From: a virus | Lineage: Duplodnaviria > Heunggongvirae > Uroviricota > Caudoviricetes | IMG/VR virus record: IMGVR_UViG_2639762822_000001 | Strand: one strand, 5' to 3' | Length of the DNA: 64,000 nucleotides | In this document: positions 1 through 64,000 of the stretch, one piece after another | How the letters are laid out: the number at the start of each line of letters is the position of its first letter | How positions within the stretch are numbered: position 1 is the stretch's first letter | The notes under the pieces: model-generated | What the model was told of the DNA's origin: nothing | Database searches by the model: none | The model's input: the letters and a program-made list of their open reading frames with translations, nothing else | Made by a program: the position numbers and the translations under genes

Positions 1-32
1 AATAGATAAGTACCTACCTATCAATCCGGAGC

Positions 33-602
33 TTATAAAATTCCTGAAAGAACGTCTCGAACCTGTCGGAATTGGTCTGTCTGCATACCGGTGTAAATCG
101 ACGCCACGGCATCTGCAAGGTGCTCGTTTTTACCCACCAGCACTTCTTTGCCAGATTGTTTCCGTCGAAGCCACGGGGCATTTGGTTGCTTCTGCGTAGC
201 CCATTGTATGATTTCTTCTTTCGATGTAGTCAGCTTGTTTCCGACATAATGCTTGATCTCATTTGGTGTAACCTGAATGAGCGGCTTATCTACGCACGCG
301 AGCACGCCAATGCAGACACCATATGAGGTCTGAGCACGACTCGATTGACTGCCAACCGGCAACTCGCAAAAGACCATGTGTGCCTGCTCAATAATGGGCT
401 TGGCTGTACGCCATATTTCATTGGCGCGGCGAAGATCGTCGCTGTTCACACGGACTGTTTTTTTATTGCCACCGGCTTTGGTTTCTACCAGCGTTAGTCC
501 GGTAATATAAAGATTACCCGTCTCCAGATCCAGCGTACCAATCGCCAGGCCAAAGTTGCTCATTGAAGGGTCTACACCGACCACCCGAATAGTTTTACTC
601 AT
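33..602 (-). CDS. RuvC-like Holliday junction resolvase (phage-type)
   Basis: N-terminal VVGVDPSMSNFGLAIG resembles the RuvC/YqgF first catalytic Asp motif; C-terminal HLADAVASIY resembles the RuvC HAxDA motif; sits within the recombination gene block. Confidence 0.5.
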   Translation of the reverse strand: MSKTIRVVGVDPSMSNFGLAIGTLDLETGNLYITGLTLVETKAGGNKKTVRVNSDDLRRANEIWRTAKPIIEQAHMVFCELPVGSQSSRAQTSYGVCIGVLACVDKPLIQVTPNEIKHYVGNKLTTSKEEIIQWATQKQPNAPWLRRKQSGKEVLVGKNEHLADAVASIYTGMQTDQFRQVRDVLSGIL

Positions 603-612
603 TTTGGTCTCC

Positions 613-1386
613 TTACCACGAAGCCCAGATAGGGCACTCCATTAATTTCTGCTCAAGGGTCTTCTCCACCGCACGAGTCGCCGAAGATGCGTGTGACTTG
701 TCCACAACGTTAACGATGTCATTAGTGAAAGAACCTGTCGCAGTGTCTGCGCTGATCATGCTCTGCCCGATGAAGCAGCTCAGGATGTCGATCAACCGCC
801 GCGCTTTTCGTCTATCAGCATAAAACACATGCGGGAGAGCGACTTCGATCCTCGCTACACCGCCATCCTCACCTACAAAGCACAGTTTTGCTCGCTCATG
901 AGCAGGTCCCTCTGGATTGTACTCTATGTGGAAGTTGACAAACGCAACGCCCGGCATCGTAACGTGGCCGGCGCTCTCGTTAGCTTTGCGAATCAGATTG
1001 GTGAAAGCGATGCCGAGGTGCGACTCCATCGCGTCGAAAAGCGCACTTTCGTTGATGTTCAACTCACCAGTTTCAGGGATCGTTACAAAACCCGGCCCAG
1101 AATATGGAAGATAACCGCCTTCCGCGAATGGGTTGATCAGGATTGGCGCGGTGCTTCCTGACGGCAGAGCGTCCAGGTTTGGCATCGTCGGAGTCGCGGC
1201 CAAAAGGTTTGTCAGAACCGAAAACTGGTCAGTGAGAACATTGCCGTTGTACCAGGCAAGCCTCGGAGCTGCACCAACTGACGTATGACTATTGATCAGC
1301 CTGATGGACTGCATAACTGCAAACATCTGCAAAAACTGTGTGCGGCTCAAATTAAACGACATAGCTGCGGCCCTCTTTGACTTCAA
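613..1386 (-). CDS. hypothetical protein
   Basis: 257-aa ORF, no recognisable motif; overlaps the sbcC 3' end by about 35 nt. Confidence 0.4.
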   Translation of the reverse strand: MKSKRAAAMSFNLSRTQFLQMFAVMQSIRLINSHTSVGAAPRLAWYNGNVLTDQFSVLTNLLAATPTMPNLDALPSGSTAPILINPFAEGGYLPYSGPGFVTIPETGELNINESALFDAMESHLGIAFTNLIRKANESAGHVTMPGVAFVNFHIEYNPEGPAHERAKLCFVGEDGGVARIEVALPHVFYADRRKARRLIDILSCFIGQSMISADTATGSFTNDIVNVVDKSHASSATRAVEKTLEQKLMECPIWASW

Positions 1387-3268
1387 CAGTGATTGTTTCC
1401 CTGAACCACGACTTCATCTCCTTATGCGAAATGATCATCACTGTGCCGCGCTCGCGCGCTTTTGACTCAAGAATCCCCATGAGACGTTCAAGGCCGGCAG
1501 TGTCCAGCGCATCGTCAATCTCATCGCCGATAAACAGTTCAATGCTCTTGCTGGCGCGACTGGCGACCAAATCCTGCAAGGCAAGTGAGCACGCTATGCG
1601 CACCTTTCGCTTCTCTCCTCCTGATAATGTCTGGAAGGATTTGCTGGCGCCGGTTTTCGTCACGCTGATATTAAACTTATCGCGATATTCCCCTTTCTTG
1701 GTGGTCTCCATTGTTGACCATTCAGCAACAATATTCCCGTCAGAAAGCGTGTTGAGATACTCCGCAGTTCTGATATTCAGGAACGGTGTCACAGATGTCA
1801 AAATGTGGGAGCGCACTCCTGCTGGGGAATAAACTTGGCGTGCCTTCTCCAGTAGCAAAGCCTGCTCCTGTATATTCTTTAGCTCTGTTTTTAATACTGC
1901 GTAATTAGATTTATTGGCAGCCAGGCTCTCTTCGTGACGCTTAATGACTGCGGTAAAAGGGTTAACCTCCGCAATGATTCTGTTCACCTCAGAACGTGCT
2001 CTGGCGACCACAGCTTCTACAGCGGCAAGCTCGCGTTCACGGTGGTTCAATGCACTCAGTTCATTGGTCAGCCGCTCAATTTTGGCGATAATGGCTGACA
2101 TATCGGGAGCGGCTGCGACCATTGCGGATTCGATACCGAGCGCTTTTTCAAGATGCTCTTTGTATTTAACCACTGCCGCTGCTGATGCCTGCGCCTGGCT
2201 GATCTCGTTACGCGCTTGTTCAATGAAACTCTCCTTTACGGTGGATAAATCTTCTTCACAGTAGGGTTTGCCACACGTCGCGCAAGGGGCGCCAACTTTG
2301 GTACCTACCTCTTCTGCTTTTGCTTTGAATGCACGAGCGCGGCCTGTGGAATTGTTCTGGGCGGCTTCCGCGCTACGGATACTGGCGCGAATGTCCGTGA
2401 TCACAGTTCGCACTTTTAACAACTTTGAATCATGTTCTTCTTTGGAGGCCAGCTTCTCGCGCTCAGAAATAATTGCTCTTTCCGTATCACGAATTTGCTC
2501 AGGGAGTGTGCGGATCTCCATCTCCACTTCGGAAAGAGTTACTTCTGCGCCGGCCAAGTCTACGCGAGCCTTATCCAGACGATCGCCGCGCTCACGCTCC
2601 CAGCTTTCAGAAGACGCTTTAGCCGACTCAATTTCCGACTGTGCCGTTTCAATGAGTGTGATGCAGGCGTCCATTTTGGTCTTCGTAACATCCATTCGTG
2701 CGGCAGCTGCATTGGCTCGTTCACGGGCAATCGCGTAGGCACGAGTGAGTCTGTCAACGCCCGCAGCCTCCTCTACAATGGTTTTGAGGTTCTTATCTGA
2801 CATGCCGGGAAGATCTGGCATCGCCTCCTGACTGGCATAGATTGACGCCATAAAGACCTCTTTTGAGGCGCCAATCAGACGTTCAACGAACTCCTGCGTC
2901 AACGTATCCTTGCCTTTAGTCATATCGCCGTCTTCGCCACGGACGATTAGCCTGTTTTTGAACTCTTTATGTTTGCGATGGCGAATGATGGCGTAGCGCT
3001 TGCCCTCATCTTCAACAGTCACCATCACTCGACAATTTTTTTCATGGCCCGTCGACAGAACATCGTCCCCTTTAACGCCATGCGCAGTTTCGCCATAAAG
3101 ACACCACATCAAACTGTTCATCAGGGTGGATTTCCCCGCGCCATTACTGGCAGCAGACGTATCGCCACTGTTCACGCCCTGGATTAACACCAGCCCACGC
3201 TGATCTAACTCAACTTCGGCGCTGGCCAGCGCCATAAAGTTCTCAACCTGGAGCTTAAGAAATTTCAT
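1352..3268 (-). CDS. sbcC: SbcC/Rad50-family ATPase (T4 gp46-like recombination nuclease subunit)
   Basis: Walker A GAGKSTL near the N-terminus, long coiled-coil middle with a CxxC zinc-hook-like CATCGKPYC, ABC signature LSGGEKRK and Walker B LFIGDEIDDALD at the C-terminus. Confidence 0.85.
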   Translation of the reverse strand: MKFLKLQVENFMALASAEVELDQRGLVLIQGVNSGDTSAASNGAGKSTLMNSLMWCLYGETAHGVKGDDVLSTGHEKNCRVMVTVEDEGKRYAIIRHRKHKEFKNRLIVRGEDGDMTKGKDTLTQEFVERLIGASKEVFMASIYASQEAMPDLPGMSDKNLKTIVEEAAGVDRLTRAYAIARERANAAAARMDVTKTKMDACITLIETAQSEIESAKASSESWERERGDRLDKARVDLAGAEVTLSEVEMEIRTLPEQIRDTERAIISEREKLASKEEHDSKLLKVRTVITDIRASIRSAEAAQNNSTGRARAFKAKAEEVGTKVGAPCATCGKPYCEEDLSTVKESFIEQARNEISQAQASAAAVVKYKEHLEKALGIESAMVAAAPDMSAIIAKIERLTNELSALNHRERELAAVEAVVARARSEVNRIIAEVNPFTAVIKRHEESLAANKSNYAVLKTELKNIQEQALLLEKARQVYSPAGVRSHILTSVTPFLNIRTAEYLNTLSDGNIVAEWSTMETTKKGEYRDKFNISVTKTGASKSFQTLSGGEKRKVRIACSLALQDLVASRASKSIELFIGDEIDDALDTAGLERLMGILESKARERGTVMIISHKEMKSWFRETITVEVKEGRSYVV

Positions 3269-3456
3269 ACAACACCTCTGATCCCGTGAGTCAGTTTCTG
3301 ACCTTTTTTCAATCTAAACTCCGTGTGCGCCGGGAAGGACTTACGCTTTAGCAAGCCTTGTTCAGTAAGTCTCCCCAGATAAAACGCCATTGGATTTCCG
3401 TCTGGCGGATAGGGCTTGTGGAACATCACCGTCTGGCCTCGTTCAAGTCTTTTCAT
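3265..3456 (-). CDS. small hypothetical protein between sbcD and sbcC
   Basis: 63-aa ORF starting at an internal ATG of the 3265..3600 frame; weak ribosome-binding site. Confidence 0.2.
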   Translation of the reverse strand: MKRLERGQTVMFHKPYPPDGNPMAFYLGRLTEQGLLKRKSFPAHTEFRLKKGQKLTHGIRGVV

Positions 3457-3497
3457 CGTGATGGCAAAGTCCCGAAAGCTCCCAGCATGATTTCTGC

Positions 3498-4583
3498 TCA
3501 CACTGCCTCCGCGCTCTCCGCTTCGGTAAGAATTTCCTGACACAGCATGTCCAGTTTGCTTAAGTCGAAGCCGCCGTCCGTGTCGTGGACAATCTTGCAA
3601 TACGCCGCTACGGACTCACCCAGACTGTCAATTTTGCTGGTCTCCGATGTACTGGCAGAACCCTCCATCATTGACGCCTTGCGAATGAAGTTGCAGACAA
3701 TGCCTTTCGCGCCCATTGTTTTCAGGACGTTCTGGATTTTGATCCCTTCCTCATCGCTATCAACGACGGCGCGGAAACGCACGTAATTCCCGCGGATCTG
3801 CGTGTCTTCCACATCATCTTCAAGGTTCACGAATTTGGGTGCAGAGGTTTCATGGTGGCTGAAAGAACCGTCCGGATTGACGATCATGAAACCAGCCAGC
3901 GAGCCTACATCTCCCCAATTCTGGTGTGTCAGAGCGCCGATACTCACGACGCCAGGCAGCACCTCTTTGTGGTTGTGGTAATGCCCGGACAGCAGCAGGC
4001 GAAAGCCAATGTCTTTCAGTTCTTGTGCGTCTATGCCCACATCAGGCATGGTTGGAATGGCTTTGTTGATCGAGGTATGCACTACAACGTCATGCTTTCC
4101 GTCGTCCAGACCAGACCGCAGCGTCTTCAGGTCGCTAATCAGTTCCGCGTGGTTGTTTCGCCAGCTCACCATATGGACTGAAACATCGCCCATTTTGATG
4201 GTATGGGGGCGTTTGCCGCAGACGATCTCCACCCCAATCGAGCGCAAAGATGCCGCGGCGTTAGCGCTGTAAACGGAGTCGTTTGTTTCAAGGTCGTGAT
4301 TGCCCGCCAACATAGCTACTTCGAGGCCAAGCTCTTTGATAATCCATTCGTATGTTTCCGTGACGAAATGCAGAACAGAAGGCGATACGGCGCCACGAAC
4401 ATGAAACGTATCGCCAGCCACCAACATGTACTTGCAACCGGCCGCTTTCATGGCTTTCGCAGCTTCTTTGGTGGCGTCGAGTTGAATCACCAGTCTGGAG
4501 TTCAAGCCGTCAGCGTTTGTTGTCGCAAAAGCATCCCAACGATGATAATGGGGATCTGAAATCACCCCGTATGGAACAGTCAT
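3498..4583 (-). CDS. sbcD: SbcD/Mre11-family nuclease (T4 gp47-like)
   Basis: Calcineurin-like phosphoesterase motifs DPHYH, GDTFH, GNHD; directly upstream of sbcC; start preceded by AAAGGAAAGACACATG. Confidence 0.85.
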   Translation of the reverse strand: MTVPYGVISDPHYHRWDAFATTNADGLNSRLVIQLDATKEAAKAMKAAGCKYMLVAGDTFHVRGAVSPSVLHFVTETYEWIIKELGLEVAMLAGNHDLETNDSVYSANAAASLRSIGVEIVCGKRPHTIKMGDVSVHMVSWRNNHAELISDLKTLRSGLDDGKHDVVVHTSINKAIPTMPDVGIDAQELKDIGFRLLLSGHYHNHKEVLPGVVSIGALTHQNWGDVGSLAGFMIVNPDGSFSHHETSAPKFVNLEDDVEDTQIRGNYVRFRAVVDSDEEGIKIQNVLKTMGAKGIVCNFIRKASMMEGSASTSETSKIDSLGESVAAYCKIVHDTDGGFDLSKLDMLCQEILTEAESAEAV

Positions 4584-4807
4584 GTGTCTTTCCTTTGTGG
4601 TTATTTTGATACAGATGTTAAGCGTGTTTTAGAGGTGAACAACCCAGACAACACGGTACATAAGAAAATTTACAGGCACATGATTATGACAAATACATAA
4701 GTAAGTAAATACCTATTTTAGGGCGGCAAAGATTTCTAAATGTTACAAGCCACTCTATAATCGCACTCACTCAATGATGACAACCAAACGAAAAAGGAGA
4801 ACGGACG

Positions 4808-5311
4808 GTGAAAGGCGTAATTATAGGGACGATGGCCATTGCTCTGATCGGATGCGTGCCAAAACCGCCTCAAGATGAAAAGTCAGCTGGCGGATACGTC
4901 GATATTTATTCCACTTCAAGCGTAGCAATTGCCCAGGACAGAGCCGACAAATTGTGTGGAAGCCATGCCTATTATGTCTCCAACGACAATGATTTAACCA
5001 AAGTCATGGGTAGACACGCGCCTTCATTCCCAAAAATCCGTTTCAACTGTGATCTTGAAATGGCCGCTTATCTCGGCAGCAAAGAGGCAAAGGAGATCAA
5101 AATGAAGCGCATAGAGGAAGCCTACAAGGAGATGTACAAGGCCCAATATGAGCTGAAAGAAGTGCGCCGTAAGAACGCTGATCCGAAGAAGCTGGAGTCC
5201 TACACAGAACGCGATCCGGACGGCACTATTCGCAGCTACAGCTTCTTGAACGGCAAGTCGTGCGAATCCATCGTATACCCAGACGGCACTGGCAAAACAA
5301 CTTGCGATTAA
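4808..5311 (+). CDS. putative lipoprotein
   Basis: GTG start with AAGGAGA ribosome-binding site; signal peptide with lipobox LIGC; one of the few plus-strand genes. Confidence 0.5.
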   Translation: MKGVIIGTMAIALIGCVPKPPQDEKSAGGYVDIYSTSSVAIAQDRADKLCGSHAYYVSNDNDLTKVMGRHAPSFPKIRFNCDLEMAAYLGSKEAKEIKMKRIEEAYKEMYKAQYELKEVRRKNADPKKLESYTERDPDGTIRSYSFLNGKSCESIVYPDGTGKTTCD

Positions 5312-5320
5312 TTCTTCCGG

Positions 5321-5345
5321 AGCACCCTATATGGGGTGCTTTTTA
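5321..5345. terminator. bidirectional rho-independent terminator between convergent genes
   Basis: AGCACCC-TATAT-GGGTGCT hairpin followed by TTTTA. Confidence 0.6.
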
Positions 5346-5837
5346 CTTCGGATCGCGAAACAGCATCTGCGTGCCTTTTGGTGATGTGTCGAAAAGGTGA
5401 AAACCTCTGCGCTTTAGCATATCGGCCATTTGAGAGGATTTGATATAGCATTTCGCCATCATTGGCTGGCTCGGGTTTGAATCAATCATGTCGGAAACCA
5501 GCATTGACCCATAGCCTTTCCCGCGAAGCTCTTTGACGATACTGACGGCACGGAGTTCAACCCGTGGCGCACCAGTTGGATCGAGGGCGGCACAGAACCA
5601 GATTAGCCCTGCTTTTTTATCATCAGAGCGGCGAAGCAGGATGAAAATATAATGCCCAGAGTATTGGCCCTGCTCGTTCGTCTTAATTGCCAGCCTGATC
5701 TGCTTCTCAAAGGTCTTACCCTCCTTTGATGTGAGGATCTCTTCGTAGAAGTGACCTTTGCGTGCGCCGTCTTCAAACTCACCCATGATAAATGGCATGT
5801 CTGCCACAGTTGCTGCCCTTGAATAAAATTCACTCAT
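5343..5837 (-). CDS. GNAT-family N-acetyltransferase
   Basis: RGKGYGSML acetyl-CoA binding motif A (R/Q-x-x-G-x-G/A) and typical GNAT length. Confidence 0.55.
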   Translation of the reverse strand: MSEFYSRAATVADMPFIMGEFEDGARKGHFYEEILTSKEGKTFEKQIRLAIKTNEQGQYSGHYIFILLRRSDDKKAGLIWFCAALDPTGAPRVELRAVSIVKELRGKGYGSMLVSDMIDSNPSQPMMAKCYIKSSQMADMLKRRGFHLFDTSPKGTQMLFRDPK

Positions 5838-5912
5838 GTATTAACCCCTAAAGCTCTCAGCGTCTTTCTAAGACACCATATTTTATGCCCCGGTAAAACC
5901 ATGAGTTTACGT

Positions 5913-6620
5913 TTAAAACGTCTCAGGGGGCTTCTGACGCGCTACGCTGATGTCGATAACCCCAGCTTTTGGTCGAGGGTCGAAGAGATTTAGCTCTTCA
6001 GCGCTGTGATACTCCGTATCGAACTCCCGATCGACATGGCGGATATAGATGGCTGTGAGCAGGCTGTCATCATTCAGGAAGTGTCCGTAGGATTTGCGGA
6101 TCACTTCACCCACCTTCTCGATTTTTTCCCCGCCTATGCAGAGATGGTTAAATCGACTATGTTTCCGCAACATCTCATCCACCGGGCCGGAGTATACCTT
6201 ATCGACTCTTCCGAACCGGATGATACTTCCCTTTTCAGCCTCGACCAGACAAACGAGCTTGCCAGGCTCGACTCTGTCTTTCCACGTTACACCAGAGCGT
6301 AGCGTGTTGAAGTAGGGTGCATCTAATCCGATGATCGGTTTACGAAATGCCAGCAGTGGAACATACCTGATGCAGCTGTTCAGGTGAAAGTGAGCACCGG
6401 CATCATGTAATTTTAAGCGAGCCTCATTGATAGGGCATTTCGATGCTATGCCGCAAAGGTCACAGAGTAGCTTCAGCTTGTTCAGGCTACTGTTGGACTC
6501 AATAGTGTATGAACCGTCTTCAAGACGGCGAACCCATCGCGTGCGTTTAAGATCCATTTTTGCTTTCTGATAGTGATTGTCGGTGCCACGATAACTTACA
6601 AGGCGCACCGATGTTTGCAA
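5913..6620 (-). CDS. hypothetical protein (N-terminal Cys/His cluster, possible PUA/ASCH-like C-terminus)
   Basis: 235-aa ORF; CDLCGIASKCP...HDAGAHFHLNSC metal-binding-like cluster; no confident family. Confidence 0.45.
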   Translation of the reverse strand: MQTSVRLVSYRGTDNHYQKAKMDLKRTRWVRRLEDGSYTIESNSSLNKLKLLCDLCGIASKCPINEARLKLHDAGAHFHLNSCIRYVPLLAFRKPIIGLDAPYFNTLRSGVTWKDRVEPGKLVCLVEAEKGSIIRFGRVDKVYSGPVDEMLRKHSRFNHLCIGGEKIEKVGEVIRKSYGHFLNDDSLLTAIYIRHVDREFDTEYHSAEELNLFDPRPKAGVIDISVARQKPPETF

Positions 6621-7299
6621 ACGCCTGTTTTACTTATTCCCATTATTCACAGGACCGATCCAATAATAAGATCCCCAGAGAGATCATACAGAAGATCAAA
6701 AGAGATCCCCGATCGTCTCCAGCCCTTGGGGTTACTGGTCTGAGAAGGGTTTACTATCCACTATGGGGAGGAAAGTAACCTCTGTAGAGAGCGTAATAAC
6801 CGCTGTGGGTAGCAAAACAACCTCGCTGGAGAGCGGCTACTATCCACTGTAGAGAGTAGAACAGTATGTCTTCCCTGAATAACTACATGCCTGTAATTTT
6901 TGCTCATATAGCTGATTTACAAAGATAAATGCCAAATCCTGCCAGCAAAAATTCTGTTTCAGACACAATTTCTCCCCAGAGAGGGCGGCCAACCTCGCTC
7001 TGCAATTGCCTGATTTTTATAAACAGGCCCGATCCAGTAATTCAGATCCTAAAGAGAACCTAAGAGACCCACAAAGACCCAAAAAGATCCCCGCACCCCG
7101 CAAACCCTTATCGTGTCTGGCTTTAAGGATGATCGTTATCCACTATAGAGAGCAAATCAACCACTGTAACGAGTAAGACAACCACTATGGAGAGCAGAAA
7201 AACCACTATAGACAGTGTATTAACCGCTATGTTGAGTGATACTATCCACTATAACCAGTAAAAGACGCTGCCTGCGGCTACGCATTAGAGACTATCTGG
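6621..7299. promoter_or_regulatory. plasmid-type replication origin: GATC clusters, AT-rich spacer and 11 iterons (about 22-bp phase, consensus A/TACCACTRTAGAGAGC) upstream of repA
   Basis: Iterons at about 6755, 6777, 6797, 6817, 6839 and 7137, 7158, 7180, 7202, 7224, 7245; 6 GATC in 6650-6720 and 4 in 7030-7100; iteron core TATCCAC resembles a DnaA box. Confidence 0.65.
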
Positions 7300-8355
7300 A
7301 TGAGCGAAAACGACAATAAAAACATTGCGATAAGCGAAGCATTTTCCGAAACAGACAAAAAAACCGGCGAACTTGTTACGTTAGTTCCTAACACCAACAA
7401 CACAGTCCAGCCCGTTGCTCTCATGCGTCTAGGACTCTTTGTACCCACGCTTAAATCCACAGCAAGGGGTAGAAAGGGACAAATGGTCTCAATGGATGCC
7501 ACAGCTGAACTCAAACAACTTTCTCTGGCCAAAGCCGAAGGGTATGAGGACATACGGATCTCCGGGATGCGCCTGGATATGGACAATGACTTCAAAACCT
7601 GGGTCGGCATCATTCATGCCTTTGCCAAACACAAGGTAGTTGGCGACACTGTCACGTTATCGTTTGTCGAGTTCGTCAGGCTTTGCGGCATCCCGACTGC
7701 AAGGTCATCAGCGAGGCTGCGTAAGCGTCTTGAAGACTCTCTCAACCGTATTGCCACAAACACCATCAAGTTCCGAAGCAAAGGCTCTGAAGAGGTTTAC
7801 GTAACGCACCTGGTGCAAACAGCGAAGTACAGCACCAAGAAAGACACAGTCGAGCTGAAGGCTGATCCTAAAATTTTCGAACTCTACCAGTTCGACAAAA
7901 AGGTCCTTCTTCAACTACGAGCGATCAACGAGCTTTCCAGAAAAGAATCCGCGCAGGCGCTCTACACTTTCATCGAAAGTTTGCCTCCTGACCCGGCGCC
8001 TATCTCAATGGCCCGCTTACGCGCCAGGCTCAATCTAACCAGTCGCACCATTACCCAGAACGCGACAGTCAGGAAGGCGATGGAGCAGCTGCGGGAGATT
8101 GGCTATCTCGACTACACAGAAGTGAAACGCGGTAGTTCTGTTTATTTCATTATCCACTATAGACGGCCAAAGTTGCGTCCGGCTCAGATACCGGTCAAAG
8201 CCGGGCCAGACGAGCCTGAAGATAATTTCCCTGATGAAACTCAGGAGGACATCATCGATGTTGTCCCGGAAGAAAAAGAATGCAAGATGGTCATGTTGAG
8301 CAAAGAAGAACTGGCGATTCTCGAAGAACTGCGTAAGGCAAAAGCGCGTAAATGA
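7300..8355 (+). CDS. repA: iteron-binding replication initiator RepA
   Basis: 351-aa plus-strand ORF flanked on both sides by arrays of the same iteron; P1/F-like repA-iteron architecture; the last iteron overlaps the promoter region. Confidence 0.7.
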
Positions 8356-8935
8356 CCTAACCGCTGTAGAGAGTAAAAGGCTCGCTAACCACTGTAGCGA
8401 GCCTTTTTTTATTCATAATCTGCCATCCGCTGTAGTGAGCAGCAGACCACACATCCTATCCACTGCAGGCAGTAAAGGGACTCAGGGCTGTTTATGTTAG
8501 TATTCGCAAACATAGACGTGTCACGGGCTGCGGAGTTAGTGGTCACTGGGTAGCGGGGTAGTCGCACTATCCACAGTGGATATCTTGGCCCCTCATCCTT
8601 TAACTAACCACTATAGAGAGCATACGCGGGTGATCGATATTACCAACCACTATGGGGAGTAGATATCCGCTGAAAACAGTAAAGGGTTACTCCCCATAGT
8701 GGATACCTGCTGGCGGGCGCAGTTTTCCACTCTCTATAGTGGTTGTTCATCGAGAATGAACGTCTGTTTACTCACTACAGTGGATAGATTTCCCGGCTAA
8801 CACGGCTTTACTCACTACAGTGGTTGGATCGCCAATCGTGATGGCACTCTACTCTCTACAGTGGATATGAGTGGGGTACCACGCGGTGAGCTAATTACTC
8901 ACCGCAGTGGTTAGTGCTATCAGTGGATGTTCTTA
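8356..8935. repeat. downstream iteron array in both orientations (incA-like copy-control locus)
   Basis: About 14 copies of CCACTRTAGAGAG and its reverse complement CTCTCTAYAGTGG; includes the palindromic TATCCACAGTGGATA at about 8566. Confidence 0.65.
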
Positions 8936-9132
8936 AGTAAACCCCAGAGCGTTCCGGCCTTTTTGGTGAGCTTTCCTGTTTCCGGATCGTACATGCGCCA
9001 CTCCCGCCTCTGATGGACAATGTACCCATCTTCACGCTCAAGTCGTTCCAGCGCACCGGTTTGTTTAAAGCCCTTTGCCCGCCAGTAGCCACTTGCTTTT
9101 TCGATTTCCAGACCTGCCAGCGTAACTGCCAT
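8920..9132 (-). CDS. hypothetical small protein
   Basis: 70-aa ORF, last gene of a small three-gene minus-strand cassette. Confidence 0.35.
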   Translation of the reverse strand: MAVTLAGLEIEKASGYWRAKGFKQTGALERLEREDGYIVHQRREWRMYDPETGKLTKKAGTLWGLLKNIH

Positions 9133-9467
9133 TAACCAACCTCCTTGCAGTCATCGAAAAGATAGCTCGCGTCTTTTACGTGAACGCCATAAAAATCACC
9201 GGACTTGTTATAAATAAATTTATCCTCGCCGGTACCAGAATATTTCCCATCACGTTTGATCAGGGTTGGGGAAGACAAGACACGATCATCACGAACGACA
9301 TAAAACTGATCCCCACTGTCGACGACCATTGCCCCGTATGACGCCCTCATAACGTTTGAGATGCTGCCATTTTTTGTTTCTGCTACAGACATTGCACATT
9401 CATAGACGCGTGTCTCAGCGCAAACAGGCTGTATCAGCAATAATATTGCCAGGCCAATCTTCTTCAC
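9132..9467 (-). CDS. secreted/periplasmic hypothetical protein
   Basis: GTG start; N-terminal signal peptide MKKIGLAILLLIQPVCA. Confidence 0.45.
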   Translation of the reverse strand: MKKIGLAILLLIQPVCAETRVYECAMSVAETKNGSISNVMRASYGAMVVDSGDQFYVVRDDRVLSSPTLIKRDGKYSGTGEDKFIYNKSGDFYGVHVKDASYLFDDCKEVG

Positions 9468-9643
9468 GCTGCCACTCCTTGAAAAACGTCAAATGCCGAA
9501 TTGAACACGAGTACTATGGCGAGCGCGTTGACCATTGTGCCGTTTACGGGCGCCAGCGCTTTTCGGATCGCCCCTGTAAAGAGACAGTCGAGAACAAACG
9601 CTATCGAGATAATAAGTAATAAGGTGTCTAATATGTTAATCAT
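9464..9643 (-). CDS. small hydrophobic membrane protein (59 aa)
   Basis: ATG at 9643; two predicted TM helices; stop overlaps the GTG start of the next gene as GTGA; below the 60-aa cutoff of the ORF track. Confidence 0.35.
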   Translation of the reverse strand: MINILDTLLLIISIAFVLDCLFTGAIRKALAPVNGTMVNALAIVLVFNSAFDVFQGVAA

Positions 9644-9683
9644 GATAGGTAGATACTAACTTATATATTTTAGGCTGTAAATA

Positions 9684-9959
9684 TCACTCGTAAGTGCTTA
9701 TCCCCAAGATACGCTGAAGATGCTCGGCGTCCTCTTCGCTGATCGGGCGCGTTTCATCTACATACCAGCAACACCCGTTGTGCCAGCAAACACCATCTTC
9801 ATCAACAAATACCGAGTCTGCGTCATGGCCTGTGTATTCAACCAGAATGCGCTGTATTGCCGTCTGAACCTCTTCCTCGTTCAGCCCGTCGCAACGCACC
9901 ATAAACAGGGGGTATACGTCATAATCATTTCTGGCTGAGATGCGAACCAAAATTTTCAT
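9684..9959 (-). CDS. hypothetical protein
   Basis: 91-aa ORF flanked by palindromic promoter-like motifs. Confidence 0.4.
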   Translation of the reverse strand: MKILVRISARNDYDVYPLFMVRCDGLNEEEVQTAIQRILVEYTGHDADSVFVDEDGVCWHNGCCWYVDETRPISEEDAEHLQRILGISTYE

Positions 9960-10026
9960 GTGTTTTTCCTTATTGGTAAGTACTTATTCATTTTATTGTG
10001 TGCCAGAAGGCACACAATAAGCGTGT

Positions 10027-10437
10027 TTAGGCTGGTGGAAAGAACTTTGTCAGAGTGCGATCGATAGCTTTATCAAGGTGCATGAGGTGCCAGACAACCA
10101 TATCTTTGCTACCCAGACCGCGGTTGTAGATTACGTCGAATTTTCGCCAGGCAGCATGAAACCAGTGAGGGGTGTCATCGACCGGCAGATTCTTTCCTGC
10201 CTCCTTGAAGTACTTGAGCAGCATGGCCTGTTCAGCGGTTGGCGTCGGGCCAATCTCTTCCGCATACATTCTGATGAAACGCTGCCAGTCGGCTTCGTCA
10301 TCTGCAGGCTCCGGCGCGTTCATTTCGGCAATTGCCTCACGCAGCTGCGTCGCCCATTCTGGTTCCGGGAAGCCTTGAGCAATTTCGGCATCAACGACAT
10401 CAAGTGCGGCATTGGCCGCTTCATATAGTTTCTTCAC
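10027..10437 (-). CDS. hypothetical protein
   Basis: 136-aa ORF, start overlaps the end of the upstream gene. Confidence 0.45.
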   Translation of the reverse strand: MKKLYEAANAALDVVDAEIAQGFPEPEWATQLREAIAEMNAPEPADDEADWQRFIRMYAEEIGPTPTAEQAMLLKYFKEAGKNLPVDDTPHWFHAAWRKFDVIYNRGLGSKDMVVWHLMHLDKAIDRTLTKFFPPA

Positions 10438-11201
10438 TCTGTTTCTCCTGCATCTAATAAATGTTGAATATCGATTTGTAGGCTTTCTGGACCTGCTGAC
10501 GCTTCGGACATTCCAGCTCGCATAGCCGCGCTGGAAATATACGCTTCAACTTCTGCCTTCCCGGAAGACACAATTTTGTCCATCGATTCCTGCATCAGCC
10601 GGGTGGCGAAAGAGAGGTTTAAAGGCAGATTGTTGGTAGCCGCACGTAGTGACGTATACACCACCTCCAGCTCTCGTTTTCCGGCTCTGCCCTTTTTAAC
10701 GAGGTCACCAAGACGAGCGACTTCGTCTCTGATCTTCTCGATTTCTTTGGCTGTCGTGGCCTCTATCTGTGATTCGAACTTGTCACGAACACTTTTTTGC
10801 TCAGTAATATCTGGCAGCCTTTCTGCCTGACCCAAACTCCGGTACGAAATGGTACAGGGCACACCATCACCTACCCCGAAGCTGCTAACCATTGCGGCCC
10901 ATTGTGCCTGGCTGAGTCGAAATTCAACGACAGGTCGGCGTCTTTCTGAGCTTCTTCGTGGGGTAGGGTGCTCGCGATCCATCACCATCTCAGCCTCATA
11001 GATCCCGATTTCAATGTATTCCTGGTGCTCCAGTTCAGAATCGAATAAACGAATGCCGGTCGTATGAACACGGCTGGTTTTTACAAGACCGAAAGCCGGA
11101 TGAGATTGGGTGGTTTCACCATGCTTATTAATAGCTGTAACCGGATCTTCTTTTCTTCGAATGCTCATATCATCCTCTGTACTCGATAAATGCCAGGGCA
11201 A
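10434..11201 (-). CDS. hypothetical protein
   Basis: 255-aa ORF, no recognisable motif. Confidence 0.45.
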   Translation of the reverse strand: MPWHLSSTEDDMSIRRKEDPVTAINKHGETTQSHPAFGLVKTSRVHTTGIRLFDSELEHQEYIEIGIYEAEMVMDREHPTPRRSSERRRPVVEFRLSQAQWAAMVSSFGVGDGVPCTISYRSLGQAERLPDITEQKSVRDKFESQIEATTAKEIEKIRDEVARLGDLVKKGRAGKRELEVVYTSLRAATNNLPLNLSFATRLMQESMDKIVSSGKAEVEAYISSAAMRAGMSEASAGPESLQIDIQHLLDAGETE

Positions 11202-11415
11202 GCTGCTCTACGCTGTACCCGTCCTTCAACTGCTTCCCAAACACTCTTTCAACAACGCCCTTGTCTGGATTAAAGATGTAGTTACCGGGATACTTGGTTC
11301 TGAAAACGTGCCCGTCTTTTACTAGCCACCAGGCGTTTACGATTGCCACTCGATAGCTGCGTGGCACTGTCACTTCTGATAATGCGATCGGCGTTAATTC
11401 CATATGAGTAACCAA
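11170..11415 (-). CDS. hypothetical protein
   Basis: 81-aa ORF upstream of and overlapping 10434..11201. Confidence 0.35.
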   Translation of the reverse strand: MVTHMELTPIALSEVTVPRSYRVAIVNAWWLVKDGHVFRTKYPGNYIFNPDKGVVERVFGKQLKDGYSVEQLALAFIEYRG

Positions 11416-11442
11416 TTTGTTTTCTTATATGTGATATTAATC

Positions 11443-11478
11443 AGAAAAAAACGGCGTCCAACTGGACGCCGTAATTTG
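11443..11478 (-). terminator. rho-independent terminator of the SPFH operon
   Basis: ACGGCGTCC-AACT-GGACGCCGT hairpin preceded on the plus strand by AAAAAAA, which is the T-run on the minus strand. Confidence 0.5.
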
Positions 11479-11486
11479 GGTAGTGC

Positions 11487-12317
11487 TTATTTGACTGTTA
11501 TGAAGGGGGTGTTTGCTCCTTGTGTCATGTATTGGGGCAGCTGGCCATTCCATTTGTTGATTGCCTCAAGCTCCATGACATTAGGGTTCTGGCGTAGCGC
11601 TTCACCACGTAATTTAATCGCATCAGCTTCTGCTTGAGCGCGTTTGCGGATAGCATCAGCTTCCCCTTCCGCTTGTTCACGTAACATGTTCGCTTCTGCT
11701 TTACGTTGCTCCACTTCCTGCTGACGCTGGAGTGTTTTCTGGTTCGCGGTTACTTTGGCATTGATGGACTCAATGACCGTGTCCGGATAGTCTGGTTTAC
11801 CTACCCATGACAGGCTTAAGACCTCTATGCCGACCGGGGTCATTTCTTTTTGAATATCTTTCAGCGCATTGTCGAGCAGGGCAGCTTTTCCACCGTCGAT
11901 GAAGGCGTCTGTCGTCATGCGGCTGGCCAGACGATTTAAAGAGTCTGCAATTTTCTGGCGTAGATCCGTATCTGTAATATCATCCACACCCTTACGGTAA
12001 GTCTGGAAAACGGTGGTGACCTTGTCTCGGTTGACCAGATAAGCCACACCGATTTTGTGACCGATCGCCGTACCGTCACTCATCTGAAAAGTGAAGGGTT
12101 CATCGTAAGTCTTCATTTGCTTAAAGGTCGGAAACACGTAGAGTTCGGTATTGATACCTGTCCACTGACGACCGACCCCAACAACTTCCCCGATGCCTTT
12201 GTCTTCGCCTAATTTGTTGACCTTAATTCCAACGTAACCAGGCTCTACACGATCACAACCACTCAGACCCATCGTGCAAATGGCCGCAAGCACTACCGCC
12301 AATAAACCTTTCTTCAT
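11487..12317 (-). CDS. SPFH/band-7 (prohibitin/HflKC-like) domain lipoprotein
   Basis: Signal peptide with lipobox LSGC; SPFH-like core followed by a coiled-coil QRQQEVEQRKAEANMLREQAEGEADAIRKRA. Confidence 0.55.
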   Translation of the reverse strand: MKKGLLAVVLAAICTMGLSGCDRVEPGYVGIKVNKLGEDKGIGEVVGVGRQWTGINTELYVFPTFKQMKTYDEPFTFQMSDGTAIGHKIGVAYLVNRDKVTTVFQTYRKGVDDITDTDLRQKIADSLNRLASRMTTDAFIDGGKAALLDNALKDIQKEMTPVGIEVLSLSWVGKPDYPDTVIESINAKVTANQKTLQRQQEVEQRKAEANMLREQAEGEADAIRKRAQAEADAIKLRGEALRQNPNVMELEAINKWNGQLPQYMTQGANTPFITVK

Positions 12318-12520
12318 TACTTATTCTCCTTAGAATTTTTTAGTGAGTTGATATAGCGGCGTCCTACGATGAAGCCGATAACAGGGAAGCCAAACGCTGT
12401 GGAAAAGCCGATCAGTAAAGCTAAATCGCTTTTGGCCGACACAAGCGACGGAACCAGTAATCCGTAAACAATAGAGACTGAAACGACAGTCAAAACTGCC
12501 ATGAGATAACCTTTGATCAT
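12317..12520 (-). CDS. small two-TM membrane protein (SPFH partner, NfeD/YqiJ-like role possible)
   Basis: 67-aa hydrophobic ORF directly upstream of the SPFH gene; start preceded by GAAAGGAAACACATG. Confidence 0.4.
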   Translation of the reverse strand: MIKGYLMAVLTVVSVSIVYGLLVPSLVSAKSDLALLIGFSTAFGFPVIGFIVGRRYINSLKNSKENK

Positions 12521-12549
12521 GTGTTTCCTTTCGTTGTTAAGTTTTGCAG

Positions 12550-12578
12550 ATGATAAGTAAGTACTTATATATTTTCAA
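12550..12578 (-). promoter_or_regulatory. sigma70-like promoter whose 17-bp spacer is the palindromic motif
   Basis: On the minus strand: TTGAAA, then ATATATAAGTACTTACT (17 bp), then TATCAT; lies between an upstream terminator and the 12520 start codon. Confidence 0.45.
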
Positions 12579-12579
12579 G

Positions 12580-12612
12580 TAACAAAAAAGGCGCCCATTG
12601 GACGCCTTGTTC
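12580..12612 (-). terminator. putative terminator downstream of the recombinase gene
   Basis: AAGGCGCC-CATTG-GACGCCTT imperfect hairpin with a flanking A-run. Confidence 0.4.
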
Positions 12613-13686
12613 TTATTCTTCAACCTCGGCTGGCGCTGACTCCTTTGCCCGTCGCTCATCGACTGCTTGAAGCGCCGCTATGATTTCTGGAAGTGGCTTA
12701 TCGCGGTACATCTCGACGATCTGCGATTTCGTGTATTTCTTATCGCCAATTTCTACGCGCCCGCTGGCGTTCTTGGGCAGGTATCCTTCCTCCAACATGT
12801 ACTCAACCAGAGATTCGATGACGTCCAGCCCGCGGGTCGGGTCGAAGTAGAATTTCCATGAGCATTTGCCAAACGGAGGCGCAACTTTGTTTTTAATGCA
12901 TTCGGCGCCCACGTCCTGTCCGATCTTCTCTTTCCCATCCTTCATAACGGATGCACCCAGACGGATGCGTACCGACGCGTAGAACTTCGGAGAGTCGCCA
13001 CCCGGAGAGGTTGTCGGATCGCCAAACATCACGCCAATTTTGGTACGCACCTGATTCAAGAAGATGATGCAGGCGTTGTACTTACGTGCCCATAGCGCCA
13101 AAGTAGGGAAGTTGGCACTTGTGGCCCGAGCCAGCGCCGTGTTGTCGTTCATGTTCAGCTGGTCTTTATCCTTCGCGGTACCTTCTGCCATCTTGTCGAA
13201 CTTCTCAGCCTTTGAGTTCGGAACCATCGACGCCAGAGAATCGGCAACGATACAGATAGGTGCTGATTCCGGAATCAGCTCTTCATCACGAACCAGTTTG
13301 AGGATGGTGCCGATCAGCTCAACAGACTCTTCAAAAGTGTCAGGCTGTTTGTAAACCCACTGGCCGTCGTCTTCATCCGCGTTCAGACCGTTCGCTACAG
13401 CTAAGCCAACGTCAAAGCTGTTTTCGTGGTCGAGGAACACAGCCAGACCTTCCTGTCTTTGTGCGGAGACCATCGCTGCCGTGGCCAGAAACGTTTTACC
13501 GGCGCTTGGCGGCCCGAAAATCTCAACGATACGCCCTGATGGGAAGCCGCCGTCATAACGCCCTGAAATGGCTTTGTTGAGCGGAGGGAAACCAGAGTCG
13601 ATCCAATGGGACACCTTTTGTATTTCGTCGTTGCTGCCAATTTTCTTTTTCAGTGCCATTGCGAGGGCGGATTTTCCTTTTGCCAT
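12613..13686 (-). CDS. uvsX: RecA-family recombinase (T4 UvsX-like)
   Basis: Walker A IVEIFGPPSAGKTFLA; CIIFLNQVRTKIGVMFGDPTTSPGGDSPKFYASVRIRL matches the RecA L2/multimerisation region; AAGGAG ribosome-binding site. Confidence 0.85.
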   Translation of the reverse strand: MAKGKSALAMALKKKIGSNDEIQKVSHWIDSGFPPLNKAISGRYDGGFPSGRIVEIFGPPSAGKTFLATAAMVSAQRQEGLAVFLDHENSFDVGLAVANGLNADEDDGQWVYKQPDTFEESVELIGTILKLVRDEELIPESAPICIVADSLASMVPNSKAEKFDKMAEGTAKDKDQLNMNDNTALARATSANFPTLALWARKYNACIIFLNQVRTKIGVMFGDPTTSPGGDSPKFYASVRIRLGASVMKDGKEKIGQDVGAECIKNKVAPPFGKCSWKFYFDPTRGLDVIESLVEYMLEEGYLPKNASGRVEIGDKKYTKSQIVEMYRDKPLPEIIAALQAVDERRAKESAPAEVEE

Positions 13687-13688
13687 GA

Positions 13689-13955
13689 TTAGGCTCCTTT
13701 GGTTTCGTTAATACGCTTCGATGCGGCGACTTCGTCGAATTTGATTAAGTCGTGGTTAAGGTGTTTGGCTACGCGAGCGAGGATCTTCACAACCTGCTCG
13801 CTAACCAGTGTGAACTCGCGTTCAGTTGCGGAGATGCCGGCAGCACCCAGAATGCTCGGCAGCGCCATTACTGCATGTTCTCCGTGGCAGAAAACAATCT
13901 CTTTAGCCAGCATGGTTGGCGTGGCTGTCCCACCAGTGATAATGGATTTCAGCAT
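13689..13955 (-). CDS. hypothetical protein
   Basis: 88-aa ORF translationally coupled (ATGCTGA overlap) to the upstream exonuclease gene. Confidence 0.4.
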   Translation of the reverse strand: MLKSIITGGTATPTMLAKEIVFCHGEHAVMALPSILGAAGISATEREFTLVSEQVVKILARVAKHLNHDLIKFDEVAASKRINETKGA

Positions 13956-14899
13956 CAGCAGTACCTCTCAAACGGAAGTACAAAGACTTCCAAGTCTTCC
14001 AGAAAAGAACGGAAATTCAGCTCATGGCACATCTGTTCGAACGCCTTCATATCCCGAACGCCTTTAATCGACTCGATCTCGCTGGGCGGGAATTTGGTTT
14101 CAATCAGGTTCATCAGCGTCATATTGCGTTTGAAGGCTTCCAGCATTCGACAGCCCGTCTTCTCGTTGAAGGCGTTCTTTGCCAGCTTGTTGAAAGCCGT
14201 TTTATAACGGCCTTTGTCGATGACGATTGAGCCGTTATTGATGCCTCGCACCATTGAGGCGACGCTTCCCCATTCATGCAGCAGTTCTTTCGCACCACCA
14301 TCACCGATACCACCAACACCTTTGATGTTGTCCGATGTATCACCCTGTAGCGCTTTGGCTTCCAGAAACGCGCGCGGGGTGGGCAGACCAGTCAGTTCAG
14401 CGAATTGTTCAAAATTCACCTGCTTGTGCTTGGCATCTTCACGCAGGCTTACCCAGCTCACGTTTTCGCGAACCAGCTGGAGCCAGTCGCCATCGCCTGT
14501 CAGCAGGTAGATATGATCAACGGTCGGCTGCGGGGCCAGGCGAGAGACCAGCATTCCGGCCAGGTCGTCAGCTTCTGCGTCCTTTGCGATGAGATGGTTA
14601 ACGCCCAGAGCGGTCATCATTTTCAAGATGTATGGCTTCTGGATGGCAAAGCCTTCTTTCATCTTTTTCATATCCGGATCGTCATCGCGGTTAGCTTTGT
14701 ATTCCGGGTAATAGTCGCGACGTTTGTCGCTGAATCCATCCCATAAGATCATCGGCCGGGCATGGAGAATTGAGGCGTAACGACGAACGTTCTTCACGAA
14801 GCCAAACGCAGCCTGAACTTCCATTTCGCCGTTATGTAATTTGTCGGATTGCTGGTGGTAATAGCCCAGGCTGTTACCATCCACTAAGAGATAATTCAC
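13955..14899 (-). CDS. rnh: 5'-3' exonuclease / flap endonuclease (T4 RNaseH/T5 D15-like)
   Basis: N-terminal LLVDGNSLGYY, TGDGDWLQLV and C-terminal GVGGIGDGGAKELL (H3TH) motifs; GTG start with GGAAGGAG ribosome-binding site. Confidence 0.85.
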   Translation of the reverse strand: MNYLLVDGNSLGYYHQQSDKLHNGEMEVQAAFGFVKNVRRYASILHARPMILWDGFSDKRRDYYPEYKANRDDDPDMKKMKEGFAIQKPYILKMMTALGVNHLIAKDAEADDLAGMLVSRLAPQPTVDHIYLLTGDGDWLQLVRENVSWVSLREDAKHKQVNFEQFAELTGLPTPRAFLEAKALQGDTSDNIKGVGGIGDGGAKELLHEWGSVASMVRGINNGSIVIDKGRYKTAFNKLAKNAFNEKTGCRMLEAFKRNMTLMNLIETKFPPSEIESIKGVRDMKAFEQMCHELNFRSFLEDLEVFVLPFERYC

Positions 14900-14911
14900 C
14901 GGTACACTCCT

Positions 14912-14941
14912 TCCAAAAAGTAAGGCGTCCGTAGACGCCTT
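14912..14941 (-). terminator. rho-independent terminator downstream of the SSB gene
   Basis: GTAAGGCGTC-CGTA-GACGCCTTAC 10-bp stem preceded on the plus strand by AAAAA. Confidence 0.5.
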
Positions 14942-14959
14942 ACTGGTTACGTTATGGGG

Positions 14960-15982
14960 TTACAGAGCGTCCAGTTCAGCCAGCAGGTCATCGAGACCTT
15001 CGTCAGCTGGTGCAGTCGCGGCGGCTGCGGATGCGCTTGCAGCTGCGGCAGCTTCTGGTGCTTTCGCTTCTTCTGGCTTCGTTTCTGGTTTGAACTCAGC
15101 TTCTGCGGCACGCAAGATCTCTTCGTCAACCAGGCTGCTGGTTTCCGTAGCAGGAGTGTGCGCTGTCGCAACCGCAGCGGCGCCTTCTGTATGACCAGTG
15201 ATAGTGCCAAAGCCTGGCAGTTCAGCAGCAGCGGATTTCGCCGTAGAGGAAATAGCTGGCGTGGACATGGTGGCGGCCGGCGCAGCGATACCAATCAGAC
15301 GACCCATAGTGCGAGCGGTGGAAAGCAGGCGAGTCTCATCAGCCTGGTTCGCGTAAGCGATCAGGTCGTGCTGGGTAGTCCAGAGCTTCTCAGCAATATC
15401 GCCTTTGTAGACTTTACGCTTCGGTGAGACGTCGTATTTGGTGTCACGACCTGAGCCGGTACGCTTAATCAGGAATGCATAGCCTTCTTCCTTGCTAAGC
15501 GGATTGCCGATGTCATCAGCGATGTCTTCAGACATCACCTTACAGATGTCGTCGAAAACAGTGGACGGCAGTTCAATCAGCTGGCATTTCTCAGCATCGC
15601 CAAAGTCTTCACGAGCAGACAGTACGCCGTTGACCAGATAACGCGGGGTAGCACGCATAGAGTTGATGCGCTCTTCCATTGGCTTGTGGCCTTTGTGACG
15701 AGCACGACCTTCCATCACCATCTCGCACAGCTGGCAGGCGCGACCGTGAGTGTGTTGCTCACAGACATAAGCAGTGGTTACTTCTTTGCCTTCCTCATTC
15801 TGATGCTTGACGTAGTGCATACCGAAAGTTTGGAAAAACACACCATTCGGATCGTCCTTGTTAGGGAAAATTCGAAGATAGTTATTGCCGTCTTTCAGAC
15901 GAGTCAGATCAACGTTATTGCCGCGCTTTGAGGCAATATCACCACGGGTCTTGTTCAGCAGATCGAGTAATGACTTAGACAT
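14960..15982 (-). CDS. gp32-like single-stranded DNA-binding protein
   Basis: Start at the internal ATG (15982) with CCAAGGAGAAACACATG; LKDGNNYLRIFPNKDDP resembles T4 gp32 LDNAGNGQAVIRFLPSKND; zinc ligand pattern CEQHTHGRACQLC; Ala/Glu-rich acidic C-terminal tail ending DDLLAELDAL. Confidence 0.7.
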   Translation of the reverse strand: MSKSLLDLLNKTRGDIASKRGNNVDLTRLKDGNNYLRIFPNKDDPNGVFFQTFGMHYVKHQNEEGKEVTTAYVCEQHTHGRACQLCEMVMEGRARHKGHKPMEERINSMRATPRYLVNGVLSAREDFGDAEKCQLIELPSTVFDDICKVMSEDIADDIGNPLSKEEGYAFLIKRTGSGRDTKYDVSPKRKVYKGDIAEKLWTTQHDLIAYANQADETRLLSTARTMGRLIGIAAPAATMSTPAISSTAKSAAAELPGFGTITGHTEGAAAVATAHTPATETSSLVDEEILRAAEAEFKPETKPEEAKAPEAAAAASASAAAATAPADEGLDDLLAELDAL

Positions 15983-16101
15983 GTGTTTCTCCTTGGTATG
16001 ATTGTGGCCATTGGCGCGGTGCGCTTTGGGCATTCGTTTGTTACTGGCTCCTGCGAGCGCATAGAATAATAGATCAGTACTTACTTATGATCTACTATAA
16101 A

Positions 16102-16533
16102 TTAACGGGTGGAGTGGAATCGTTCGGCACCCAATCGCTCTATCTCCACGATAGCCATTTTTGACGCCTGGACGATCATGTCACGACGATGGGAAAATGC
16201 AGAGACGGCGTGCTTGTACAGGTCTGCTATGTATCGGGCTTCATCTAATTTTTGCCGTTTGGCGAGGTATTGCGGATTCGTTTTAACCTTTGCGTCGAGC
16301 ACAGACTCATTGAACTTAATGCCGTTCATACTCAGATTCTTACGTTCGTTATCATAGATTTTTGCTTCTATTGCATCGAGGGAGAGTTTCGCATCAGCGA
16401 CTTCTCTTTCGGCCCAGGCAAGTTTGGAACCGTACTCCATCAGCAGACGAGGTTGTTGTCGCCAGACCTCCTCAAGATTGTCACGGTCAAACTCAAGATC
16501 GGTCATAATTTTATCGTAAATTGTGGTGTCCAT
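16102..16533 (-). CDS. hypothetical coiled-coil protein
   Basis: 143-aa ORF. Confidence 0.45.
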   Translation of the reverse strand: MDTTIYDKIMTDLEFDRDNLEEVWRQQPRLLMEYGSKLAWAEREVADAKLSLDAIEAKIYDNERKNLSMNGIKFNESVLDAKVKTNPQYLAKRQKLDEARYIADLYKHAVSAFSHRRDMIVQASKMAIVEIERLGAERFHSTR

Positions 16534-16598
16534 CCGTTAGGTGCTCGCTTATTTATCTATATCAATTATACAATCGATCATCATGCCTTCAAATCAAG

Positions 16599-16633
16599 AC
16601 CGTTACAAAAAACCCGCCAAGCGGCGGGTTTGT
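16599..16633. terminator. bidirectional rho-independent terminator
   Basis: AAAAAA-CCCGCC-AAGC-GGCGGG-TTTGTTTT. Confidence 0.55.
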
Positions 16634-16634
16634 T

Positions 16635-17078
16635 TTAAGCGACTCGCTTCCTGAAAATGTTCGAAAGCGTAACTCTGGTCTGACGTCGCAACCTGTATTT
16701 CCTCACATCGCCAATCTTATTCACTTCCATGAACTCTTTGGCCACCTTCAGTACCAGTCGATTGCGGAACACTTTGAACGCCTCCAGCTGTTCCTCTGGG
16801 TTATCCGATTCGTAGATCTCTAACAGATACTGGCACGCCTTCGGATCTTGCGTTTTGAGCGCCAGCGCTCTGGCACATTTACGCAAGCGACTGACTTTAT
16901 CGGCTCCATCCAGCCCTGCAAACGCCAGTGCCAGATCTAACGTGACCGGGCAGTCGATGATTTCCCAGAACTGCGAGCGCATGGTGGCCGCTACCGCTTT
17001 GTCTTGAAAGTCCGCTGGAATTGCCGCCAGCTCGTGTGCAATCTTCTGTGCCTCACTCATGTTGTTCTCTTTGCTCAT
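16635..17078 (-). CDS. hypothetical protein
   Basis: 147-aa ORF, ATGA-coupled to the dnaE stop. Confidence 0.45.
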   Translation of the reverse strand: MSKENNMSEAQKIAHELAAIPADFQDKAVAATMRSQFWEIIDCPVTLDLALAFAGLDGADKVSRLRKCARALALKTQDPKACQYLLEIYESDNPEEQLEAFKVFRNRLVLKVAKEFMEVNKIGDVRKYRLRRQTRVTLSNIFRKRVA

Positions 17079-20000
17079 TTGCCAATCGTCTCCGCTACCT
17101 CGGCCAGAATCGCCTCCAGCTTCTCTCCTTCCTCTGGGCGGAAGTACAAAATGTTTGGGTTAAAACCGTAGAAGACGGTCACATCCAGATCCGGCAGATA
17201 CTCTTTGCGACCAACCAGATCAGAGGGTTTGCTCTTATTGTTGAAAAGAGATGTCGCCCGGCTGCCACACGTCAGCACATAGGTCGGACGTACCAGATTG
17301 ATTTCTTCACGCATGAAGTCGTTGAACTGGCCGATCTCATCTTTGGTGTAGTCCTTCTCCTTGTCCTTTACCTTCTTGCACACGCCAGTGACGTAGAGGT
17401 CTCCCATACGCAGATCGCCTGCAGTAAGCAGCTTCGCCTTAAAATCGTCGTAACCGTTCTCCATGAAGTAGCCGGTACGTCCATCATTGCCGTTCGCGTT
17501 GTCCAGAATGACCATGATTTTCGGCTTAATGCCAATGCTCGGGCGGATCAGGTCGTCACCCAGCCCCATTTCAGCCGCCATGCGAGTCATCAGTACATTC
17601 ACTTCAGCAGAACGCTTAGGGTTCATCTCGAACGGACGGGAGGCTTTTACAGCGTCGATCACCAGATTGCCCATCAACTCTGCCTGGTCGCGCAGCCGTT
17701 CCGGATCTGTCGCTGGCAGACTGCCAGGTTCAATCGATGCGAACGCACCTACTTTTTGCAGTGATTCGCGTACCCGGCTGTTACACGCACGTTTCTCGAC
17801 CGCTTCTTCGAATTGCTCCAGCGACTCAAATTTGCCACCGACTTTTTCTCTCGCCCGCATAATGGCCTTACAGCCATTCTCCGAGCAGCCTTTGACTGCG
17901 GAGAAGGGGGCATAAAGAACCTGGCTACCATCTTCCAGTGTGCGGATCTCGATGCGGTTCGACGACACGTTTACATCTGGTGGTAAGACGCGGATGCCAT
18001 AGGTGAGCGCATCCTTAACCAGACCCTGGTGTTTGTCCTCGCCCAGAATAGTGAGCGCAGCAGCAAAGAACTCAGCAGGGAAATGAGTTTTCAGCCACAT
18101 GGATTGATAACTGATCAGCGAATAGGCCACAGAGTGTGATTTGTTGAACTGGTAAGCACCGTTCTTCTCGAATGCCTCCCAAATTTCTTTCGCTTTCATT
18201 TCTGACAAACCCGCGTGTGAGCCTGTCACGCGCACAATTGCCATAGGTAACTTCGCGCCTTTCTCAAGAGCCTCTTCCACTGTTAGCAGTGTTCCGTCTT
18301 CACATTTGAAATGTTCGGCTCGATGAACGCGCTGCGTTGTGCCGTCTGCCAGCTCAACATCAATCCATCCAGCTTGAGCCTGGGCGATAAATCTTTCCCC
18401 CATGCTCTTCATTTTCTCCATATCTTTCTTACCGATCGCCTTACGTACCCCATCTGCCTCAGCCATTGTGAAGCCGGCCAGCAAACGAGTCGCGCTCATG
18501 GTTTGCTCCTGATAGAGAATGACGCCATTTGTTTCGGCGGTTAACTCATCCAGTACCGGGTGCAGTGATTGCGGAGTCATGAAGCCTTTGGCAACTGCGA
18601 CGTAATCATCCAACATGCCTGACTGAATTGGGCCAGGGCGAAATAGTGCGGTCGTAGCGACAACGGTTTTAAAGCTCATTGGCTCAATGCCACCGCCCAG
18701 ATCTTTAAGTAACTTGCGCATGGGGCCGGACTCCAGCTGGAAGACACCCTGCGTATATCCGGCAGCAAACCCATCCAGAACCTTACGATCGTCAAGCGGA
18801 ATGGCGTCGAGATTGATGTCTTCCCCTGTGCTTTCTTTGATGTATCGCTTCGCGCTGTCCAGAAGGTCGAGCGTTGCCAGACCGAGAACGTCCAGCTTAA
18901 TCAGCCCCATCGCCTCGCAGTAACGCTTGTCGAATGCGATACAACGAGCATTGCCTCGCAGCTCGACAGGGGTTCTTTCAATCAGTGGTACGCCAGCAAC
19001 GATCATCCCCGCAGCATGGCGGCCGAAGCCACGCATCAGATTTTGAAGTTTGCAGGCGGCTTTGAAAGCATCCGGGTATTTGGTGGCGTATTTATCCAGG
19101 CTGGCCAGTTGTTCACGCAGCTCTTCAAGGGACAGGCTGTCGTCTTCCAGATTTTTAAATTCTTTAGAAACGGCCATGTCCGCGGCGTCGACACCGAAAA
19201 TGCGCGCGGTGTCGCGCAAAGCAGAGGCGGCGCCCAGATAGGTAAAGTTAGGAATGCCGGCGACATACTCTTCGCCATAGCGTTCATTCAGATACTCGAT
19301 CACCTCATGGCGACGCGCCTGGCTGAAGTCCAGATCCGCATCCGGAAGGTCAAGACGTTCTGGGTTAATGAAACGCTCAAACAGCAGACCGTGGCGAATA
19401 GGGTCTACGTTTGTGATGCCAATGCACCACGCCACCAGAGAACCAGCAGAAGAACCACGCCCAGGCCCAACGGGAATACCGGCTTCACGACTGTGATTCA
19501 TCAGATCACGAACCATCAGAAAATACCCGCAGAAACCCAGCCGAGTCAGCGTGTCCATCTCGTATTTGAGGCGATCGACATACACACGGTGCTCAGAAGC
19601 TGGTGGAGTGTAGCCAAACTCTTTGGTAGTAAGACGCTTGCGCAGCCCTGCGACTGCCAGCTTCATCAGCGTTGCAGGCTCGTCGTCTGCCATCTTTGGC
19701 AGTGCTGGGGGCAATTCATGCCAGCGCCAGGTGCAGGCTTCAACAATGGCGTCCTGAGTGGAAGAGGCCATTGCAGCTGTGACCGGCACATCCATACGAA
19801 CGGAGAACGCTTTCAGCGCTTCAAGCAGATGACGGCGTCCGTTAACGGCATTATCACGCTGGTGGGGAATACGCAGACGATGCGGCTGGTCGATTTTGAT
19901 GTTGTTCGTCACCATGTGCGCAATGTCTTTAATGTCAGCATCGTCGACCGCTTCGTAATAAGCGGGGTAGAACGCCACTGGCTCAAGTTTTAGTGCGCTT

Positions 20001-20593
20001 GCCACTTTCATCGCCCGGACGTTAATCTGGTCGTAGAATGGGGTAGGGTGCGGATAAACTACGCTGTAAAAGTTCTCTCGCCCGCCAGCACTTACAAGCG
20101 TGCCAATGATCTTCGCGAAATCGCGGCGCTGGAAGACACTGCCAATGTCAGAGGTCAGAAGGATAATGTTGCCTTTGGCATACGCGTCTGCCAGTTGGTG
20201 GAGTGCCAGGCGCGGAACGAAGTAAAATTGCTCGCGCTTGTTGGCCAGGGTCATCAGCTCACACACGTCACGATAGCCCTGTTCGTTCTTAATCAGAGCG
20301 GTGAAGCTGTAGCTCCGTTCACGAACCAATGATTCCATACATCCCCCTGACTCTTTCGCCAGGCGAGCGCGGTGCTCATACATAGGATCATCGACAATAT
20401 TCAGCTTTACACCACAAATAACAGCGATGTCGTCACCCGCGGCGCGCTGAAGGGGAATGACGCTGGCAATGTTCATGCTGTCAGCGGAAATCACAGCGGT
20501 GTAGCCCGCGTCTCTGGCTACCTTAACCGCGTTGTCTGCTTTAAGAGCCGATTCCCCAAGTGAGAAATCAGTTCTGACCATCAGAGCCTTCAT
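17075..20593 (-). CDS. dnaE: DNA polymerase III alpha subunit (DnaE-type, N-terminal PHP domain)
   Basis: 1172 aa; PHP N-terminus; palm motif [43 protein letters not shown]; start context AAAGGTAAAAACACATG. Confidence 0.9.
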   Translation of the reverse strand: [1172 protein letters not shown]

Positions 20594-20771
20594 GTGTTTT
20601 TACCTTTCTGGTTTTTCTAATCTTGTCATTGGGGAAGCCTACGAACTTCCCATACATCAAAATCGCAACCTCTTTGGCCGCCTGGTGACAGTCGGGCCTG
20701 TCAGTGCAGTTCTGACAAGCCAGACCAGTTTCAGACGCTGCGATAAGAGAACCGAAACATCCTTTACGCAT
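20568..20771 (-). CDS. small Cys-rich hypothetical protein
   Basis: 67 aa with CQNCTDRPDCH; overlaps the dnaE start by 26 nt. Confidence 0.3.
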   Translation of the reverse strand: MRKGCFGSLIAASETGLACQNCTDRPDCHQAAKEVAILMYGKFVGFPNDKIRKTRKVKTHEGSDGQN

Positions 20772-20773
20772 GA

Positions 20774-22009
20774 TTAACCGAAGATCTTCTGAACCACTTC
20801 ACGAGCCGCTTGTGCAGACGTTGAAGGAAGTTTGTTGATGAATGACTTCTCGATGCCAGCAGCGAAATCGCCGCGCATCATTCCGATCCTTGCTGAAAGC
20901 AACAGCTCGCGAGGGCCTATTGGCTGGCTGATCAGGTGCTGTTCGTAACCGTCTCTGACGAGATTTGCGAATTTCACCATTTTTTCTGCGTATTCCCGGA
21001 TAATCCCGGCTTCAACCAACATATTGACCTCTGTCTTAACGCTCATGTATTTGACGTTCGACACGATGCCAAAGCGTGAGAAGTTCGCGGCGTTCTGAAT
21101 GTTCGTACCCTGATACAGTCCTGTTTCGTCACCAGATCCGTTGGTGTTGCCAGTGCCGATAAATGCAAAACGTTCGTGAGGAGTGATTCGGCGCCAGTCT
21201 GGAGTTGCCTCTTTGATGACCAAAGGCTCACCTTCCAGCACGGGCTGGTAAACCCCGAGAATCTGAGGAAATGCGAAGTCATATTCATCGGCCAGATAAA
21301 CCCAACCGTTTTTCATAGCTAGTGCCAAAAGCCCAGGCTCAAAGTAGGTGGAACCGTCACGGGCAAGGATCTGGCCAGTAACATGTGCCTCTTCCATCGA
21401 CGCTGTGTGCTGGGCGCGAATCAATGGACGGTTTAGCAAAGCGCATAGTTGGGTCGGCAGAGAGGATTTGCCTGTGCCGGCGTGTCCCCAGAGATAACCC
21501 GGGATTCCGATCTCTAACATCATGAAGATGTCCTTAATCAGATCGAAATCCCCATAGACGTAACCTTTCTTCGCTTCTGGTACGAACTCTGGATATGGGG
21601 AGTTAACATTCACAGTCACCTGCAGCGGTTTACCACGAGGCGTACCCAACTCTTTAAGCGTTACGCCAAGCAGCTCGTGCGCGGCAACCAGTTCGGTTTT
21701 GTATTCAACCGTACCTACGTACCCGGGGTGGGTGCTGATTTCCGCTACCTTTCCTTCGCCTGTATGTTTCTCAGCACGCTTCTCTTTCAGTTTGGCCAGC
21801 GCGGTTCGTGAAAGAGTTGGCTCTTCGGGAAATTCGGCGGTGTACATTTTCACCACCTCGTCAACATCGAGACCTTTTGCCGACTCTGGTATGCCTTCAC
21901 AGCGACCCATCGAAATATGTGACTTAAGGTGGTGAAAGGATTTGCCACACCACTTACAGATAATGGTTTCCGGCAAAAGCTCTTCTTGCTGTAGTGCAGT
22001 AGCGGTCAT
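20774..22009 (-). CDS. cobS: CobS-like AAA+ (MoxR-family) ATPase with N-terminal zinc ribbon
   Basis: CKWCGKSFHHLKSHISMGRC zinc ribbon; Walker A GHAGTGKSS; partner vWA gene immediately upstream; start context AAGGAAAAACACATG. Confidence 0.75.
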   Translation of the reverse strand: MTATALQQEELLPETIICKWCGKSFHHLKSHISMGRCEGIPESAKGLDVDEVVKMYTAEFPEEPTLSRTALAKLKEKRAEKHTGEGKVAEISTHPGYVGTVEYKTELVAAHELLGVTLKELGTPRGKPLQVTVNVNSPYPEFVPEAKKGYVYGDFDLIKDIFMMLEIGIPGYLWGHAGTGKSSLPTQLCALLNRPLIRAQHTASMEEAHVTGQILARDGSTYFEPGLLALAMKNGWVYLADEYDFAFPQILGVYQPVLEGEPLVIKEATPDWRRITPHERFAFIGTGNTNGSGDETGLYQGTNIQNAANFSRFGIVSNVKYMSVKTEVNMLVEAGIIREYAEKMVKFANLVRDGYEQHLISQPIGPRELLLSARIGMMRGDFAAGIEKSFINKLPSTSAQAAREVVQKIFG

Positions 22010-22105
22010 GTGTTTTTCCTTACTCGTTTGTCGTTCGTGCGTATATCTTATAGAAATATATCAGGCTGTATAGTAAGTGGTTACTTAATTTTAAGGGTAA
22101 GCGAT

Positions 22106-24430
22106 TTACCCAAGAATGATACGAGATAGCTCAGTAACCACAGACGGGCCTAACTCCTCCACACTGTTAACAAGGGCGTAGTTTTTGTAATAGCGTTTCG
22201 GGGCATTGGTCAAAATTCCTATCGCCATGAGATCAATATCACTAAGGTGCTCAATCTCTTTGGCTACAGTGCGCAGGTGCTCGCTGAACCCATCGCCGGC
22301 AGCACATGGCGAACCGTCACTCATGACCAGCATGATTTTTTTGTCTTCTGTTCGCCCCGAAAAGAGTGATGCCAATTGCGCGATACTCTCCCCATCAACG
22401 TTGTTGAGTAACGGGAACGTTTCTCCGACGCAACCCATACGAGCGCGGATCTCTGGTGAGTTAGCTTTCTCGTTCCAGTTTTTGATGATAGGCAACATCA
22501 GGGCTTCAAAACGCGAAAAACCACGTTTAGACATTGTTCCATGATCAGGGGCGCCGAAAGTGGTAAAGCCGGTGATGATATTCGGTACGTTAATACGATC
22601 GAGTGCATCAGCGATTGTGTAGGCGCTGGCGAGTGCCAGATGAATCTTTCTGCCGCCCATTGAACCTGACAAATCGATTACCTGCTGCACACAGGCGTTA
22701 ACTGCCTTGTGATCTTCTTTCCGTCGAAATACGCGATCATCCTTCATTGCCAGACGATAAAGACTTGAGCCATGAACACGCCCTCGACGTTGGCCAGGGA
22801 CAAACTGGACACGATTACGACTGGCGATCGCCCGTTCCAAATCTTTGGCCAGGGTTGAAGACACTCCGGCTGAAAGGTGTTCTTCAACCCGCAATTCAAA
22901 AAGTTTTCGACCCTCTGGAACCATACGATAGCGATCAACAGGAGAGTGCATAGGGATTGCGCCAAAAACTTTTTTGGCCCGCTTGATATGCTCTTCCGCC
23001 TCGTCAATTGGACCGATGAAATCGTAAGAGCGGTCATACGGACGGTAATCAGAAAGAGAGCCGCTCATCAGCTCTTTGCTGATGGTTTCCGACAGCGCAT
23101 CCTCGGTCATTTCATCGGCACCGTCTTCTATTTCATCAAGCGCCTTCAGTGCATCTTCCAACGTCATTCCGTCTGTTTCTGCAACGAAGCCTGTGTCACC
23201 ATCAGGCGTCTCTTCTGTACCCTCGTCCTTTTCGCTCCCGTAGCTCTCTTCATCTTCTTCGCCGGGCACCCCATCGCTATCGCCAGCTCCACCATGTTCG
23301 GCAGTGTCATCTTCTCCTGACCCATAACCATCGGAATCATCGGCGTCATCTTGAATGCCGTCACCAGGGGCCGGAGACCCATCGCCCTCTGAGCCAGAAC
23401 CTTCTTCATTTGCAGAATCCGGTGGTGTGGTGCTGCCATCTTCGTCGGTATCTGGGTGTTCTCTGTGTTCTTCTTTACCTGTTTCTGAAGAATCATCACT
23501 TGTATCACTTATGTCTTTATCGTCAGTAGGTAAGTCCTTATCTAATGAACCGGGCGAATCAGAATCACCAGAATCGCGATCTTTGGCTTCTTCTTCTTTT
23601 TCCTCGCCTTCTTCTTTCCGCCCTGGTGTGGCTTCTTTATGGCTGGGGTTTTCTGGCGCTTCAGGTTTATCTCCAGACTCATCATCGCGCGTGGAGGGCT
23701 TCTTTGCAGAAGATTTCATTTCAGGAAGTTTACCTTCTGGTTTTTCCTTCATGTCTTTCATGATCTGCGCAATAGCCGCGGCTACTTTGACGCAGTCCTC
23801 AGTACTCGACATGTTGCGAACGGCAGAGTCGATACCGTGTTCTTTAAGCAGGGCGACGGGTTTTGAGATGTGATGCCAGTTATCTTCCATAAACTCGACG
23901 AAAGGGCTTTGGCCATCCCAGGCTCTGACTACAGGGCACAGGAAAAACTTCAGAAACAGATCTCGCTGATCCCCGCGACAGATAGATACTGCCTCGACTA
24001 CTTTGGTCTTAAAGTATTTGTCGATAATCAGGTTTTGGGTTGCCAGAAGGTTACGACGAGTCCCATTAAAAACCTGCCCCATCCTGCGTTCGATAAAGAC
24101 ATCTTCCAGGGCATTCCAGAGACCTGTAGATGGCGCTTTCCCTTTCTCGCGCATCTTCATGGCGACCGTCGGATCAGTAAAAAGGATATGGGCTACCTCA
24201 TGGTCTAGAAAGCCACGTACTGCGTTCATCAGCGTAGGTGTTGCATCATCAGGTATGGATGGTATGTTGACCAACACCGGCTCTCCACGCTTGTTGTAGC
24301 GTACAAATGCTTCATTACCACGCTCCGCTACAGGGATGCTTTTTCCGGAAAGCATGGCGACTACTCGTTTAACGCAATCGCGAAAGTCCTGTACCTCTTT
24401 CAGTACAGCTTTAGAAGATGCTTTAGACAT
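22106..24430 (-). CDS. cobT: CobT-like von Willebrand factor A domain protein with very large acidic low-complexity linker
   Basis: Start at the internal ATG (24430) with AAGGAAA ribosome-binding site; C-terminal vWA MIDAS DLSGSMGG; about 200 aa of D/E/S/G-rich sequence in the middle. Confidence 0.75.
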   Translation of the reverse strand: MSKASSKAVLKEVQDFRDCVKRVVAMLSGKSIPVAERGNEAFVRYNKRGEPVLVNIPSIPDDATPTLMNAVRGFLDHEVAHILFTDPTVAMKMREKGKAPSTGLWNALEDVFIERRMGQVFNGTRRNLLATQNLIIDKYFKTKVVEAVSICRGDQRDLFLKFFLCPVVRAWDGQSPFVEFMEDNWHHISKPVALLKEHGIDSAVRNMSSTEDCVKVAAAIAQIMKDMKEKPEGKLPEMKSSAKKPSTRDDESGDKPEAPENPSHKEATPGRKEEGEEKEEEAKDRDSGDSDSPGSLDKDLPTDDKDISDTSDDSSETGKEEHREHPDTDEDGSTTPPDSANEEGSGSEGDGSPAPGDGIQDDADDSDGYGSGEDDTAEHGGAGDSDGVPGEEDEESYGSEKDEGTEETPDGDTGFVAETDGMTLEDALKALDEIEDGADEMTEDALSETISKELMSGSLSDYRPYDRSYDFIGPIDEAEEHIKRAKKVFGAIPMHSPVDRYRMVPEGRKLFELRVEEHLSAGVSSTLAKDLERAIASRNRVQFVPGQRRGRVHGSSLYRLAMKDDRVFRRKEDHKAVNACVQQVIDLSGSMGGRKIHLALASAYTIADALDRINVPNIITGFTTFGAPDHGTMSKRGFSRFEALMLPIIKNWNEKANSPEIRARMGCVGETFPLLNNVDGESIAQLASLFSGRTEDKKIMLVMSDGSPCAAGDGFSEHLRTVAKEIEHLSDIDLMAIGILTNAPKRYYKNYALVNSVEELGPSVVTELSRIILG

Positions 24431-24545
24431 TAGAATTTCCTTGTTTTTAAAACAATTTGTTTTCTGATGTGTGAAATTTATCACTGTACGAACAGGCCGC
24501 TAAACTGTTCGTACAGGTCAACTTAGGGGGATCAGGGAAGGACGT

Positions 24546-24767
24546 TTAGTTCGTTCTGACTGCTAAGGAGCCGCAGCCGGTATTGATGAGTGTGAAGCGC
24601 TTATCACAAAGTTCGAAGGTAAAGGCGGTGGCGTCACCCATATCGAGGGAAATCTGTTTTGCTGGAAGGTCGGCTAGGATTGCTGCCACCTTTTCCTCGT
24701 GCAAAGAGAAAATATGGCCAACTTCAAGTTCGTTCAAATTACAGGCTATTTTTTCCATTTCATTCAT
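24546..24767 (-). CDS. hypothetical protein
   Basis: 73-aa ORF. Confidence 0.35.
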   Translation of the reverse strand: MNEMEKIACNLNELEVGHIFSLHEEKVAAILADLPAKQISLDMGDATAFTFELCDKRFTLINTGCGSLAVRTN

Positions 24768-25019
24768 CCAACTACATGGTTTCTAAACGTTTCTGAATAC
24801 TACTACCTATTGTATCAATAAGGAATATTTTCATATCAGATGTTTCTGCTTGCCATGTAATGAAAATGCCAGTCATTACACGCTTAAGTGTTGCCCTGCC
24901 TGGGATTAAGGAGCATAATGTGCCGCCAACAAATGGTAGATAAGTCTTTACAACCCTGGCCTTTGATGTAATATCAGTAAGCACTTACCAGAGATAAATA
25001 AAACACGCAGGGTATAAAC

Positions 25020-25400
25020 ATGGCTACCAACGAAGCTAAACAAGGTCGCTACGCCGCCTATATCGACTCTCTAATCACAATTTCCCCTAAAAGTCAGGCC
25101 ACTATCGCTAAGGAAATTGGGTATAAAAACCCTAACAATCTGTCACTTATCAAAAGTGGCAAAATTCCTTTGCCGGTGGACAAGGTTCGCCCGTTGGCCG
25201 TCTCTTTGGATGCTGACCCAGTACGCCTCATGCTCATGGTTCTCGAAGAGCGTCACCCGGAGCTTCTTGAGTTCTTCCGAGATGAAGGCACGGCTCCGCT
25301 TTCTCAAGACGAAAAACAGGTACTGGATGCTTTTCGCAAGCGTTTCGATGGTCAACAAGGTGCTTCAGAACAGGTCGTCGAGGCCATCAAGTCAATGTGA
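25020..25400 (+). CDS. helix-turn-helix (XRE/Cro-C1-like) transcriptional regulator
   Basis: QATIAKEIGYKNPNNLSLIKSGK HTH-like segment; divergent from upstream genes and convergent with the recombinase gene. Confidence 0.5.
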   Translation: MATNEAKQGRYAAYIDSLITISPKSQATIAKEIGYKNPNNLSLIKSGKIPLPVDKVRPLAVSLDADPVRLMLMVLEERHPELLEFFRDEGTAPLSQDEKQVLDAFRKRFDGQQGASEQVVEAIKSM

Positions 25401-26498
25401 GAAATTTATACGAATAAGCTCTGTCGCTAGACGATCTCCCTTGAAATTATGGTCTATCTCGTCTAAATCTGGTTGTTCTACGATGGATGCGATGTGCGCC
25501 GAAAATTTACATAAGGCGTCTCGCATTTCATCCATATAGTCGTGACGGTCGTAAACTCGATCTATTCCCTCAAGGCTATGGTTCATGATTTTACGAGAGA
25601 CTTCCTGATTAATACCCAGGGCAGGGAAATAGCTACGCGCTGTTCTTCGCAGATCGCGAGGAGTGAAGACCTCAACCTCCATCAATTCCGGACGTTCCAA
25701 AATCCTCCGGAGCGCCTGTGATATGGCTACTTTTGACATTGGCATGTCCTTATCGCGTTTCTTATTTGAGGGCACCAGCCACTGGCTGTCTTTCCCATAT
25801 TTAAACAGTTCCTCGACGCACTTCCTCATCAGCGGGCTTAACGGTAGAGCATGTTGTCTGGCCGATTTATTACGTGTGCCTTGATTCCATACATCACGTT
25901 GAAGGTTGAACTCACTCTTCTTGGCCCGGAGCACTTCATCGGGTCGCCTGGCAGCAACGAGACATAGTCTGGCCGCCCACTTTGTCCCTTCGCATACGTT
26001 GAAATAATCCCAGACGTTCCAAAAAACCCAAACTTCGGCGTCCGTTAGCTTGCGTTCCCGGGGCGTAGGTTTGGCGCCACCTGCGACCTTGTTGAGTGAC
26101 ATATCGTTCAACGGCGACGTTTCGATGACCCCCTGGAAGGCGCACCAGCCCAGAAACTGCTTCATCAGGGAAAACACACGCCTGCCCATGACGATCTTCC
26201 CTTCCAGAATGAGCGGGTTCACCAGCTGGTTGACGAGCACCCTACTAATATCACTTACTTTTACATCAGAGATAAAAGGTAAAACATGTATCAAAACACA
26301 ATGGACGGCGATCTCCGGTCGGCGTCTTGTTATGAGTAAAGATAAGCGAGTGAATAACAAGAAGGCATCTGAAAACTTCATCTCGCCACTTACCAGAGAG
26401 GCTGCCATCGCATTCATTTGCGAAGCCCGTTCCAGAAACTCAATCGCTTCTCGTGAGGTGTTTTCGGCTGCGCGTGCTCGATCAAACGAATTTTTCAT
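25392..26498 (-). CDS. tyrosine recombinase (phage integrase family; integrase or multimer-resolution recombinase)
   Basis: C-terminal catalytic pattern FTPRDLRRTARS ... IMNHS ... VYDRHDY (R, H-x-x-R-like, His, Tyr nucleophile). Confidence 0.75.
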   Translation of the reverse strand: MKNSFDRARAAENTSREAIEFLERASQMNAMAASLVSGEMKFSDAFLLFTRLSLLITRRRPEIAVHCVLIHVLPFISDVKVSDISRVLVNQLVNPLILEGKIVMGRRVFSLMKQFLGWCAFQGVIETSPLNDMSLNKVAGGAKPTPRERKLTDAEVWVFWNVWDYFNVCEGTKWAARLCLVAARRPDEVLRAKKSEFNLQRDVWNQGTRNKSARQHALPLSPLMRKCVEELFKYGKDSQWLVPSNKKRDKDMPMSKVAISQALRRILERPELMEVEVFTPRDLRRTARSYFPALGINQEVSRKIMNHSLEGIDRVYDRHDYMDEMRDALCKFSAHIASIVEQPDLDEIDHNFKGDRLATELIRINFSH

Positions 26499-26524
26499 AG
26501 TCCAATCACTTAGTTAGCCGCAAT

Positions 26525-26544
26525 ACTGTATGCATAAACAGTAT
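26525..26544. promoter_or_regulatory. LexA (SOS) box upstream of the recombinase gene
   Basis: TACTGTATGCATAAACAGTA fits TACTG(TA)5CAGTA / CTGT-N8-ACAG, 27-46 bp upstream of the recombinase start. Confidence 0.6.
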
Positions 26545-26595
26545 ATTAGGCATTGTTTCTTATGGGATCAAGCCTAACGTTACAGTGATTTTACC

Positions 26596-26628
26596 AATGA
26601 TTCCATACTTAATAGGTATGGAATCATT
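26596..26628. other. lox/dif-like recombination site candidate (13-bp perfect inverted arms, 7-bp spacer)
   Basis: AATGATTCCATAC-TTAATAG-GTATGGAATCATT about 100 bp upstream of the tyrosine recombinase gene. Confidence 0.5.
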
Positions 26629-26766
26629 TAAGGTCGATATCTTTAAATCTGAAGGATTTTTGTGTACCGTTTTAGCAATGGCAAAAATGCGGTATACCCA
26701 TGCACTCCCATGGTCGGTTAGGGTACAATATGCCAACGTATACTAATAATGAGGGATTGAAGGTAG

Positions 26767-27306
26767 ATGCACGCGCATAAGTTGGTAACACCAGGCTTGG
26801 CTTCGCTCCCTGGCGATCTGTCCTACCTAGATATAGAGTTTGTTTTTTCCGGAAATGAGACGCGTAAAGCTTGCTACCGCTTAGTCTTCTGCCCACCTTC
26901 ATTAGATCCAGTTGCTGCGGAAACCATGCACGGTATGTTGGGTACTGATGTTAATTCGTTGTGTGTATCAGTAGTTAGCTTTGTCGACATGGTTCAGCTT
27001 GACAGGCAACAGGAACAAATAGACAATCCAGTTGTTGGCGAGGAACCGGTTAACCTGTTCGCTAAACCGGAAGGGGCCTTTAACCTTACTTTGGGCGAAC
27101 TACAGTATCTTTACGGTACTTTAGTTGACTTCATGATCAAAGTTGCCGACAATGAAGGCATACAAGTTTTGTTCTTTGCAGCTGAACGCGAAGAACTGAT
27201 AGCCACATACGAAAGATATGTGAAGAGGTTTACACGAGATCGTGGCCTAACTTACTTAAATGACGGAGCTTCCTATGCGATACGAACGCAACACTACCCA
27301 GAATAA
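26767..27306 (+). CDS. hypothetical protein
   Basis: 179-aa plus-strand ORF. Confidence 0.45.
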   Translation: MHAHKLVTPGLASLPGDLSYLDIEFVFSGNETRKACYRLVFCPPSLDPVAAETMHGMLGTDVNSLCVSVVSFVDMVQLDRQQEQIDNPVVGEEPVNLFAKPEGAFNLTLGELQYLYGTLVDFMIKVADNEGIQVLFFAAEREELIATYERYVKRFTRDRGLTYLNDGASYAIRTQHYPE

Positions 27307-27421
27307 GGGTAAGATTGATTTCAAAGCGATCCATGCTAGCAAAGTCGAAATGATGAAACAGTTCATGACCGCTAAAGCTGAAGCTGAACGCAAGGGTGAA
27401 GTGGTCTTTAAACCACTGTAA
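27275..27421 (+). CDS. small hypothetical protein (48 aa)
   Basis: ATG with GGAG ribosome-binding site; MRYERNTTQNKGKIDFKAIHASKVEMMKQFMTAKAEAERKGEVVFKPL; followed by a terminator. Confidence 0.25.
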   Translation: MRYERNTTQNKGKIDFKAIHASKVEMMKQFMTAKAEAERKGEVVFKPL

Positions 27422-27440
27422 TCATTCGCTAGCAGTTATG

Positions 27441-27470
27441 AAAAGGCCCATACGGGCCTTTTTTGTTTTT
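27441..27470. terminator. bidirectional rho-independent terminator
   Basis: AAAAGGCCC-ATAC-GGGCCTTTTTT. Confidence 0.55.
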
Positions 27471-27756
27471 ACAACGTACTCACTAAAGCTGCAAATTCTG
27501 TATAGCCGCCGATAGGCTCGCCATTTACGAACACCTGCGGTATGGTCCCCACCGGCTTGCCAACCAGGTCGCTCAACTTCTCTTTGTCGATCCCGGCCGA
27601 CATAATGTCGATGTATTCGTAATCATCAAAGCCGTGGCCATGCAGCTGCTTCGCCAGCTCGACCGCACGTTTGCAGTATGAGCAATTTTCGCGTCCGTAG
27701 ATAACGACCTTCATGCCTTTGGTCATGATCTTTTTTTCGATTTCCATATCGACCAT
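27469..27756 (-). CDS. nrdC: glutaredoxin (NrdC/NrdH-like)
   Basis: CSYCKRA active-site CxxC in a thioredoxin-fold-sized protein; C-terminal GG motif. Confidence 0.8.
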   Translation of the reverse strand: MVDMEIEKKIMTKGMKVVIYGRENCSYCKRAVELAKQLHGHGFDDYEYIDIMSAGIDKEKLSDLVGKPVGTIPQVFVNGEPIGGYTEFAALVSTL

Positions 27757-28015
27757 ATTAGTCTCCTTACATAGAGCGAGTTACCCGAGCGAGAAGAATC
27801 AGCTCATAAGACCCTCATCGCGCCTATCTGCTTAGGACCTCAGCAGATATACCGCGTAGATTTGCTAAAAAACTAAGTCATGCGACTTTCTGATGTACTC
27901 AATGATGATTTCAACACACTGATACTACAGTAATTTCCATAAAACTTGTCAAGTAGCGATTTATTCATCAATTTCAGTTAAACTTTGTCTCAGGTTTCGG
28001 TGAGTTAGGGCAGAC

Positions 28016-28348
28016 ATGAGAATGACCAGCGAAGAAGCACTTTTAAAATCAGGTTTTAGTAAACGTGATCTACAAAAGCTGAAGAACAATATTGAGAACT
28101 ATGGTGGCTCACTTGATAGCGTTACTCATGATCTGGCCAATCGGTTTAAAGCATCGAAGTGGATAACAATCGTTGCCTTCATCATATTGGCTTTCACTCT
28201 CTTCTTTGCGTCAAAGGATACAAGTTTGATACTTGCGTTAACTTTGATGATTGTTCTGCCTTTTATCTGGTATATAACGCCAGCAAAACTAGGCTACAAA
28301 TCCTGGCGTTACCGTAAAATTCTCACTAATTCTGGGACGAATCACTGA
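28016..28348 (+). CDS. small membrane protein
   Basis: Two predicted TM helices. Confidence 0.45.
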   Translation: MRMTSEEALLKSGFSKRDLQKLKNNIENYGGSLDSVTHDLANRFKASKWITIVAFIILAFTLFFASKDTSLILALTLMIVLPFIWYITPAKLGYKSWRYRKILTNSGTNH

Positions 28349-29210
28349 CGGAAAGCAGATCAAAAATAATCTTAGCTTTCACGCCATAGCCAACGATTTT
28401 CATTGTAAGCTGAGGACGGCTCAGCGTGCTCACCTTCCGATAATAGTCAGCAGGCAGATATCGAAAGAGTCGCCAAGTGCCTGGTCTGCGTAAAAGACCA
28501 AAAATGGTGTACGCATTAGCGGCCAATGATATTGATTTGTAGACACCTAACCCGTTCTCTCGACTAAAGCCCATAAACTGAGCTGTTGACATCGCGGCAT
28601 CCGCGACTAATCCTTCACTGGTGGTGTTGTTAGTTGCGTAACGAGCCACTTCTTTACTGACGCTGTTGATCCCGTCAGTAACCAGAACCGCACCGGCCAA
28701 AACCCCGAGAGGGGTCATTGTGCCAATAAGGGTTAATCCTGCCGCAATTTCAGCACCTGCCAAGACAACGCTAACTGCCGATATCACATACCCAACAATT
28801 TTGTTGTTCTCTCGGATAAACTCGACTTTAGCGTAAAGTTTCGCTGCCTTCGTTCGTAATAACCGGGCTTGCTCCAGCAGGTTATTGTTTTCTTCTCTTA
28901 GCGTTTTAACGCATTCAAGGCAATCTTCATCTGATTTAGCCCGACGGGCTAACGCAAACTGTTGTTCTACGAGGTCCCGGATTTCCTGAATAAACTTCAT
29001 TCGAGTTAGGCCATCGCTGAGATGAAACGCAGACAAAGTATTGGCTGTATTTATCAGCTTCCTAGCTTCCATATTTACCATAGTTTCAGCCCAAGCTTTG
29101 TTTCTTCCGCCTGAGTGCATCATATTGAGCAATGCTGCGTCCATTGTGATTCCTCTAAATGGCTTTACCGGTGTCTGGTCAGACTGATAACGATTTACCC
29201 TAACATGCAC
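28326..29210 (-). CDS. hypothetical membrane protein
   Basis: Central hydrophobic segments; true start may be internal. Confidence 0.4.
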   Translation of the reverse strand: MHVRVNRYQSDQTPVKPFRGITMDAALLNMMHSGGRNKAWAETMVNMEARKLINTANTLSAFHLSDGLTRMKFIQEIRDLVEQQFALARRAKSDEDCLECVKTLREENNNLLEQARLLRTKAAKLYAKVEFIRENNKIVGYVISAVSVVLAGAEIAAGLTLIGTMTPLGVLAGAVLVTDGINSVSKEVARYATNNTTSEGLVADAAMSTAQFMGFSRENGLGVYKSISLAANAYTIFGLLRRPGTWRLFRYLPADYYRKVSTLSRPQLTMKIVGYGVKAKIIFDLLSVSDSSQN

Positions 29211-29280
29211 AATATAGTAGCAATGTTGTTACGAGTCCTGAAGTGGAACTCGCAATTTCATAATTCGTACCTACTGAGCC

Positions 29281-30078
29281 TTATTGGTAGGCTTCAAGCG
29301 CAATTTTGCATAACTCAGACCGTACACAGTCCTCGCTCTCGAACTCAATCCGTCCAACATATTCAGACGGCTTAAAGCGCTCCATAGCGTCTTCCAGCCC
29401 TGATTTGACGCTGCCTGGAAGATCGCATTGGGTGATATCCCCGTTAACGATAACCGTAACGTTTTCTCCCATACGGGTCAGGAACATTTTCATTTGTGAC
29501 GCTGTCACGTTTTGAGCTTCATCCAGAATCACCACAGCGTTTTCGAAAGTGCGCCCACGCATGTAAGCGAAGGGGGCAATCTCCACTTTGGCCACCTCTG
29601 GCTTTAAGCAATATTCGAGAAACGAGCCACCCAGACGCTTCTGTAGCACGTCATAGACTGGCCGGAAGAACGGAGCGAACTTCTCGCTCATGTCGCCCGG
29701 AAGAAAGCCCAGATCTTCGTCTGCTTGCAATACCGGACGAGTCACGATGATCTTGTCTACTTCCTTATTAAGTAGACGCTGCGCTGCAACGGCCGCGGCC
29801 AGGTACGTTTTACCGCAGCCAGCTTCGCCAGTGGCGAACGTTAGCGTTTTGGTATCGAGGGAGATGAGATAGTGGGCCTGGGCCTCGTTTCGCGCTTCGA
29901 GAGGAGTGTTGTCGCGCTTCGGTTTCGGAGGCAGAGCAGGGGCGGCAGCCAGTTCGTCAACAATGATTGTGTCGATTTCATAACCACGAATGCGTGATTT
30001 TGACTTCAGTGCCTGGCGAACTGCGCGACGCGCCTGTTTACGTTTGTTTCTCATATTGAGTCCTTTCAAGTGAGTCAC
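29281..30078 (-). CDS. phoH: PhoH-family ATPase
   Basis: Walker A GEAGCGKTYLA and Walker B VILDEAQN in PhoH arrangement; start may be the internal MRNKRK. Confidence 0.85.
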   Translation of the reverse strand: MTHLKGLNMRNKRKQARRAVRQALKSKSRIRGYEIDTIIVDELAAAPALPPKPKRDNTPLEARNEAQAHYLISLDTKTLTFATGEAGCGKTYLAAAVAAQRLLNKEVDKIIVTRPVLQADEDLGFLPGDMSEKFAPFFRPVYDVLQKRLGGSFLEYCLKPEVAKVEIAPFAYMRGRTFENAVVILDEAQNVTASQMKMFLTRMGENVTVIVNGDITQCDLPGSVKSGLEDAMERFKPSEYVGRIEFESEDCVRSELCKIALEAYQ

Positions 30079-30118
30079 CGAAAAGACTATACATGAAAAA
30101 AAATAGGTAGGTCATTAC

Positions 30119-30913
30119 CTACCATGAGATGTTCTTGTCTACTTTGCCTCTTGGTTTTGCTTTCACGATTGTCCTCTTCAATGCTTCATAGGCGTACTTG
30201 CAACGATAGGGATCGGCCAAAACATGCAAAGGTACATTGTTAGATAGCTTTCTAAATTTAGCTGTTAGGTCAATGTAAAAGTCGAACTCAAATATAGAAA
30301 AAAAATAAAAATTAGGTCTTTTCGTCTCAACAGGGAAGAAAGTTCCATATCGTGGAAACCAAAACGAAGGCGCGATTTCAACCTTATAGCTCAGATCATT
30401 ATTTTCAGGATCGAGCAAAAAGACTCTCAACTCTTCTTTGGCTTCTTCGTTTATTTTAATTGGTATGCAACCGTTCCAAACATCAAAGGTAGCACGCCAT
30501 AAGATACTGATCGCTAGGTAGTAAATGCTATCAACATCTATGCTTGGCAAGAACCCTGATCCGATGGAAACGTTAGGTGCTATTCTGGGATCTAAACTAG
30601 CGTTATCCCAAAATGGGATGACCTTCTCTTTGGCTATTTTGAAGAATTTAGAAACATCAACGCGGTTTAGTGGCGGCAAGCACATGCGGGCATAGCTGTT
30701 TTCACCATACTTCGATAGTTTGCCTTCACAATCTTTGCATAACAAATAGCTTTTAACTTCTTTTGACAGGATATAGGTATTACCGTCTTTATCTGTCATG
30801 TTCAAATTTTTGCCTTCTGCGACCATATTACGCGCACGGCGATAAATTTGTTTTGGCAAGAAGTGACTGTCTTCTAATTTGTCAACTTCTTCTCTACACA
30901 TAGGGCAAAACAT
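30119..30913 (-). CDS. AT-rich orphan gene: zinc-ribbon protein of unknown function
   Basis: Start at the internal ATG 30913 with AGGAG ribosome-binding site; N-terminal CPMC...CKDC; local GC visibly lower than neighbouring genes; flanked by hairpins. Confidence 0.45.
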   Translation of the reverse strand: MFCPMCREEVDKLEDSHFLPKQIYRRARNMVAEGKNLNMTDKDGNTYILSKEVKSYLLCKDCEGKLSKYGENSYARMCLPPLNRVDVSKFFKIAKEKVIPFWDNASLDPRIAPNVSIGSGFLPSIDVDSIYYLAISILWRATFDVWNGCIPIKINEEAKEELRVFLLDPENNDLSYKVEIAPSFWFPRYGTFFPVETKRPNFYFFSIFEFDFYIDLTAKFRKLSNNVPLHVLADPYRCKYAYEALKRTIVKAKPRGKVDKNISW

Positions 30914-30950
30914 CTGCGAACTCCTGAATAATTTACGAAGAGACAATATA

Positions 30951-30978
30951 GCAAAAAGGGGCCGAAGCCCCTTTGGAT
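30951..30978. terminator. rho-independent terminator
   Basis: AAAAAGGGGC-CGAA-GCCCCTTTGG. Confidence 0.5.
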
Positions 30979-31147
30979 TTTGCACTGAAAAAAAGTATAA
31001 CTACGATGCTAAGAAGCACTATGGTTAAGAACGTCTGCCGTGTCTATCACAGCGTTGAACGGTCTGGGTGACGTTAGCGGAGTCATTTAGTGAATGGAAT
31101 CCCAAACCGTTCAGCGATGTGCTGGCCTCCGCAGAGGCCAGTCAGTA

Positions 31148-31759
31148 TTACGATTTGCCGGCGTTAACAACCACGCCCTGCCGACGAGAGTCAGCTTCTG
31201 CAATCTTCAGTCGAGTTTCGCGTTCGGCCTTCAGCTCGCCCTGCAATTGGGCCACCTGCGACTCAAGGAACTCGATACGAGAGTCTTTCGCAGCGCTGGA
31301 TGCGTTCAGTTCCGCCATTTCCACACGATGATCAGATTTCAGCTGGTTGATTTCCGCAGTAAATTCGCTGGCTGCTGCGCTATAGCCAGCTTCGCGAGCT
31401 GTGTTAACCGCCTCTTCGTTGTTGTCCAGCGCGTTTTCAAGATCGCGCTTAAGCTGTGTCAGCTCGACGTTGGAAATGCTGGCCAGACCGCGCTTCTTCA
31501 TCAGATCCGCAAGTACGCCATCTTCGTTTTCGATTACCTTCAGACGCAGTTCCGCAGCCTTCTCTCGCTCTTTACTTGCGAACTGGCTATCCAGACCAGC
31601 CAGTTCAGCCTGGCGATATTCAATTTCTTCGGCCAACGTAACGCTGGTTTGTGAAAGGGTGTTCAGCTCGGTCGCAACCTTCGCCATATCACCGGCAGCT
31701 TTAACCATTGCTTTGGTGGAACGCTCAGTTAGAGAGATGACTTTCTTAACTTCGGACAT
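31148..31759 (-). CDS. hypothetical coiled-coil protein
   Basis: 203 aa, heptad-rich; start context AAGGAAAACACATG. Confidence 0.5.
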   Translation of the reverse strand: MSEVKKVISLTERSTKAMVKAAGDMAKVATELNTLSQTSVTLAEEIEYRQAELAGLDSQFASKEREKAAELRLKVIENEDGVLADLMKKRGLASISNVELTQLKRDLENALDNNEEAVNTAREAGYSAAASEFTAEINQLKSDHRVEMAELNASSAAKDSRIEFLESQVAQLQGELKAERETRLKIAEADSRRQGVVVNAGKS

Positions 31760-31783
31760 GTGTTTTCCTTCGTCGTTTTTATA

Positions 31784-31870
31784 TTGGCGGAAGGTAATGG
31801 AATCGAACCATCACCGCGCTAGCAGTGAGACGGTTTTCAAGACCGCTTGAGCACCATGCTCCCTACCTTC
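31784..31870 (-). tRNA. tRNA-Ser (anticodon UGA), class II with long variable arm
   Basis: Acceptor GGAAGGT/ACCTTCC, anticodon arm GCGGT-CUUGAAA-ACCGU, T-loop TTCGATT, 3' GCCA; 87 nt. Confidence 0.7.
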
Positions 31871-32122
31871 CGTTATTTAGTGTGGTGGCCGGCGCTGATC
31901 TCCGGCATAACAACCCGACTTAAATTCGCGACTTTAAATCGGTTCCTCCGTTTGTTCACTTCAGCCCGGAGTTAGCAACCTCAGTCACTCACCGATATGC
32001 CTATCAGTGGCGCGCATCAGCCTGCGCATTCACCACAACGGAAAGAGCACTGCATGACGTTTGCACGGACTTACGACTTTCGTGGCAGTCTCGGCGGTTC
32101 TCAATGCTCTTACCTGTTGTGT

Positions 32123-32255
32123 TGGTGCCGGTTAACGGACTCGAACCGTTGACCTCTGGCCTAACATCGGATCGTTGTCATTGACCAGCCATGCTGTCTA
32201 CCGAAGTAGAAACGATGCTTTGGCTCTCGCGCTCTACCAACTGAGCTAAACCGGC
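32123..32255 (-). tRNA. tRNA-like gene with extra internal sequence (possibly disrupted tRNA-Asn(GUU))
   Basis: Canonical 5' half GCCGGTT-TA-GCTCAGTTGGTAGAGC and 3' half AGGTC-AACGG-TTCGAGT-CCGTT-AACCGGC-A-CCA with a perfectly complementary acceptor, separated by about 57 extra nt that include a UUCG-tetraloop hairpin. Confidence 0.35.
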
Positions 32256-32257
32256 AT

Positions 32258-32332
32258 TGGCGATGATGGGTGGATTCGAACCACCGACCAGTTGATTAAC
32301 AGTCAACCGCTCTACCACTGAGCTACACCATC
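32258..32332 (-). tRNA. tRNA-Asn (anticodon GUU)
   Basis: GATGGTG-TA-GCTC-AGTGGTA-GAGC-G-GTTGA-CTGTTAA-TCAAC-TGGTC-GGTGG-TTCGAAT-CCACC-CATCATC-G-CCA. Confidence 0.8.
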
Positions 32333-33051
32333 AATTTCGCAGCGGTACTGGCTTCAAAGATAAAGTTTTCCCGCAACTTGCACTTTACGTTAGTGCCAGA
32401 CGAGGCTTGCGGCTCGCTCAAATAGAGCGAAGATCTTAAACACTGCTCGGTGCTTCAGAGAGCGCCGGGGAGTCAGATCTTATTGGATGTATGGAATCAT
32501 CCGTGTTGTGGCAGCTACATGCTAAAACCAGAGGGTATTACTATTGCCACAACGTTGAGGCCACTAAACTAGTAATGTTTGCCCAACATCTTTGTCAGTC
32601 GCTACAGCCTCTGTGGATTCACCTGTATGATTGAAAGAAACAGTGGCCTCAACGTTGTGTGCTGGCTAACCAGGCCAGCCGGGTTACGTCGCCGATCTTC
32701 TTTAACCCAAGACAAAACGACATAAGTAATGGAAATGACGTAACAGGATGAACGGTCGATAACTGAAACCGGGATAGGTGAATGGAATGAGGAAACCAAC
32801 CGCCCATCCTGTTACTTCATCGGAGAGGGCATGGGTGGTGCCGTATCATGCCCTCTCCTGCGTTCTGCAATCACACTCGCTCAGTGTGTCCCATTTCGGT
32901 GACGAGGCTGGAAACTGACCTCGCTGGTGTTTGGCTTATTAGGCTACTGCCAGATACTGATTGTCGTTTGCGGTTATCTTTAAACGTTCAAACAGTCGCG
33001 TACTAACGAAAACAAAGCAATCTTATATATATCATAAAAATAAGTAAATAC

Positions 33052-33357
33052 TTATTTATCAGCTATGCGTTCAGTTGATAACTTTTTGATCAGAGTCCCC
33101 TTCGAAGAGGGGGTTCGTGAGACAGTGACGGTAAATCGCTTCCCCTGGATAGTAATACTCTCGTGCTCCTTCAGTTCCCCATAGCGGATTTCCAATAGGG
33201 CGCCAAGACGCCATAGTCCATCATCGATACGCTTTTTACTGGCAAACTTTATCATCAACCATTTCACAATAAATTGGCCTGTAGCGAATGCGCACGCAAC
33301 GCCAGCCGCCGTAAAGTAGGCGACCAGCCACCAGTCGAGTGAGGTCAGTTCCGTCAT
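33052..33357 (-). CDS. small membrane-anchored hypothetical protein
   Basis: N-terminal TM helix. Confidence 0.4.
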   Translation of the reverse strand: MTELTSLDWWLVAYFTAAGVACAFATGQFIVKWLMIKFASKKRIDDGLWRLGALLEIRYGELKEHESITIQGKRFTVTVSRTPSSKGTLIKKLSTERIADK

Positions 33358-33502
33358 TTTGGCGCCCCTGTTTCATGAACTACACGATATACACGCTTGC
33401 CTATGCGCATAGATTTTGTTTTAAGCTGCTGCTTAACCAGATGTCGATGTGCGATGAAGCCGAGGTTCGCGCCAACAATCAAAGCTAATGTGATGTATGG
33501 AA

Positions 33503-33721
33503 TCATGAGTAAGCACCTGTTTCCGTCAGTTGTTTCAGTAATTCTCGGCCTTTTTTGGTCAGCTGATAGTTCTCCGTTTTGCCCTCTGGCTCGACGTTGG
33601 CGACAAGGTTCATCCTCTCAAGTTTGGCACGCGTTTTTGGCTGCCAGTGTGCGTAGAAACACGACCATTTACTGATTTCTCGAAGGGTGTCTCGTTCCCG
33701 CTTACTAAGCATGATCATCAT
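33503..33721 (-). CDS. hypothetical small basic protein
   Basis: 72-aa ORF. Confidence 0.4.
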   Translation of the reverse strand: MMIMLSKRERDTLREISKWSCFYAHWQPKTRAKLERMNLVANVEPEGKTENYQLTKKGRELLKQLTETGAYS

Positions 33722-33881
33722 TCACCTCCTGCAACTTATCAGTAATATCAATGATGCGATAAATGCGTCCTCTTCTCTGCATGATGCCTTCTTTCACGTA
33801 ATCATTGAGACAACTACTCATCACCATGCTGCCGATAACAATCCCCAACCCCCAAAAAGCAATCATCCAGCCAAGCATCAT
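33705..33881 (-). CDS. small membrane protein (58 aa)
   Basis: GGAGACAAGGAATG start; N-terminal TM; stop overlaps the start of the 33503..33721 gene. Confidence 0.3.
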   Translation of the reverse strand: MMLGWMIAFWGLGIVIGSMVMSSCLNDYVKEGIMQRRGRIYRIIDITDKLQEVNDDHA

Positions 33882-35200
33882 TCCTTGTCTCCTATGCGAT
33901 CTTCCGTATCACGTAAGCAGCGCGGCCACTTTAATCGAGGGTGGCGCAAACTACCGTCTGGCGTTTTCTCGTGACAATGAACCTCTACAATGCGCCCGCG
34001 ATACCTCTCCTGATTGTTCCAAATTTCATCCAGGTAACGGTGCTTTATGCCACTGGCTCGAACGACAACTCCATTCTCCAGCCGGATAACGATTTTCCCC
34101 AATGTATGTGCAAAACCAGAGTCCGGATCGCCTGGCTCGAAGTCGATAATTTCCCCGTCTTCAGAGTCTTCGTCTTTTAGCTTCCACCAGCTGCGGGAGC
34201 GCTTAAACTCATAAACAGAATCCGGATCTTTGCCCATCTCCCCTTCTTCATTGTCATCCAGGCGTTTCATGAAGCGCTCAATGAAGTCTTCGTGGCTATG
34301 GATTATGTAGAACGGGTGCAAATGGATGTCCGGTGCATAGTCTTCACCGCGGGTGTTTCTGAACCAAGCCACCAGTGAAGACAGGCGTTCTTTCAGCTTC
34401 ATGCCTGTCTTCGCATATTCTTTTGACTTTGACAGAGAGCGCCATTCCGGCAAGAAGAAGTCAAAAATGTGATAGACCGCGCCGATCGCTTTTACGTTTT
34501 TCTTCCGCAGCGCGGAAACAGACTGATTGAACGAGCCTGCAGTTCCCTCTCCATCAAAGAAAATGTGTTTGTGGCCAGTGATTCTCCCCAGCTCTAACAT
34601 GGCCGGCTTTAAGTGATCGAGCGAAGTGATCGGATTGCCTGTACGTGAAAGAAAATTAACCTCTTCCTCATCGACAATGACCTCACAGATGACGCGCAGC
34701 CCATCCAGCTTGAGACTGCCGATCATTGGCCATTTTGCCTTCGGATTTGGCTTGAACGGATATTTGTCGCCTTTCTCCTTATATGCTGTTGCCAGCTGCA
34801 CCTCGAACTTGGGAATTGGAGTTTCAAATACCTTGTTGCACAAACTTATACCAACGCCGGCTTTCGGATCTTTCAGCAGAAAGCGGCGAAAAACATCCTG
34901 CCCATCAGCGCACATCGAGGCCACAATAGACTCAACGGCAGTGATGGCCGCATTACCGGTTAGTTCGCGTGCTGCGAGTCTCTCCAGTAACTCAACTGCC
35001 TTTTCATCGCTTGGAACCGACTGTTCCAGCGGCATGGCCACTTTATATTTCTTTACCCCGAATCGAATAAACGGGTTGAGCATCAGCGAAACCATGCTCT
35101 GTTCGAAAGCATCCATGCTGGCCAATGCCTCTTTTTTGGCATTGGTTCCCATCGTTTTAATGGCATCCAGCTTGTGCTTCAAGGCGATCAATTTTTCCAT
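33878..35200 (-). CDS. lig: ATP-dependent DNA ligase
   Basis: KxDG adenylation motif in GSLKLDGLRVICEV; ligase-sized; GGAGG ribosome-binding site. Confidence 0.85.
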   Translation of the reverse strand: MEKLIALKHKLDAIKTMGTNAKKEALASMDAFEQSMVSLMLNPFIRFGVKKYKVAMPLEQSVPSDEKAVELLERLAARELTGNAAITAVESIVASMCADGQDVFRRFLLKDPKAGVGISLCNKVFETPIPKFEVQLATAYKEKGDKYPFKPNPKAKWPMIGSLKLDGLRVICEVIVDEEEVNFLSRTGNPITSLDHLKPAMLELGRITGHKHIFFDGEGTAGSFNQSVSALRKKNVKAIGAVYHIFDFFLPEWRSLSKSKEYAKTGMKLKERLSSLVAWFRNTRGEDYAPDIHLHPFYIIHSHEDFIERFMKRLDDNEEGEMGKDPDSVYEFKRSRSWWKLKDEDSEDGEIIDFEPGDPDSGFAHTLGKIVIRLENGVVVRASGIKHRYLDEIWNNQERYRGRIVEVHCHEKTPDGSLRHPRLKWPRCLRDTEDRIGDKE

Positions 35201-35234
35201 AGCTATTCAACCTCCATCGGTCGCTCGGGAGTTC

Positions 35235-35702
35235 TCATGTGTTTTCTTTTGTTGCTTCTTCAACAAGTGCCGCGTACACGTCAGTGACGGGCGCCAGTGA
35301 TTCTTTAGGCGTGGTATCTGGGTTCGCTTTCTTAGTACGCTTGACCAGACTGTTTATGTTTGTGGAATTGCGTTTGCGGTGGTTGGTTGTGGCGTTCCTG
35401 TTGCGCTCTTCAACTTCCTTAATGAGAGCAGCCATATCGACGAAGTAGATGGGTTCCCCTTTGCGGATCTCCTCAACCATCATCTTTACCGCTTTGCATT
35501 TGCCAGCGGCAATAGCTGTGGCGCAGGACGTAAAGGACGTTGCCGGCAAACGATTCTCTTTGTAAGCGAGTATGGTGTGCTGGCAGACTGTGTAGCTGCA
35601 ATGCGCATCATCACCGCCTATCTTCACTTCGGGACAGCGAAGCGAATAGCCGTTGATTCCTGAGATGGACGGGATTTTAGAAAAATCTGTTTTTGTGGAC
35701 AT
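35235..35702 (-). CDS. Cys-rich hypothetical protein
   Basis: Start taken at the internal ATG (MSTKTDF); several Cys pairs. Confidence 0.4.
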   Translation of the reverse strand: MSTKTDFSKIPSISGINGYSLRCPEVKIGGDDAHCSYTVCQHTILAYKENRLPATSFTSCATAIAAGKCKAVKMMVEEIRKGEPIYFVDMAALIKEVEERNRNATTNHRKRNSTNINSLVKRTKKANPDTTPKESLAPVTDVYAALVEEATKENT

Positions 35703-35783
35703 ATAACAAACCGTAGCTTTGTACTTACTTAATAAAAGGATTCTAAACAAGCCCCATCAGGGGGCTAAGTGTTTAAGTAAGGC

Positions 35784-36578
35784 TTACCAAGTCGCCCAGC
35801 CAGTCATTTTGTCCTGAGCGGCTTCGAACCGGTATGGCTCCAGTAAATCGTTGGCATGGTGGACGGCGTAGGATTTTGCCTCCTGTTTAATCATCGGCAG
35901 CTCGTTGGCCAGGCGTGCCACCTGCCCTGCAAAACTGGCGAGCACACCGTCACATGCCTGACCCGCATCGACAATGATGCGCACCAGGTCTAAGTCGCTG
36001 CGGCACATATCGCAGATGATGCCGTATTCCACCTCACGAATGCGCTCAACGGCTTTTTTGGTATCGCCACTGACCACCAACTCCAGCAAACCAGGTGGGG
36101 TTGTCAGATCTGTAACGCGTTCGGTAACTTCAGGCAGTTCGACAATGCTCAGGAACGCCGCGATAGAAGGATCATCCTCTACACCAGCCCTGCCTTTGAT
36201 CGCGCGAAGAGTCGCGTCGATAATTTCCTCAAACCGTTCACCTTCATCGCACACTGCTTGATTGGTGTAGACAACGCGACCGTCGTACCATGCACCGGCG
36301 TGTACTTCGACCGTTGCGTCCTTCATCTTGCGAGTGAACGCCACGAGTGCCGCGCGTTTCTGCTTAACACCAGGCAGCTCCGGGGACTCTCCAAAACGAA
36401 CCCAGACCCGCATGTATTTCGAGCCTTCCCCAAGAGGTGCGGTGCTCACAGACGTGGCGATGTGTTCCAGCGCAGTTTGGATCGCCTCATCGATAATCTT
36501 CTGGCGCTCTTCTGTATCAATATCTACGCCTGATTTGTCGATGATTTCGGTAACGGACTTCTGAATATCTGCTTTCAT
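35784..36578 (-). CDS. hypothetical protein
   Basis: 264-aa ORF. Confidence 0.45.
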   Translation of the reverse strand: MKADIQKSVTEIIDKSGVDIDTEERQKIIDEAIQTALEHIATSVSTAPLGEGSKYMRVWVRFGESPELPGVKQKRAALVAFTRKMKDATVEVHAGAWYDGRVVYTNQAVCDEGERFEEIIDATLRAIKGRAGVEDDPSIAAFLSIVELPEVTERVTDLTTPPGLLELVVSGDTKKAVERIREVEYGIICDMCRSDLDLVRIIVDAGQACDGVLASFAGQVARLANELPMIKQEAKSYAVHHANDLLEPYRFEAAQDKMTGWATW

Positions 36579-36761
36579 AAAGGTTCCTCAATTCCTTCGT
36601 TGCGCATATTCTTACAGAAAAATAAGTATGTATCTACTTATCAATATAGGCATTTAGTTTCGCTTATAAAAGATGCTCTTAATCCTATCCAGTTGTAGCT
36701 GTCAGGTCACTTCTATATGATTTCACTAAACTAATACGTTAAACACACAAGGCTTAGGTCT

Positions 36762-37832
36762 ATGACAACGTTGTCCAAAAACGTGATGCAACACAGGAAG
36801 GTATTGAAAGAAACTGGTTTGGCGTTTGCCAAATCTATACCGCTTGTTGGACCTCATATTGAGGCAGCGGAAAAAATGTTCACGTTGTTCTCAGATATAA
36901 ATGCGACGACTTGCCGTGATCGATTCAACCGTTACATTATGGGCATTGGTGAAATTTGCGACGATGAGGTCGATATCTCAAGAGAACACTTTTCGGCGTT
37001 AGTCAAAAAGCTCGTGCTTGATGATGAAGACAAGAAAACAGAATACTACATCCGCTTGACGGTAAGCCTAGCCCGCAGCAGCCTTAACGACGATGAACGG
37101 CTACTTTTTATTCATATATTAAGTGAATTAACCTGCTCTGATATCGATTATGCCCGCAAGCTCTACATTGCAACGAATGCTTCCATCAAAGGTTTTAAGA
37201 CATCGGCATCAGCTCAAGCCAGCATCACATCACAAAAAAAAGCACTGTCTCTGCGCTCACTCAATAAGCTCATTTCTTCAGGACTCGTTTACGAGGATAG
37301 AACAGGTGAGATCAAGGCCAATCCGGGCTACACATTAACAAGCGATTTAGAGCGTCTTTTGGGGTTCATTTTCCATAGTGACGATCTACAACCTACGGCC
37401 TTGTCCATTGAATCGAAAGAAGAATATGACGTCATTATTATTGACAGCGACAAGATTTACCGAGGCTCATATCCAAACATTATCTATCGTCAGCTTCGGG
37501 CTGCTGGAGTTAAAGTTTGCATAGAGAAAAGTGAAGACTGTATTGCCTACAAGCTAGCAACGCTCTTCATTTCAGTCAAAACAGGTAGCGGGTTGAACGA
37601 TCTTGGCGAGTGGATAAATTACGGCGATATTAACGTCCTCACACATTTAGATAACAGCACTGATCGCTTTTATGAAAGTGCATTCAGAGAGACAGTCGAC
37701 CGCGAGCATTTTGCACCTGGAGACGACGATTCGTCATTCGATGCAAGTAAGCTAAATAACGCACTAAATAAGGTAGCTGCGTTTGTTTTAGACCGACTAT
37801 CTCCTTCTATAGAAACTAAATTAAAGCCTTAA
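36762..37832 (+). CDS. orphan plus-strand gene of unknown function (possible accessory or exclusion cargo)
   Basis: 356 aa; opposite strand to the surrounding replication genes; 3' end overlaps the primase 3' end by 17 bp; lower GC than neighbours. Confidence 0.45.
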   Translation: MTTLSKNVMQHRKVLKETGLAFAKSIPLVGPHIEAAEKMFTLFSDINATTCRDRFNRYIMGIGEICDDEVDISREHFSALVKKLVLDDEDKKTEYYIRLTVSLARSSLNDDERLLFIHILSELTCSDIDYARKLYIATNASIKGFKTSASAQASITSQKKALSLRSLNKLISSGLVYEDRTGEIKANPGYTLTSDLERLLGFIFHSDDLQPTALSIESKEEYDVIIIDSDKIYRGSYPNIIYRQLRAAGVKVCIEKSEDCIAYKLATLFISVKTGSGLNDLGEWINYGDINVLTHLDNSTDRFYESAFRETVDREHFAPGDDDSSFDASKLNNALNKVAAFVLDRLSPSIETKLKP

Positions 37833-38931
37833 TTCCCCGTACCTTGCTTTGTAGCTCCAACTGTTTGGAGTACGGCTTGGAACGATAATAGGCTTTGAGG
37901 ATCTGCTCAGGCGTCGCGTCACCCGGGTCGAGACCTTCTTCGCCCAGACAGCCCACTTTGACATTGAGTCCGATGCTGGTGAGACGTTTGGCTGCCGACA
38001 TGGTGTTGCGGATCGCTTGCTTTTCGCTGTCCCACATCATGATGACGTTGCGTAATCCACGCGCCTTGAGCGTCAGGAACGCGCCCAACTGATCTTCAGC
38101 ATCCTCATTCATATTTCCGGATAAGTGCATCCCGAACGTGCCAATTGGTTCCACGTAATCCCGCAGCGTCTCTTCGTCGAAAATGGCACGCTTCACGCCC
38201 ATTACGTCAAATGCCCCTTCACACACAACGACCGTTTGTTTTCCGACTGCGTTGTGGCCGTTGTAGAGAAACTTACCTGACGCCGGCAACTGCATTGGGA
38301 AGAGATAACGGCGTTCTGCTGTGCCGGTGACATCACGCCCCTGGAATGTCTTCATGACACCATCCAGATCGTAAACCGGTATGAGAATGCGCATGTCAAA
38401 CACCTGCCCCTTCACTTGGTCGGTGTAGGGATCGACATATGCGTGCTTGCCTTTCACGCAATAACGAAGGTCAAAGTATCTGGCCATTTCCGGCGTTATG
38501 AGACGCTTAACGAGATAATCAGGAAGTCGCCCATCGATAGGCAGTTCATAGTGGCGAGGAAGAGCAACTGGTCCCTCAAGCTCAACACCACTGGATAACA
38601 CCACTTCTTCTTTCTTCGGCGCCCACCCCTGCGAGATTAAGGCATTCTGAACGTATGCCTCGAAATCTCGACGTGATTTGCCACTGTAGTGCTTGAGAAA
38701 AACCAGCTTGTTAAACTGAATCTCTTCGGGGTGATCGCCCGCAAAACATTTACCTACGCCATGAGAGAGGTTGAAATACACTTTCCAGTTTGAGCTGCCG
38801 CATACTGGACACTCTTTGATGTTAATTTCTCGCCCGCGCGTACTCACTCCGCCGCGACGATAGATAATGCCTTCAGTATCGAGCCATTGTTCAAAATCCA
38901 GCTCGGTCAGTAACTCTTTCAGGTCGCTCAC
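37816..38931 (-). CDS. DNA primase (DnaG-like zinc-binding domain plus TOPRIM)
   Basis: CPVCGSSNW...CFAGDH zinc ribbon; TOPRIM VVVCEGAFDVMGV; GTG start. Confidence 0.85.
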   Translation of the reverse strand: MSDLKELLTELDFEQWLDTEGIIYRRGGVSTRGREINIKECPVCGSSNWKVYFNLSHGVGKCFAGDHPEEIQFNKLVFLKHYSGKSRRDFEAYVQNALISQGWAPKKEEVVLSSGVELEGPVALPRHYELPIDGRLPDYLVKRLITPEMARYFDLRYCVKGKHAYVDPYTDQVKGQVFDMRILIPVYDLDGVMKTFQGRDVTGTAERRYLFPMQLPASGKFLYNGHNAVGKQTVVVCEGAFDVMGVKRAIFDEETLRDYVEPIGTFGMHLSGNMNEDAEDQLGAFLTLKARGLRNVIMMWDSEKQAIRNTMSAAKRLTSIGLNVKVGCLGEEGLDPGDATPEQILKAYYRSKPYSKQLELQSKVRGIKALI

Positions 38932-39081
38932 GTTTAAACCTACTTTTTTCAGGCAATATTTTGATTACTCTCGGTTTTTAGTTACCATAGAGGCTCATGT
39001 GTTTTTCTTTTGTGGTTTTGGCAAAAGAAAACTTAAATCTCTGATGGATTAAGGCGTGGAGAGACTTTCCACGCCTGTTTT

Positions 39082-40422
39082 TTATAAAACATCCATGATT
39101 CTTTCGATAAACCGCATTTGTTCCAGGTTCTGCTTGACACGGATGCTCACCCCGCCCTTCTGGTTACGTGAACCAGCAAAGTAGAGTCTTGCCTCGCCTT
39201 TTGCTTCTTCCTCTTCCGTTTTGTTGATAGTGATGACCAAGTCAGCGATACGCACCTTCTCGATGTTGTCTGCCGCGTGCATCATGGTCGCCACTTCCGA
39301 TGCCCCACCTTCCCTGTTGGTCTGGGATGCGGTGATGCCGGCAACGTTGTGCTTGTCGTACAGCGCACGAAGATCGGTGTAAATGCTTCGTATGTTTGCC
39401 CGGTCATCACGGAGGTCGTAGCTCGGCCGCATCAGATCGGCATAATCGACAACCACCATATCCGGGATCATGCCATTTGCCTTCATGCCGCCCAGCATAC
39501 GGTCAAGATCTGCAGGCGATACGCTTCCGGATGGCCGCTCAACAATCCACAAGCTCCCAACCCCTTTCGTCGCCCCCAACTCCGCCAGTTTGCGATGGAC
39601 GTCGTCGCGGCGCTCCACCAGCTTGGACATTTCCGTCTCCGACAGACGGGCGTCAAAACGGTCTGACAGAATAGACGTGTGTACTTCCAGCGAAAGATAC
39701 AGGACGTTGTAACCGGCAAGCGTGGCGTTGACAGAGAACTCACCCATCGCCGTCGATTTACCAGACTTCGCGAAGCCCATGAACAGCACCATTTCACGCT
39801 TGGCCCAGCCTTTCTGGTAAAGCAGTTTATCGAGCAGGGGGAGGCCCGTAGTGATGCTGTTTGGCACGTAATCATCGGATGCCTCGTACTCACGCGACTT
39901 GTAACGCTCTGCTGACTCAGAGAAGTAATCGTAGATACCGGTCGCTTCGTTAGAGCCGATTTGCTGGACTTTGGCCATGATTGCCATCGCGCCCTGGAAA
40001 TCGCCCTTCTCCTTCATCTCAGCCGCTTTGATTAGCGCGTCGTCGAACGCCACGCTTTTGGCGAACGTCGCGACCTGGTCGACCATGTAAGCCGTGTCTG
40101 ACAGCTTCTCAGCGAGAATCCGCTTAAACGCCTCAACAACATCGGGGAACAGCTCTTCGCGGATCGTCTTATCGCGTTTGGCGCGTTTGAGCATGTCGAG
40201 GATGGCCGACGACGAAGGTGCGCTTTTGTACATTCTGTAATAGCCAGACACCATATTCACCAGCAGGGCATTGGCCGCGTTGGAGAACTGGTTAGGTGCA
40301 ACCAAATCGCCTGCACGAGTCAGAAACTCATGGTCGCGACAGAAATAGGCTGCGAGCCGGTTCTGGAAGTCGTCATCGAACTCTTCTGACAACCCTCGTC
40401 CTGTATGGCAAAGTTCGGTCAT
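39082..40422 (-). CDS. dnaB: replicative DNA helicase (DnaB/gp41-like)
   Basis: Walker A GFAKSGKST and Walker B MVVVDYADLM in a RecA-like C-terminal domain; start context AAAGGAAAGCACATG. Confidence 0.85.
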   Translation of the reverse strand: MTELCHTGRGLSEEFDDDFQNRLAAYFCRDHEFLTRAGDLVAPNQFSNAANALLVNMVSGYYRMYKSAPSSSAILDMLKRAKRDKTIREELFPDVVEAFKRILAEKLSDTAYMVDQVATFAKSVAFDDALIKAAEMKEKGDFQGAMAIMAKVQQIGSNEATGIYDYFSESAERYKSREYEASDDYVPNSITTGLPLLDKLLYQKGWAKREMVLFMGFAKSGKSTAMGEFSVNATLAGYNVLYLSLEVHTSILSDRFDARLSETEMSKLVERRDDVHRKLAELGATKGVGSLWIVERPSGSVSPADLDRMLGGMKANGMIPDMVVVDYADLMRPSYDLRDDRANIRSIYTDLRALYDKHNVAGITASQTNREGGASEVATMMHAADNIEKVRIADLVITINKTEEEEAKGEARLYFAGSRNQKGGVSIRVKQNLEQMRFIERIMDVL

Positions 40423-40484
40423 GTGCTTTCCTTTGGTTCTTAAACAAATTGTTTTCTAATGCTATAAAAAAGCCAGATAGGGGA

Positions 40485-41222
40485 TCAACAGAAACGCCGC
40501 GCTTCTTCCAGTTCTTCCGGAAAGTGGGCGTAGATAACTCGCTCAGGCACAACTTCCATGAGCCAGATGGCAGAAAAAATTATGCGTATGCGCTTATCCC
40601 GGGTGATGCCACGTAAACGCTCCAGAACCCACTCAAAATAGCTTTCCTGAATCGGGTCGTGCTGCATGTCTCCCAAATGCTTAAAACTCACCAGAGAGTC
40701 ATCCAGACGGGTTACAGCGCGTTTAGCTAACTTCTCTTCGAATATCTCGATTAGCTCTGGCTGCCAGAGATGTTGTGGGCGAGGTAATTTGTCCCACAAC
40801 CGACGTGCAGCAGCGGAGAGAACGGTGGAGATGAAGTAGTCATAAGAGCAGCAATAACGATCTGCGAACTGTCTGGCTTTCCAGAGAGAGGTCTTATTGG
40901 CAGTGGATAGCTCCTGATATGGCAAACGCTTCAGGCCAGTTGTAAACGGTGCTGTCTCGAAGTGTTCACGTCCATGCGACAGCATGATGTAGGAGTACTG
41001 CCGCTTGTATGCTTCGGTGAACAGACATGTCGCCATTAGCGGGTGCATATCCCGGTAGTCGAACCACTTAGAGTCATACAACTGGGCCTCATCCTTACAG
41101 CGAGAAAGACCGATGTTTTCGGCCACCCACTTGTCCATGACAGCGGTGTCCCACTCCTTCATGAAGGCGTACTGGTCGTTGTCGATAGTGTTGAAGAAAA
41201 TTTGGCTCATGTGATCCGCCAC
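40485..41222 (-). CDS. hypothetical protein
   Basis: 245-aa ORF, GTG or internal ATG start. Confidence 0.45.
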   Translation of the reverse strand: MADHMSQIFFNTIDNDQYAFMKEWDTAVMDKWVAENIGLSRCKDEAQLYDSKWFDYRDMHPLMATCLFTEAYKRQYSYIMLSHGREHFETAPFTTGLKRLPYQELSTANKTSLWKARQFADRYCCSYDYFISTVLSAAARRLWDKLPRPQHLWQPELIEIFEEKLAKRAVTRLDDSLVSFKHLGDMQHDPIQESYFEWVLERLRGITRDKRIRIIFSAIWLMEVVPERVIYAHFPEELEEARRFC

Positions 41223-41415
41223 AGTAGGTAGTTACTTACTTATCAAAGTGAGCGAATCATAACGACTGGTGACAGCTTTTGGAAGTGGCAACTGGAGGGA
41301 ATGTGTCTGGGAAGTCGGCATAGGAACAGACCTGCTTCCGTATAAATAATAATAAGTAACTTAGTAGTTATATACAGAAGCAGGTTCTCAGTGCCCCCAG
41401 ATCATCTTAGAAGCT

Positions 41416-42579
41416 CTATCGATACTCAGGAAACCAACCCTTAACTATATGTCTAAGTGCGACTTGAGATATTTCAAATACCTGTCGAGACACCAAGGCG
41501 CCATCTGGATGGCGCTGGTCAGAAATGTCATTCGCTATATCATAAAAATTATGCGTTATTTCAGGAGAAGAGAAGACACTCTTATCCAAAGGCACGGTTG
41601 CATAAGGGTTGTAATATACATGCAGGCCATCGAAGTGTGTTTCTGTGTAATCCCTAGAGTGGCACATCACGATATCCGCACCAACAACCTCATTGTTGTA
41701 AAATTGCCGTTTGGTGGTCACATAATGTTCGTTTGAAAGTTTTGTCGTATGTGAACCTTCATTCTTCATGCCTTCAGAGGCTATAAAATCATTCAGTTCA
41801 AGGGCGCGGAATCTTGTATATCGCACATATCGGTCCACACCACTTTGGACGACGGCCTTGCCATAAGTTCCAGTTGTTGAAAATATGACAGCACTGATTT
41901 CCTTGTAGGAGTCATTTGTAAAAATACCTAAAGGTAATTCCGTATCTTCATTTTTTTTAATTGATAATACTTTTCTCTGCTTACCATCAACGATGTCTCT
42001 CATCGTTGGTTCTTCGATTCCGAACAACACTCGATTAATAATCGTATTATTTTGGCTTAACGATAGGTCTGAATCAAATGGGGCCAATGCCAAAACAAAC
42101 GGTTTTCCAGCCACATGTTCCATTGTTCCATAAGGAAACTTCTTGCCGTTAACACCGGTAAAAAGATCATGCTTATCTTTAATCTTTCCGAGAAGTTTTA
42201 AAGTTGATTGATGTTTAAACCTCGCTTCGCTGAAAACTTCACTGGCAGGTGGTTTATGAGGTTTGTCAGAGACCATCGCCTCTACAGTAAATTGATAACC
42301 TGATGGTGTGGTAACACAAAAGTCAGGACGGTCTTTTGTATAGTCTATCGAATAACCTAGGCGAATAAACATCTCATTAAGATACAATTCCCACATAGCA
42401 GAGTTAAAGGTAGTCTGGAACTCGTTCACAAATTTAGCTTGCTCGCCAGTGCGTTCTAACAACCCGCGTCCCCATGATTGAATGACTTCCCTAACAGGAG
42501 CAAGCTTGGGGTCTTTATAGATTGCTTTAAAACTTACATGTAATTTATTTTTCGCTATTTTTGTTGAGAATAAATCCAT
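41416..42579 (-). CDS. AT-rich orphan gene of unknown function
   Basis: 387 aa; markedly lower GC; preceded by about 200 bp of noncoding sequence. Confidence 0.45.
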   Translation of the reverse strand: MDLFSTKIAKNKLHVSFKAIYKDPKLAPVREVIQSWGRGLLERTGEQAKFVNEFQTTFNSAMWELYLNEMFIRLGYSIDYTKDRPDFCVTTPSGYQFTVEAMVSDKPHKPPASEVFSEARFKHQSTLKLLGKIKDKHDLFTGVNGKKFPYGTMEHVAGKPFVLALAPFDSDLSLSQNNTIINRVLFGIEEPTMRDIVDGKQRKVLSIKKNEDTELPLGIFTNDSYKEISAVIFSTTGTYGKAVVQSGVDRYVRYTRFRALELNDFIASEGMKNEGSHTTKLSNEHYVTTKRQFYNNEVVGADIVMCHSRDYTETHFDGLHVYYNPYATVPLDKSVFSSPEITHNFYDIANDISDQRHPDGALVSRQVFEISQVALRHIVKGWFPEYR

Positions 42580-42756
42580 TATTTCCCTCTCTAGTCAACT
42601 CAATTAAACACCCTGACATCATGAAATAACATCCAAAGCCAGAATTATTAAAGCATTGTTTTCATCAATTCATAACCGTCAGCAACTGTAGCCAGTTTCC
42701 AATACTGGATATGTGGATTTTATTTAGCCAATTGTCGAGCATTTGGCTTCCTGTAA

Positions 42757-42775
42757 AGAGAGGCGCATAAGCGCC
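42757..42775 (-). terminator. putative terminator after the partition operon
   Basis: GAGGCGC-ATAA-GCGCCTC hairpin. Confidence 0.4.
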
Positions 42776-42784
42776 TCAAGACAT

Positions 42785-43144
42785 TTAACCTTTCTTCATC
42801 AACTCACGCTTGATTTCATCAGTGCGCATCGTGACATCAGCAGCGGTGATCGCCTCGTTCAGTTTCACAATGTCTTCGATTTCCTGCGGCGACTTCTCTG
42901 CCAGATGGAAAATGGCGGCACGAATCACGTCAGAACGGGTGAACTTCTCAAAGCGAGGGATGAATTTCATCATCTCCAGTAGATCGAAGTATTCGTCCTC
43001 CAGCGACATGGTACGGCTCTTTATTTTCTCTTTCCCACGAGTCGGGCGACCCTGTGGTCTGACTGGCTGGCGCAATGGCGTGCTGTTTTTGGCCGGAGCA
43101 TCCGGTTCTTTGCGCTTAGCAAGGTCTCCCATCTTCATGGACAT
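42785..43144 (-). CDS. parG: ParG-like ribbon-helix-helix centromere-binding partition protein
   Basis: Small basic protein directly after the small ParA; C-terminal SDVIRAAIFHLAEKSPQEIEDIV is RHH-like. Confidence 0.45.
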   Translation of the reverse strand: MSMKMGDLAKRKEPDAPAKNSTPLRQPVRPQGRPTRGKEKIKSRTMSLEDEYFDLLEMMKFIPRFEKFTRSDVIRAAIFHLAEKSPQEIEDIVKLNEAITAADVTMRTDEIKRELMKKG

Positions 43145-43809
43145 TACTCTTCCTCCAGACTCAAGATATAATCAACAAACTGTTCAAACTCGGCTTCTGC
43201 CTTCTTGTCGCGTTCGGCGCCAGTCATTTCAAAGATAGAGCGACCAGCCTCTTCTGCATCATCGTAAACGTTACGGTTGTACAAATTGACCGGTGCAGCT
43301 TCGATACCAAAGGTCTCAACGATTTCTTTGGCGGCCAGAATACGCGACACCTGAGAAGGTAGTGACGGGCACTGGTTGATAACGGCACGTATTTTCACCT
43401 TCTCATTCACATTGCGTACATTGTCGATAATCGGGTCGATGTCGCGCAGCGATTTCAGATCACGACGTTTAGGGCGCAGCGGTATGACGATAACATCAGC
43501 CATCAGCATAGCTTGTCGCTGGATTTCGGAGTCGAAGCCCCCTGCATCTACAACCACGTAGTCGACACGCCCTTGGAGCGATTTAAGGTGCTTAACGATG
43601 TCGTCCTGAACATAAGCGAAGGGGATAAGCTCTAGGTCTTCATTCTGGCGACGATCTTCGCACCAGCTTGTTGTGGTGCGCTGGATGTCGATATCGGTAA
43701 CTTGGGTTTTCTTCTTCTTTTTCACTTTGAGGCATACCGCAATCTGCTGGGCAACTGTTGATTTGCCCGGGCCGCCCTTTGTGCCGCCAACCACAATGAT
43801 CTTGGTCAT
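43144..43809 (-). CDS. parA: ParA/MinD-family partition ATPase (small, type Ib)
   Basis: Deviant Walker A KIIVVGGTKGGPGKST; 221 aa; AAGGGAAC ribosome-binding site. Confidence 0.8.
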   Translation of the reverse strand: MTKIIVVGGTKGGPGKSTVAQQIAVCLKVKKKKKTQVTDIDIQRTTTSWCEDRRQNEDLELIPFAYVQDDIVKHLKSLQGRVDYVVVDAGGFDSEIQRQAMLMADVIVIPLRPKRRDLKSLRDIDPIIDNVRNVNEKVKIRAVINQCPSLPSQVSRILAAKEIVETFGIEAAPVNLYNRNVYDDAEEAGRSIFEMTGAERDKKAEAEFEQFVDYILSLEEE

Positions 43810-43995
43810 TGGATAGTTCCCTTTGCGTGAATTATTGTCGTTTGAAACAACTTGTTTTCTTGTATGCGATATAGCCTAAATGTCTACGGCTGCGGTGTAA
43901 AGTGTTTAGCGCAGGCTTTTTTATCAGATCAGTTAGGCATAAAATGTTGGAGAATGTGGACACAAATCACTGAACAGATGTTTTATAAGGATCAT

Positions 43996-45195
43996 ATGAC
44001 GCAGATTAACCCTAAAAAAAGAGAAAGCATCAAGAATACAATAACTAATATTTTCAACAACACCATACTTAACAAATACACAGCCTCATTCAAGAGTCCG
44101 GATTATGTTAATTTTGAAAAACTAGCAAAAGAAATTTCCAAAAATAATGACTTTCAGATGGATCAAATCTCATCGATGTTTCTTTATTTGGACGCAACCG
44201 CGTATTACAATAAATTCATAAAGCCAACTCAAGAGCCGACAACTGATCTTGAAAAATTAGACGCAGAGGAAAAAAATAATTTCATAGATTTCATATGTGA
44301 GTTTTACTTAAAGTATCCATTCCCATACACTATTAAAATACCTTTAAATCATTTGGAATTACCTAGTTATAGTGATGGAGAGACAATTAACATTTCTTAT
44401 ACTAAGCTTGCTACTGCTACTCGTGGCTTTGGTAGTTTAGGGGCATCGAATATTGCTAAAACCAATGTCGTGATACCTGCGATTGGCTATTATAGCGTTT
44501 ATGAAAAAGAATACTTCATTAAAGAAACCACGTTATCATTAAATGTATTGATTTACGCCCTCCGTGAAAATGAAATTATTAAAAGGAATCGTAATAAATC
44601 GATACAAAACGCTATGCACTGGTCGCCCATATTCGAAAAAAGGCACCAAATCATCGATCATACTGCCATAATTGTAAACGACTATTATCCTGCTGAGGAA
44701 GACGAGTATTCTTTCCCAATACCATACGCTAAATTTCTGAGTGAGTTAGAAATGTGCGATGATATGGCAAATCAAACTTTTCAGGAAAAAGCGTTAGAAA
44801 CAATCAAAGAAACGAGTATGTTACTGGACAATGAATCAGTTGAAGCTAAAAATATAGTCTCAGCAATCGACTGGTGTGTCCAATCAGAGATTAACCTCGA
44901 CATTACAATGGGTTTTATACAGACCTGCATGGGCTTAGAAGCTCTTCTTGGCGATAATAGCAATGAAGCTGGCCTAACATTAACACTTACCGACCGATGT
45001 GCCTACTTAATCGGAAAAGGCATGACTGAGCGCTCAGAAATTAAGAAAGACTTTAAAGCAATTTACCAGCTTCGTTCAAAGTTGGTACATGGAAGAGTGA
45101 ATAAAATCAGTCCAAAAGATCGAGTGTTGTGTGGGAAGGCAACAAAATATTTAAAACGAGCTATTCAAAAAGAATTAACTCACCTTTTTGAATAG
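43996..45195 (+). CDS. AT-rich orphan gene encoding a protein with C-terminal HEPN-like Rx4HG motif (Abi-like candidate)
   Basis: ORF opens at 43852; the ATG at 43996 with an AAGGAT ribosome-binding site is the more likely start; C-terminal AIYQLRSKLVHG fits the HEPN Rx4-6H motif; about 33% GC. Confidence 0.45.
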   Translation: MTQINPKKRESIKNTITNIFNNTILNKYTASFKSPDYVNFEKLAKEISKNNDFQMDQISSMFLYLDATAYYNKFIKPTQEPTTDLEKLDAEEKNNFIDFICEFYLKYPFPYTIKIPLNHLELPSYSDGETINISYTKLATATRGFGSLGASNIAKTNVVIPAIGYYSVYEKEYFIKETTLSLNVLIYALRENEIIKRNRNKSIQNAMHWSPIFEKRHQIIDHTAIIVNDYYPAEEDEYSFPIPYAKFLSELEMCDDMANQTFQEKALETIKETSMLLDNESVEAKNIVSAIDWCVQSEINLDITMGFIQTCMGLEALLGDNSNEAGLTLTLTDRCAYLIGKGMTERSEIKKDFKAIYQLRSKLVHGRVNKISPKDRVLCGKATKYLKRAIQKELTHLFE

Positions 45196-45196
45196 C

Positions 45197-45232
45197 GGAT
45201 GAGCGCAAAGCGCTCATCCGTGTTTATTGTTC
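45197..45232 (+). terminator. rho-independent terminator
   Basis: GGATGAGCGC-AAA-GCGCTCATCC followed by GTGTTTATTGTT. Confidence 0.55.
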
Positions 45233-45444
45233 CAGTGGCATAACCGCTCTCCCATCGTGTTGTGGAAGAGAATTTCGCGCTCTGTCTCTTCTGTCATATA
45301 GTCGTTGCGGCTAACATAAATGGGATTAGCCCCGTCACAGAACAACACACCGGCAGTTTGCGGTTTAATCACGCATCCACTTATCGCTAAGCTCGCGATG
45401 AATGGCAGAAGCATCCTTAGCCCTGACTTCATTAATCGTTTCAT
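45214..45444 (-). CDS. o-spanin-like outer-membrane lipoprotein (Rz1-like)
   Basis: Signal peptide with lipobox ISGC; 76 aa; its start lies inside the i-spanin candidate (overlapped architecture). Confidence 0.5.
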   Translation of the reverse strand: MKRLMKSGLRMLLPFIASLAISGCVIKPQTAGVLFCDGANPIYVSRNDYMTEETEREILFHNTMGERLCHWNNKHG

Positions 45445-45616
45445 TTTTCACATCCACTGTGTTCTGAAGCCGTTTTCTGTCGTCTTGCCGCGCCTTTTCT
45501 TCCATTGCTTGCCGCGCCGCACGACCGCCCATCGTATACGCGCCTACAAGCACTAAAAGAACGGCAGCCGCGGTAACCAGAGCAATCTTTAGCTTCGAAA
45601 ATAGGCTGCCGAACAT
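45365..45616 (-). CDS. i-spanin-like protein (Rz-like)
   Basis: Start at the internal ATG (MFGSLFSKLKIALVTAAAVLLVLVGAY); N-terminal TM then a charged coiled-coil region. Confidence 0.45.
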   Translation of the reverse strand: MFGSLFSKLKIALVTAAAVLLVLVGAYTMGGRAARQAMEEKARQDDRKRLQNTVDVKNETINEVRAKDASAIHRELSDKWMRD

Positions 45617-45617
45617 A

Positions 45618-46310
45618 TCAGACGATTCCTTTCTGATGCTTTCTAACCTGCGACCAGGCAATGAAGCCGGCCACGACGATAGTTGCGATCCCGAAGACGA
45701 TGCGGATTGTGTCACCGCTGGTAATGTGGCCCTGTGCCTTGTCCATTGCCACCGATACCTGTGGCATAACATCGGCCAGCTGCGCCAGGCCAATACCTGC
45801 CGTAACGGTCGCACCGGCAGTCTCTTTGGTAACGGGAACAGCTTTTACAGTCTTTATCGGTTTGACGATGCCGGCACGTCGCAGACCTTCTTCGATAAGT
45901 TCGGATGCGTACCAGGTATTTGGTGTTTTCAGCGGACCTCGACCATTTTCGTGTCTGATGATCGCCTCTACCAGCGGTCTTAGGGTCTCGTAGTCATGTA
46001 AATCGATGACCATGTCCGGCGTGACACCAACAGCTTTGGCCACCTCATTCACATAAGCCAAAGTGTTGTTCTCATGCGGAGGCGCCCAGCGCTCAATAAC
46101 TTCGCGGATCGTGTCGATGCTTGAGCCGTCTTTGGCTCGACGTTTGTCATGGTAGGTGATGAGCGTAACTGCCAATGCCCGAATCCCCCATACGGGATCT
46201 TTGAAAGTGCAGAAGCGCGGTTCTGAAGGGTTGTCGACTAAGCCCTGCCACGGAGAACCTTTATCAAGATTGCCAGGGTTGTTGTTGCGAATACCTCTTG
46301 GAGTTTTCAT
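45618..46310 (-). CDS. putative endolysin/peptidoglycan hydrolase with C-terminal TM segment
   Basis: N-terminal GIRNNNPGNL-type motif; position immediately upstream of the spanins; C-terminal hydrophobic helix. Confidence 0.4.
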   Translation of the reverse strand: MKTPRGIRNNNPGNLDKGSPWQGLVDNPSEPRFCTFKDPVWGIRALAVTLITYHDKRRAKDGSSIDTIREVIERWAPPHENNTLAYVNEVAKAVGVTPDMVIDLHDYETLRPLVEAIIRHENGRGPLKTPNTWYASELIEEGLRRAGIVKPIKTVKAVPVTKETAGATVTAGIGLAQLADVMPQVSVAMDKAQGHITSGDTIRIVFGIATIVVAGFIAWSQVRKHQKGIV

Positions 46311-46321
46311 CCTTGATCTCC

Positions 46322-46657
46322 TTATTGCAGTCCATTTTTAACGCCGTAAGCGGCCAGCCCCAACAGCAGTACGGTAATCAGGAACGACGTAATCTTTGAG
46401 ACAATGCCGCCAAAAAACCCGCTGGAAATGGAGTCGAGCCGATTAAGAAGTTTGTCCAGATTTGAATGCTGGATGCTGTGTTGTGCCGGGGTCATATCGC
46501 CAAAGTAGGTCTTGAGCTGATCGTTAACTTCCTGACCAATCTCCTCGCGCAGTTCTTTGCCCAATTTGCCGACTACCTCGCGGGCGACAATCGCGGCAAT
46601 GCGCTCTACCTGCTCTGGCGTTACGCCTGCCATCTCGTTCGACATTATTTCCTCCAT
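46322..46657 (-). CDS. small protein with C-terminal TM helix (holin-like role possible)
   Basis: 111 aa; C-terminal ITSFLITVLLLGLAAYGV. Confidence 0.3.
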   Translation of the reverse strand: MEEIMSNEMAGVTPEQVERIAAIVAREVVGKLGKELREEIGQEVNDQLKTYFGDMTPAQHSIQHSNLDKLLNRLDSISSGFFGGIVSKITSFLITVLLLGLAAYGVKNGLQ

Positions 46658-46735
46658 GAAAAGTCAAATCGGGATGGCAGGTTTATAACACATTATCAAA
46701 TATTTTTATAGGTAAGCACTTACTTATTATCAAAT

Positions 46736-47557
46736 TTAAACACGAGTTCCATAAATAGTGCCGACGGTCACCCACGTTGGGGCATTACCATTAACAGCAG
46801 CACCACCAGCCCCACCTGCATACGGAGTGATATTTTTCCCACCTCCAGAATGCGAAGCAGTAGCACCAGCGGAACCCAAGTCCCCCCCTCTCCCGCCAAT
46901 AGATGTTCCAAGGCTTGTGGAAGTATACCCTGCACCTGGTGCCGTAAGCGAAGCATTGCTACCGTTGCCGCCACCATTGGGGAAGGTTTTTGTACCACCG
47001 ATACCAAATGGTCGCCCACCGCCGCCGCCTGAATATGTTGGTTTATTATTACCAGCCCCTACAGCGCCACCGCCTCCACCACCGCCTCCAATAATGCCGT
47101 TATTTTGGATGCGAAGTTTAGTTCCGATGGCATTGGTGATTGCAGGACCGCCAGGCTTACCGATGTTGGCATCACCATTTCCGCCGCCGCCGCCATTTCC
47201 GCCGCGTCCCAGCACCATTTGTCCCGAGTTAATCACAAGCAAAATATAAGCGCAGCCGGCAAGCTCGCTTGTAAAATTGAGACATGGCGCACCGGTGGAA
47301 CTGGACACAATGGTTCCGGTGATATTAACCCTGAAAGCGTTGTCCTTCACCCCTAATGATTTGATCTGACTCACCAAAGTAGACCAAGAATAGTTGTTGT
47401 TCGCTGACACATTAATAACCTGCTCTCTGGACTTGCCTACCAAGGTTTTTATCCAGAAAGGAGGACTAACCTGAACAGCTCTACCGGCAGCTGACATCCA
47501 CCGTTGCCCCGTCTCATTCACTGCGGAAGATCCGACCCATCCTGATCCAATCGCCAT
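46736..47557 (-). CDS. glycine-rich tail fibre-associated protein
   Basis: Poly-Gly/Asn/Ser tracts typical of distal tail fibre or adhesin proteins; immediately downstream of the tail fibre gene. Confidence 0.5.
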   Translation of the reverse strand: MAIGSGWVGSSAVNETGQRWMSAAGRAVQVSPPFWIKTLVGKSREQVINVSANNNYSWSTLVSQIKSLGVKDNAFRVNITGTIVSSSTGAPCLNFTSELAGCAYILLVINSGQMVLGRGGNGGGGGNGDANIGKPGGPAITNAIGTKLRIQNNGIIGGGGGGGGAVGAGNNKPTYSGGGGGRPFGIGGTKTFPNGGGNGSNASLTAPGAGYTSTSLGTSIGGRGGDLGSAGATASHSGGGKNITPYAGGAGGAAVNGNAPTWVTVGTIYGTRV

Positions 47558-50500
47558 TATCTGCTCTCCTTGATTTCACGGATTTCATCGCGCAGCTCTT
47601 TTACCGCTTCGACCAACAACCCAATGACGCCGTTGTAGTTCAGACGCAGACGCTCTTCCCCAGATTGGTCATTTTTGTCAACCGTTACCAGTTCTGGCTG
47701 CACCTTTTGAACATCCTGCGCGATCAGACCACCAGACTGCTCGTATCGGTCGTAAACTTTAATCTCATAAAGAACACCTTCAATCTGCTCCAGCTTGTCG
47801 AGCGCACTATCAATTCTACGGATATTGCGCTTACTTCTACGATCAGAACGGATATATACATCATTGAAACTACCATTACCGCCGCAATACCATACCCCAT
47901 CGCTTTGAAGAAATGCCTGAGCATCGGTACCATTTGCAGTACGCGAGTTATTTATCATGTAAAAACCGAACTGGCTGTTACCCAGACCTCCGACGAAAAA
48001 CTTACGATCGGCATGATCTTGTCTCAGTAACGCCTGTGCTGAACTTGTCGCCACAGCATTACGTCCAAAGATAACGTTCTGATCGCGCATACTAATCCAC
48101 GAGCCGGAACCACTATTAATGGCAAAACGGTTGGCGTAAACCCATGCACTGGAGGTAATGTCGCCAGAAACAGAAAGAGGTTTATTACTTTGTAAGGTTG
48201 AGTTTATAAACCGAAACACATGAGCGCTGTTAGCATATACATCCAGAACTCCATCCCCATTTTGCTTAAATCCGGTATCGTTATCGCCAAGAACAATAGA
48301 GTTTCCCCCTAACCCGTTAGCCACGCCTATTCCAAGCGCACCATTAATAACAGCCCCACCAGAAACAGACAGCCCATTGGATACTGACATTTGTCCAGAA
48401 GCATTATTGATGGTTAACGGACGAAGACCATTCCATCCGCCATATGCATTACCTGAAGGAGTTAAAAGAAAGTAGGTGTTTCCGCCGTCATTCCTGATAA
48501 TGAAACCAAAATTCCCGCTTACTGCTCTGAATTGCCCCCCATCGCCTTTAACTGACGAGACCTGAACCTCGCCACGGAAACGTGCATATTGTGCTGTTGA
48601 AATTTGCAGTTCTTCCTGTGAGTCGGTATTACCAGTTGCTAAACGATAAACGCCGCCCTGAACAGTTTCATGCCATATAGTATCTGCATTGCCGCCACGC
48701 ATTTTCCTCAGGAAGTTTTTTGAACCTGTTGCAGTCGTGCTCAATGCACTCATGCAATATACATTTTGGTTCAAACCATCTTGATTAATGGTGCCGCCGC
48801 CAGGGAGGGTAAATACGCCATCTTCACCGAATACAAAATCTCCGGAAGAAGCAGTATTGCCAGAGACTTTATTAGGAGTTCCACAGTTGATGCGGATACC
48901 CTGGCGTCGTGAAGAATGATCCACTCCATCTTTGAAGATGTATCCGTCTACTGCTGTAGTCCCATCATTTTTAGTGTATTCAAAACGGATATGCCTGTTA
49001 ACGAGATTCCTAAAAGTAATATCACCCGTTGTTAACATGCCTGGTGTTGTTAATGCACCTGTTAAAGCCCCTCCCGCAATTGGTAACGCCCCGATGTCCG
49101 CAGGGGTTGGCTTATTGAGAGTGGTATATATTTGCGCCCAAGCCGACCAGTTGGCATCCGTTGAATCTCGGCGCGAACGAACATAAACCGGGGCATGGGC
49201 ACCACTCGTACCACTCCAGCCAATTAAAAGTTCTCCCTCGCCAACAGCTGCCGAACCTTTGAGGTGAACAACATTCCCGTACGCTACGGGGTAACCATTG
49301 TTGTAGGCTTCATACATCTGGATGCCAGGCATTGCACCCTGAGTGTTAGCACCCAATGCCGTAACTCGGCCACGAGAAACTAGTGTCGGGATACTGATGT
49401 TTGCCGTGCCATCGAAAGAGACGTTGTTAATGGTTCTCGGTGTCTGCAACTTACTCGCCGATACGGCATTAGCGTTTGAAGCAAGAGCGCCAATATCGGC
49501 AGGCGTAGGTTTATTGCGAGTATTATACAAACGTCGCCAACCAGGCGCGTAGCCATCACCATTATTAATGTATATAAACTCGGCGTTAGTAATTCCCCCA
49601 TGCCCTGTGGTTGTGGGGGTTGTGACACGTATTGTGTAGCTACTTGTATTTGCATTACTGAAAACTTCAATTACCGACCCAGAGAGGTCAATCCTGCCGC
49701 ATCCGGTATCGTCAATGTAATTGTTGCCCGCGTAGGCCCATGAGCACCGGGCGATCCAACATTTGTATTCAAAAGCACCTTGTTCATTGAGCCATGTTAC
49801 GAATTGGGCAGTTGTAAAAGGCGAACCATTTCCACTATTCAGCCAACCGCTAACCGCTGCTGCTGCATTTATGTTGGCTGGACTGATGCTAATGTCGGAA
49901 GAACCGTCAAAATTTACACCTGCAATTTTTCTTGCAGTTTGCAGTTTCGTGGCGGTAGCGGCATTTCCAACCAAAGAGCCAGAGATGGAGCCATTGATGT
50001 CTGAAAGTACTCGGTGATATACCGTTCCCTCGACCGCACCTTCCGGCAACGAGTCAACCGACTCGATTACATCCAGTGTTTCTACCGCGGCGCCGGAGAA
50101 TTGTAGGTTAACAATCAACTTCTTAGCGCCCGCTCCCACATGGAGGAAGATGTCGTAATTATCTTCGTCGGTATTCACGGTAGCCAAGCTATTTACGGCG
50201 GAGTCCTGCGTTAAATAGGCAACCGCATTGAGACCTCGCGGATCATCGTCCGCGGTTCGCAGAACAATATCAGCCATCGCCGCCTGGCCTGGGCTATCGG
50301 CCTCATAACCAGCGCCACCGATCACTTCGATGTAGACAGTGCTGGTCGCTTGCGGCATACGCGCACGCGAGATTTTTACCCACTTGGGCGTTTCAGAAGT
50401 CAAATCAAGTTCGGCGGATGTACCCTTCCATTTCACACTGGCGACACTGGACTGCGCATTCTGCGCATATTCATAGGCCTTGTCCTCAGACGCTTTCGCT

Positions 50501-51792
50501 TTCGTTTGAGATGCTTTGGCCTCAGCCGCCGAAGTCGAGGCCTCGGACGCTTTTGCTGTCGCGAGTGTGGCCGACTCAGCGGCTTCTGCTGCATTTGCTT
50601 CAACACTTGCCAGAGCATCACTTGCGGTTGTAGCTGATGCGGCTGCGCTTGCTTCATACTTCTTAGCCTCACCAACGCTTGATGCGGCCGCGTCTTTGCT
50701 AGCCTCTGCCGCATCAGCATACTCACCAGCTGTAGCGGCGCTTCCCGCCGCCGCGTCAGCGCTTAAACCGGCAGCCACTTTGCTCGCGGAGGCGGCGGTT
50801 TCCGAGGCGGCAGCGTTGGTCTCAGACACTTTAGCCGCGGCAGCGCTGGTGGCCGACCCATCGGCGCTCTGCGCCGCGTTTGTTTCAGATGTTTTGGATG
50901 CGTTCTGAGATGCAAGAGCGGCGGCTGCACTGCCCGCTGCTGCGCTTTCCGATGCGGCGGCATTGCTCTCAGAAACTTCAGCAGCTGCGGCGGAATTAGA
51001 TGCTGCGGTCGCGGAATCCGCAGCAGAGACAGCACTGCCAGCAGCGTTAGTTTCTGAAGCTTTCGCGGCATTTTTTGACGCTGCGGCACTCGAAGCAGAT
51101 GCCCCTGCTTCGGCGGCTTTCTCCGTTGCGGTGGCAGCTGAAGCTACAGCAGTCTCTTTATGGCTTTCTGCATTCGTTTCGGAGGTCTTTGCACCCTTAG
51201 CGGCTTCGCTGGCAACGCCTTCGGATGCAGCTGCTGCTGCGGCACTGTTACTGGCTTCAGTCGCCTTTGTTCCGGCAGTGCTTGCGCTATTGGCAGCTGC
51301 CGCTGCGCTGGCGGCGGCCTGTTTAGCTTTGTCGCCCGCGGCATCGATTGCATCCGCATTGTCCCTGTACCATTGCTGGTTGGCATTGTGCTCATCGACG
51401 ATTTGGGTGAGCGATTTAACCGTTACCTCAGTACCATCCTCGCGTTCGAGTGTCACTTCATCAATGGCAGTTAACCAGCTTCTCATTGTCTTCGAGTCGG
51501 CTGACATTCGGGTCATCAATGCTGTAAAGCGGGCGCTGAACTGGGTCAGATCGCCTTCATAGGTAGTGATGATCCGGCATGGGACCTCATTCTGGGTCTC
51601 ACCAGTGTACTGCTCCATGAGTGTCAAGCGGGTGTCATTTAGCACGCGCTTAATTTCGTACAGCCTGTTATCGGGTCCGATGACAATCATACCCGGCAAT
51701 ACACCATTGGCAGTGACGTTCCAAAACGTACCAGTGCCCTCAAGTGTGTCACTTCCCTTTGTAAATGTGATAGTACCTTCCCTGTACCACAT
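47557..51792 (-). CDS. tail fibre protein with C-terminal intramolecular chaperone (peptidase S74-like) domain
   Basis: Start at the internal ATG with AAGGAG ribosome-binding site; long Ala/Ser-rich repeat region; C-terminal ...SDRRSKRNI...LDKLEQIEGVLYEIKVYD...LLVEAVKELRDEIREIKE resembles the auto-cleaving chaperone domains of T5 pb1 and K1F endosialidase. Confidence 0.8.
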   Translation of the reverse strand: MWYREGTITFTKGSDTLEGTGTFWNVTANGVLPGMIVIGPDNRLYEIKRVLNDTRLTLMEQYTGETQNEVPCRIITTYEGDLTQFSARFTALMTRMSADSKTMRSWLTAIDEVTLEREDGTEVTVKSLTQIVDEHNANQQWYRDNADAIDAAGDKAKQAAASAAAAANSASTAGTKATEASNSAAAAAASEGVASEAAKGAKTSETNAESHKETAVASAATATEKAAEAGASASSAAASKNAAKASETNAAGSAVSAADSATAASNSAAAAEVSESNAAASESAAAGSAAAALASQNASKTSETNAAQSADGSATSAAAAKVSETNAAASETAASASKVAAGLSADAAAGSAATAGEYADAAEASKDAAASSVGEAKKYEASAAASATTASDALASVEANAAEAAESATLATAKASEASTSAAEAKASQTKAKASEDKAYEYAQNAQSSVASVKWKGTSAELDLTSETPKWVKISRARMPQATSTVYIEVIGGAGYEADSPGQAAMADIVLRTADDDPRGLNAVAYLTQDSAVNSLATVNTDEDNYDIFLHVGAGAKKLIVNLQFSGAAVETLDVIESVDSLPEGAVEGTVYHRVLSDINGSISGSLVGNAATATKLQTARKIAGVNFDGSSDISISPANINAAAAVSGWLNSGNGSPFTTAQFVTWLNEQGAFEYKCWIARCSWAYAGNNYIDDTGCGRIDLSGSVIEVFSNANTSSYTIRVTTPTTTGHGGITNAEFIYINNGDGYAPGWRRLYNTRNKPTPADIGALASNANAVSASKLQTPRTINNVSFDGTANISIPTLVSRGRVTALGANTQGAMPGIQMYEAYNNGYPVAYGNVVHLKGSAAVGEGELLIGWSGTSGAHAPVYVRSRRDSTDANWSAWAQIYTTLNKPTPADIGALPIAGGALTGALTTPGMLTTGDITFRNLVNRHIRFEYTKNDGTTAVDGYIFKDGVDHSSRRQGIRINCGTPNKVSGNTASSGDFVFGEDGVFTLPGGGTINQDGLNQNVYCMSALSTTATGSKNFLRKMRGGNADTIWHETVQGGVYRLATGNTDSQEELQISTAQYARFRGEVQVSSVKGDGGQFRAVSGNFGFIIRNDGGNTYFLLTPSGNAYGGWNGLRPLTINNASGQMSVSNGLSVSGGAVINGALGIGVANGLGGNSIVLGDNDTGFKQNGDGVLDVYANSAHVFRFINSTLQSNKPLSVSGDITSSAWVYANRFAINSGSGSWISMRDQNVIFGRNAVATSSAQALLRQDHADRKFFVGGLGNSQFGFYMINNSRTANGTDAQAFLQSDGVWYCGGNGSFNDVYIRSDRRSKRNIRRIDSALDKLEQIEGVLYEIKVYDRYEQSGGLIAQDVQKVQPELVTVDKNDQSGEERLRLNYNGVIGLLVEAVKELRDEIREIKESR
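50440..51260 (-). repeat. Ala/Ser-rich low-complexity repeat region within the tail fibre gene
   Basis: Reiterated ASETNAA/SAAAA units in the protein; GC-rich GCNGCN runs in the DNA. Confidence 0.45.
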
Positions 51793-51855
51793 ATTCGCTC
51801 CTTGAAAGTGCGGGCATTCCCGCCCGCATAAGTAAGTACACACCTATCATTGTAA

Positions 51856-54800
51856 TTAATGAATTGTCACCGAACCAGAAATTTTATATAGCATTAGAAT
51901 TCCTGTGAACTGGAGATACCCCTTATCGCCCCTGTTTGGGAACTGAACTGTCAGGTTTTGGGTCGTGCCATACGACGAAGCCGGTATCCTTAATAACAAG
52001 TTATTCCATTTTTTTGTAGAATCGCCACTTGAACCATCGTTTCCTGTGTCATATTGGAAAACGATCGACTCATCACATCTAATTGTAACGTTCTGTCGCC
52101 AAATGGTATGCGCAGCAGTTGTCCCTAAAAATAAAAAAACTCTTTCGAAAGGTGCACCATGTATGGTTGCAATTGGGTAACGCGTACCTGAGCTAGTGCC
52201 ACTAACATTTCCCCAAACCTTATCGGTCAAATTGGATGATGCTGTAATAATGTCTCCATAGATGTTTTCAGCGAATAGCTTTTTAACAGTACATGTCTCA
52301 TCAATTACGACATTACTCATCCTTCCCGTTGTTGCAATAATCTCCCCTCTGGCTTTGATGTTCTGAAATTCAGAAGAGCCATTTTTGTTTATATTCCACC
52401 CTCTGACACCGCTTTGGAAGTCGTTAGACTGAATGAACTGCCCTATTTTTGCATTATCGATAGTGCCATTTTGTATCCAAGCTCCGCTCATATATGCCAC
52501 ACCGTTTTCAATGACGAAAGGCGTTGTAACCTTTCCATTCACTGAGTTCACCAACCCAAAACGGTCGGCTTGAACAAGGAATTGAGACAGACCAGTGCTG
52601 TCGATCCCCAACGCAATGCCGGCAACATACTTCTGCCCACCGCTTGTCGATGTCTCCATCTTAAGCGTCCAGGCTGTAGAGACTTTTTTATTGGTGTCCG
52701 CAATAGCTGTCGCCTGTTGTTTAATCGTTGCAGAGTTACCGTCAACAGAGGCTTTTAGCGTATCGATACGTGATCCCAACGCCCCATCAGCATTTGCCCT
52801 GGCGTTCGCCTCGGACGTAACTGCTGCATTAATATCCTTGCCAGTCTGGGCTTTCAGGCTTGTGATCTGCCCGGCCAGCGCCGAATCGGCATCGGTACGA
52901 GCTTTAGTCTCAGTAGCAACCGCTGCTTTGATGTCCTGCGCAGTCTGGGCCTTTAACGTGCTGATCTGAGTTGCCAGTGCGCTATCTGCGTCAGTACGCG
53001 CTTTCGTTTCACTGGCAACTGCCGCCTTAATATCCTCACCTGTCTGGGCCTTGAGGCTGGTAATCTGTTTGGATAATGCCTCATCCCCCGAAGCTCGGGC
53101 GATCTGCTCTTCGGTAAGAGCCGCACTAATGTCACCTTCTACCTTCGCCTGCAGTGACGTAATCTGCCTGGACAGGGATTCATCCGCAGTGGCTCGGGCC
53201 TCCTGCTCAGAAACAATGGCCGCAGAAATATCATCATTGATCTGGGCTTCCAACTTGGTGATTTGTGTTGCGATCGCCTTATCAGCTTCAACACGAGCCG
53301 TTGTCTCTTCGGTAATCGATGCCCGGATGTCCTCACCAATCTCTGCGCGGATCTCTTCCACTTTGGAGGCCATCGCAGACATATCGTCAGCAAAGGTCTT
53401 TTGAGTGGTGGCAATCTTGGCATTATTGACCATCTGCTTATGCTGGTCTTCGTCCTGTCGCAGCGCGAGGTCGATGTTGGTTTTGGCCAATGCCTCGATA
53501 TTAGTCGTCACTTCTGCGCTGGCACGTTCGACTTCGGCAACGGTCTTTTTCATCTCCTCTACAGCGGCTACGCTATCATCAACAGAAGACTTCATCGCCT
53601 CAATCTGCTTGGCGTTCGCCTTGTCACCCTCTACTCTGGCCTCTCGCTCTTCAGCAATTAAGGCAGATGAATTGTCCAGAGCCGCTTGAGCCGCTTCAAC
53701 CGCGCCGGCCACTGCTTTACCCTGTTCAGACACAGTTTCCTGCAATTCAACCAGGGCGGCGTTTGAGTCTTCGACTTGACTCAGCGCCTCGTTAACCTTA
53801 TCGAGCGTGCCAGACACCTCTGTTTTCAGGTCATTCTGGGCCTGCTCAAGTCTTTCGCTTGTCTCTGACAGCTTCCCGTCTAGATCGGAAACAGACTGGT
53901 CGAGTTCTTTGAGGCTTTCCTCCATCTGCTTATTGATGGCGTCAACGGCTTCTTGAGAGGCTTTGGTGTCAATTTCCTCCAACAGCTCCTGCCCCAGCTC
54001 AGAAGACGTGATCTTACCTGTCAGGAAAGAAAGCACGTCTTTCGTCATAGCCTCTGTACCCAGATTAGAGTTAGGTGGACTCAACATGCCTCGTTTATTG
54101 GCTGCGCGTACCCAATAGAACCAGGTCTCGCTATCCCCTAAACCTGCATGGGTAAAGGTCGTGCTGGCAGACTCAGCGATCAGCTTGGCTGTGTCCAGAT
54201 TGTTAGTCTGGGATGCATATACGTTGATATGGTCGAGGTCGATTGAGTCTGGGTTTACCCAATTCAAAATCACATTTCGATAGTCGCCAACGGCCGTCAA
54301 AGTAGTCGGGGCGTCAGGCGGAGTCATAGTTCCCTGCACTTTGTATACGGTGCTGATAATCTCCGTTTTCTTACCGCCAAACGACACTGCGTACAGCTGG
54401 ATGTCGTACTGCCCGTTTTCAGCAATATTGATGATCTCATATTGCTCTTCCGTTACGCGTGCCGACTGCCAGTTAGAAACATTGTTAGCATCAGAACGTC
54501 GCCAGCTGATCCAGTATTCAGCAGATTTACCTTCCCACGTAGCAATGAGCTTGATTGAAAGGTTACCCGGGCTGGAAATATACGTCCCTTCCGTAACATG
54601 CAAATTTGTCGGCTTCGAGAAAGTCGGGTCAAGAACAGTATTGTTTTCCGGAATCAACGTCGCCCCGTTGTCGATGGCTTCGTATTTCGATGGGTTGTTC
54701 TGGACAACCGTAACATCGAAAGATCCCTGGGCATCACCTTGCGCAACGTTAATAACACGCACACGCATTGGCTCCAGATCTGGCTCGGTGATAGTCCAGA

Positions 54801-56550
54801 TGCCGTTCAACACAGGCATGTCGCCTGACGACAGCGATTTTGAGAAGGTAACTTTGGTAAGGTTCTCACCGGTTTCAAGAATGTCTCTCTCAACGATTTG
54901 ACCTTCCTGATTCATGACACGGATGTAGCTGCCGCTTTTCTTCAGCGTTACCGGCGCATCGAGCGTGATGCTGTTTTTGTTGAACGCCATAATGCGCCCG
55001 GAATTGCGTTTGCCGGCGCGATATTTGTTCTGGATCAGAACTGTCTCGCCAGGTATTAAAAAAGAGGCATCCAGACCCGCAGTAAAGGTGATTACGTCAG
55101 ATTCCATGCGAGCGGTATACAGGAGCCACAAACCGATTCGATGAGCCTGGCCACGACTGGTGCAGCCAAACGCCACGACTTCAGTTTTGCGCTCGCCATA
55201 GCGACGCATCGCCTCCTGGTCTTCAACGTATTCGATGTTCTGCTTATAGCCATCTTCCTTGTTGTTGTAGGTTACAAGTGCAACGGAAGGACGGTCTTTG
55301 CGAGCAGATCCTTTGTAGCTGAATAGACCATCTTTCACGTTGGCATTGGTGAACATCATTACCGGATCGGACGGGCTATCCTGCATGACATTGACCATAC
55401 CACCAGCCCAGAAAACCATACCGCGGAACGCTCCAGCGATGTCTTGAATCAGTCGGTAAGCGTCCTGTCGGCTCGTAATCTGAGTGTTGATGGCGAAGCG
55501 TTTTTCTTTACCGCCGAAACCATCGTCGATCTCTTCATCGCAATAGCGACCAATTTGGTAGAGCTGCCCAAGGTCGATCATGGATTCAGAAACAAACTGC
55601 CCGAGGCCGTAACGTGTGTTTGTCAGGACGTCAAACAGAATCCACGCCGGGTTCGAAGATGACAACAATTTGAAAGTGCCATCCCAGATGCCTACATAGG
55701 TGTTGGTTTGCTCGTTGTAGTTTGACGGCACACGAATTTTTAGACCGCGTACCAGGTACGAACGAGAAGGCATAGAACTACCAAACTGCTCGGAGTTAAC
55801 CTTTAGCCCCACCAGAGCGGAATTCGGGTAGTTCATTGGCGTATCAACGATCTCACCAATCGAGTCAACCCAGGTGTCGTTATATAGATATTGGGTATTA
55901 CTGTCGTCAGTAAGCCGGATGACGCGAACCTTATATGCCCGTCCAGGTTTAGGAAGCTTCAGCTCATAGCTGCGGTAGTAAACGCCTGTTTTCTTCGCTG
56001 TCAGCGCGATCTCAACGTTTTTCTCTCCTTCAGCAACCACGTCAGAGAATGTCCCGTCGCCGTTGGCGATCTGGAACTTGTACTGGACGGTCGTACCATT
56101 GGTATCCCCGGACTTTTTATCCACGCTACGCAATGAAGGAAACTTGAGGATGACGCGAACGCGATCGACTTCGTCGTTGTCGATTGAGACCGTAACGTCA
56201 TGCGTTTTTTTCAACTGAATGTTGATGGACTTCGGCGTCTCAACGAAATCAAAACCGGCCATAGGCGTCTGGTCTTGAGAGCCATCGCGAAAATCCCATG
56301 TTATGCCGCTGTAGTTTGCAGAGCCGTCTTCGTTGAGGATCGGCAGATCATCGATAAAAATCGACTTCGCGCCATCTACCAGGCCACCAATAACACCTTC
56401 CCCGAGTAGATCGAGGATGGATGCCATAGCACGCGAGTTAACGGTATCATCCGCTTCAACCGGTGTGCGGCTTGAGCCACTGCTTTTCTTACCGCCTGCA
56501 CCTGCGATCAGGAGAGGAAGTCTTTTCTTCTTGAACTGTTCCATGTTCAA
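51856..56550 (-). CDS. lambda gpJ-like tail tip/host-specificity protein with C-terminal coiled-coil repeat extension
   Basis: N-terminus ...ILDLLGEGVIGGLVDG... matches the gpJ N-terminal pattern; 1564 aa; follows the I, K, L homologues. Confidence 0.75.
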   Translation of the reverse strand: MNMEQFKKKRLPLLIAGAGGKKSSGSSRTPVEADDTVNSRAMASILDLLGEGVIGGLVDGAKSIFIDDLPILNEDGSANYSGITWDFRDGSQDQTPMAGFDFVETPKSINIQLKKTHDVTVSIDNDEVDRVRVILKFPSLRSVDKKSGDTNGTTVQYKFQIANGDGTFSDVVAEGEKNVEIALTAKKTGVYYRSYELKLPKPGRAYKVRVIRLTDDSNTQYLYNDTWVDSIGEIVDTPMNYPNSALVGLKVNSEQFGSSMPSRSYLVRGLKIRVPSNYNEQTNTYVGIWDGTFKLLSSSNPAWILFDVLTNTRYGLGQFVSESMIDLGQLYQIGRYCDEEIDDGFGGKEKRFAINTQITSRQDAYRLIQDIAGAFRGMVFWAGGMVNVMQDSPSDPVMMFTNANVKDGLFSYKGSARKDRPSVALVTYNNKEDGYKQNIEYVEDQEAMRRYGERKTEVVAFGCTSRGQAHRIGLWLLYTARMESDVITFTAGLDASFLIPGETVLIQNKYRAGKRNSGRIMAFNKNSITLDAPVTLKKSGSYIRVMNQEGQIVERDILETGENLTKVTFSKSLSSGDMPVLNGIWTITEPDLEPMRVRVINVAQGDAQGSFDVTVVQNNPSKYEAIDNGATLIPENNTVLDPTFSKPTNLHVTEGTYISSPGNLSIKLIATWEGKSAEYWISWRRSDANNVSNWQSARVTEEQYEIINIAENGQYDIQLYAVSFGGKKTEIISTVYKVQGTMTPPDAPTTLTAVGDYRNVILNWVNPDSIDLDHINVYASQTNNLDTAKLIAESASTTFTHAGLGDSETWFYWVRAANKRGMLSPPNSNLGTEAMTKDVLSFLTGKITSSELGQELLEEIDTKASQEAVDAINKQMEESLKELDQSVSDLDGKLSETSERLEQAQNDLKTEVSGTLDKVNEALSQVEDSNAALVELQETVSEQGKAVAGAVEAAQAALDNSSALIAEEREARVEGDKANAKQIEAMKSSVDDSVAAVEEMKKTVAEVERASAEVTTNIEALAKTNIDLALRQDEDQHKQMVNNAKIATTQKTFADDMSAMASKVEEIRAEIGEDIRASITEETTARVEADKAIATQITKLEAQINDDISAAIVSEQEARATADESLSRQITSLQAKVEGDISAALTEEQIARASGDEALSKQITSLKAQTGEDIKAAVASETKARTDADSALATQISTLKAQTAQDIKAAVATETKARTDADSALAGQITSLKAQTGKDINAAVTSEANARANADGALGSRIDTLKASVDGNSATIKQQATAIADTNKKVSTAWTLKMETSTSGGQKYVAGIALGIDSTGLSQFLVQADRFGLVNSVNGKVTTPFVIENGVAYMSGAWIQNGTIDNAKIGQFIQSNDFQSGVRGWNINKNGSSEFQNIKARGEIIATTGRMSNVVIDETCTVKKLFAENIYGDIITASSNLTDKVWGNVSGTSSGTRYPIATIHGAPFERVFLFLGTTAAHTIWRQNVTIRCDESIVFQYDTGNDGSSGDSTKKWNNLLLRIPASSYGTTQNLTVQFPNRGDKGYLQFTGILMLYKISGSVTIH
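52745..53520 (-). repeat. tandem repeats of about 90 bp (30 aa) inside the J-like gene
   Basis: Repeated QITSLKAQTGEDIKAAVASETKARTDADSALAT units, at least 6 copies. Confidence 0.5.
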
Positions 56551-56560
56551 AAATCCCTTA

Positions 56561-57151
56561 TTACATAAGCTGGTCGATAGTGATTGAAGAACTCACAACC
56601 TGCGAACCAACCAAAATTTCTTCTCCGTAGATGAGCTGCACCGGATTGCCCTGATTGGTGGTGTTCTGCGGCCCATCGAAATAAAACGAGTTGGAATTGT
56701 CTGCCTGCCGAACGCTATCATTCGTAGCCTGTGGGGAGATCAGCTGCGCCACCCCCCCCATCATCAGAGACAATCCCAACGGTGCGAGGGCGGGAACCCA
56801 GATTGAGGCAACTAACAGGACTGCGCCGACAACGGTCTGAAACCACCCAAATGCAGAGCCGCCGCTACCGCGAGGAACTGGCGTGATACGGATCTTCGCG
56901 ATATTTTCAGACTGACCCATCATCTGGTATTCACCTTCGTCGACAGACCATTTGTGGCCTTGTTTGTTGGTGATCTGGATGTGGTAACTGTCATATCTTT
57001 TAATGTTGCGCTTCATCCAGGCTTTAAATCCCGGTCGATTTGCGTCGATTAAATCCAGCGCCTGCTTTGTATTACGCACCTTTAAATGCCAGTGGCGGCC
57101 AAAGTGTTTGGCCATCGGGCCGCCAAGTTGAACATGAACTAACTCAGACAC
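56561..57151 (-). CDS. lambda gpI-like tail assembly protein
   Basis: Size, position and C-terminal hydrophobic/Gly-rich segment PRGSGGSAFGWFQTVVGAVLLVASIW. Confidence 0.7.
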   Translation of the reverse strand: MSELVHVQLGGPMAKHFGRHWHLKVRNTKQALDLIDANRPGFKAWMKRNIKRYDSYHIQITNKQGHKWSVDEGEYQMMGQSENIAKIRITPVPRGSGGSAFGWFQTVVGAVLLVASIWVPALAPLGLSLMMGGVAQLISPQATNDSVRQADNSNSFYFDGPQNTTNQGNPVQLIYGEEILVGSQVVSSSITIDQLM

Positions 57152-57936
57152 GTCTCATCTCCCTTGAGTAAGTCTCTATGACGCAGGTGATGCGTCGTAT
57201 GTTTCTGGTACATTCCTCCGTAATAAGCCCGGCAGCTAAGACGGTCGATTTGGTGATGGAGAATCATTCCCTCTCCGATATAGACCGCGCAGTGATCAGG
57301 CATCTTCCCGTACTGGATGAAGAAGATGTCTCCTGGCTGTGGTTCCGTCCCTGGGGCCAGGCGCACTAATCCTTCTTTGCGATAGTTCTGATCAAGAATG
57401 TCGTTGTCGCCCGTGTACCACGATGGAATGTGCAAATGGGCATTGGGGTTAAGGTCGACGCCGAACTTGCGCTTAAGGTAGTCGCGGCACAACATCCAGC
57501 AATCGAAAACGCCAAACACATACGGCCGGCCTACATAGGGCATTTCGAAGCCATCCGGGGTGATCACATTCATCTCGCTAAAGTGGAAAGAAGCATCCCC
57601 CTCAACATTCTTGCGAACAGCCAGAATCATCCACGGTACTTCCGTGGCTTCGCAGCCTGCACGATCGGCATCTGACGCTTCCGCAGACTCATCAGTATGT
57701 GAATGCCAGATAGCAATCACCTCGCCTGCATCTTCTGCGGCCATGATGTCGTCTACGTGCATAACGAAAGTGTTTTGCGGGTTTTCCGACACGTTCCGAG
57801 CTTCCATAAAGCGATATTTATCGCCATGAGTACGCACCAGAAAGCCACACGCTTCGTTAGGGTAGCGATTGATGGCGCAGAGATAGATTTGCTGCATAAC
57901 GTCCGAACCAAGCTCAGGGAGCGCTTTATTACCCAT
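57139..57936 (-). CDS. lambda gpK-like tail protein (MPN/JAMM plus NlpC/P60)
   Basis: JAMM motif HSHTDESAEASD (HxHx7Sx2D) and a downstream Cys-containing NlpC/P60-like segment. Confidence 0.8.
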   Translation of the reverse strand: MGNKALPELGSDVMQQIYLCAINRYPNEACGFLVRTHGDKYRFMEARNVSENPQNTFVMHVDDIMAAEDAGEVIAIWHSHTDESAEASDADRAGCEATEVPWMILAVRKNVEGDASFHFSEMNVITPDGFEMPYVGRPYVFGVFDCWMLCRDYLKRKFGVDLNPNAHLHIPSWYTGDNDILDQNYRKEGLVRLAPGTEPQPGDIFFIQYGKMPDHCAVYIGEGMILHHQIDRLSCRAYYGGMYQKHTTHHLRHRDLLKGDETCLS

Positions 57937-58660
57937 AACGCGTTGCTCCTATAAACCCGCCAAAATGGATAACGCCATTGGCGAAGAAATTTCGACGAGC
58001 GTTGCATGAGTCGTAGCGTTTCGTGCAGTAATCCGCGCCTGACATCGTGGTTTGCTGGTTGTTCTTGTCGAAGTACGGACCGGTGTAGCCGCATTCGGGG
58101 CCACGGTACTTCCACGGACAGGTATTTTTGATAATCTGGCGATACGGCAGCTGCACGCCCATTAGATCGAACACACTGGACAACTCGAACTCGACAACCT
58201 CATGTGTTTCGAGAGTTTTTTGTTCGATAAACCACATTTCATCCGGGAAATGCTGGTTTGGATCGGCGGTGGGATTGCCGTCTTTGAAGTTGGCCGCATC
58301 GAGGAAACGGGCCAGCGTCATCTTGCGAATTACACGGCAACCAACCAGATCATCATTGGCCTGGACTTCAGCCGAGACGGTTCCTGCAAAGTTGGAAACC
58401 TGAATTTTTGGACGCGGCAAAGTACCCTGACCAGTCTTATCAAAGCCTGATGCTTTGATTGGCCACGGTTCATAGGTCACCCCCTGCCAAACGACTGACT
58501 CCATCAGTTCGTTCGTGCCGGCGTGAAAATACAGCTTGCCCCCAGAAGTAGTGTTCGACATATCCAGCTCGAACAGCTCAATGAGCGCGGAGGGTGACAA
58601 GCTTTGAATATCAGCTTTAATACCCATTGTTTCATCCTTGAAATTAACAGGCGCCAACAT
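57929..58660 (-). CDS. lambda gpL-like minor tail protein
   Basis: Conserved C-terminal NTCPWKYRGPECGYTGP motif and overall collinearity with gpL. Confidence 0.85.
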   Translation of the reverse strand: MLAPVNFKDETMGIKADIQSLSPSALIELFELDMSNTTSGGKLYFHAGTNELMESVVWQGVTYEPWPIKASGFDKTGQGTLPRPKIQVSNFAGTVSAEVQANDDLVGCRVIRKMTLARFLDAANFKDGNPTADPNQHFPDEMWFIEQKTLETHEVVEFELSSVFDLMGVQLPYRQIIKNTCPWKYRGPECGYTGPYFDKNNQQTTMSGADYCTKRYDSCNARRNFFANGVIHFGGFIGATRYG

Positions 58661-58716
58661 CCTGTCAGCGCCTACAAATAATAGTAAATAAGCACTTACC
58701 TATCCAGTAGGATAAA

Positions 58717-59052
58717 TCAACCCTCAAACACTTGTCTGAACGTAGCTGTGAGTAAGAGATGCCCCTGATAGCGTTTCACCGTGTGGCTGTCGCACACCAC
58801 AATGATTTTCTTGCCTCTCGGGTTCGTCCAATAAAATGACTCGACCGCGGCCCGCTCTGTCAGGAAATCGTCAATGGCGTTAATCACATCATGTGTTCTT
58901 GTGAAGGTTAGAGACCACTCTTCTTTAATGCGATTAAGCCCTTTGCTCTGGCGCTGCTCATAATCGTCGCCAAAATTTAAAACTGTCACATTCGGTTTGA
59001 CGGTTATTTCAGACTCGTAATCCGGGTACCAAGTGAAGGTTTTTCTTTCCAT
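58717..59052 (-). CDS. lambda gpM-like minor tail protein
   Basis: KTFTW...NFGDDYEQRQSKGLN...FYWT pattern as in gpM; start at the internal ATG. Confidence 0.75.
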   Translation of the reverse strand: MERKTFTWYPDYESEITVKPNVTVLNFGDDYEQRQSKGLNRIKEEWSLTFTRTHDVINAIDDFLTERAAVESFYWTNPRGKKIIVVCDSHTVKRYQGHLLLTATFRQVFEG

Positions 59053-59092
59053 TTCATGTCCTTGTGATGCTGCCCGCCAGGGCAGCAATTGG

Positions 59093-62000
59093 TTAGTTAC
59101 GTTTCGAGTTCGGGTTAAGTGATCCGCCTGGTCTCTTTTCCTGAGCGATGGTTTCGAGTGCGATCGCTTTCATTCGCTGTGCGGCATTGTTCCATGCACT
59201 CTCTGTGTTAGCGCTCTCTGTTGTGCTTCCATCGCTGTTGACGTTGATCGCAATGGAAACCGGGGACACAACGCTTCCACCACCTTTAAACCCATCGGTG
59301 TTAAGCGTAACCGGAATGGTTCGTCCATCAGGCAGAGGTACGTATGCTTCGTTCATATCCCCTTCGCCAAACAGCGCAAGCTGCGGTGAATTGGCAATCC
59401 CGCCGTTCCGATAAGCGCGAAGCGGAACAACGCCGTCCTTGCCGAAAATGCCACCGTTAGCGAACTTCGGAATATCAGGAATACCACTCGTTCCATCCGC
59501 GGCTGAACCGGTCAGGTTGTTAAAACCTGATGTTGAGCTGGATGAGCCAGAAGATGTGCTGTCAAACCCACCTCCTGCCCAGGCAGATGCCAGCCCAGAG
59601 GCGATGGTCATACCAAAGCCCAACCACTTGTTACCTGAACCCGATGCATTCGCGCCCAGCATGGCAAATGCGGCAGAAAGAGCACCGGTTACAGAACTGA
59701 GGTTTTGCATAGAGAAAATCGAAGTCTTCACCGCTTTGGTTTCGGCATCTTTGGCCTCAGTACTGGTGAACAATCCATTTACCCAGCTGCCGATCGCGTT
59801 CGTTGCCGAGCCGATCGCATTTGCTGTCTCCTGGGTCGTCTGCCCCAGACCGGACACAGAGCTGGAGGTCTCCTTCGTTGCTTCACCTACAGATTTGTCA
59901 CCATTGACAGCGTTCATACGGACGCCCTGGTTCGCGACGGCTGAAGATACGCCTGTCAGCAGGTTTCCGCTTTGAGAGCTGCCGGCCGCCGTCGTCCCCA
60001 TGCCCAGCATGTTCATAAGCGGCAGAGTGATCTGCGTCTTAATAACCATGTTGGTGATGTCACGGAGAATGGATTCGGCCAGGCTGGAGAAATCCATTTT
60101 CCCCTTCATGACAAAGTCGGTGAGCGTGTCTGTCAGGCTACTAAAGAGATTGCTCCAGCTGCTTTCCAGCTGCTCGGCCAGGTTCTCATATTCAAGCGCC
60201 AGCTTTTGTGTAGCAGTCCCGGTCTCTTTAATGAGCGCGGTATTACCAGCGGCAACAAGCTGGTTGATCTGCTTCGTATACAGGGCCACGATTTTCGGGT
60301 CGGAAGCCTGTTCGCGCAGATCCATCAGAGCTTTCAGATTACGATTGTAGGTGTCGTTGAAATCAGCCACCTTCTCTTCACGAGACTTCGTATACCCTGC
60401 GCTAATGATGGAGTCGGACTCCGGCGCCCAGGTAGAGATCATCTGCTCGACGTTGCGGCGATTGAACATCTCACGATAGTCGTCGCTCGCATTCGCCAGA
60501 TCAGCCAGGCGAGATTTTGCCTTGTCGATCATCTCCTGAGTGATGAACTCGTTCGGAACAGCGTTAGCAAGGTCAGTCAGTGATTTTGTGGTATTTCGAA
60601 GAGACTGATCAAACGACACGGTCGCTTTAGAGCTTTCACCCATTTGCCCCATCAGCTGATCGGCTTTATCCAATGCTTTCTGGTAGCCGGCCGCCAGTTT
60701 ACGCTGCGCACTCTCTTCTTTCTTCGCTGCACGCTGGGCAGCGTTTGCTGTACGCTGGCCCGCTTTTTCTGCTGCTGCTGCGTCCTGCTCACGCGCTTTG
60801 GTCAGAGCGGCAATAGCTGCGGTTCGCTCCTCGTCGCTCATTTTCTCCAGAGAACTGGCACTTGAGGCTTTTTGCAGGTTCAGCTGAGTCTTGAGCTGCT
60901 TAGGCCCAATAATCGGCTTACCCTCAAAGTCCATCATCGGTGTGCCGTCTGGCAAGGTTCGCTGGTACGTTCCAGAATCCATCTGGTTGCGCATAAACTG
61001 AGCCAGAGCTTTCTGAGCAGCTTTATCGGTCGTCCCGAGGCCCAGAACCGTTCCCTGGTTGGAAAGGACGCCCTTACCAGTTTTGGCTGCATTATCACGC
61101 TCAAACTCTGCCTGAGTCAGTTCCTGAGCAACCGCCTCCAGATGCTCCTGATAGCCGCGAATACTGCCTTGCAGCTTCTGTACCTGCTCGGTATTACCCT
61201 CCTTTTTGGCTTTCTCCAGCAGGTCGCTAAAATGTGCAATCTGCTTTTCGGTAGCAGTCTTACGTGATGACAAAGAGTCGACCAGCTTTTGTGCTGGTTC
61301 CAGATAGGACTTGTTTACCGTTTCGCGAAGCGGTTTGAGCAGGTTGTTCTTCTCTTCGTCAGAGAGAGATTTGTCGTCATTGATTTTCTGGATCTGTTCC
61401 AGTGCATCCTGACGCGCCTTCACGAATGTCGCGGAAAATAACTGGTTATCCGCGCGGATTTTTTCAATCTGGGATTCGGCAGCCTCTTTTGCCAGACGCT
61501 TCGCTACAGCGCCGTCCCCAAGCGCGATCGTGCCGGTGAGCGTTTTGTACTCTTCCTGATTCTTTTTCAGGCGAGCCTCAATATCAGCCTTCGACTCAGT
61601 AACGGTCACAGCACCGACAGTGCGAGAGACATAGTTCAGCCCTTGCCCCGTTTTCAGGGCTTGCTGGTCTGCCTGAATTTCTTTTTCAAGTTTGCCTGCA
61701 CGTTCTGCCATCTGCGCACGTTTGGCCGCCGTCATCGCTTCCGGGATCTTGCGAATCTCGTCCACAACTTTTGACGTTTCGCTGCGGAGCATGGTCATAT
61801 ACGTGATCAGCCCGGCAACAGCTACGGTAGCAACGGTAAATGCTGCACCAATGGGGTTGGCTGCGATGAACGCAGTCAGTCCGGCGAATGCTCCCTGCAG
61901 ACCCGTAATCGCACCACGAATGGCAAAAATGAGTGATGGGATCGGGGCCAGGCCCAACCGAGCTGCGCGGTTGAATCGGGTAATGGCCGTCGCGCCAAGA

Positions 62001-63673
62001 TTGAACGGCGCCTGGAGAACAGTCGACATCGTCGCGAACGTATTCACCATCTGTCCGGCTGTGCCGATCACGCCCATGATGCCGGCTCGCATCAGTTTGA
62101 AAGCCACCATCGCGGCCACAACCTTACCGAGATTGATGATCAGTTCCTGATTCTTCGCCAACCACTGAGCCAGCTCTCTCAGGGCGTCAATAGCAGTGGA
62201 AAGGCCAGCTCCCAGAGAATTAGCAAAGGAAATGCCTTCTGCGCTGTTCATGATGGAAGCCAGCTCTTTCATCCCCTTGGAAAGAGAATCCAGATAGCCC
62301 GCCTGACCGATGCGATCAGCAAACAACGTGAAGGAGGTTTGCAGCTGCGCCAGCGCACCGGTGTAGGTTTGCATCATGTCTTTGGCCGCGTTTTCGTTTT
62401 CAGCACGCAGCCCAACAAACATCAGCGATAGCGCCTGCTTCGCTTCCACTGTACCGGTGGAAACTGCTTTGGTCAGTTCCCCCATAGTGATACCGGCAGC
62501 GTCTGCCATCGCTTTCATCGCGTTAGGAACGGCTTCACCCAATTGCTGACGCAGTTCTTCCATCGACACGACGCCCTTACCGGACATCTGCTGGACAGCT
62601 ACGGCTGCACGTTTAAGTAGTTCACTGTCCCCGCCAAAACGTGCGACCGAGTCCACCAGCGCTTTCAAAGAGCCGTCAGTAGGATCAAGACCAGCCGAAC
62701 GGAATTTGACGAAGGAGTCGGTCAGCGCCTGCATAGCGAACGGGGCATTTTGTGCCATATTGACGATGTACTGCATATCGTCAGCGGCCGCCTGGCCAGG
62801 GTTGGCCTTGTCCTTATTCAGACCGCGCAGCATGACGCGCATACGCTCCATCTCGGCAGCGGCTTCAATAATCGGCTTCTGCCAACCGAAAAGAATGTCG
62901 GTTACTGTTCGGGCCGCATCACCGATCTCACCCAACAGAAAAATGTTACCGCGCAGCCCGGAGAACATGCCTCCTTCATAGCTTCTGCCGTCATGACCGG
63001 AAGACCAGCCGCGGCGACCATTTCCGCCATAACCAGAGCCATTCCCGTCGCCCGTCGCCCGTACACGTACCGGCTTGCTAATCAGCTGCTGGCGACTGAT
63101 AACCGCATCCATCTGATCGCGGACCTTTTTAAGCCCTTCGGCAGCCTGGTTGGTCGTGACGCCCCAATTACTTAATCGCTTAGTTGTGGTGTTAAGGCGT
63201 GTATTCATGCCGCTGACGGATGCAGAGGCTTCCTTTACCTCCGTACCAAAGCGGCCAGCGCTTTTGCTCGCAAACGTTGCCCAATCTGAAAACTCATTGA
63301 GTTCAGACTGAACCTTTCGCAGCGAGGAAGTCAGTTTGTTGACGGATGAGGTTGTGTGGTCGACTCTTTCAACCAGGGTTTTTAAGCCTGAGTTGAGACT
63401 GGTGATATTGCTACGCGTTTTACGAGAAGCATCAGAAACAAGCTCGAAGCCGGCAGCTACGTCCTGTAGTTTATCTGCCGTGGCATCGAGCTTAGATTCA
63501 AGAACGCCGATGATGCGGGAGACCGAACCCAGCGAGCGTTCCAGACTATTAATTTTTTGAGCTGGCTTAGTGGCCTGCTCTCCGAATCTGGTAAGTAGCT
63601 TACCCGCCCGGTCAATTGACGCTGTAAACTGTTTGTCTTCCAGCGACAGGATAAACTCTACGTTTTGTGACAT
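59093..63673 (-). CDS. tail tape measure protein (gpH-like)
   Basis: About 1500 aa, coiled-coil rich with internal hydrophobic segments; the ORF opens at a TTG (63694) but the first ATG with an AGAGGA ribosome-binding site is at 63673. Confidence 0.85.
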   Translation of the reverse strand: MSQNVEFILSLEDKQFTASIDRAGKLLTRFGEQATKPAQKINSLERSLGSVSRIIGVLESKLDATADKLQDVAAGFELVSDASRKTRSNITSLNSGLKTLVERVDHTTSSVNKLTSSLRKVQSELNEFSDWATFASKSAGRFGTEVKEASASVSGMNTRLNTTTKRLSNWGVTTNQAAEGLKKVRDQMDAVISRQQLISKPVRVRATGDGNGSGYGGNGRRGWSSGHDGRSYEGGMFSGLRGNIFLLGEIGDAARTVTDILFGWQKPIIEAAAEMERMRVMLRGLNKDKANPGQAAADDMQYIVNMAQNAPFAMQALTDSFVKFRSAGLDPTDGSLKALVDSVARFGGDSELLKRAAVAVQQMSGKGVVSMEELRQQLGEAVPNAMKAMADAAGITMGELTKAVSTGTVEAKQALSLMFVGLRAENENAAKDMMQTYTGALAQLQTSFTLFADRIGQAGYLDSLSKGMKELASIMNSAEGISFANSLGAGLSTAIDALRELAQWLAKNQELIINLGKVVAAMVAFKLMRAGIMGVIGTAGQMVNTFATMSTVLQAPFNLGATAITRFNRAARLGLAPIPSLIFAIRGAITGLQGAFAGLTAFIAANPIGAAFTVATVAVAGLITYMTMLRSETSKVVDEIRKIPEAMTAAKRAQMAERAGKLEKEIQADQQALKTGQGLNYVSRTVGAVTVTESKADIEARLKKNQEEYKTLTGTIALGDGAVAKRLAKEAAESQIEKIRADNQLFSATFVKARQDALEQIQKINDDKSLSDEEKNNLLKPLRETVNKSYLEPAQKLVDSLSSRKTATEKQIAHFSDLLEKAKKEGNTEQVQKLQGSIRGYQEHLEAVAQELTQAEFERDNAAKTGKGVLSNQGTVLGLGTTDKAAQKALAQFMRNQMDSGTYQRTLPDGTPMMDFEGKPIIGPKQLKTQLNLQKASSASSLEKMSDEERTAAIAALTKAREQDAAAAEKAGQRTANAAQRAAKKEESAQRKLAAGYQKALDKADQLMGQMGESSKATVSFDQSLRNTTKSLTDLANAVPNEFITQEMIDKAKSRLADLANASDDYREMFNRRNVEQMISTWAPESDSIISAGYTKSREEKVADFNDTYNRNLKALMDLREQASDPKIVALYTKQINQLVAAGNTALIKETGTATQKLALEYENLAEQLESSWSNLFSSLTDTLTDFVMKGKMDFSSLAESILRDITNMVIKTQITLPLMNMLGMGTTAAGSSQSGNLLTGVSSAVANQGVRMNAVNGDKSVGEATKETSSSVSGLGQTTQETANAIGSATNAIGSWVNGLFTSTEAKDAETKAVKTSIFSMQNLSSVTGALSAAFAMLGANASGSGNKWLGFGMTIASGLASAWAGGGFDSTSSGSSSSTSGFNNLTGSAADGTSGIPDIPKFANGGIFGKDGVVPLRAYRNGGIANSPQLALFGEGDMNEAYVPLPDGRTIPVTLNTDGFKGGGSVVSPVSIAINVNSDGSTTESANTESAWNNAAQRMKAIALETIAQEKRPGGSLNPNSKRN

Positions 63674-63680
63674 TCCCTTG

Positions 63681-63950
63681 TCATCCTCTGCCAAAAATTT
63701 GCATCAGTTGCTCTTTGGCGTCAGGGTCTGCCTTATCCTTACGTGGATCGTAGACTTTATCGGTAACGACTGGTCTTCCAATCCTGAGTTGCAAACCCTC
63801 CATGAACGCCTTTACGCCCTCGCCATCTGCCTGGGCAGCGCGAGCGACTTGTAGGTTGCGGACATCCTCTTCCGCACGTAGACGGTCGATGTTGCGACTG
63901 AGCATCCAGAACATCGTGAGAGGGACGCCCAGCAGCTCTATTGGCGACAC
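63681..63950 (-). CDS. tail assembly chaperone T-like frame (probable -1 frameshift extension of a G-like gene that begins beyond the window)
   Basis: Position immediately upstream of the tape measure; no ATG start (the first codon is a GTG located just past the annotated start, and the frame stays open upstream of it); the upstream gene is cut by the window edge. Confidence 0.35.
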   Translation of the reverse strand: MSPIELLGVPLTMFWMLSRNIDRLRAEEDVRNLQVARAAQADGEGVKAFMEGLQLRIGRPVVTDKVYDPRKDKADPDAKEQLMQIFGRG

Positions 63951-64000
63951 GGCGTAGTGAGCAACTACACGACTGAAATAGAACCCGAGATCTATCGAGA

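Follow-up and report, generated by a model that had tools for sequence, protein, structure and literature searches.

A conserved palindrome family upstream of lytic operons in an SSU5-like phage-plasmid: putative operators of a helix-turn-helix lysogeny repressor

What does a 20-bp palindrome do that recurs between the genes of a large phage-plasmid, and which protein would read it? The DNA analyzed here (64,000 nucleotides, hereafter the window) belongs to an element of the SSU5/pHCM2 type; its genes lie on the minus strand. The initial annotation had placed copies at 15 loci, and the motif or its core was found at 15 of 15; two further copies (9645-9664 and 23526-23545, the latter within an ORF) were absent from that list. 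At ≤3 mismatches to the consensus ATAAGTAAGTACTTACTTAT, the window gave 7 matches vs. 0.00 in 100 dinucleotide shuffles, so the motif is commoner than a shuffled sequence would predict. Relaxing the limit to ≤6 mismatches gave 25 overlapping matches (∼18 loci) vs. 1.1, and a weight-matrix scan of one strand (score ≥9) gave 15 loci vs. 0.8. We estimate ∼16 copies in the window (15-17 loci). The family recurs at ∼24 sites per genome in each of SSU5, Cyrano and the E. ludwigii plasmid NZ_CP134668, where shuffles give 0.2-0.85. Table 1 lists the window sites, the strong ones having scores of 20-32. No earlier description of the palindrome family was found.

Table 1. Palindrome copies and the neighboring regulatory module in the window (scores are weight-matrix scores; strong and weak/partial are classes of palindrome copies).
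Feature	Position	Strand	Class	Score	Context	Conservation
Putative operator site, ATAGGTAGGTACTTATCTAT	2..21	-	strong	27.9	downstream of RNaseH/RuvC-like gene 33-602, upstream of nrdA (off window)	SSU5 67775, Cyrano 67883, E. ludwigii 3052
Putative operator site	4697..4716	-	strong	28.5	divergent region, SbcD-like gene (start 4583, minus)/ORF 4808-5311 (plus); 114 nt to minus-strand start codon	SSU5, E. ludwigii plasmid, Kluyvera and Buttiauxella (loci L004, L005, L007)
Putative operator site	9645..9664	-	strong	25.3	adjoins start (TATC-ATG) of small ORF 9467-9643; overlaps TTTACA-17-TAGTAT promoter-like match at 9681-9653	
Putative operator site	9972..9991	-	strong	20.8	12 nt upstream of ORF 9684-9959; hairpin directly before; by our own reading, possible TTGTGT-16-TAAAAT promoter overlaps upstream end	
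Promoter-operator cassette (palindrome 12553-12572)	12550..12578	-	strong	27.7	TTGAAA, 17-bp spacer, TATCAT (10/12 promoter match); after intrinsic terminator 12588-12608, before ORF 12317-12520	SSU5, Cyrano, Y. pestis (L006), Kluyvera (L004, L007), Buttiauxella (L005)
Putative operator site	16069..16088	-	strong	27.8	upstream of gp32-like SSB gene (14960-16033)	covered by orthologous alignments in 7 relatives
Weak site, 6 mismatches	22069..22088	-	weak/partial		after hairpin, upstream of CobS-like AAA ATPase gene (20774-22009)	SSU5 45124 (score 14.7), E. ludwigii (score 12.8)
In-ORF copy	23526..23545	-		14.4	within CobT-like gene 22106-24484	SSU5 43661, E. ludwigii 86707
Small conserved gene, 73 aa	24546..24767	-			divergent from HTH gene	
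HTH promoter	24947..24990	+			-35 TTTACA 24947-24952, -10 TAATAT 24969-24974 (16-bp spacing)	
Core palindrome AGTAAGCACTTACC (core-only site 24973-24992)	24976-24989		weak/partial		at ∼+1 of HTH promoter; putative autoregulatory operator	
XRE-type helix-turn-helix (HTH) protein, 126 aa	25020..25400	+			candidate lysogeny repressor	
Site-specific integrase gene	25392..26498	-			adjoins HTH gene, same conserved module	
Variant site, GTAGGTAATGACCTACCTAT then T7	30103..30122	-	weak/partial	17.0	could also serve as intrinsic terminator	E. ludwigii 80758 (score 17.3)
Putative operator site	33040..33059	-	strong	28.9	at end of ORF 33055-33357; upstream of tRNA-Asn/tRNA-Ser region (tRNAs at 32258-32332 and 31785-31871)	
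Half-site only (left half, TTAAGTAAGTAC...)	35713..35732	-	weak/partial	10.6	after hairpin, upstream of ORF 35238-35702	
Putative operator site	36622..36641	-	strong	25.6	divergent region, ORF 35784-36578 (minus)/ORF 36762-37832 (plus)	SSU5 38178, E. ludwigii
Putative operator site	41224..41243	-	strong	26.1	13 nt upstream of ORF 40485-41210 start	SSU5, Cyrano, E. ludwigii, Klebsiella
Promoter-operator cassette (palindrome 46708-46727)	46702..46733	-	strong	31.6 (top in window)	TTGATA, 17-bp spacer, TATAAA; upstream of holin-endolysin-spanin genes (holin 46322-46657)	
Putative operator site	51828..51847	-	strong	24.5	between tail-protein and tail-fibre genes, then GC-rich hairpin	
Putative operator site	58684..58703	-	strong	27.2	between M-like and L-like minor-tail genes; TGGATA-17-TATTAT, hairpin downstream	SSU5, Cyrano, E. 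ludwigii

The family had been described as confined to intergenic regions. This holds for nearly all copies, but the copy inside the CobT-like gene is itself conserved. In the 1-70 kb region of SSU5, 16 of 18 sites are intergenic, where intergenic sequence makes up 8.8% (P = 1.6e-15); beyond 84.2 kb, in the small-gene and maintenance part, there are zero sites at a score threshold of ≥14. Sites are kept at orthologous positions across relatives, and over 47 orthologous comparisons (Y. pestis pMT1 included) the motif columns were 93.6% identical vs. ∼80% for the 30-bp flanks. Among 5,426 complete E. coli genomes, near-consensus copies were found at 944 places, all of them on plasmids and 0 on chromosomes. 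If a host transcription factor bound the sites, or if they were REP- or MITE-like selfish repeats without a regulatory role, one could understand why the motif class switches with host genus (Acinetobacter vs. Enterobacteriaceae). The plasmid-only distribution, the orthologous positions and the conservation above the flanks all argue against this, and a variant operator is present in a further Enterobacter plasmid, whose HTH protein is divergent. An exact core search of IMG/VR also tells against it, returning mostly single matches on unrelated-looking contigs. Both versions are already disfavored, and we consider them extremely improbable. The family is real and, judged from these comparisons, represents a conserved protein-binding site that precedes the lytic operons of this SSU5-like element.

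A palindrome could also act in RNA. In that case the palindromes would fold as hairpins (AUAAGUAA-GUAC-UUACUUAU) in polycistronic transcripts and serve in processing or translational control, bound for example by the FljA-like protein (PF03614) that relatives of the element encode. FljA binds the fliC mRNA leader, and the homolog in the relatives is full-length; moreover, several sites lie only 0-13 nt from start codons, and complementarity is retained through the change seen in Acinetobacter (see below). However, in three genomes Watson-Crick pairs occur at the independent-column expectation at all 10 arm pairs, G:T is about as common as A:C, and there are no compensatory changes. Neither a Watson-Crick excess nor an asymmetry of G:U over A:C is thus present. 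Non-transcribed sequence and divergent promoter regions carry sites too, one case being the sequence upstream of the opposite-strand HTH gene, and the asymmetry of the Acinetobacter flanks fits a -10 box. Reading at the RNA level is already disfavored and appears very unlikely to us. Arms that vary independently, without compensation, instead point to two half-sites of a dimeric DNA-binding protein. The dyad symmetry, the independent arms, the restriction to this element type and the orthologous positions are in line with the earlier proposal of an operator for a dimeric regulator.

How the palindrome relates to promoters is less uniform. All three proposed arrangements of a -35-like and a -10-like hexamer at 17 bp are correct on the minus strand (12578-12550, 46708-46727 and 58684-58703), and the first, TTGAAA-17-TATCAT, was also returned by a promoter scan. 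The distance to start codons, put initially at 20-60 bp, is approximate: motif ends lie 0, 12, 13, 33, 37, 47, 57, 60, 65, 85 or 114 nt away. Because of its closeness to the ATG, site 9972-9991 is not a promoter with its -10 at the downstream end, and for the same reason 41224-41243 is not the promoter of ORF 40485-41210. A -35 match of ≥4/6 at 17 bp was found at only 2-3 of ∼23 sites per genome, and the register of the promoter-like hexamer differs from site to site. In the enterobacterial genomes TAnnnT at motif positions 18-23 is as common on the mirrored side (13 vs. 15 in SSU5), so this hexamer may be part of the operator and not a promoter element. In Acinetobacter, TAnnnT starting at motif positions 17-19 is gene-proximal in 15/29 vs. 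1/29 at the mirrored end, which suggests an orientation-specific embedded -10. Promoter overlap is further suggested by ACTGACTATACT, with 5 forward and 0 reverse occurrences. The idea of a promoter class with a palindromic spacer is therefore supported in part, by the three cassettes and the Acinetobacter bias, but not by the rare -35 elements, the variable register and the three sites next to start codons.

Since most sites lack a recognizable -35, they look more like activator-dependent promoters than strong repressed ones. The palindrome might then be the recognition element of a middle or late lytic promoter class, at which an early phage protein recruits host RNA polymerase to -10-only promoters. 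The model would be the Lpa late promoters of P1, which have a -10 and an upstream inverted repeat but no -35 and are repeated before late operons. A 20-bp dimer site covering -29 to -10 would clash with sigma-70-DNA contacts, and the best cassettes (TTGAAA-17-TATCAT and TTGATA-17-TATAAA) should work without an activator. P1 has 11 Lpa-type late promoters with a 9-bp inverted repeat (PMC10695390), and the box of one of them, LPhot AAGTTACTT, resembles the core AAGTACTT; the center of the LPhot repeat, however, lies 14 bp upstream of the hexamer vs. 7.5 bp here. A fixed-register -10-like hexamer is common (and orientation-specific in Acinetobacter), every lytic gene class has sites before it, the region of small, early-like genes has none, and SSU5, growing lytically, retains the sites without the HTH gene. 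On the other side, tblastn detected no Lpa homolog in SSU5, Cyrano or the E. ludwigii plasmid, the register of palindrome and promoter hexamers varies, and at three sites the start codon is only 0-13 nt away. The palindrome at the HTH promoter, moreover, lies downstream of the -10, a position typical of repressors. On balance we find activation unlikely.

The remaining question is which protein would bind. The palindromes are probably double-stranded DNA operators of a symmetric dimer, for which the 126-aa HTH protein, suggested earlier as a possible regulator, is the best candidate. It is 68% identical to CYRAN_45 of Cyrano, which is expressed in Cyrano lysogens and treated as the master repressor (PMC9928086). 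The HTH protein matches PHROG 8 "transcriptional regulator" (E = 3.6e-9) and had no Pfam match. Its predicted fold (model of medium confidence, pLDDT 70.7) resembles C.AhdI, SinR, 434 Cro and a Salmonella phage repressor, which are dimeric XRE regulators or phage repressors. The gene is present in 1,001 plasmids, nearly always adjoining the integrase (annotated under or beside the HTH match in most listed relatives), and counts of this module by genus nearly equal those of the tail region.

In each lineage examined, the motif is present at the promoter of the HTH gene itself. In four enterobacterial lineages (the window, Cyrano, the E. ludwigii plasmid and Klebsiella NZ_CP027045) the -35, the -10 and the core palindrome are kept, whereas the spacer and upstream sequences differ. 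This site consists of the inner 14 bp only (score ∼10) and is weaker than the lytic sites. In a divergent Klebsiella plasmid two sites immediately precede the HTH gene; an Acinetobacter relative has three in the 600 bp upstream of its own, vs. ∼0.03 expected. The latter, a distant SSU5-like plasmid whose HTH protein is 45% identical, carries ∼30 copies of a palindrome with symmetric changes, ATCAGTCAGTACTGACTGAT, with A to C at positions 3 and 7 and the mirrored T to G at 18 and 14. Co-variation of HTH protein and operator is suggested by these sequences; it amounts to essentially two operator classes, with the host genus changing together with the HTH protein.

Phage SSU5 speaks against the best reading, as it retains ∼23 good sites although the HTH gene is absent from it. 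SSU5 may be a recently virulent derivative, but a different conserved protein that binds the sites would account for this as well. Candidates would be a Cro-like lytic regulator or a further conserved small protein encoded by the element, with the HTH gene just one of its targets. SSU5 also lacks the 73-aa gene divergent from the HTH gene (with which the CobT-CobS-DnaE lytic-direction operon begins; product 54% identical to CYRAN_46 and E. ludwigii RS00135), so it has a full site set without either gene. The weakness of the HTH-promoter site and the many conserved small proteins of unknown function in the window would fit a different binder as well. But ten such proteins yielded no DNA-binding candidate, all falling in unknown-function PHROGs; clustering of sites at the HTH gene was seen in six lineages and is what one classically expects of an autoregulated repressor, and the Cyrano homolog is expressed in lysogens. 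We regard another binder as improbable.

The best reading of the family is therefore a lysogeny-repressor regulon with dispersed operators, like that of P1 C1, in which we infer the HTH protein as binder, repression rather than activation, and the mode of induction. In the plasmid-prophage state the HTH protein would be made from its own TTTACA-16-TAATAT promoter, with the core palindrome at ∼+1 limiting transcription by negative autoregulation. It would fill ∼24 dispersed 20-bp operators in front of replication, recombination, nucleotide-metabolism, lysis and virion operons. Many operators cover the spacer and first -10 bases, where binding would exclude RNA polymerase; those abutting start codons may coincide with a promoter placed in a different register, or serve as roadblocks. 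If the repressor were lost or inactivated, the entire lytic programme would be de-repressed at once. As the motif precedes nearly all lytic operons, the role of main transcriptional switch suggested for it is plausible. If this is true, one small HTH repressor silences the virus during its plasmid life.

The resemblance to P1 lies in the plasmid prophage, the lytic genes in many units each under a copy of one operator, the overlap of operator and sigma-70 promoter, and a repressor gene with its own operators; the annotated P1 record has operators at pmgT, lpa, c1 and coi. P1 operators are, however, 17 bp and asymmetric, C1 has 283 aa and was not detected in this element type by tblastn, and P1 late genes use the separate activator Lpa, whereas here the same motif precedes replication and virion genes. 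Stoperators of mycobacteriophages L5/Bxb1 are 13-bp, asymmetric, orientation-dependent and monomer-bound; the sites here are palindromic with independent half-sites, many overlapping promoter-like elements. The likeness to L5/Bxb1 is in the ∼20-30 copies of a short site in short intergenic spaces of lytic operons. Stoperators silence the prophage, including at non-promoter sites (PMC9283540). One element-encoded regulator with a repeated site across a large mobile element is also known for SPbeta MrpR/YopR (PMC10516654) and IncP KorA/KorB (PMC2665229). Their protein families and operator sequences are unrelated to those here, and KorB, a ParB-type protein, is able to act from a distance. Lambdoid/434 CI-Cro and restriction-modification C-proteins share the XRE fold class, a dyad-symmetric operator and autoregulation of the regulator. 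The HTH protein has no S24 cleavage domain, and those systems have a small number of operators clustered at one or two promoters, compared with ∼24 dispersed over 85 kb here.

The dispersed 20-bp palindrome claimed in the initial annotation proved to be real. Its enterobacterial consensus ATAAGTAAGTACTTACTTAT was matched 7 times in the window at ≤3 mismatches, vs. 0 in 100 dinucleotide-shuffled windows, and ∼18 loci were detected at ≤6 mismatches (1.1 expected). A weight-matrix scan returned 15 loci at a score of ≥9, compared with 0.8 in the shuffles. All 15 loci listed originally hold the motif or its core, and two further sites were added, one of them inside an ORF (Table). The description of the family as confined to intergenic DNA thus applies to most sites, but not to this last copy, which could be an internal operator or promoter or could be kept merely as coding sequence. 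About 24 sites each were found in phage SSU5, in phage-plasmid Cyrano (OV696614) and in an Enterobacter ludwigii plasmid (NZ_CP134668), where <1 was expected.

The window is 86.7% identical to Salmonella phage SSU5 over 8 kb and 94.7% identical to 108-kb E. ludwigii plasmids over 20 kb; the closest complete relative (NZ_CP134668) is 108,092 bp long, and 796 plasmids in PLSDB match the window. Mapping of SSU5 proteins indicated that the window runs from ∼67.8 kb of SSU5 back to 10.6 kb in reverse orientation. It encodes SbcCD, RepA, recombination functions, DnaE, CobT/CobS-like proteins, ligase, primase, helicase, ParA, lysis and tail proteins, nearly all on the minus strand. The stretch at 24.5–33 kb is missing from SSU5 (Table). 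Cyrano and the E. ludwigii plasmid carry an equivalent variable segment, additionally with toxin-antitoxin, glutaredoxin and PhoH-like genes.

Table. Coordinates of motif sites and other features in the window
Feature	Position	Strand	Description
Added site	9645–9664		Palindrome copy added to the original list
In-ORF copy	23526–23545		In the acidic region of the CobT-like gene 22106–24484; conserved in SSU5 (43661) and the E. ludwigii plasmid
Segment missing from SSU5	24485–33055		8.6 kb; HTH gene, integrase, two tRNA genes and several accessory ORFs
HTH promoter	24947–24974		TTTACA-16-TAATAT
HTH gene	25020–25400	plus	126 aa, XRE-type
Integrase	25392–26498		Adjoins the HTH gene
Variant site	30103–30130	minus	GGTAGGTAATGACCTACC then T7; conserved in the E. 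ludwigii plasmid
tRNA-Ser	31785–31871
tRNA-Asn	32258–32332
Long inverted repeat	41330–41385	minus	ACCTGCTTCTGTATAT...ATACGGAAGCAGGT; AT-rich loop resembling the motif; folds at −31 kcal/mol (z = −5.3)

In the first 70 kb of SSU5, 16 of 18 sites are intergenic, with intergenic DNA making up 8.8% (P = 1.6e-15). The sites stand ahead of packaging, head, tail, lysis, replication, recombination and nucleotide-metabolism operons; at a score of ≥14 no site was found beyond 84.2 kb of SSU5, a region of small genes and maintenance functions. A search for related loci with the RecA-like protein yielded four close relatives, which were used for a conservation footprint. Over orthologous alignments (n = 47, including Y. 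pestis, Kluyvera and Buttiauxella) the 20 motif columns were 93.6% identical vs. ∼80% for the 30-bp flanks. Within the motif, T2, A3, G5, T6 and A7 and their mirror positions are the best conserved. An exact search of IMG/VR with the 16-bp core gave 56 stretches, in nearly all of which the palindrome is single-copy; the two exceptions are one stretch with two copies 55 bp apart (L018) and one 103-kb contig supplying three stretches.

Relatives encode a homolog of FljA, which acts on the fliC mRNA leader, and some sites abut start codons; for these reasons the palindrome was examined as a possible RNA hairpin. The consensus is a perfect 20-bp palindrome. In three genomes, the arm-to-arm Watson-Crick counts equaled the independent-column expectation for all ten arm pairs, and G:T and A:C combinations were equally common. 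Compensatory changes maintaining a stem were not seen, and the sole T-run follows the variant at 30103–30122, which looks like an intrinsic terminator plus a degenerate operator. Since there is neither excess pairing nor a G:T bias, the arms appear to degenerate independently of each other, as half-sites bound by a symmetric dimer on double-stranded DNA would, and the RNA-hairpin reading was rejected. Dyad symmetry with independent half-sites, as in an operator, was found in all three genomes. When 5,426 complete E. coli genomes were searched with a 30-nt near-consensus query, 944 places were located in 252 of them, all on plasmids of ∼100–115 kb and none on a chromosome, which makes a host regulon unlikely. 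The lack of chromosomal copies in these genomes, together with orthologous placement across relatives, also speaks against REP- or MITE-like extragenic repeats. We give little credence to readings that act at the RNA level or through a host factor.

The −35/17-bp/−10 arrangements quoted for three sites are indeed present (12550–12578, 46702–46733 and 58684–58703), but the uniform promoter class proposed from them was only partly supported: only 2–3 of the 22–23 sites per genome have a match to TTGACA of at least 4/6 at 17-bp spacing. A −10-like TAnnnT occupies motif positions 18–23 in 12–13 of ∼23 sites per genome; TAT forms the end of the enterobacterial palindrome, and 67% of sites have T at position 23. 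In enterobacterial elements the mirrored side shows such a hexamer just as often (13 vs. 15 in SSU5), and because of this symmetry an orientation test is uninformative there. Distances from motif to start codon range from 0 to 114 nt, wider than the 20–60 nt first claimed. The sites at 9645, 9972 and 41224 lie 0–13 nt from a start codon and must therefore act in another register or as a roadblock. Several window sites follow hairpins or terminators, e.g., 12588–12608. We conclude that many sites are probably promoter-operator cassettes of non-uniform geometry. A palindrome serving instead as an activator-type promoter element appears improbable to us.

The candidate regulator is the helix-turn-helix (HTH) protein encoded beside the integrase. 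It is 68% identical to CYRAN_45, which Cyrano lysogens express and which is regarded as the master repressor in a study that also shows induction of Cyrano by ciprofloxacin (PMC9928086). The protein matched PHROG 8 ("transcriptional regulator") at E = 3.6e-9; Pfam gave no hit at E ≤ 0.01 and a PDB sequence search no significant hit. NCBI homologs are annotated as XRE family. Foldseek on a predicted model of medium confidence (pLDDT 70.7) ranked C.AhdI, C.BclI, SinR and 434 Cro at the top (E 0.03–0.2, target TM 0.7–0.78, N-terminal domain), and its matches also include a Salmonella phage repressor. By tblastn the gene was detected in 1,001 plasmids, nearly always beside an integrase. Counts by genus for the HTH gene and the tail region were nearly equal, at 348/307 in Klebsiella, 230/241 in Escherichia, 92/91 in Enterobacter, 63/61 in Yersinia and 49/49 in Salmonella; 154 Acinetobacter plasmids were also matched by the HTH gene.

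The hexamers of the HTH promoter are directly followed by (A/G)GTAAG(C/T)ACTTACC. The window, Cyrano, the E. ludwigii plasmid and a Klebsiella plasmid all retain the hexamers and the palindrome, with variable spacer and upstream DNA. In these four lineages the core palindrome lies downstream of the −10, at about +1. Two sites, each followed by TAAAAT, immediately precede the HTH gene of a more divergent Klebsiella plasmid (HTH protein 46% identical), and in Acinetobacter three copies lie within 600 bp upstream of this gene. A putative operator at the gene's own promoter, as in autoregulation, therefore recurs in all of these elements. An ORF at 24772–24984, considered as a Cro-like gene, is probably spurious, since its start lies within the palindrome and it lacks homologs; 24546–24767 (73 aa) is the divergent gene that is conserved.

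The Acinetobacter baumannii plasmid NZ_CP027122 keeps the SSU5 gene order, and its HTH protein is 45% identical to that of the window. It carries ∼30 dispersed copies of ATCAGTCAGTACTGACTGAT, in which positions 3 and 7 are C (A in the enterobacterial consensus) and the mirrored positions 18 and 14 are G (T in that consensus). The predicted recognition helix reads RPNVLSMIKSG, vs. NPNNLSLIKSG in the window. An Enterobacter plasmid with an HTH protein 48% identical to that of the window has a second variant, ATAGGTAGGTAnCTACCTAT. In Acinetobacter, where the GAT at the half-site end does not fit a −10, the asymmetry is clear. The gene-proximal half-site is degenerate in its outer three bases, and TAnnnT starts at motif positions 17–19 in 15 of 29 sites, compared with 1 of 29 for the mirrored side; ACTGACTATACT was counted five times in forward orientation and not once in reverse.

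From these sequence comparisons, the HTH protein is the candidate for binding the palindromes. Binding by a different element-encoded protein seems unlikely: a PHROG scan of nine conserved small window proteins, all of unknown function, returned no other DNA-binding candidate. SSU5 itself lacks both the HTH gene and the divergent 73-aa gene. The reading we favor, with some confidence, is that the palindromes form the dispersed operator regulon of a lysogeny repressor, the HTH dimer. The dimer would regulate its own gene and would occupy ∼24 operators overlapping the core of the lytic promoters, so that the element is silent in the plasmid state; inactivation of the repressor would release all units together. 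As the HTH protein has no S24 domain, induction by DNA damage would presumably proceed via an antirepressor or another route.

By analogy, the logic of many dispersed operators is shared with phage P1 C1 and the mycobacteriophage stoperators, and the candidate protein is of the class of CI/Cro and the C-proteins, with components distinct from those of P1 and the mycobacteriophages. Stoperators are asymmetric and lie in one orientation to transcription, whereas the sites here are palindromic; the P1 C1 operator is likewise asymmetric (17 bp). No homolog of P1 C1 was found by tblastn (best E 0.46), nor of P1 Lpa in three genomes (best E 0.29–0.59), and homology to these two regulators was rejected. 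The annotated −22 box of P1 LPhot (L070:2522–2530), AAGTTACTT, exceeds the SSU5-type palindrome core AAGTACTT by one base, a resemblance that we regard as coincidence because there is no Lpa homolog. Neither by sequence nor by site architecture do the sites belong with those of P1 C1, P1 Lpa or the stoperators. Literature searches for the motif itself and for promoters, repressors or operators in SSU5/pHCM2 returned no description of the motif or regulon, although an earlier description may still exist.

More tentatively, a single small XRE protein without a cleavage domain might gate every lytic unit of a ∼108-kb phage-plasmid through ∼24 promoter-embedded operators, without a separate late activator. 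Operator and promoter would then be one co-evolving cassette: the outer half-site TAT would double as the start of the −10 in the enterobacterial form, and the GAT end would be sacrificed for TATACT in the Acinetobacter form. If this is true, HTH/operator alleles would define immunity groups across ∼1,000 clinically relevant plasmids, including those of Y. pestis (pMT1-type), Salmonella, Klebsiella and Acinetobacter.

Phage-plasmids of the SSU5/pHCM2/pMT1 type are widespread, with ∼800–1,000 matching PLSDB plasmids in Klebsiella, Escherichia, Enterobacter, Yersinia, Salmonella and Acinetobacter, and the literature searched gave no account of their lysis-lysogeny control. With a defined operator, a repressor candidate and ∼24 units predicted to belong to the regulon, the switch would become directly testable, and operator and repressor may allow immunity groups to be predicted from sequence. 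Absence of the module from SSU5 would explain its behavior as a lytic phage. The system would be another instance of dispersed-operator silencing of a large extrachromosomal prophage, its parts being unrelated to those used by P1 and by mycobacteriophages, and the putative promoter-operator cassettes could serve as compact genetic parts. In the Acinetobacter plasmid examined, msr(E), mph(E) and aph(3')-Ia are flanked by IS26 and inserted in the nrd region. Just upstream of its DnaB-like helicase gene, this plasmid also has a gene for a 179-aa protein with the annotation RNA chaperone Hfq (L071:675–1214).

Full-length homologs of FljA, the phase-1 flagellin repressor (PF03614, E = 1e-80), lie outside the window in relatives: SSU5_121 (L002:46897–47343), CYRAN_114 (L010:780–1301) and L068:25799–26326. 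The homolog has a weak Hfq-like stretch, forms an operon with a UvsW-like helicase and could be a lysogenic-conversion gene acting on host flagellin. In Cyrano (105107) and in the E. ludwigii plasmid, a copy of the palindrome occupies the divergent region that separates parB from this operon.

In the closest relative, the region matching window dnaE (L067:15299–18445 vs. window 17075–20593) has a separate gene annotated as HNH endonuclease (15299–16033) and a much shorter annotated dnaE (16082–18445); the window ORF is intact (1,172 aa). The RecA gene of Cyrano is ∼2 times as long as that of the window. Homing or intein-type insertions could account for these differences. Elements like the long inverted repeat of the window were detected in SSU5 (33473 and 78319), in Cyrano (31175 and 78099) and at the end of the Cyrano record by the small terminase gene (108357); the repeat may act as a terminator in both directions or as some other cis site.

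Follow-up and report, generated by a model that had tools for sequence, protein, structure and literature searches.

In RepFIB replicons, the rep gene is flanked by two sets of 21-bp repeats. The upstream set goes with the origin, while the downstream iterons constitute the controlling, incompatibility-exerting set, which alone displaces the plasmid (PMC11983097). The RepFIA replicon of F (ori2/incB-repE-incC) follows the same control logic, its downstream iteron set inhibiting through Rep-mediated pairing (PMC11983097), and the cloned pMT1 replicon of Yersinia pestis has been tabulated as curing pMT1 (PMC6199537). The plasmid replicon of P1 has one origin module, in which five GATC heptamers lie between the DnaA boxes and the iterons, followed by repA and nine downstream iterons. 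F RepFIB and IncFIB(K) likewise have one such module each.

The locus described here is a 2.35 kb replicon contained in a 64-kb stretch of viral DNA (64,000 nt, called the window below). Its initiator gene, repA (7300–8355, + strand), encodes a 351-aa protein of the Rep_3 type, in which Pfam recognizes Rep3_N (E 4.4e-12, 47 bits against a cut-off of 22.4), while Rep3_C, with 20.7 bits, falls slightly below its cut-off of 21.1. The protein is ~90% identical to the RepA of phage SSU5, 60% identical to the Rep of F RepFIB over 328 aa (E 2e-143), and 48% identical to P1 RepA over 280 aa (E 9e-95; tblastn E 5e-80), which makes RepFIB of F, rather than P1, the closest characterised relative. Sequence searches of NCBIfam and the PDB with RepA gave no matches. 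At the DNA level, the replicon is 98% identical to the Salmonella plasmid pAR-0407-3 (106 kb, non-mobilizable; it is to this plasmid that the IncFIB typing by MOB-suite/PLSDB applies) and ~81% identical to SSU5 and to many ~110-kb plasmids. The collinear identity of 81–98% extends over 2,351 nt, i.e., the whole ori-repA-control region, in SSU5 and in 129 plasmid records with a query coverage of 80% or more (2.35-kb query). With the upstream region alone, 335 plasmid records reach at least 80% coverage.

Since RepA matches the initiators of F RepFIB and P1, and the DNA matches an IncFIB plasmid and SSU5, the P1-like reading proposed in an earlier note on this DNA is right, and replicons of this type were known before. 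It is an ordinary plasmid-maintenance replicon, composed of a RepA initiator and its repeated binding sites. The incC-repA-incA organisation that the note had read from the letters is strongly supported, both by the homology of RepA and by the order of the parts, which matches that of the annotated P1 oriR-repA-incA. The single unusual trait of the replicon is that the whole origin-like module is doubled in tandem.

The neighbouring genes, which encode DnaE, a DnaB-like helicase, a ligase, and a tail fibre, are SSU5-like. Judging from the sequence, it is very probable that the region is a theta replicon of the P1/RepFIB family, serving the plasmid state (prophage maintenance) of an SSU5/pHCM2/pMT1-like phage-plasmid. 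The window would thus stem from an SSU5/pHCM2-like phage-plasmid that a P1/RepFIB-type initiator maintains as a plasmid at low copy number. We have also considered the alternative that the region is instead the lytic replication origin of the phage, a reading to which the phage-plasmid nature of the element and the location of the replicon among phage replication and recombination genes could point. However, RepA and the iteron layout match those of low-copy plasmid replicons (P1 oriR, RepFIB), this replicon also serves contigs of non-phage megaplasmids, up to ~800 kb long, in Pantoea and Erwinia, and the element's own dnaE and DnaB-like helicase fit a separate lytic mode. In P1, lytic replication proceeds from a different origin, oriL. 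A lytic origin is therefore highly improbable, and we reject it. A scan of 6300–9300 against Rfam at gathering thresholds returned no match, and thus no known antisense RNA in this interval. For the IHF motif WATCAANNNNTTR, the two matches in the window are at chance level, and none lies in the replicon.

To locate the iterons, the whole window was scanned with a position-weight matrix. At a cut-off of at least 17.7 bits, 26 iterons are obtained, every one within 6753–8915: five and six in the two upstream blocks, one inside repA, and 14 downstream. The best score elsewhere in the 64 kb is ~15 bits, 100 shuffles gave 7 sites in total that reached 17.7 bits, and the same iteron families were recovered independently by a repeat search. 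The eleven upstream iterons reported previously are all found, and all are direct; their phase, however, is 21 bp and not the 22 bp that had been given. In the first block (6753–6859, + strand), the copies start at 6753, 6774, 6795, 6816, and 6839, with spacings of 21, 21, 21, and 23 bp and scores of 17.7–26.4 bits. In the second (7135–7261, + strand), they start at 7135, 7156, 7177, 7198, 7219, and 7241, with spacings of 21, 21, 21, 21, and 22 bp and scores of 18.7–26.3 bits. The consensus is AATAACCACTGTGGAGAGTAA-like and differs from the iteron sequence of P1 (GATGTGTGCTGGAGGGAAA, IncY specificity). The site inside repA (8149–8169, + strand; ATTATCCACTATAGACGGCCA, 17.9 bits) codes for IIHYRRP and is found in many relatives; its presence may be due in part to conservation of the peptide IHYRRP, also found in F RepFIB.

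The two upstream blocks belong to a tandem duplication of the whole origin module (DnaA box, GATC heptamers, and iterons), which the earlier note lacked. The distal module, M1 (6600–6861, + strand), is composed of a left flank, DnaA boxes, GATC heptamers, a spacer, and five iterons, and the proximal module, M2 (6975–7263, + strand), of a left flank, a DnaA-box-like site, partly GATC-less heptamers, a spacer, and six iterons. When aligned, the two have a column identity of 71% and are paralogues. The spacer between them (6862–6974) is unduplicated and has no counterpart after M2. The wider interval 6860–7016 is 60% A+T and 55–64% identical to relatives, which is approximately the neutral rate (52–64% at repA third codon positions).

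The DnaA boxes are located where P1 has them, to the left of each GATC cluster. The tandem boxes of M1 (6634–6651, + strand) are TTATTCCCA, with one mismatch, and TTATTCACA, an exact TTATNCACA at 6643–6651 and the sole exact one within the 64 kb. They share position and layout with the annotated P1 DnaA site TTATCCACATTATCCACT. The DnaA-box-like site of M2 (7017–7025, + strand), TTATAAACA, has one mismatch, and a derived C-to-A change is present in this box in the window and in locus L086. At this position, the majority of SSU5-like relatives carry an exact box, TTATACACA or TTATCCACA, an observation that speaks against M1 being the principal firing origin.

It had been suggested that each iteron contains TATCCAC, the DnaA-box core, and that the sites of RepA and DnaA are therefore fused. 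TATCCAC is carried by 10 of the 26 iterons, the remainder reading AACC[A/G/T]C, and is wholly absent from distant relatives of the same architecture; a fused site in every iteron is therefore ruled out. As stated, the idea is also unsupported in view of the separate DnaA boxes described above. A weaker form of it survives, in that within the SSU5-like clade TATCCAC occurs in the two outermost iterons, first and last, of each upstream array, and 7136–7144 (TTATCCACT) is identical to the annotated DnaA site of P1 in its second half.

The GATC counts given previously, six and four, were reproduced in 6657–6714 and 7031–7134, but the stretches described as AT-rich are only mildly so (54.5% A+T vs 50.8% for the window). 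Apart from the first stretch, no 80 nt of the window contain more than three GATC, and ~0.002 such stretches would be expected window-wide (Poisson). The first stretch corresponds to the six GATC-bearing heptamers of M1 (6655–6717), with GATC at 6657, 6670, 6682, 6694, 6704, and 6711 and spacings of 13, 12, 12, 10, and 7. This stretch is similar at the DNA level to the Dam-site cluster of P1, and alone it matches ~2,600 IncFIB-type plasmids at 82–85%. The four further GATC sites (7031, 7045, 7086, and 7131) are not significant by count alone. The heptamers of M2 (7029–7093) are spaced by ~10–14 bp and contain GATC at 7031, 7045, and 7086, GAAC at 7056, and GACC at 7066 and 7076, while the GATC at 7131 lies outside the heptamer stretch and adjoins the first M2 iteron. 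Similarity to the origin of F RepFIB (aggcccgatccagtaa.t.agatcc) is seen in the M2 stretch, whose non-GATC heptamers are kept as such in 23 of 24 unique SSU5-like sequences, L111 being the exception.

Both modules are present in 59 unique related loci, ranging from Yersinia pMT1 to Pantoea and Xenorhabdus, with 4–7 GATC in M1 and 0–5 in M2. The count is higher in M1 in 55 of the 59 and lower in none; these loci are phylogenetically related and hence do not represent 55 independent events. The clade with two modules includes SSU5-like phage-plasmids, Y. pestis pMT1, and plasmids or megaplasmids of Rahnella, Erwinia, Pantoea, Xenorhabdus, and Morganella. Throughout the clade, the distal module always has the full Dam/SeqA-type GATC set, and the proximal one has conserved GATC-less heptamers.

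Our preferred reading of these patterns, in which we place somewhat less than even confidence, is a division of labour where M1 would be the principal firing origin and M2, adjacent to repA, mainly an operator and cis-pairing partner. Firing is assigned to M1 because it always has the full GATC set and contains the only exact DnaA box of the window. It is also possible, if rather doubtful, that, as in P1 and F RepFIB, replication starts from M2, which also acts as operator, and that M1 is an auxiliary cis-acting element of copy control or incompatibility, which pairs with M2 or titrates RepA, DnaA, and SeqA. M1 would then be a third iteron locus, like the additional upstream iterons of RK2 or IncFIB(K), the latter being a precedent without a second GATC cluster. 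Such an arrangement is consistent with the location of M2, which sits where P1, F RepFIB, and IncFIB(K) have their single origin, with the resemblance of its heptamers to the F RepFIB origin, and with its strong conservation, including the exact DnaA box of most close relatives. However, M1 keeps a complete DnaA-box and GATC apparatus, with at least as many GATC as M2, which would be needless for a simple titration site. In addition, M2 has lost most of its GATC in several lineages, being down to 0–2 in Xenorhabdus, L018, L024, and L084, where M1 is not depleted.

Both modules evolve much more slowly than the third codon positions of repA. Compared with the 52–64% identity to relatives at the latter, the M1 DnaA boxes are 72–94% identical, the heptamers of the two modules 74–97% (75–97% for M2), and the iterons 72–89% (81–89% for M1), and the heptamers and DnaA box of M2 are as conserved as those of M1. 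On this sequence evidence, both module copies are kept by selection. The identities within the clade are higher for M1–M1 (0.86–0.94) and M2–M2 (0.84–0.93) than for M1–M2 (0.71–0.80), and the duplication is therefore older than the SSU5-like radiation. The choice between one ancient duplication and the recombination of two origins was addressed by comparing 125-nt stretches with the P1 and F origins, but the pairwise identities of 0.65–0.87 were too noisy, and only the within-clade result is usable. About a dozen loci, as well as F, were excluded from the counts because the de novo iteron finder failed or under-counted there.

The conservation of M2, which would be needless for a mere operator, favours M2 being an origin as well. 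Along these lines, both modules could be functional alternative origins served by one RepA, providing robustness across hosts or physiological states, with M1 (six GATC) strongly controlled by Dam/SeqA and M2 (three GATC within the heptamers) less so. Every part of the P1 origin is indeed found in both modules, purifying selection acts on both, the duplication is older than the SSU5-like radiation, and the conserved non-GATC heptamers of M2 suggest a maintained difference over decay. We nevertheless consider this possibility unlikely, as two origins so near to one another, sharing their iterons, should be prone to mutual handcuffing, and lineages differ greatly in how many GATC their M2 contains.

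In the preferred division of labour, the M2 iterons are the presumed operator of repA, their position being equivalent to that of P1 incC, which holds PrepA. Since the + strand showed no sigma-70-like promoter for repA in or near M2, the operator role is assigned by position alone. A relaxed promoter scan gave poorly spaced matches only, two in the DnaA-box/heptamer stretch of M1 and one in the inter-module spacer. Downstream of repA, a terminator-like hairpin (8375–8407, + strand), with a 13-bp stem followed by a T run, encloses the iteron at 8384–8404.

This iteron is part of the downstream control array (8356–8931). The ~14 copies reported previously are present (14 strong ones, 8356–8915), but they are not mostly in the opposite orientation, seven being direct and seven inverted (eight with the weak site). 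The direct copies start at 8356, 8384, 8422, 8455, 8603, 8642, and 8662, and the inverted ones are found by the matrix scan at 8687, 8727, 8768, 8808, 8849, and 8895. The scan also finds a head-to-head half-iteron palindrome at 8564–8584 and a weak inverted copy at 8911–8931. As in P1 incA, with three direct and then six inverted copies, the direct ones precede the inverted ones. The spacing is irregular, 20–46 bp (~40 bp in the inverted run), compared with 30–41 bp in P1 incA.

From the observed anatomy, homology, and conservation, each binding and firing step can be predicted by homology with P1 and RepFIB. Within an origin module, RepA monomers would occupy the iterons at 21-bp phase and host DnaA the tandem boxes at the outer edge of the module, and the duplex would open in the GATC heptamers between the DnaA boxes and the iterons. 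Dam methylation of the heptamers, acting via SeqA on hemimethylated sites, would restrict re-initiation. RepA on the iterons adjoining repA would repress repA, and the 14 downstream iterons would both titrate RepA and handcuff the origin iterons by pairing with them, resulting in low copy number and incompatibility.

The conserved doubled origin is the sole point that goes beyond the textbook, and it is also present in Y. pestis pMT1 and many ~110-kb clinical plasmids. No description of it was found in the full-text literature covered for this lineage, which did not extend to the pMT1 papers of 1998 or to Saul et al. 1989. We suggest, tentatively, that P1/RepFIB-related replicons of this clade, with two complete and selectively maintained origin modules before one repA, might constitute a new variant of iteron control. 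This would be the case if the two modules are origins that differ in methylation control, or if firing and autoregulation, which share a single array in P1, are split. Which module fires, and a Dam/SeqA difference between the two, would bear on how the copy number is set in the prophage state. The replicon bears further on replicon typing, incompatibility, and the design of curing cassettes, for which the downstream iterons would be the part to use (PMC11983097).

With P1, the locus shares the order of tandem DnaA boxes, 5–6 GATC heptamers, a ~38-bp spacer, iterons, repA, and a mixed-orientation array. P1 also has five direct iterons spaced by 21, 21, 21, and 22–23 bp, as in M1, and where it has five GATC heptamers, six GATC are found here; in the DnaA-box/GATC stretch, a similarity to P1 can be recognised in the DNA itself. 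The iterons, on the other hand, are AACCACTRTRGAGAGTAA-like rather than GATGTGTGCTGGAGGGAAA, and a different incompatibility specificity is therefore expected. Further differences are the two modules and 14 downstream iterons in place of one and nine, a 58-aa C-terminal extension of RepA relative to that of P1, and, in the 98%-identical pAR-0407-3 record, no parAB annotated beside the array.

RepFIB of F/P307/pO157 provides the closest characterised initiator, the match including the C-terminal tail, and the flanking of rep by origin and control repeats is the same. It differs in having a single DnaA-box/GATC module and another iteron sequence, and RepFIB of F resides on a conjugative F-type plasmid, whereas the present replicon is on a phage-plasmid. 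IncFIB(K) has one GATC cluster, and the extra iterons upstream of its origin come without a second. F RepFIA is similar in control logic but lacks a GATC heptamer cluster of this type, and its RepE has no similarity to RepA detectable by BLASTP. The replicons of SSU5, pHCM2, and Y. pestis pMT1 belong to the same lineage, the ~81% DNA identity extending over the entire 2.35 kb and thus over the two upstream modules as well. SSU5-like replicons have the same 5 + 5/6 upstream and ~7 + 7 downstream iterons, and the window forms with L086 and pAR-0407-3 a diverged sub-lineage among them.

The repA gene (7300–8355) is a 351-aa ORF, whose product matches Pfam Rep3_N with an E value of 4.4e-12 and Rep3_C marginally. 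RepA shares 60% identity with the initiator of the RepFIB replicon of plasmid F (E 2e-143) and 48% with P1 RepA (E 9e-95), and BLASTP gives no similarity to F RepE. Over 2,351 nt, the replicon is 98% identical to the Salmonella Concord plasmid pAR-0407-3 (106.6 kb, non-mobilizable, IncFIB-typed), about 81–82% identical to phage SSU5, and ~81% identical to a further 129 plasmid records (roughly 105–140 kb) from Enterobacter, Salmonella, Escherichia, Yersinia, and Citrobacter. In the 98%-identical record, the replicon is adjoined by SSU5-like phage genes (SbcCD-like nuclease, recombinase, dnaE, DnaB-like helicase, ligase, and tail fibre). At the level of sequence, these relatives and neighbors identify the region as the plasmid-state replicon of an SSU5/pHCM2/pMT1-like phage-plasmid. 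The replicon type is already known, near-identical public records having repA annotated and carrying the IncFIB typing.

Both strands of the whole 64 kb were scanned with an iterated position-weight matrix built from 11 upstream copies of the iteron. It places 26 sites at or above 17.7 bits, every one of them in 6753–8915; the best site elsewhere scores ~15 bits, and 100 shuffled windows yielded 7 sites at this threshold in total. The sequence of 6300–9300 and a repeat search show that a single repeat family flanks repA on both sides. Upstream are five direct iterons (block 1, starts 6753, 6774, 6795, 6816, and 6839) and six more (block 2, starts 7135, 7156, 7177, 7198, 7219, and 7241), which bears out the eleven copies in two blocks of the earlier note, as well as the 14 or so that it placed downstream. 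The phase, however, is 21 bp rather than 22 bp, and the downstream copies are not mostly opposite in orientation: seven are direct (starts 8356, 8384, 8422, 8455, 8603, 8642, and 8662) and seven inverted (starts 8564, 8687, 8727, 8768, 8808, 8849, and 8895), in addition to a weak inverted site at 8911.

Two further sites are worth mentioning here. An iteron-like site inside repA (8149–8169, plus strand, 17.9 bits) codes for IIHYRRP, at the point where the P1 RepA homology ends and the C-terminal extension starts, and is found in many relatives. Coding constraint may account for part of this, because the peptide is conserved in F RepFIB too. Some 210 nt downstream of repA, 8566–8583 (ACTATCCACAGTGGATAT) is a perfect palindrome of two half-iterons head to head, the type of site bound by Rep dimers as operator in other iteron plasmids.

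What the earlier note missed is that the whole origin module is duplicated. In the distal module (M1, 6600–6861), tandem DnaA boxes at 6634–6651, TTATTCCCA followed by TTATTCACA, are succeeded by six GATC heptamers, a 35-nt spacer, and the five iterons of block 1. The second box is the sole exact TTATNCACA in the 64 kb, and the six GATC, in 6657–6714, form the sole such cluster in the window, against ~0.002 expected over its entire length under a Poisson model. The repA-proximal module (M2, 6975–7263) has a DnaA box with one mismatch at 7017–7025 (TTATAAACA) and heptamers at 10–14-bp spacing, with GATC at 7031, 7045, and 7086 and GAAC or GACC at 7056, 7066, and 7076; a fourth GATC lies at 7131, and the six iterons of block 2 complete the module. 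The previously reported counts of six and four GATC thus stand, while the description of these stretches as AT-rich holds only mildly (54.5% A+T versus 50.8% for the window). The replicon contains no IHF consensus. Aligned through the pre-box segment, DnaA box, heptamers, spacer, and iterons, the two modules show 71% column identity, and the 113 nt between them (6862–6974) have no counterpart after M2.

The doubling is not an accident of this element but a real feature of the clade. From GTDB genomes and IMG/VR we assembled a set of 119 related loci (RepA identity 63–100%) and applied a de novo iteron finder to each locus with enough upstream sequence. In 59 of 97 unique loci, the upstream iterons form two arrays of about five copies, 230–400 bp apart, with a GATC cluster or the remnant of one in front of each array; among these loci are those of Y. 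pestis pMT1 (L008), Kluyvera, Buttiauxella, Rahnella, Erwinia, Pantoea, Xenorhabdus, and Morganella. A single module is present in a Pantoea group whose RepA match is shorter (L063–L085). Within the SSU5-like clade, identities are 0.86–0.94 for M1–M1 and 0.84–0.93 for M2–M2 but only 0.71–0.80 for M1–M2, so the duplication is older than the clade and the copies have not been homogenised. We found no description of this conserved tandem doubling in the searchable literature, although the original pMT1 and RepFIB papers may contain one.

As a near-neutral yardstick we used the third codon positions of repA, at which five relatives are 52–64% identical to the window. The inter-module spacer (55–64%) and the repA leader (42–55%) can be set beside the heptamers (74–97% in M1, 75–97% in M2), the DnaA boxes (72–94% and 78–89%), and the iterons (81–89% and 72–82%). 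Within the modules the identities exceed the yardstick; purifying selection therefore maintains both copies, and neither can be regarded as a relic in decay. Non-coding sequence to the left of the M1 boxes (6581–6633) is likewise conserved (72–92%, against the 52–64% of the yardstick), and a paralogous stretch precedes the M2 box, which extends the repeated unit ~35 nt past the DnaA boxes.

By homology, the 21-bp-phased iterons would be filled by RepA monomers, the tandem boxes bound by DnaA, and the duplex opened at the heptamers, whose Dam methylation, together with SeqA binding, would limit re-initiation. RepA would repress repA on the repA-proximal iterons, and the 14 downstream copies would titrate RepA and handcuff the origin. 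The reading that we rank first, albeit tentatively, is a division of labor in which M1 would be the main origin and M2 an operator and pairing partner, although the strong conservation of the M2 box and heptamers speaks against M2 serving purely as operator. M1 has 4–7 GATC (mean 5.6) and M2 0–5 (mean 3.4) across the 59 loci, M1 having more in 55 of these related, and hence not independent, loci and never fewer. Ranked second, and rather unlikely, is that M2 would be the origin and M1 an auxiliary control element; the complete and invariant GATC set of M1 speaks against a pure titration site. The GATC-less heptamers of M2 are kept as such in 23 of 24 unique SSU5-like sequences. A third reading, that the modules are alternative origins differing in Dam/SeqA sensitivity, we consider more doubtful still. 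The M2 box is exact in most SSU5-like relatives (TTATACACA or TTATCCACA); the derived C-to-A change shared by the window and one related locus (L086) is a lineage-specific weakening.

Promoter scans could not place a sigma-70-like promoter for repA. The sole promoter-like site in 6500–9000, GTTACA-17-TATAGT (9/12 matches) on the minus strand at 7142–7170 inside the M2 iterons, is probably due to chance, because the iteron core read backwards gives the −10-like TATAGT. Just past the repA stop, a terminator-like hairpin (8375–8407, plus strand, 13-bp stem and T run) encloses the iteron at 8384–8404, so that RepA binding and termination could interfere mutually.

The proposal of fused RepA and DnaA sites had assumed TATCCAC in each iteron, which is incorrect: 10 of the 26 copies carry it. 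In the SSU5-like clade the copies at the two ends of each upstream array are of this type (T...T and T....T), and it is absent from Xenorhabdus, Morganella, and most Pantoea relatives of the same architecture. The candidate DnaA site at 7136–7144 (TTATCCACT) reproduces exactly the latter half of the DnaA site annotated in P1; shared descent would account for the pattern equally well.

Elsewhere, ~1–49,400 (by NZ_CP044180.1, 98%-identical) holds the element's own dnaE, DnaB-like helicase, DNA ligase, nrdA, 5'-3' exonuclease, recombinase, and SbcCD-like nuclease genes, nearly all on the strand opposite repA. This gene content implies that a separate lytic replication mode would exist. Between tRNA-Ser(tga) (31785–31871) and tRNA-Asn(gtt) (32258–32332), 32126–32255 (minus strand) matches the Rfam tRNA model at 46.7 bits, with an anticodon-arm region of 72 nt versus 15 in the model, and receives no ARAGORN call; it may represent either a disrupted gene or a tRNA that carries an insert or intron.

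The incC-repA-incA organisation proposed earlier is confirmed by the RepA homology to P1 and the matching order of parts. The annotated P1 record and our scan give a tandem DnaA site (TTATCCACATTATCCACT), Dam-site heptamers (five Dam sites), incC (five iterons spaced 21, 21, 21, and 22 bp, with PrepA inside), repA, and incA (nine iterons, three direct then six inverted, 30–41 bp apart). The DnaA/GATC stretch also resembles that of P1 in DNA (GATCCAATAATAAGATCC...AGATCCCCGATCGT in the window, GATCCAATAATCAGGTCC...AGATCCCTGATCGT in P1), and 6643–6723 by itself matches ~2,600 further IncFIB-type plasmids at 82–85%. RepFIB is the nearer characterised relative; there, the upstream iterons accompany the origin, and displacement is exerted by the downstream set alone, which fits Rep-mediated pairing (PMC11983097). 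A clone of the pMT1 replicon is tabulated as curing pMT1 (PMC6199537). F RepFIB and P1 each have one origin module, and the IncFIB(K) plasmid pBIC-1a of K. pneumoniae (L126) has one GATC cluster, beyond which four extra mixed-orientation iterons (2140–2400 of that locus, 380–610 nt upstream of rep) partly parallel the doubled module.

What the first reader, a model, noticed from the sequence alone, without database searches (positions are those of the whole stretch)
24449..43859. Second palindromic element GAAAACAA-n-TTGTTTTC immediately upstream of three operon-leading genes (cobT-like, dnaB-like, parA)
Near-identical 16-bp palindromes lie at 24449-24464, 40443-40458 and 43844-43859, each 12-40 bp upstream of the start codon of a minus-strand gene that opens an operon: the CobT/CobS-DnaE block, the helicase-primase block and the partition operon. 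A shared operator across replication and partition operons implies one repressor or activator coordinating them. Candidates are the ParG-like RHH protein or a lysogeny-type regulator.
Basis: seen in the sequence. Interest (0 to 1): 0.6.

Follow-up and report, generated by a model that had tools for sequence, protein, structure and literature searches.

The report
Genome-wide operator of SSU5-type phage-plasmids
The three palindromes are real, but they are 4 of about 20 copies of one conserved promoter-proximal control site that marks the replication, partition and other early operons of SSU5/pHCM2-type phage-plasmids; those operons are almost all silent in the plasmid-prophage state, and the protein that reads the site is not identified.

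Summary
Observation confirmed and enlarged. AAACAA-N-TTGTTT is exact at 24450-62, 40442-54 and 43845-57.

The window is an SSU5/pHCM2-like phage-plasmid. Complete relatives carry 7-13 exact copies (about 17-19 with one mismatch), almost all intergenic. The usual layout is sigma-70 extended -10, 8-12 bp, AGAAAACAA-N-TTGTTT, Shine-Dalgarno, ATG. Some promoters have a second, inverted copy centred near -38.

The motif is invariant at orthologous promoters in about 240 loci while the flanks and the central base vary. In the Cyrano lysogen transcriptome, operons behind the motif sit at background; only the par operon is moderately expressed.

Best reading: a dispersed double-stranded DNA operator for one element-encoded repressor, comparable to P1 C1, omega or KorA/KorB regulons. 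The binder is unresolved.
- ParG-like ribbon-helix-helix protein (~0.35-0.4): the only candidate with the site at its own promoter.
- FljA-family tandem-Sm protein (~0.15-0.2): co-occurs with the motif.
- XRE regulator (~0.15).

I found no published description of the motif. It is a new member of a known kind.

The parts
24447..24465 (-). Class I element AGAAAACAAATTGTTTTAA, upstream of the cobT-like/cobS/dnaE operon
   Evidence: The orthologous site is kept in cobT-upstream variants from IMG/VR while the flanks differ.
40439..40457 (-). Class I element AGAAAACAATTTGTTTAAG, upstream of the dnaB-like helicase/primase genes
   Evidence: Exact in 76 of 79 loci. Information content is 1.96 bits in the motif, 1.15 in the upstream flank and 0.51 at the central base.
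43842..43860 (-). Class I element AGAAAACAAGTTGTTTCAA, upstream of the parA / ParG-like operon
   Evidence: Exact in 80 of 80 loci.
11407..11425 (-). Fourth class I element AGAAAACAAATTGGTTACT (one core mismatch), upstream of a 77-aa ORF that leads a small-gene operon
   Evidence: Orthologous copies occur in Cyrano (58592), Cronobacter JZ38 (37133) and pMT1 (50064), with diverged flanks.
24475..24483 (-). Predicted extended -10 (TGATAAATT) of the cobT promoter, 9 nt upstream of the element
   Evidence: Read. The TGnTAnnTT pattern is kept in three divergent cobT-upstream groups. Prediction only; the strict consensus scan found nothing.
40459..40488 (-). Predicted dnaB promoter: -10 TAGCAT (40459-40464) and -35 TTGATC (40483-40488, overlapping the stop codon of the upstream gene)
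   Evidence: Relatives have TAGTAT, TACGAT or TAATAC at the same place. Prediction only (one search found nothing).
43873..43901 (-). Predicted parA promoter: -10 TAGGCT (43873-43878), 17-nt spacer, -35 TTTACA (43896-43901)
   Evidence: The block is conserved in all 34 variants. Prediction only (one search found nothing).
11434..11470 (-). Intrinsic terminator (hairpin 11453-11470, T-run 11445-11451) followed by a predicted -10 TAATAT (11434-11439), 8 nt upstream of the fourth element
   Evidence: pMT1 has TATTAT at the same distance.
22106..24430 (-). cobT-like gene, first gene of the operon behind element 1
   Evidence: Annotated 'porphyrin biosynthesis protein' in relatives. The Cyrano orthologue reads 7.8 in the lysogen against a median of 9.8.
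39082..40422 (-). dnaB-like replicative helicase gene
   Evidence: The Cyrano orthologue reads 21.
43144..43809 (-). parA (Walker-type, MinD/MipZ-like partition ATPase)
   Evidence: The Cyrano orthologue reads 50.
42785..43144 (-). 119-aa ParG-like protein. Candidate binder; the only candidate with the element at its own promoter
   Evidence: Sequence pattern KSRTMSLEDE (strand), helix, helix, invariant in five genomes. 98% identical to Cyrano CYRAN_29, which reads 89 in the lysogen. Pfam finds nothing. The AF2 monomer model is low confidence (pLDDT 63) and shows helices at 48-60 and 70-84.
25020..25400 (+). 126-aa XRE-type helix-turn-helix regulator next to the integrase (orthologue of the Cyrano 'putative repressor'). 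Rival candidate binder
   Evidence: phrog_8. Reads 96 in the lysogen. There is no class I copy in its own upstream region.
11170..11403 (-). 77-aa ORF behind the fourth element

Best explanation
The palindrome is the core of a dispersed double-stranded DNA operator. Its consensus on the gene strand is YA-AGAAAACAA-N-TTGTTT-A, and it is a true 8-1-8 dyad, GAAAACAA-N-TTGTTTTC, where no ribosome-binding site overlaps the distal arm.

It sits on or just after the predicted transcription start of sigma-70 extended -10 promoters, and at some promoters also at about -38. One dimeric or tetrameric repressor encoded by the element would bind all copies. In the plasmid-prophage state this would keep the phage replisome (cobT/cobS/dnaE, dnaB/primase), nucleotide, packaging and small early operons shut, and would damp the partition operon.

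What is shown: the copies, their positions, their conservation, and the silence of the downstream genes in a lysogen. What is inferred: binding and repression.

The likeliest binder is the ParG-like ribbon-helix-helix protein encoded after parA, acting like omega of pSM19035 as both partition-operon autoregulator and global repressor. Two dimers would sit on inverted 9-bp units whose centres are 10 bp apart. My confidence that this is a DNA operator for negative control is about 0.65; my confidence in ParG-like specifically is about 0.35-0.4.
For: Number and place of copies:
- 4 copies in the window against 0.25 expected.
- Exact 13-mer counts in complete relatives are 11 (pAR-0407-3), 9 (Cyrano), 7 (JZ38) and 13 (a Klebsiella plasmid). 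In each it is the top 6-N-6 palindrome of the genome.
- In Cyrano, 15 of 18 sites are intergenic by the published annotation, against an intergenic fraction of 13% (P = 3e-11). Two of the other three lie at start codons that appear to be annotated too far upstream.

Architecture:
- The usual layout is TGnGATAAT, then 8-12 nt, then the element, then Shine-Dalgarno and ATG.
- Near-consensus extended -10 promoters should be active by default, which calls for a repressor.

Conservation:
- The motif carries 1.9-2.0 bits per position against 1.1 in the flanks at dnaB and cobT.
- The central base is free: A21, C16, G20, T13 in 70 sites.

DNA rather than RNA:
- Deviations are one-sided and mirror-symmetric in type: C>T at -3 with G>A at +3, A>C at -4 with T>G at +4, and A>T with T>A at +/-1 and +/-6.
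- There are no compensatory pairs.
- The RNA hairpin is negligible: -3.5 kcal/mol for the perfect 17-mer and 0 for the 13-mer.
- Several promoters carry only the upstream copy, which cannot be in their mRNA.

Lysogen transcriptome (Cyrano in E. coli LF82, PMC9928086 Table S1):
- Genes behind the motif read 5.7-25 against a median of 9.8; the par operon reads 50-89.
- Genes expressed in the lysogen that lack the motif read far higher: RepA 133, XRE 96, toxin-antitoxin genes 141-592.

For ParG-like specifically:
- It is the only candidate whose own promoter carries the element.
- Its putative DNA-reading strand, KSRT[MV]S[LMI]EDE, is invariant in five genomes, and the protein is 98% identical between the window and Cyrano.
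- The Moellerella relative has no class I regulon and no FljA-like gene. Its parA promoter still keeps ATA-AGAAAACAA plus an inverted AAGAAAACC, in intergenic DNA that is otherwise unalignable.
Against: - No binding data exist, and transcription starts are predicted, not mapped. The strict consensus scan found no promoter at the three sites.
- Type Ib centromere-binding proteins normally bind arrays of many short repeats. Only one palindrome lies near par, and no repeat array exists in 42.5-44.3 kb.
- The ribbon-helix-helix fold of the 119-aa protein is not confirmed: Pfam finds nothing and the AF2 model has pLDDT 63.
- Y. pestis pMT1 lacks ParA and ParG-like yet keeps 6 intact sites. The timing of that loss is unknown, so this is only weak evidence against.
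- Moellerella has ParG-like, yet the right arm of its parA site is degenerate (ATATTT) and the other sites are absent.
- The par operon is the least repressed member of the regulon.
- The motif is asymmetric beyond +/-6: the promoter-proximal arm is conserved out to 9 nt. A symmetric binder alone does not explain this.
Confidence: 0.6

Rival explanations
1. The element is read by the FljA-family protein of the phage-plasmid. This is a 175-aa protein encoded outside the window in the lysogeny-expressed UvsW operon. It would either bind the 5' end of the mRNAs, blocking the adjacent ribosome-binding site as Salmonella FljA does on fliC mRNA, or bind DNA as a pseudo-dimeric tandem-domain protein.
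For: - Pfam PF03614 matches at E = 8e-90, and phrog_1444 is labelled 'transcriptional repressor'.
- It is a core gene of the family, found in 831 plasmids including pMT1.
- Presence/absence pattern: it is the only annotated nucleic-acid-binding protein present in all four motif-bearing genomes and absent from Moellerella, which lacks the regulon.
- About three quarters of sites lie between the predicted start and the Shine-Dalgarno, 6-20 nt from the ATG, with the strong arm always 5' on the sense strand. A two-domain monomer would explain the asymmetric arms.
- That FljA binds the fliC 5'UTR is from my own knowledge (Yamamoto and Kutsukake 2006), cited in PMC2652032.
Against: - The Sm fold has no known mode of reading a duplex palindrome.
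- Mirror-symmetric substitutions, the lack of hairpin stability and promoters with only the upstream copy all point to duplex DNA.
- The motif is unchanged in a Klebsiella plasmid whose FljA-like protein is only 33% identical and lacks the otherwise invariant AEVWPRDY segment.
- The fliC 5'UTR shares only CAAGTTGT. Its PWM score is -2.9 against 17.6-29.7 for true sites, and 9% of shuffles do as well.
- The parA half-sites persist in Moellerella without this protein.
- The absence pattern rests on a single motif-free genome.
Confidence: 0.17
2. The element is the operator of the XRE-type helix-turn-helix protein next to the integrase (the 'putative repressor' of Cyrano). This would be a P1 C1-like master prophage repressor with dispersed operators.
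For: - A 17-bp dyad with a free central base is lambda-like.
- The protein is expressed in the lysogen at 96.
- It is a core gene, found in about 1000 plasmids.
- Its recognition-helix segment NN[LI]S.IK is conserved in all motif-bearing genomes.
- Cyrano is induced by ciprofloxacin (PMC9928086), as expected for a repressor-controlled prophage.
Against: - There is no class I copy in its own upstream region. That region instead carries a copy resembling the second palindrome family (GGTAAGTGCTTAC).
- The motif is conserved right up to the dyad (+/-1 to +/-3), which is unusual for helix-turn-helix dimers.
- Moellerella keeps the protein, with a similar recognition helix, but has no class I regulon.
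- It would have to repress the partition operon that the plasmid prophage needs.
Confidence: 0.15
3. The element is not a repressor site. It would instead be part of a special promoter class: an initial-transcribed or activator-dependent element used only in lytic growth, or a site for an Enterobacteriaceae host factor.
For: - The promoter-proximal arm and its prefix (CA-AGAAAACAA) are conserved further than symmetry requires.
- The upstream copies are centred near -38, a position used by class II activators.
- Silence in the lysogen is equally expected for activator-dependent promoters.
- All motif-bearing hosts are Enterobacteriaceae or Yersinia; the motif-free one is a member of the Morganellaceae.
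Against: - Most copies lie downstream of a near-consensus extended -10, where activators do not act and where such promoters need no help.
- The dyad symmetry and free centre indicate a bound dimer, not an RNA polymerase contact.
- No host regulator with this consensus is known to me (own knowledge).
- No paper in the searched library contains the 13-mer.
Confidence: 0.1

Closest known systems
Phage-plasmid P1 C1 repressor and its dispersed operators (own knowledge)
   Same: A plasmid prophage in which many scattered operons, including a DnaB-type helicase gene (ban), each carry a copy of one operator at the promoter, so that a single repressor holds them all.
   Different: P1 operators are asymmetric 17-mers (ATTGCTCTAATAAATTT), and C1 is a large unrelated protein. 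Here the site is a dyad, the partition operon belongs to the regulon, and the repressor is not identified.
Omega (ribbon-helix-helix) of pSM19035, and ParG of TP228: type Ib centromere-binding proteins (own knowledge)
   Same: A small protein encoded after a Walker-type ParA. It represses its own operon from a site at the promoter, and in the case of omega also represses copy-control and other promoters elsewhere on the replicon.
   Different: Omega and ParG bind arrays of 7-10 heptads or tetramer boxes that double as the centromere. Here each promoter has one 8-1-8 dyad (sometimes two, 51 bp apart), about 20 promoters are involved, and no repeat array lies near par. The fold is unconfirmed.
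KorA/KorB regulon of IncP plasmid RK2 (own knowledge)
   Same: Palindromic operators repeated at promoters for replication, partition and other backbone functions, giving coordinate global repression.
   Different: Different proteins and sequences. RK2 is a conjugative plasmid; here the controlled genes are a phage replisome, packaging genes and early genes.
FljA of Salmonella (Pfam PF03614) acting on the fliC 5'UTR (own knowledge; cited in PMC2652032)
   Same: The phage-plasmid encodes a full-length family member. The element lies, like the FljA target, between the transcription start and the ribosome-binding site.
   Different: Chromosomal FljA is only about 35-37% identical. The fliC UTR does not match the element. 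The element behaves as a DNA dyad.

Membership tests
Dispersed-operator prophage regulon (P1 C1 type) | Many copies of one site, each at the promoter of a separate operon | tested here: met
   4 copies in the window. Each complete relative has 17-19 sites with at most one core mismatch, nearly all intergenic and upstream of genes.
Dispersed-operator prophage regulon (P1 C1 type) | The site overlaps the promoter or transcription start | tested here: inconclusive
   Predicted extended -10 elements lie 8-12 nt upstream in most copies. No starts are mapped, and the strict scan was negative at the three window sites.
Dispersed-operator prophage regulon (P1 C1 type) | Controlled operons are silent in the lysogen | tested here: met
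   Cyrano orthologues read 5.7-25 against a median of 9.8. The par operon (50-89) is the exception.
Dispersed-operator prophage regulon (P1 C1 type) | A repressor binds the site | not testable with these tools
   Needs EMSA, footprinting or ChIP.
Type Ib partition system with a ribbon-helix-helix centromere-binding protein (ParG/omega type) | A small protein gene directly after a Walker-type parA | tested here: met
   parA is at 43144-43809 and the 119-aa gene at 42785-43144, overlapping by one base.
Type Ib partition system with a ribbon-helix-helix centromere-binding protein (ParG/omega type) | Ribbon-helix-helix fold | tested here: inconclusive
   Pfam finds nothing. The AF2 monomer model has pLDDT 63, with helices at 48-60 and 70-84 after the conserved KSRTMSL segment. 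The pattern fits but is not shown.
Type Ib partition system with a ribbon-helix-helix centromere-binding protein (ParG/omega type) | An operator at the parA promoter | tested here: met
   The element is at 43842-43860, between the predicted -10 and the ATG, and is exact in 80 of 80 loci. Binding itself is not tested.
Type Ib partition system with a ribbon-helix-helix centromere-binding protein (ParG/omega type) | An array of multiple short repeats forming the centromere next to the operon | tested here: not met
   No repeat array in 42500-44300, and no cluster of half-sites near par.
FljA family (Pfam PF03614), RNA 5'UTR operator | Presence of a family member in the element | tested here: met
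   E = 8e-90 over the whole profile in the closest complete relative. The gene lies outside the window.
FljA family (Pfam PF03614), RNA 5'UTR operator | The target resembles the known FljA target (fliC 5'UTR) | tested here: not met
   Best PWM score in the UTR is -2.9 against 17.6-29.7 for true sites; shuffle P = 0.09. Only CAAGTTGT is shared.
FljA family (Pfam PF03614), RNA 5'UTR operator | The site always lies within the regulated mRNA | tested here: not met
   About a fifth of copies lie upstream of the -10, and some promoters have only that copy.
Structured RNA element (hairpin) | A stable fold and compensatory base changes | tested here: not met
   MFE is 0 to -3.5 kcal/mol for the element alone, and it is not adopted in the cobT or parA contexts. 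There are no double changes in 70 sites.
Lambda-type cI/Cro (XRE) operator | Operators clustered beside the repressor gene (autoregulation) | tested here: not met
   No class I copy with 2 or fewer mismatches lies between the XRE gene and its divergent neighbour.

The most novel reading that the evidence does not exclude
A Hfq-like fold would then act as master silencer of about 20 phage-plasmid transcription units, on nascent RNA or on DNA. Salmonella's flagellar phase-variation repressor FljA would be a domesticated offshoot of this mobile-element regulator family.
Probability: 0.17. Interest if true: 0.8.

Novelty: new member of a known kind. Interest (0 to 1): 0.55.

Why it matters
SSU5/pHCM2-type phage-plasmids are common. 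At least 800 plasmid records in PLSDB belong to the group, in Klebsiella, E. coli, Enterobacter and Salmonella, and the backbone of Y. pestis pMT1 is related. They often carry resistance genes. In the literature I could search, nothing describes how they choose between plasmid maintenance and lytic growth.

This element, together with a second palindrome family, appears to mark a large share of the promoters of these genomes. It reduces the question to a short test: which of three small proteins binds a defined 19-bp site. If the partition protein is the binder, plasmid segregation and silencing of the phage replisome would be coupled through one protein.

Tried and rejected
- RNA hairpin or translational operator formed by the palindrome. 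Rejected as the main reading: weak folding, no covariation, and promoters with only the upstream copy.
- Match between the element and the fliC 5'UTR, the known FljA target. Retrieved from Salmonella and Citrobacter genomes. Only an 8-mer is shared and it is not significant by PWM.
- The 12-bp inverted repeat at 24484-24516 as a second operator. It is unique in the window. Its stem changes in a compensatory way among relatives. It sits 30 nt after the stop codon of the upstream gene, so I read it as a terminator-like hairpin.
- The 88-aa winged-helix protein and the 92-aa ribbon-helix-helix-like protein of the UvsW operon as binders. The first has an unchanged recognition helix in the motif-free Moellerella plasmid. 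The second varies at its strand residues among motif-bearing genomes.
- Small proteins present only in motif-bearing genomes. None has a recognisable DNA-binding domain.
- Homologues of the ParG-like protein in other contexts. Only family members and one IS-truncated remnant were found.
- A chromosomal FljA-like copy. It is an integrated or fragmented copy of the same element, so it is not independent.
- Literature. No paper in the library contains either 13-mer, and no paper links FljA to phage-plasmids. Two relevant papers could not be read.

Full report
**What the window is.**
The region 38-46 kb is 87% identical to Salmonella phage SSU5 and matches 739 plasmid records. The first 25 kb is 98% identical to Salmonella Concord plasmid pAR-0407-3 (NZ_CP044180, 106,569 bp) and 83% identical to Y. 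pestis pMT1. The window is therefore about 60% of an SSU5/pHCM2-type phage-plasmid. Annotation of relatives gives these minus-strand blocks: cobT-like/AAA/dnaE, integrase plus a divergent XRE regulator, ligase, primase/dnaB, parA plus a 119-aa gene, lysis genes and tail genes.

**Check of the observation.**
- The three palindromes are present as described; site 2 is offset by 2 nt.
- AAACAANTTGTTT with at most one mismatch occurs 4 times against 0.25 expected, and no shuffle reached 4.
It follows an intrinsic terminator and precedes a 77-aa ORF.
- On the coding strand all copies read AGAAAACAA-N-TTGTTT.

**The element is genome-wide.**
I assembled five complete relatives plus pMT1 from annotated records. 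Exact 13-mer counts are:

| Genome | Exact copies |
|---|---|
| pAR-0407-3 | 11 |
| Cyrano (E. coli LF82) | 9 |
| Cronobacter JZ38 plasmid | 7 |
| Klebsiella plasmid NZ_CP097685 | 13 |
| pMT1 | 3 (6 sites with ≤1 mismatch) |
| Moellerella plasmid | 0 |

- In every motif-bearing genome it is the most frequent 6-N-6 palindrome. Its words top the list of 8-mers enriched in intergenic DNA.
- With one mismatch allowed, 70 sites are found in four genomes.
- In Cyrano, 15 of 18 sites are intergenic by the published annotation, against an intergenic fraction of 13% (P = 3e-11). Two of the other three lie at start codons that appear to be set too far upstream.
- Besides cobT, dnaB and parA, the genes behind the element include the small-terminase operon (two copies 25 bp apart), nrdB, the operon of the fourth window site, and about ten small genes of the accessory early region.

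**Anatomy.**
- The common layout is an extended -10 (TGnGATAAT or close), 8-12 nt, the element, then a Shine-Dalgarno sequence that often abuts the distal arm, then ATG 6-35 nt downstream.
- At cobT, three divergent groups of relatives keep TGnTAnnTT at the same distance while the rest of the sequence differs.
- Where no ribosome-binding site overlaps it, the distal arm extends to TTGTTTTC. The underlying dyad is therefore 8-1-8.
- About a fifth of copies are inverted and centred near -38 of such promoters. They are usually 51 bp from a downstream copy, but some promoters have only the upstream copy.
- These promoter assignments are predictions. The strict consensus scan found none at the three window sites.

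**Conservation.**
I examined about 240 IMG/VR loci fetched with ParA, DnaB and CobT.
- The 16-mer is exact in 80/80 parA loci and 76/79 dnaB loci.
- It is exact in 33/80 cobT loci; the remaining cobT loci have 1 or 2 mismatches.
- Information content at dnaB and cobT is 1.9-2.0 bits in the motif, 1.1 in the flanks, and 0.5-1.1 at the central base.
- The fourth site is 19/19 identical between the window and pMT1, although the 27 nt between the terminator and the motif have diverged.

**DNA or RNA.**
Four observations favour recognition of a duplex dyad by a symmetric oligomer.
- In the 70 sites no pair changes on both sides.
- The tolerated changes mirror each other: C>T at -3 with G>A at +3, A>C at -4 with T>G at +4, and A>T with T>A at +/-1 and +/-6.
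- The RNA hairpin is negligible.
- Upstream-only copies cannot act in the mRNA.

One feature does not fit this reading. The promoter-proximal arm is conserved out to 9 nt in both the downstream and the upstream copies. I cannot separate an operator constraint from a promoter constraint there.

**Expression.**
The only transcriptome I found for such an element is Cyrano in E. coli LF82 (PMC9928086, Table S1).
- In LB, genes directly behind the motif read 5.7-25 normalised counts against a median of 9.8.
- The par operon reads 50-89.
- Motif-less genes expressed in the lysogen read much higher: RepA 133, XRE 96, integrase 50, toxin-antitoxin genes 141-592, and the UvsW operon 18-114.
- Cyrano is induced by ciprofloxacin.

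This pattern fits negative control of default-on promoters, with par partly escaping.

**Who binds.**
Three proteins are expressed in the lysogen and could bind nucleic acid.

(a) The ParG-like 119-aa protein.
- For: it is the only candidate with the element at its own promoter. Its putative strand KSRT[MV]S[LMI]EDE is invariant in five genomes, and it is 98% identical between the window and Cyrano.
- For: the Moellerella plasmid lacks the regulon, yet keeps ATA-AGAAAACAA and an inverted AAGAAAACC at its parA promoter, within otherwise unalignable DNA.
- For: two dimers on inverted 9-bp units with centres 10 bp apart would suit a ribbon-helix-helix tetramer (own knowledge of Arc and CopG).
- Against: there is no centromere-like repeat array, and the fold is unconfirmed.
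- Against: pMT1 keeps six sites without this protein.

(b) The FljA-family 175-aa protein.
- For: it is the only annotated nucleic-acid binder present in all motif-bearing genomes and absent from Moellerella.
- Its model is a tandem Sm/Hfq-like barrel.
- Against: this fold suits RNA or single-stranded DNA rather than a duplex dyad.
- Against: the fliC UTR does not match the element.
- Against: a member only 33% identical coexists with an unchanged motif.

(c) The XRE protein.
- For: it is a core gene, it is expressed in the lysogen, and its recognition helix is conserved.
- Against: its own promoter lacks the element and carries a copy resembling the other palindrome family.
- Against: Moellerella keeps the protein without the regulon.

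I rank ParG-like at about 0.35-0.4, FljA-like at about 0.15-0.2, XRE at about 0.15, and an unknown or host factor for the rest. These weights are judgement, not computation.

**Comparison and novelty.**
The arrangement works like the dispersed C1 operators of P1, the omega regulon of pSM19035 or the KorA/KorB regulon of RK2 (own knowledge). It is not shown to belong to any of them. The array feature of type Ib centromeres was tested and not met. No paper in the searchable library contains either 13-mer, and none links FljA to phage-plasmids. Two possibly relevant papers could not be opened. I therefore class it as a new member of a known kind: an undescribed global operator in a widespread phage-plasmid family.

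**Verdict.**
The idea of a shared regulator is supported. The identity of that regulator is open and can be tested directly. Interest 0.55.

Noticed in passing
window 7, 4698-4715, 12554-12567, 30104-30121, 33041-33054, 36623-36640, 41225-41242, 46709-46726; a related copy near 24975-24992: A second genome-wide palindrome family, TA[AG]GTA-N2/N6-TAC[CT]TA, with about 20 copies per complete genome. It sits upstream of a different set of operons: recombinase, the gene upstream of dnaB, lysis, portal and tail genes, the UvsW/FljA-like operon, and in weaker form the XRE gene. The half-site is TAGGTA in Cronobacter JZ38. Three copies persist in Moellerella. It could be the XRE operator or a late-promoter element.
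   Followed up: partly
window 24484-24516: A perfect 12-bp inverted repeat, CTGTACGAACAG-N9-CTGTTCGTACAG, between the 73-aa gene and the cobT promoter. It is unique in the window. Relatives have CTGCGCGAA...TTCGCGCAG, or a different GC-rich palindrome, at the same place, so the stem changes in a compensatory way. I read it as a terminator-like hairpin overlapping the -35 region, not as a shared operator.
   Followed up: partly
[not shown]
   Followed up: partly
window 26767-27306 (+): A 179-aa ORF (phrog_28788, function unknown) on the strand opposite the bulk of the genes, beside the integrase. Its positional counterpart in Cyrano, CYRAN_43, is by far the most abundant transcript of the lysogen: 7084 against a median of 9.8. 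Homology between the two was not tested.
   Followed up: no
L267/L268 (Y. pestis CO92 pMT1): 28495, 28520, 37409, 37901, 50064, 89256: pMT1 keeps six intact copies of the element, and also the FljA-like (89%), XRE (86%), 92-aa and 88-aa regulators. It has lost the parA/ParG-like and dnaB regions. The phage-type control circuit therefore survives in the plague plasmid.
   Followed up: partly
NZ_CP044180 15836-15905, 19973-20042, 22030-22090; Cyrano 93111-93180: Where two copies bracket a promoter 51 bp apart, the extended -10 read on the other strand (TGTTATTATC from GATAATAACA) is itself an extended -10. These regions may therefore fire in both directions, with one element copy in each leader.
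   Followed up: no
outside the window: NZ_CP044180 11452-11730; Cyrano CYRAN_117: A 92-aa protein with a ribbon-helix-helix-like pattern (IHCQVQL strand followed by two helices). It reads 114 in the lysogen and evolves fast at the putative DNA-reading strand. It is a candidate immunity-type regulator.
   Followed up: partly
window 43852-46000: A low-GC stretch (0.42 against about 0.49) directly upstream of the parA promoter holds a plus-strand ORF (43852-45195 at its longest). An Enterobacter relative has a HEPN-domain gene at this position, and other relatives have different genes there. It looks like a variable accessory or defence slot.
   Followed up: no
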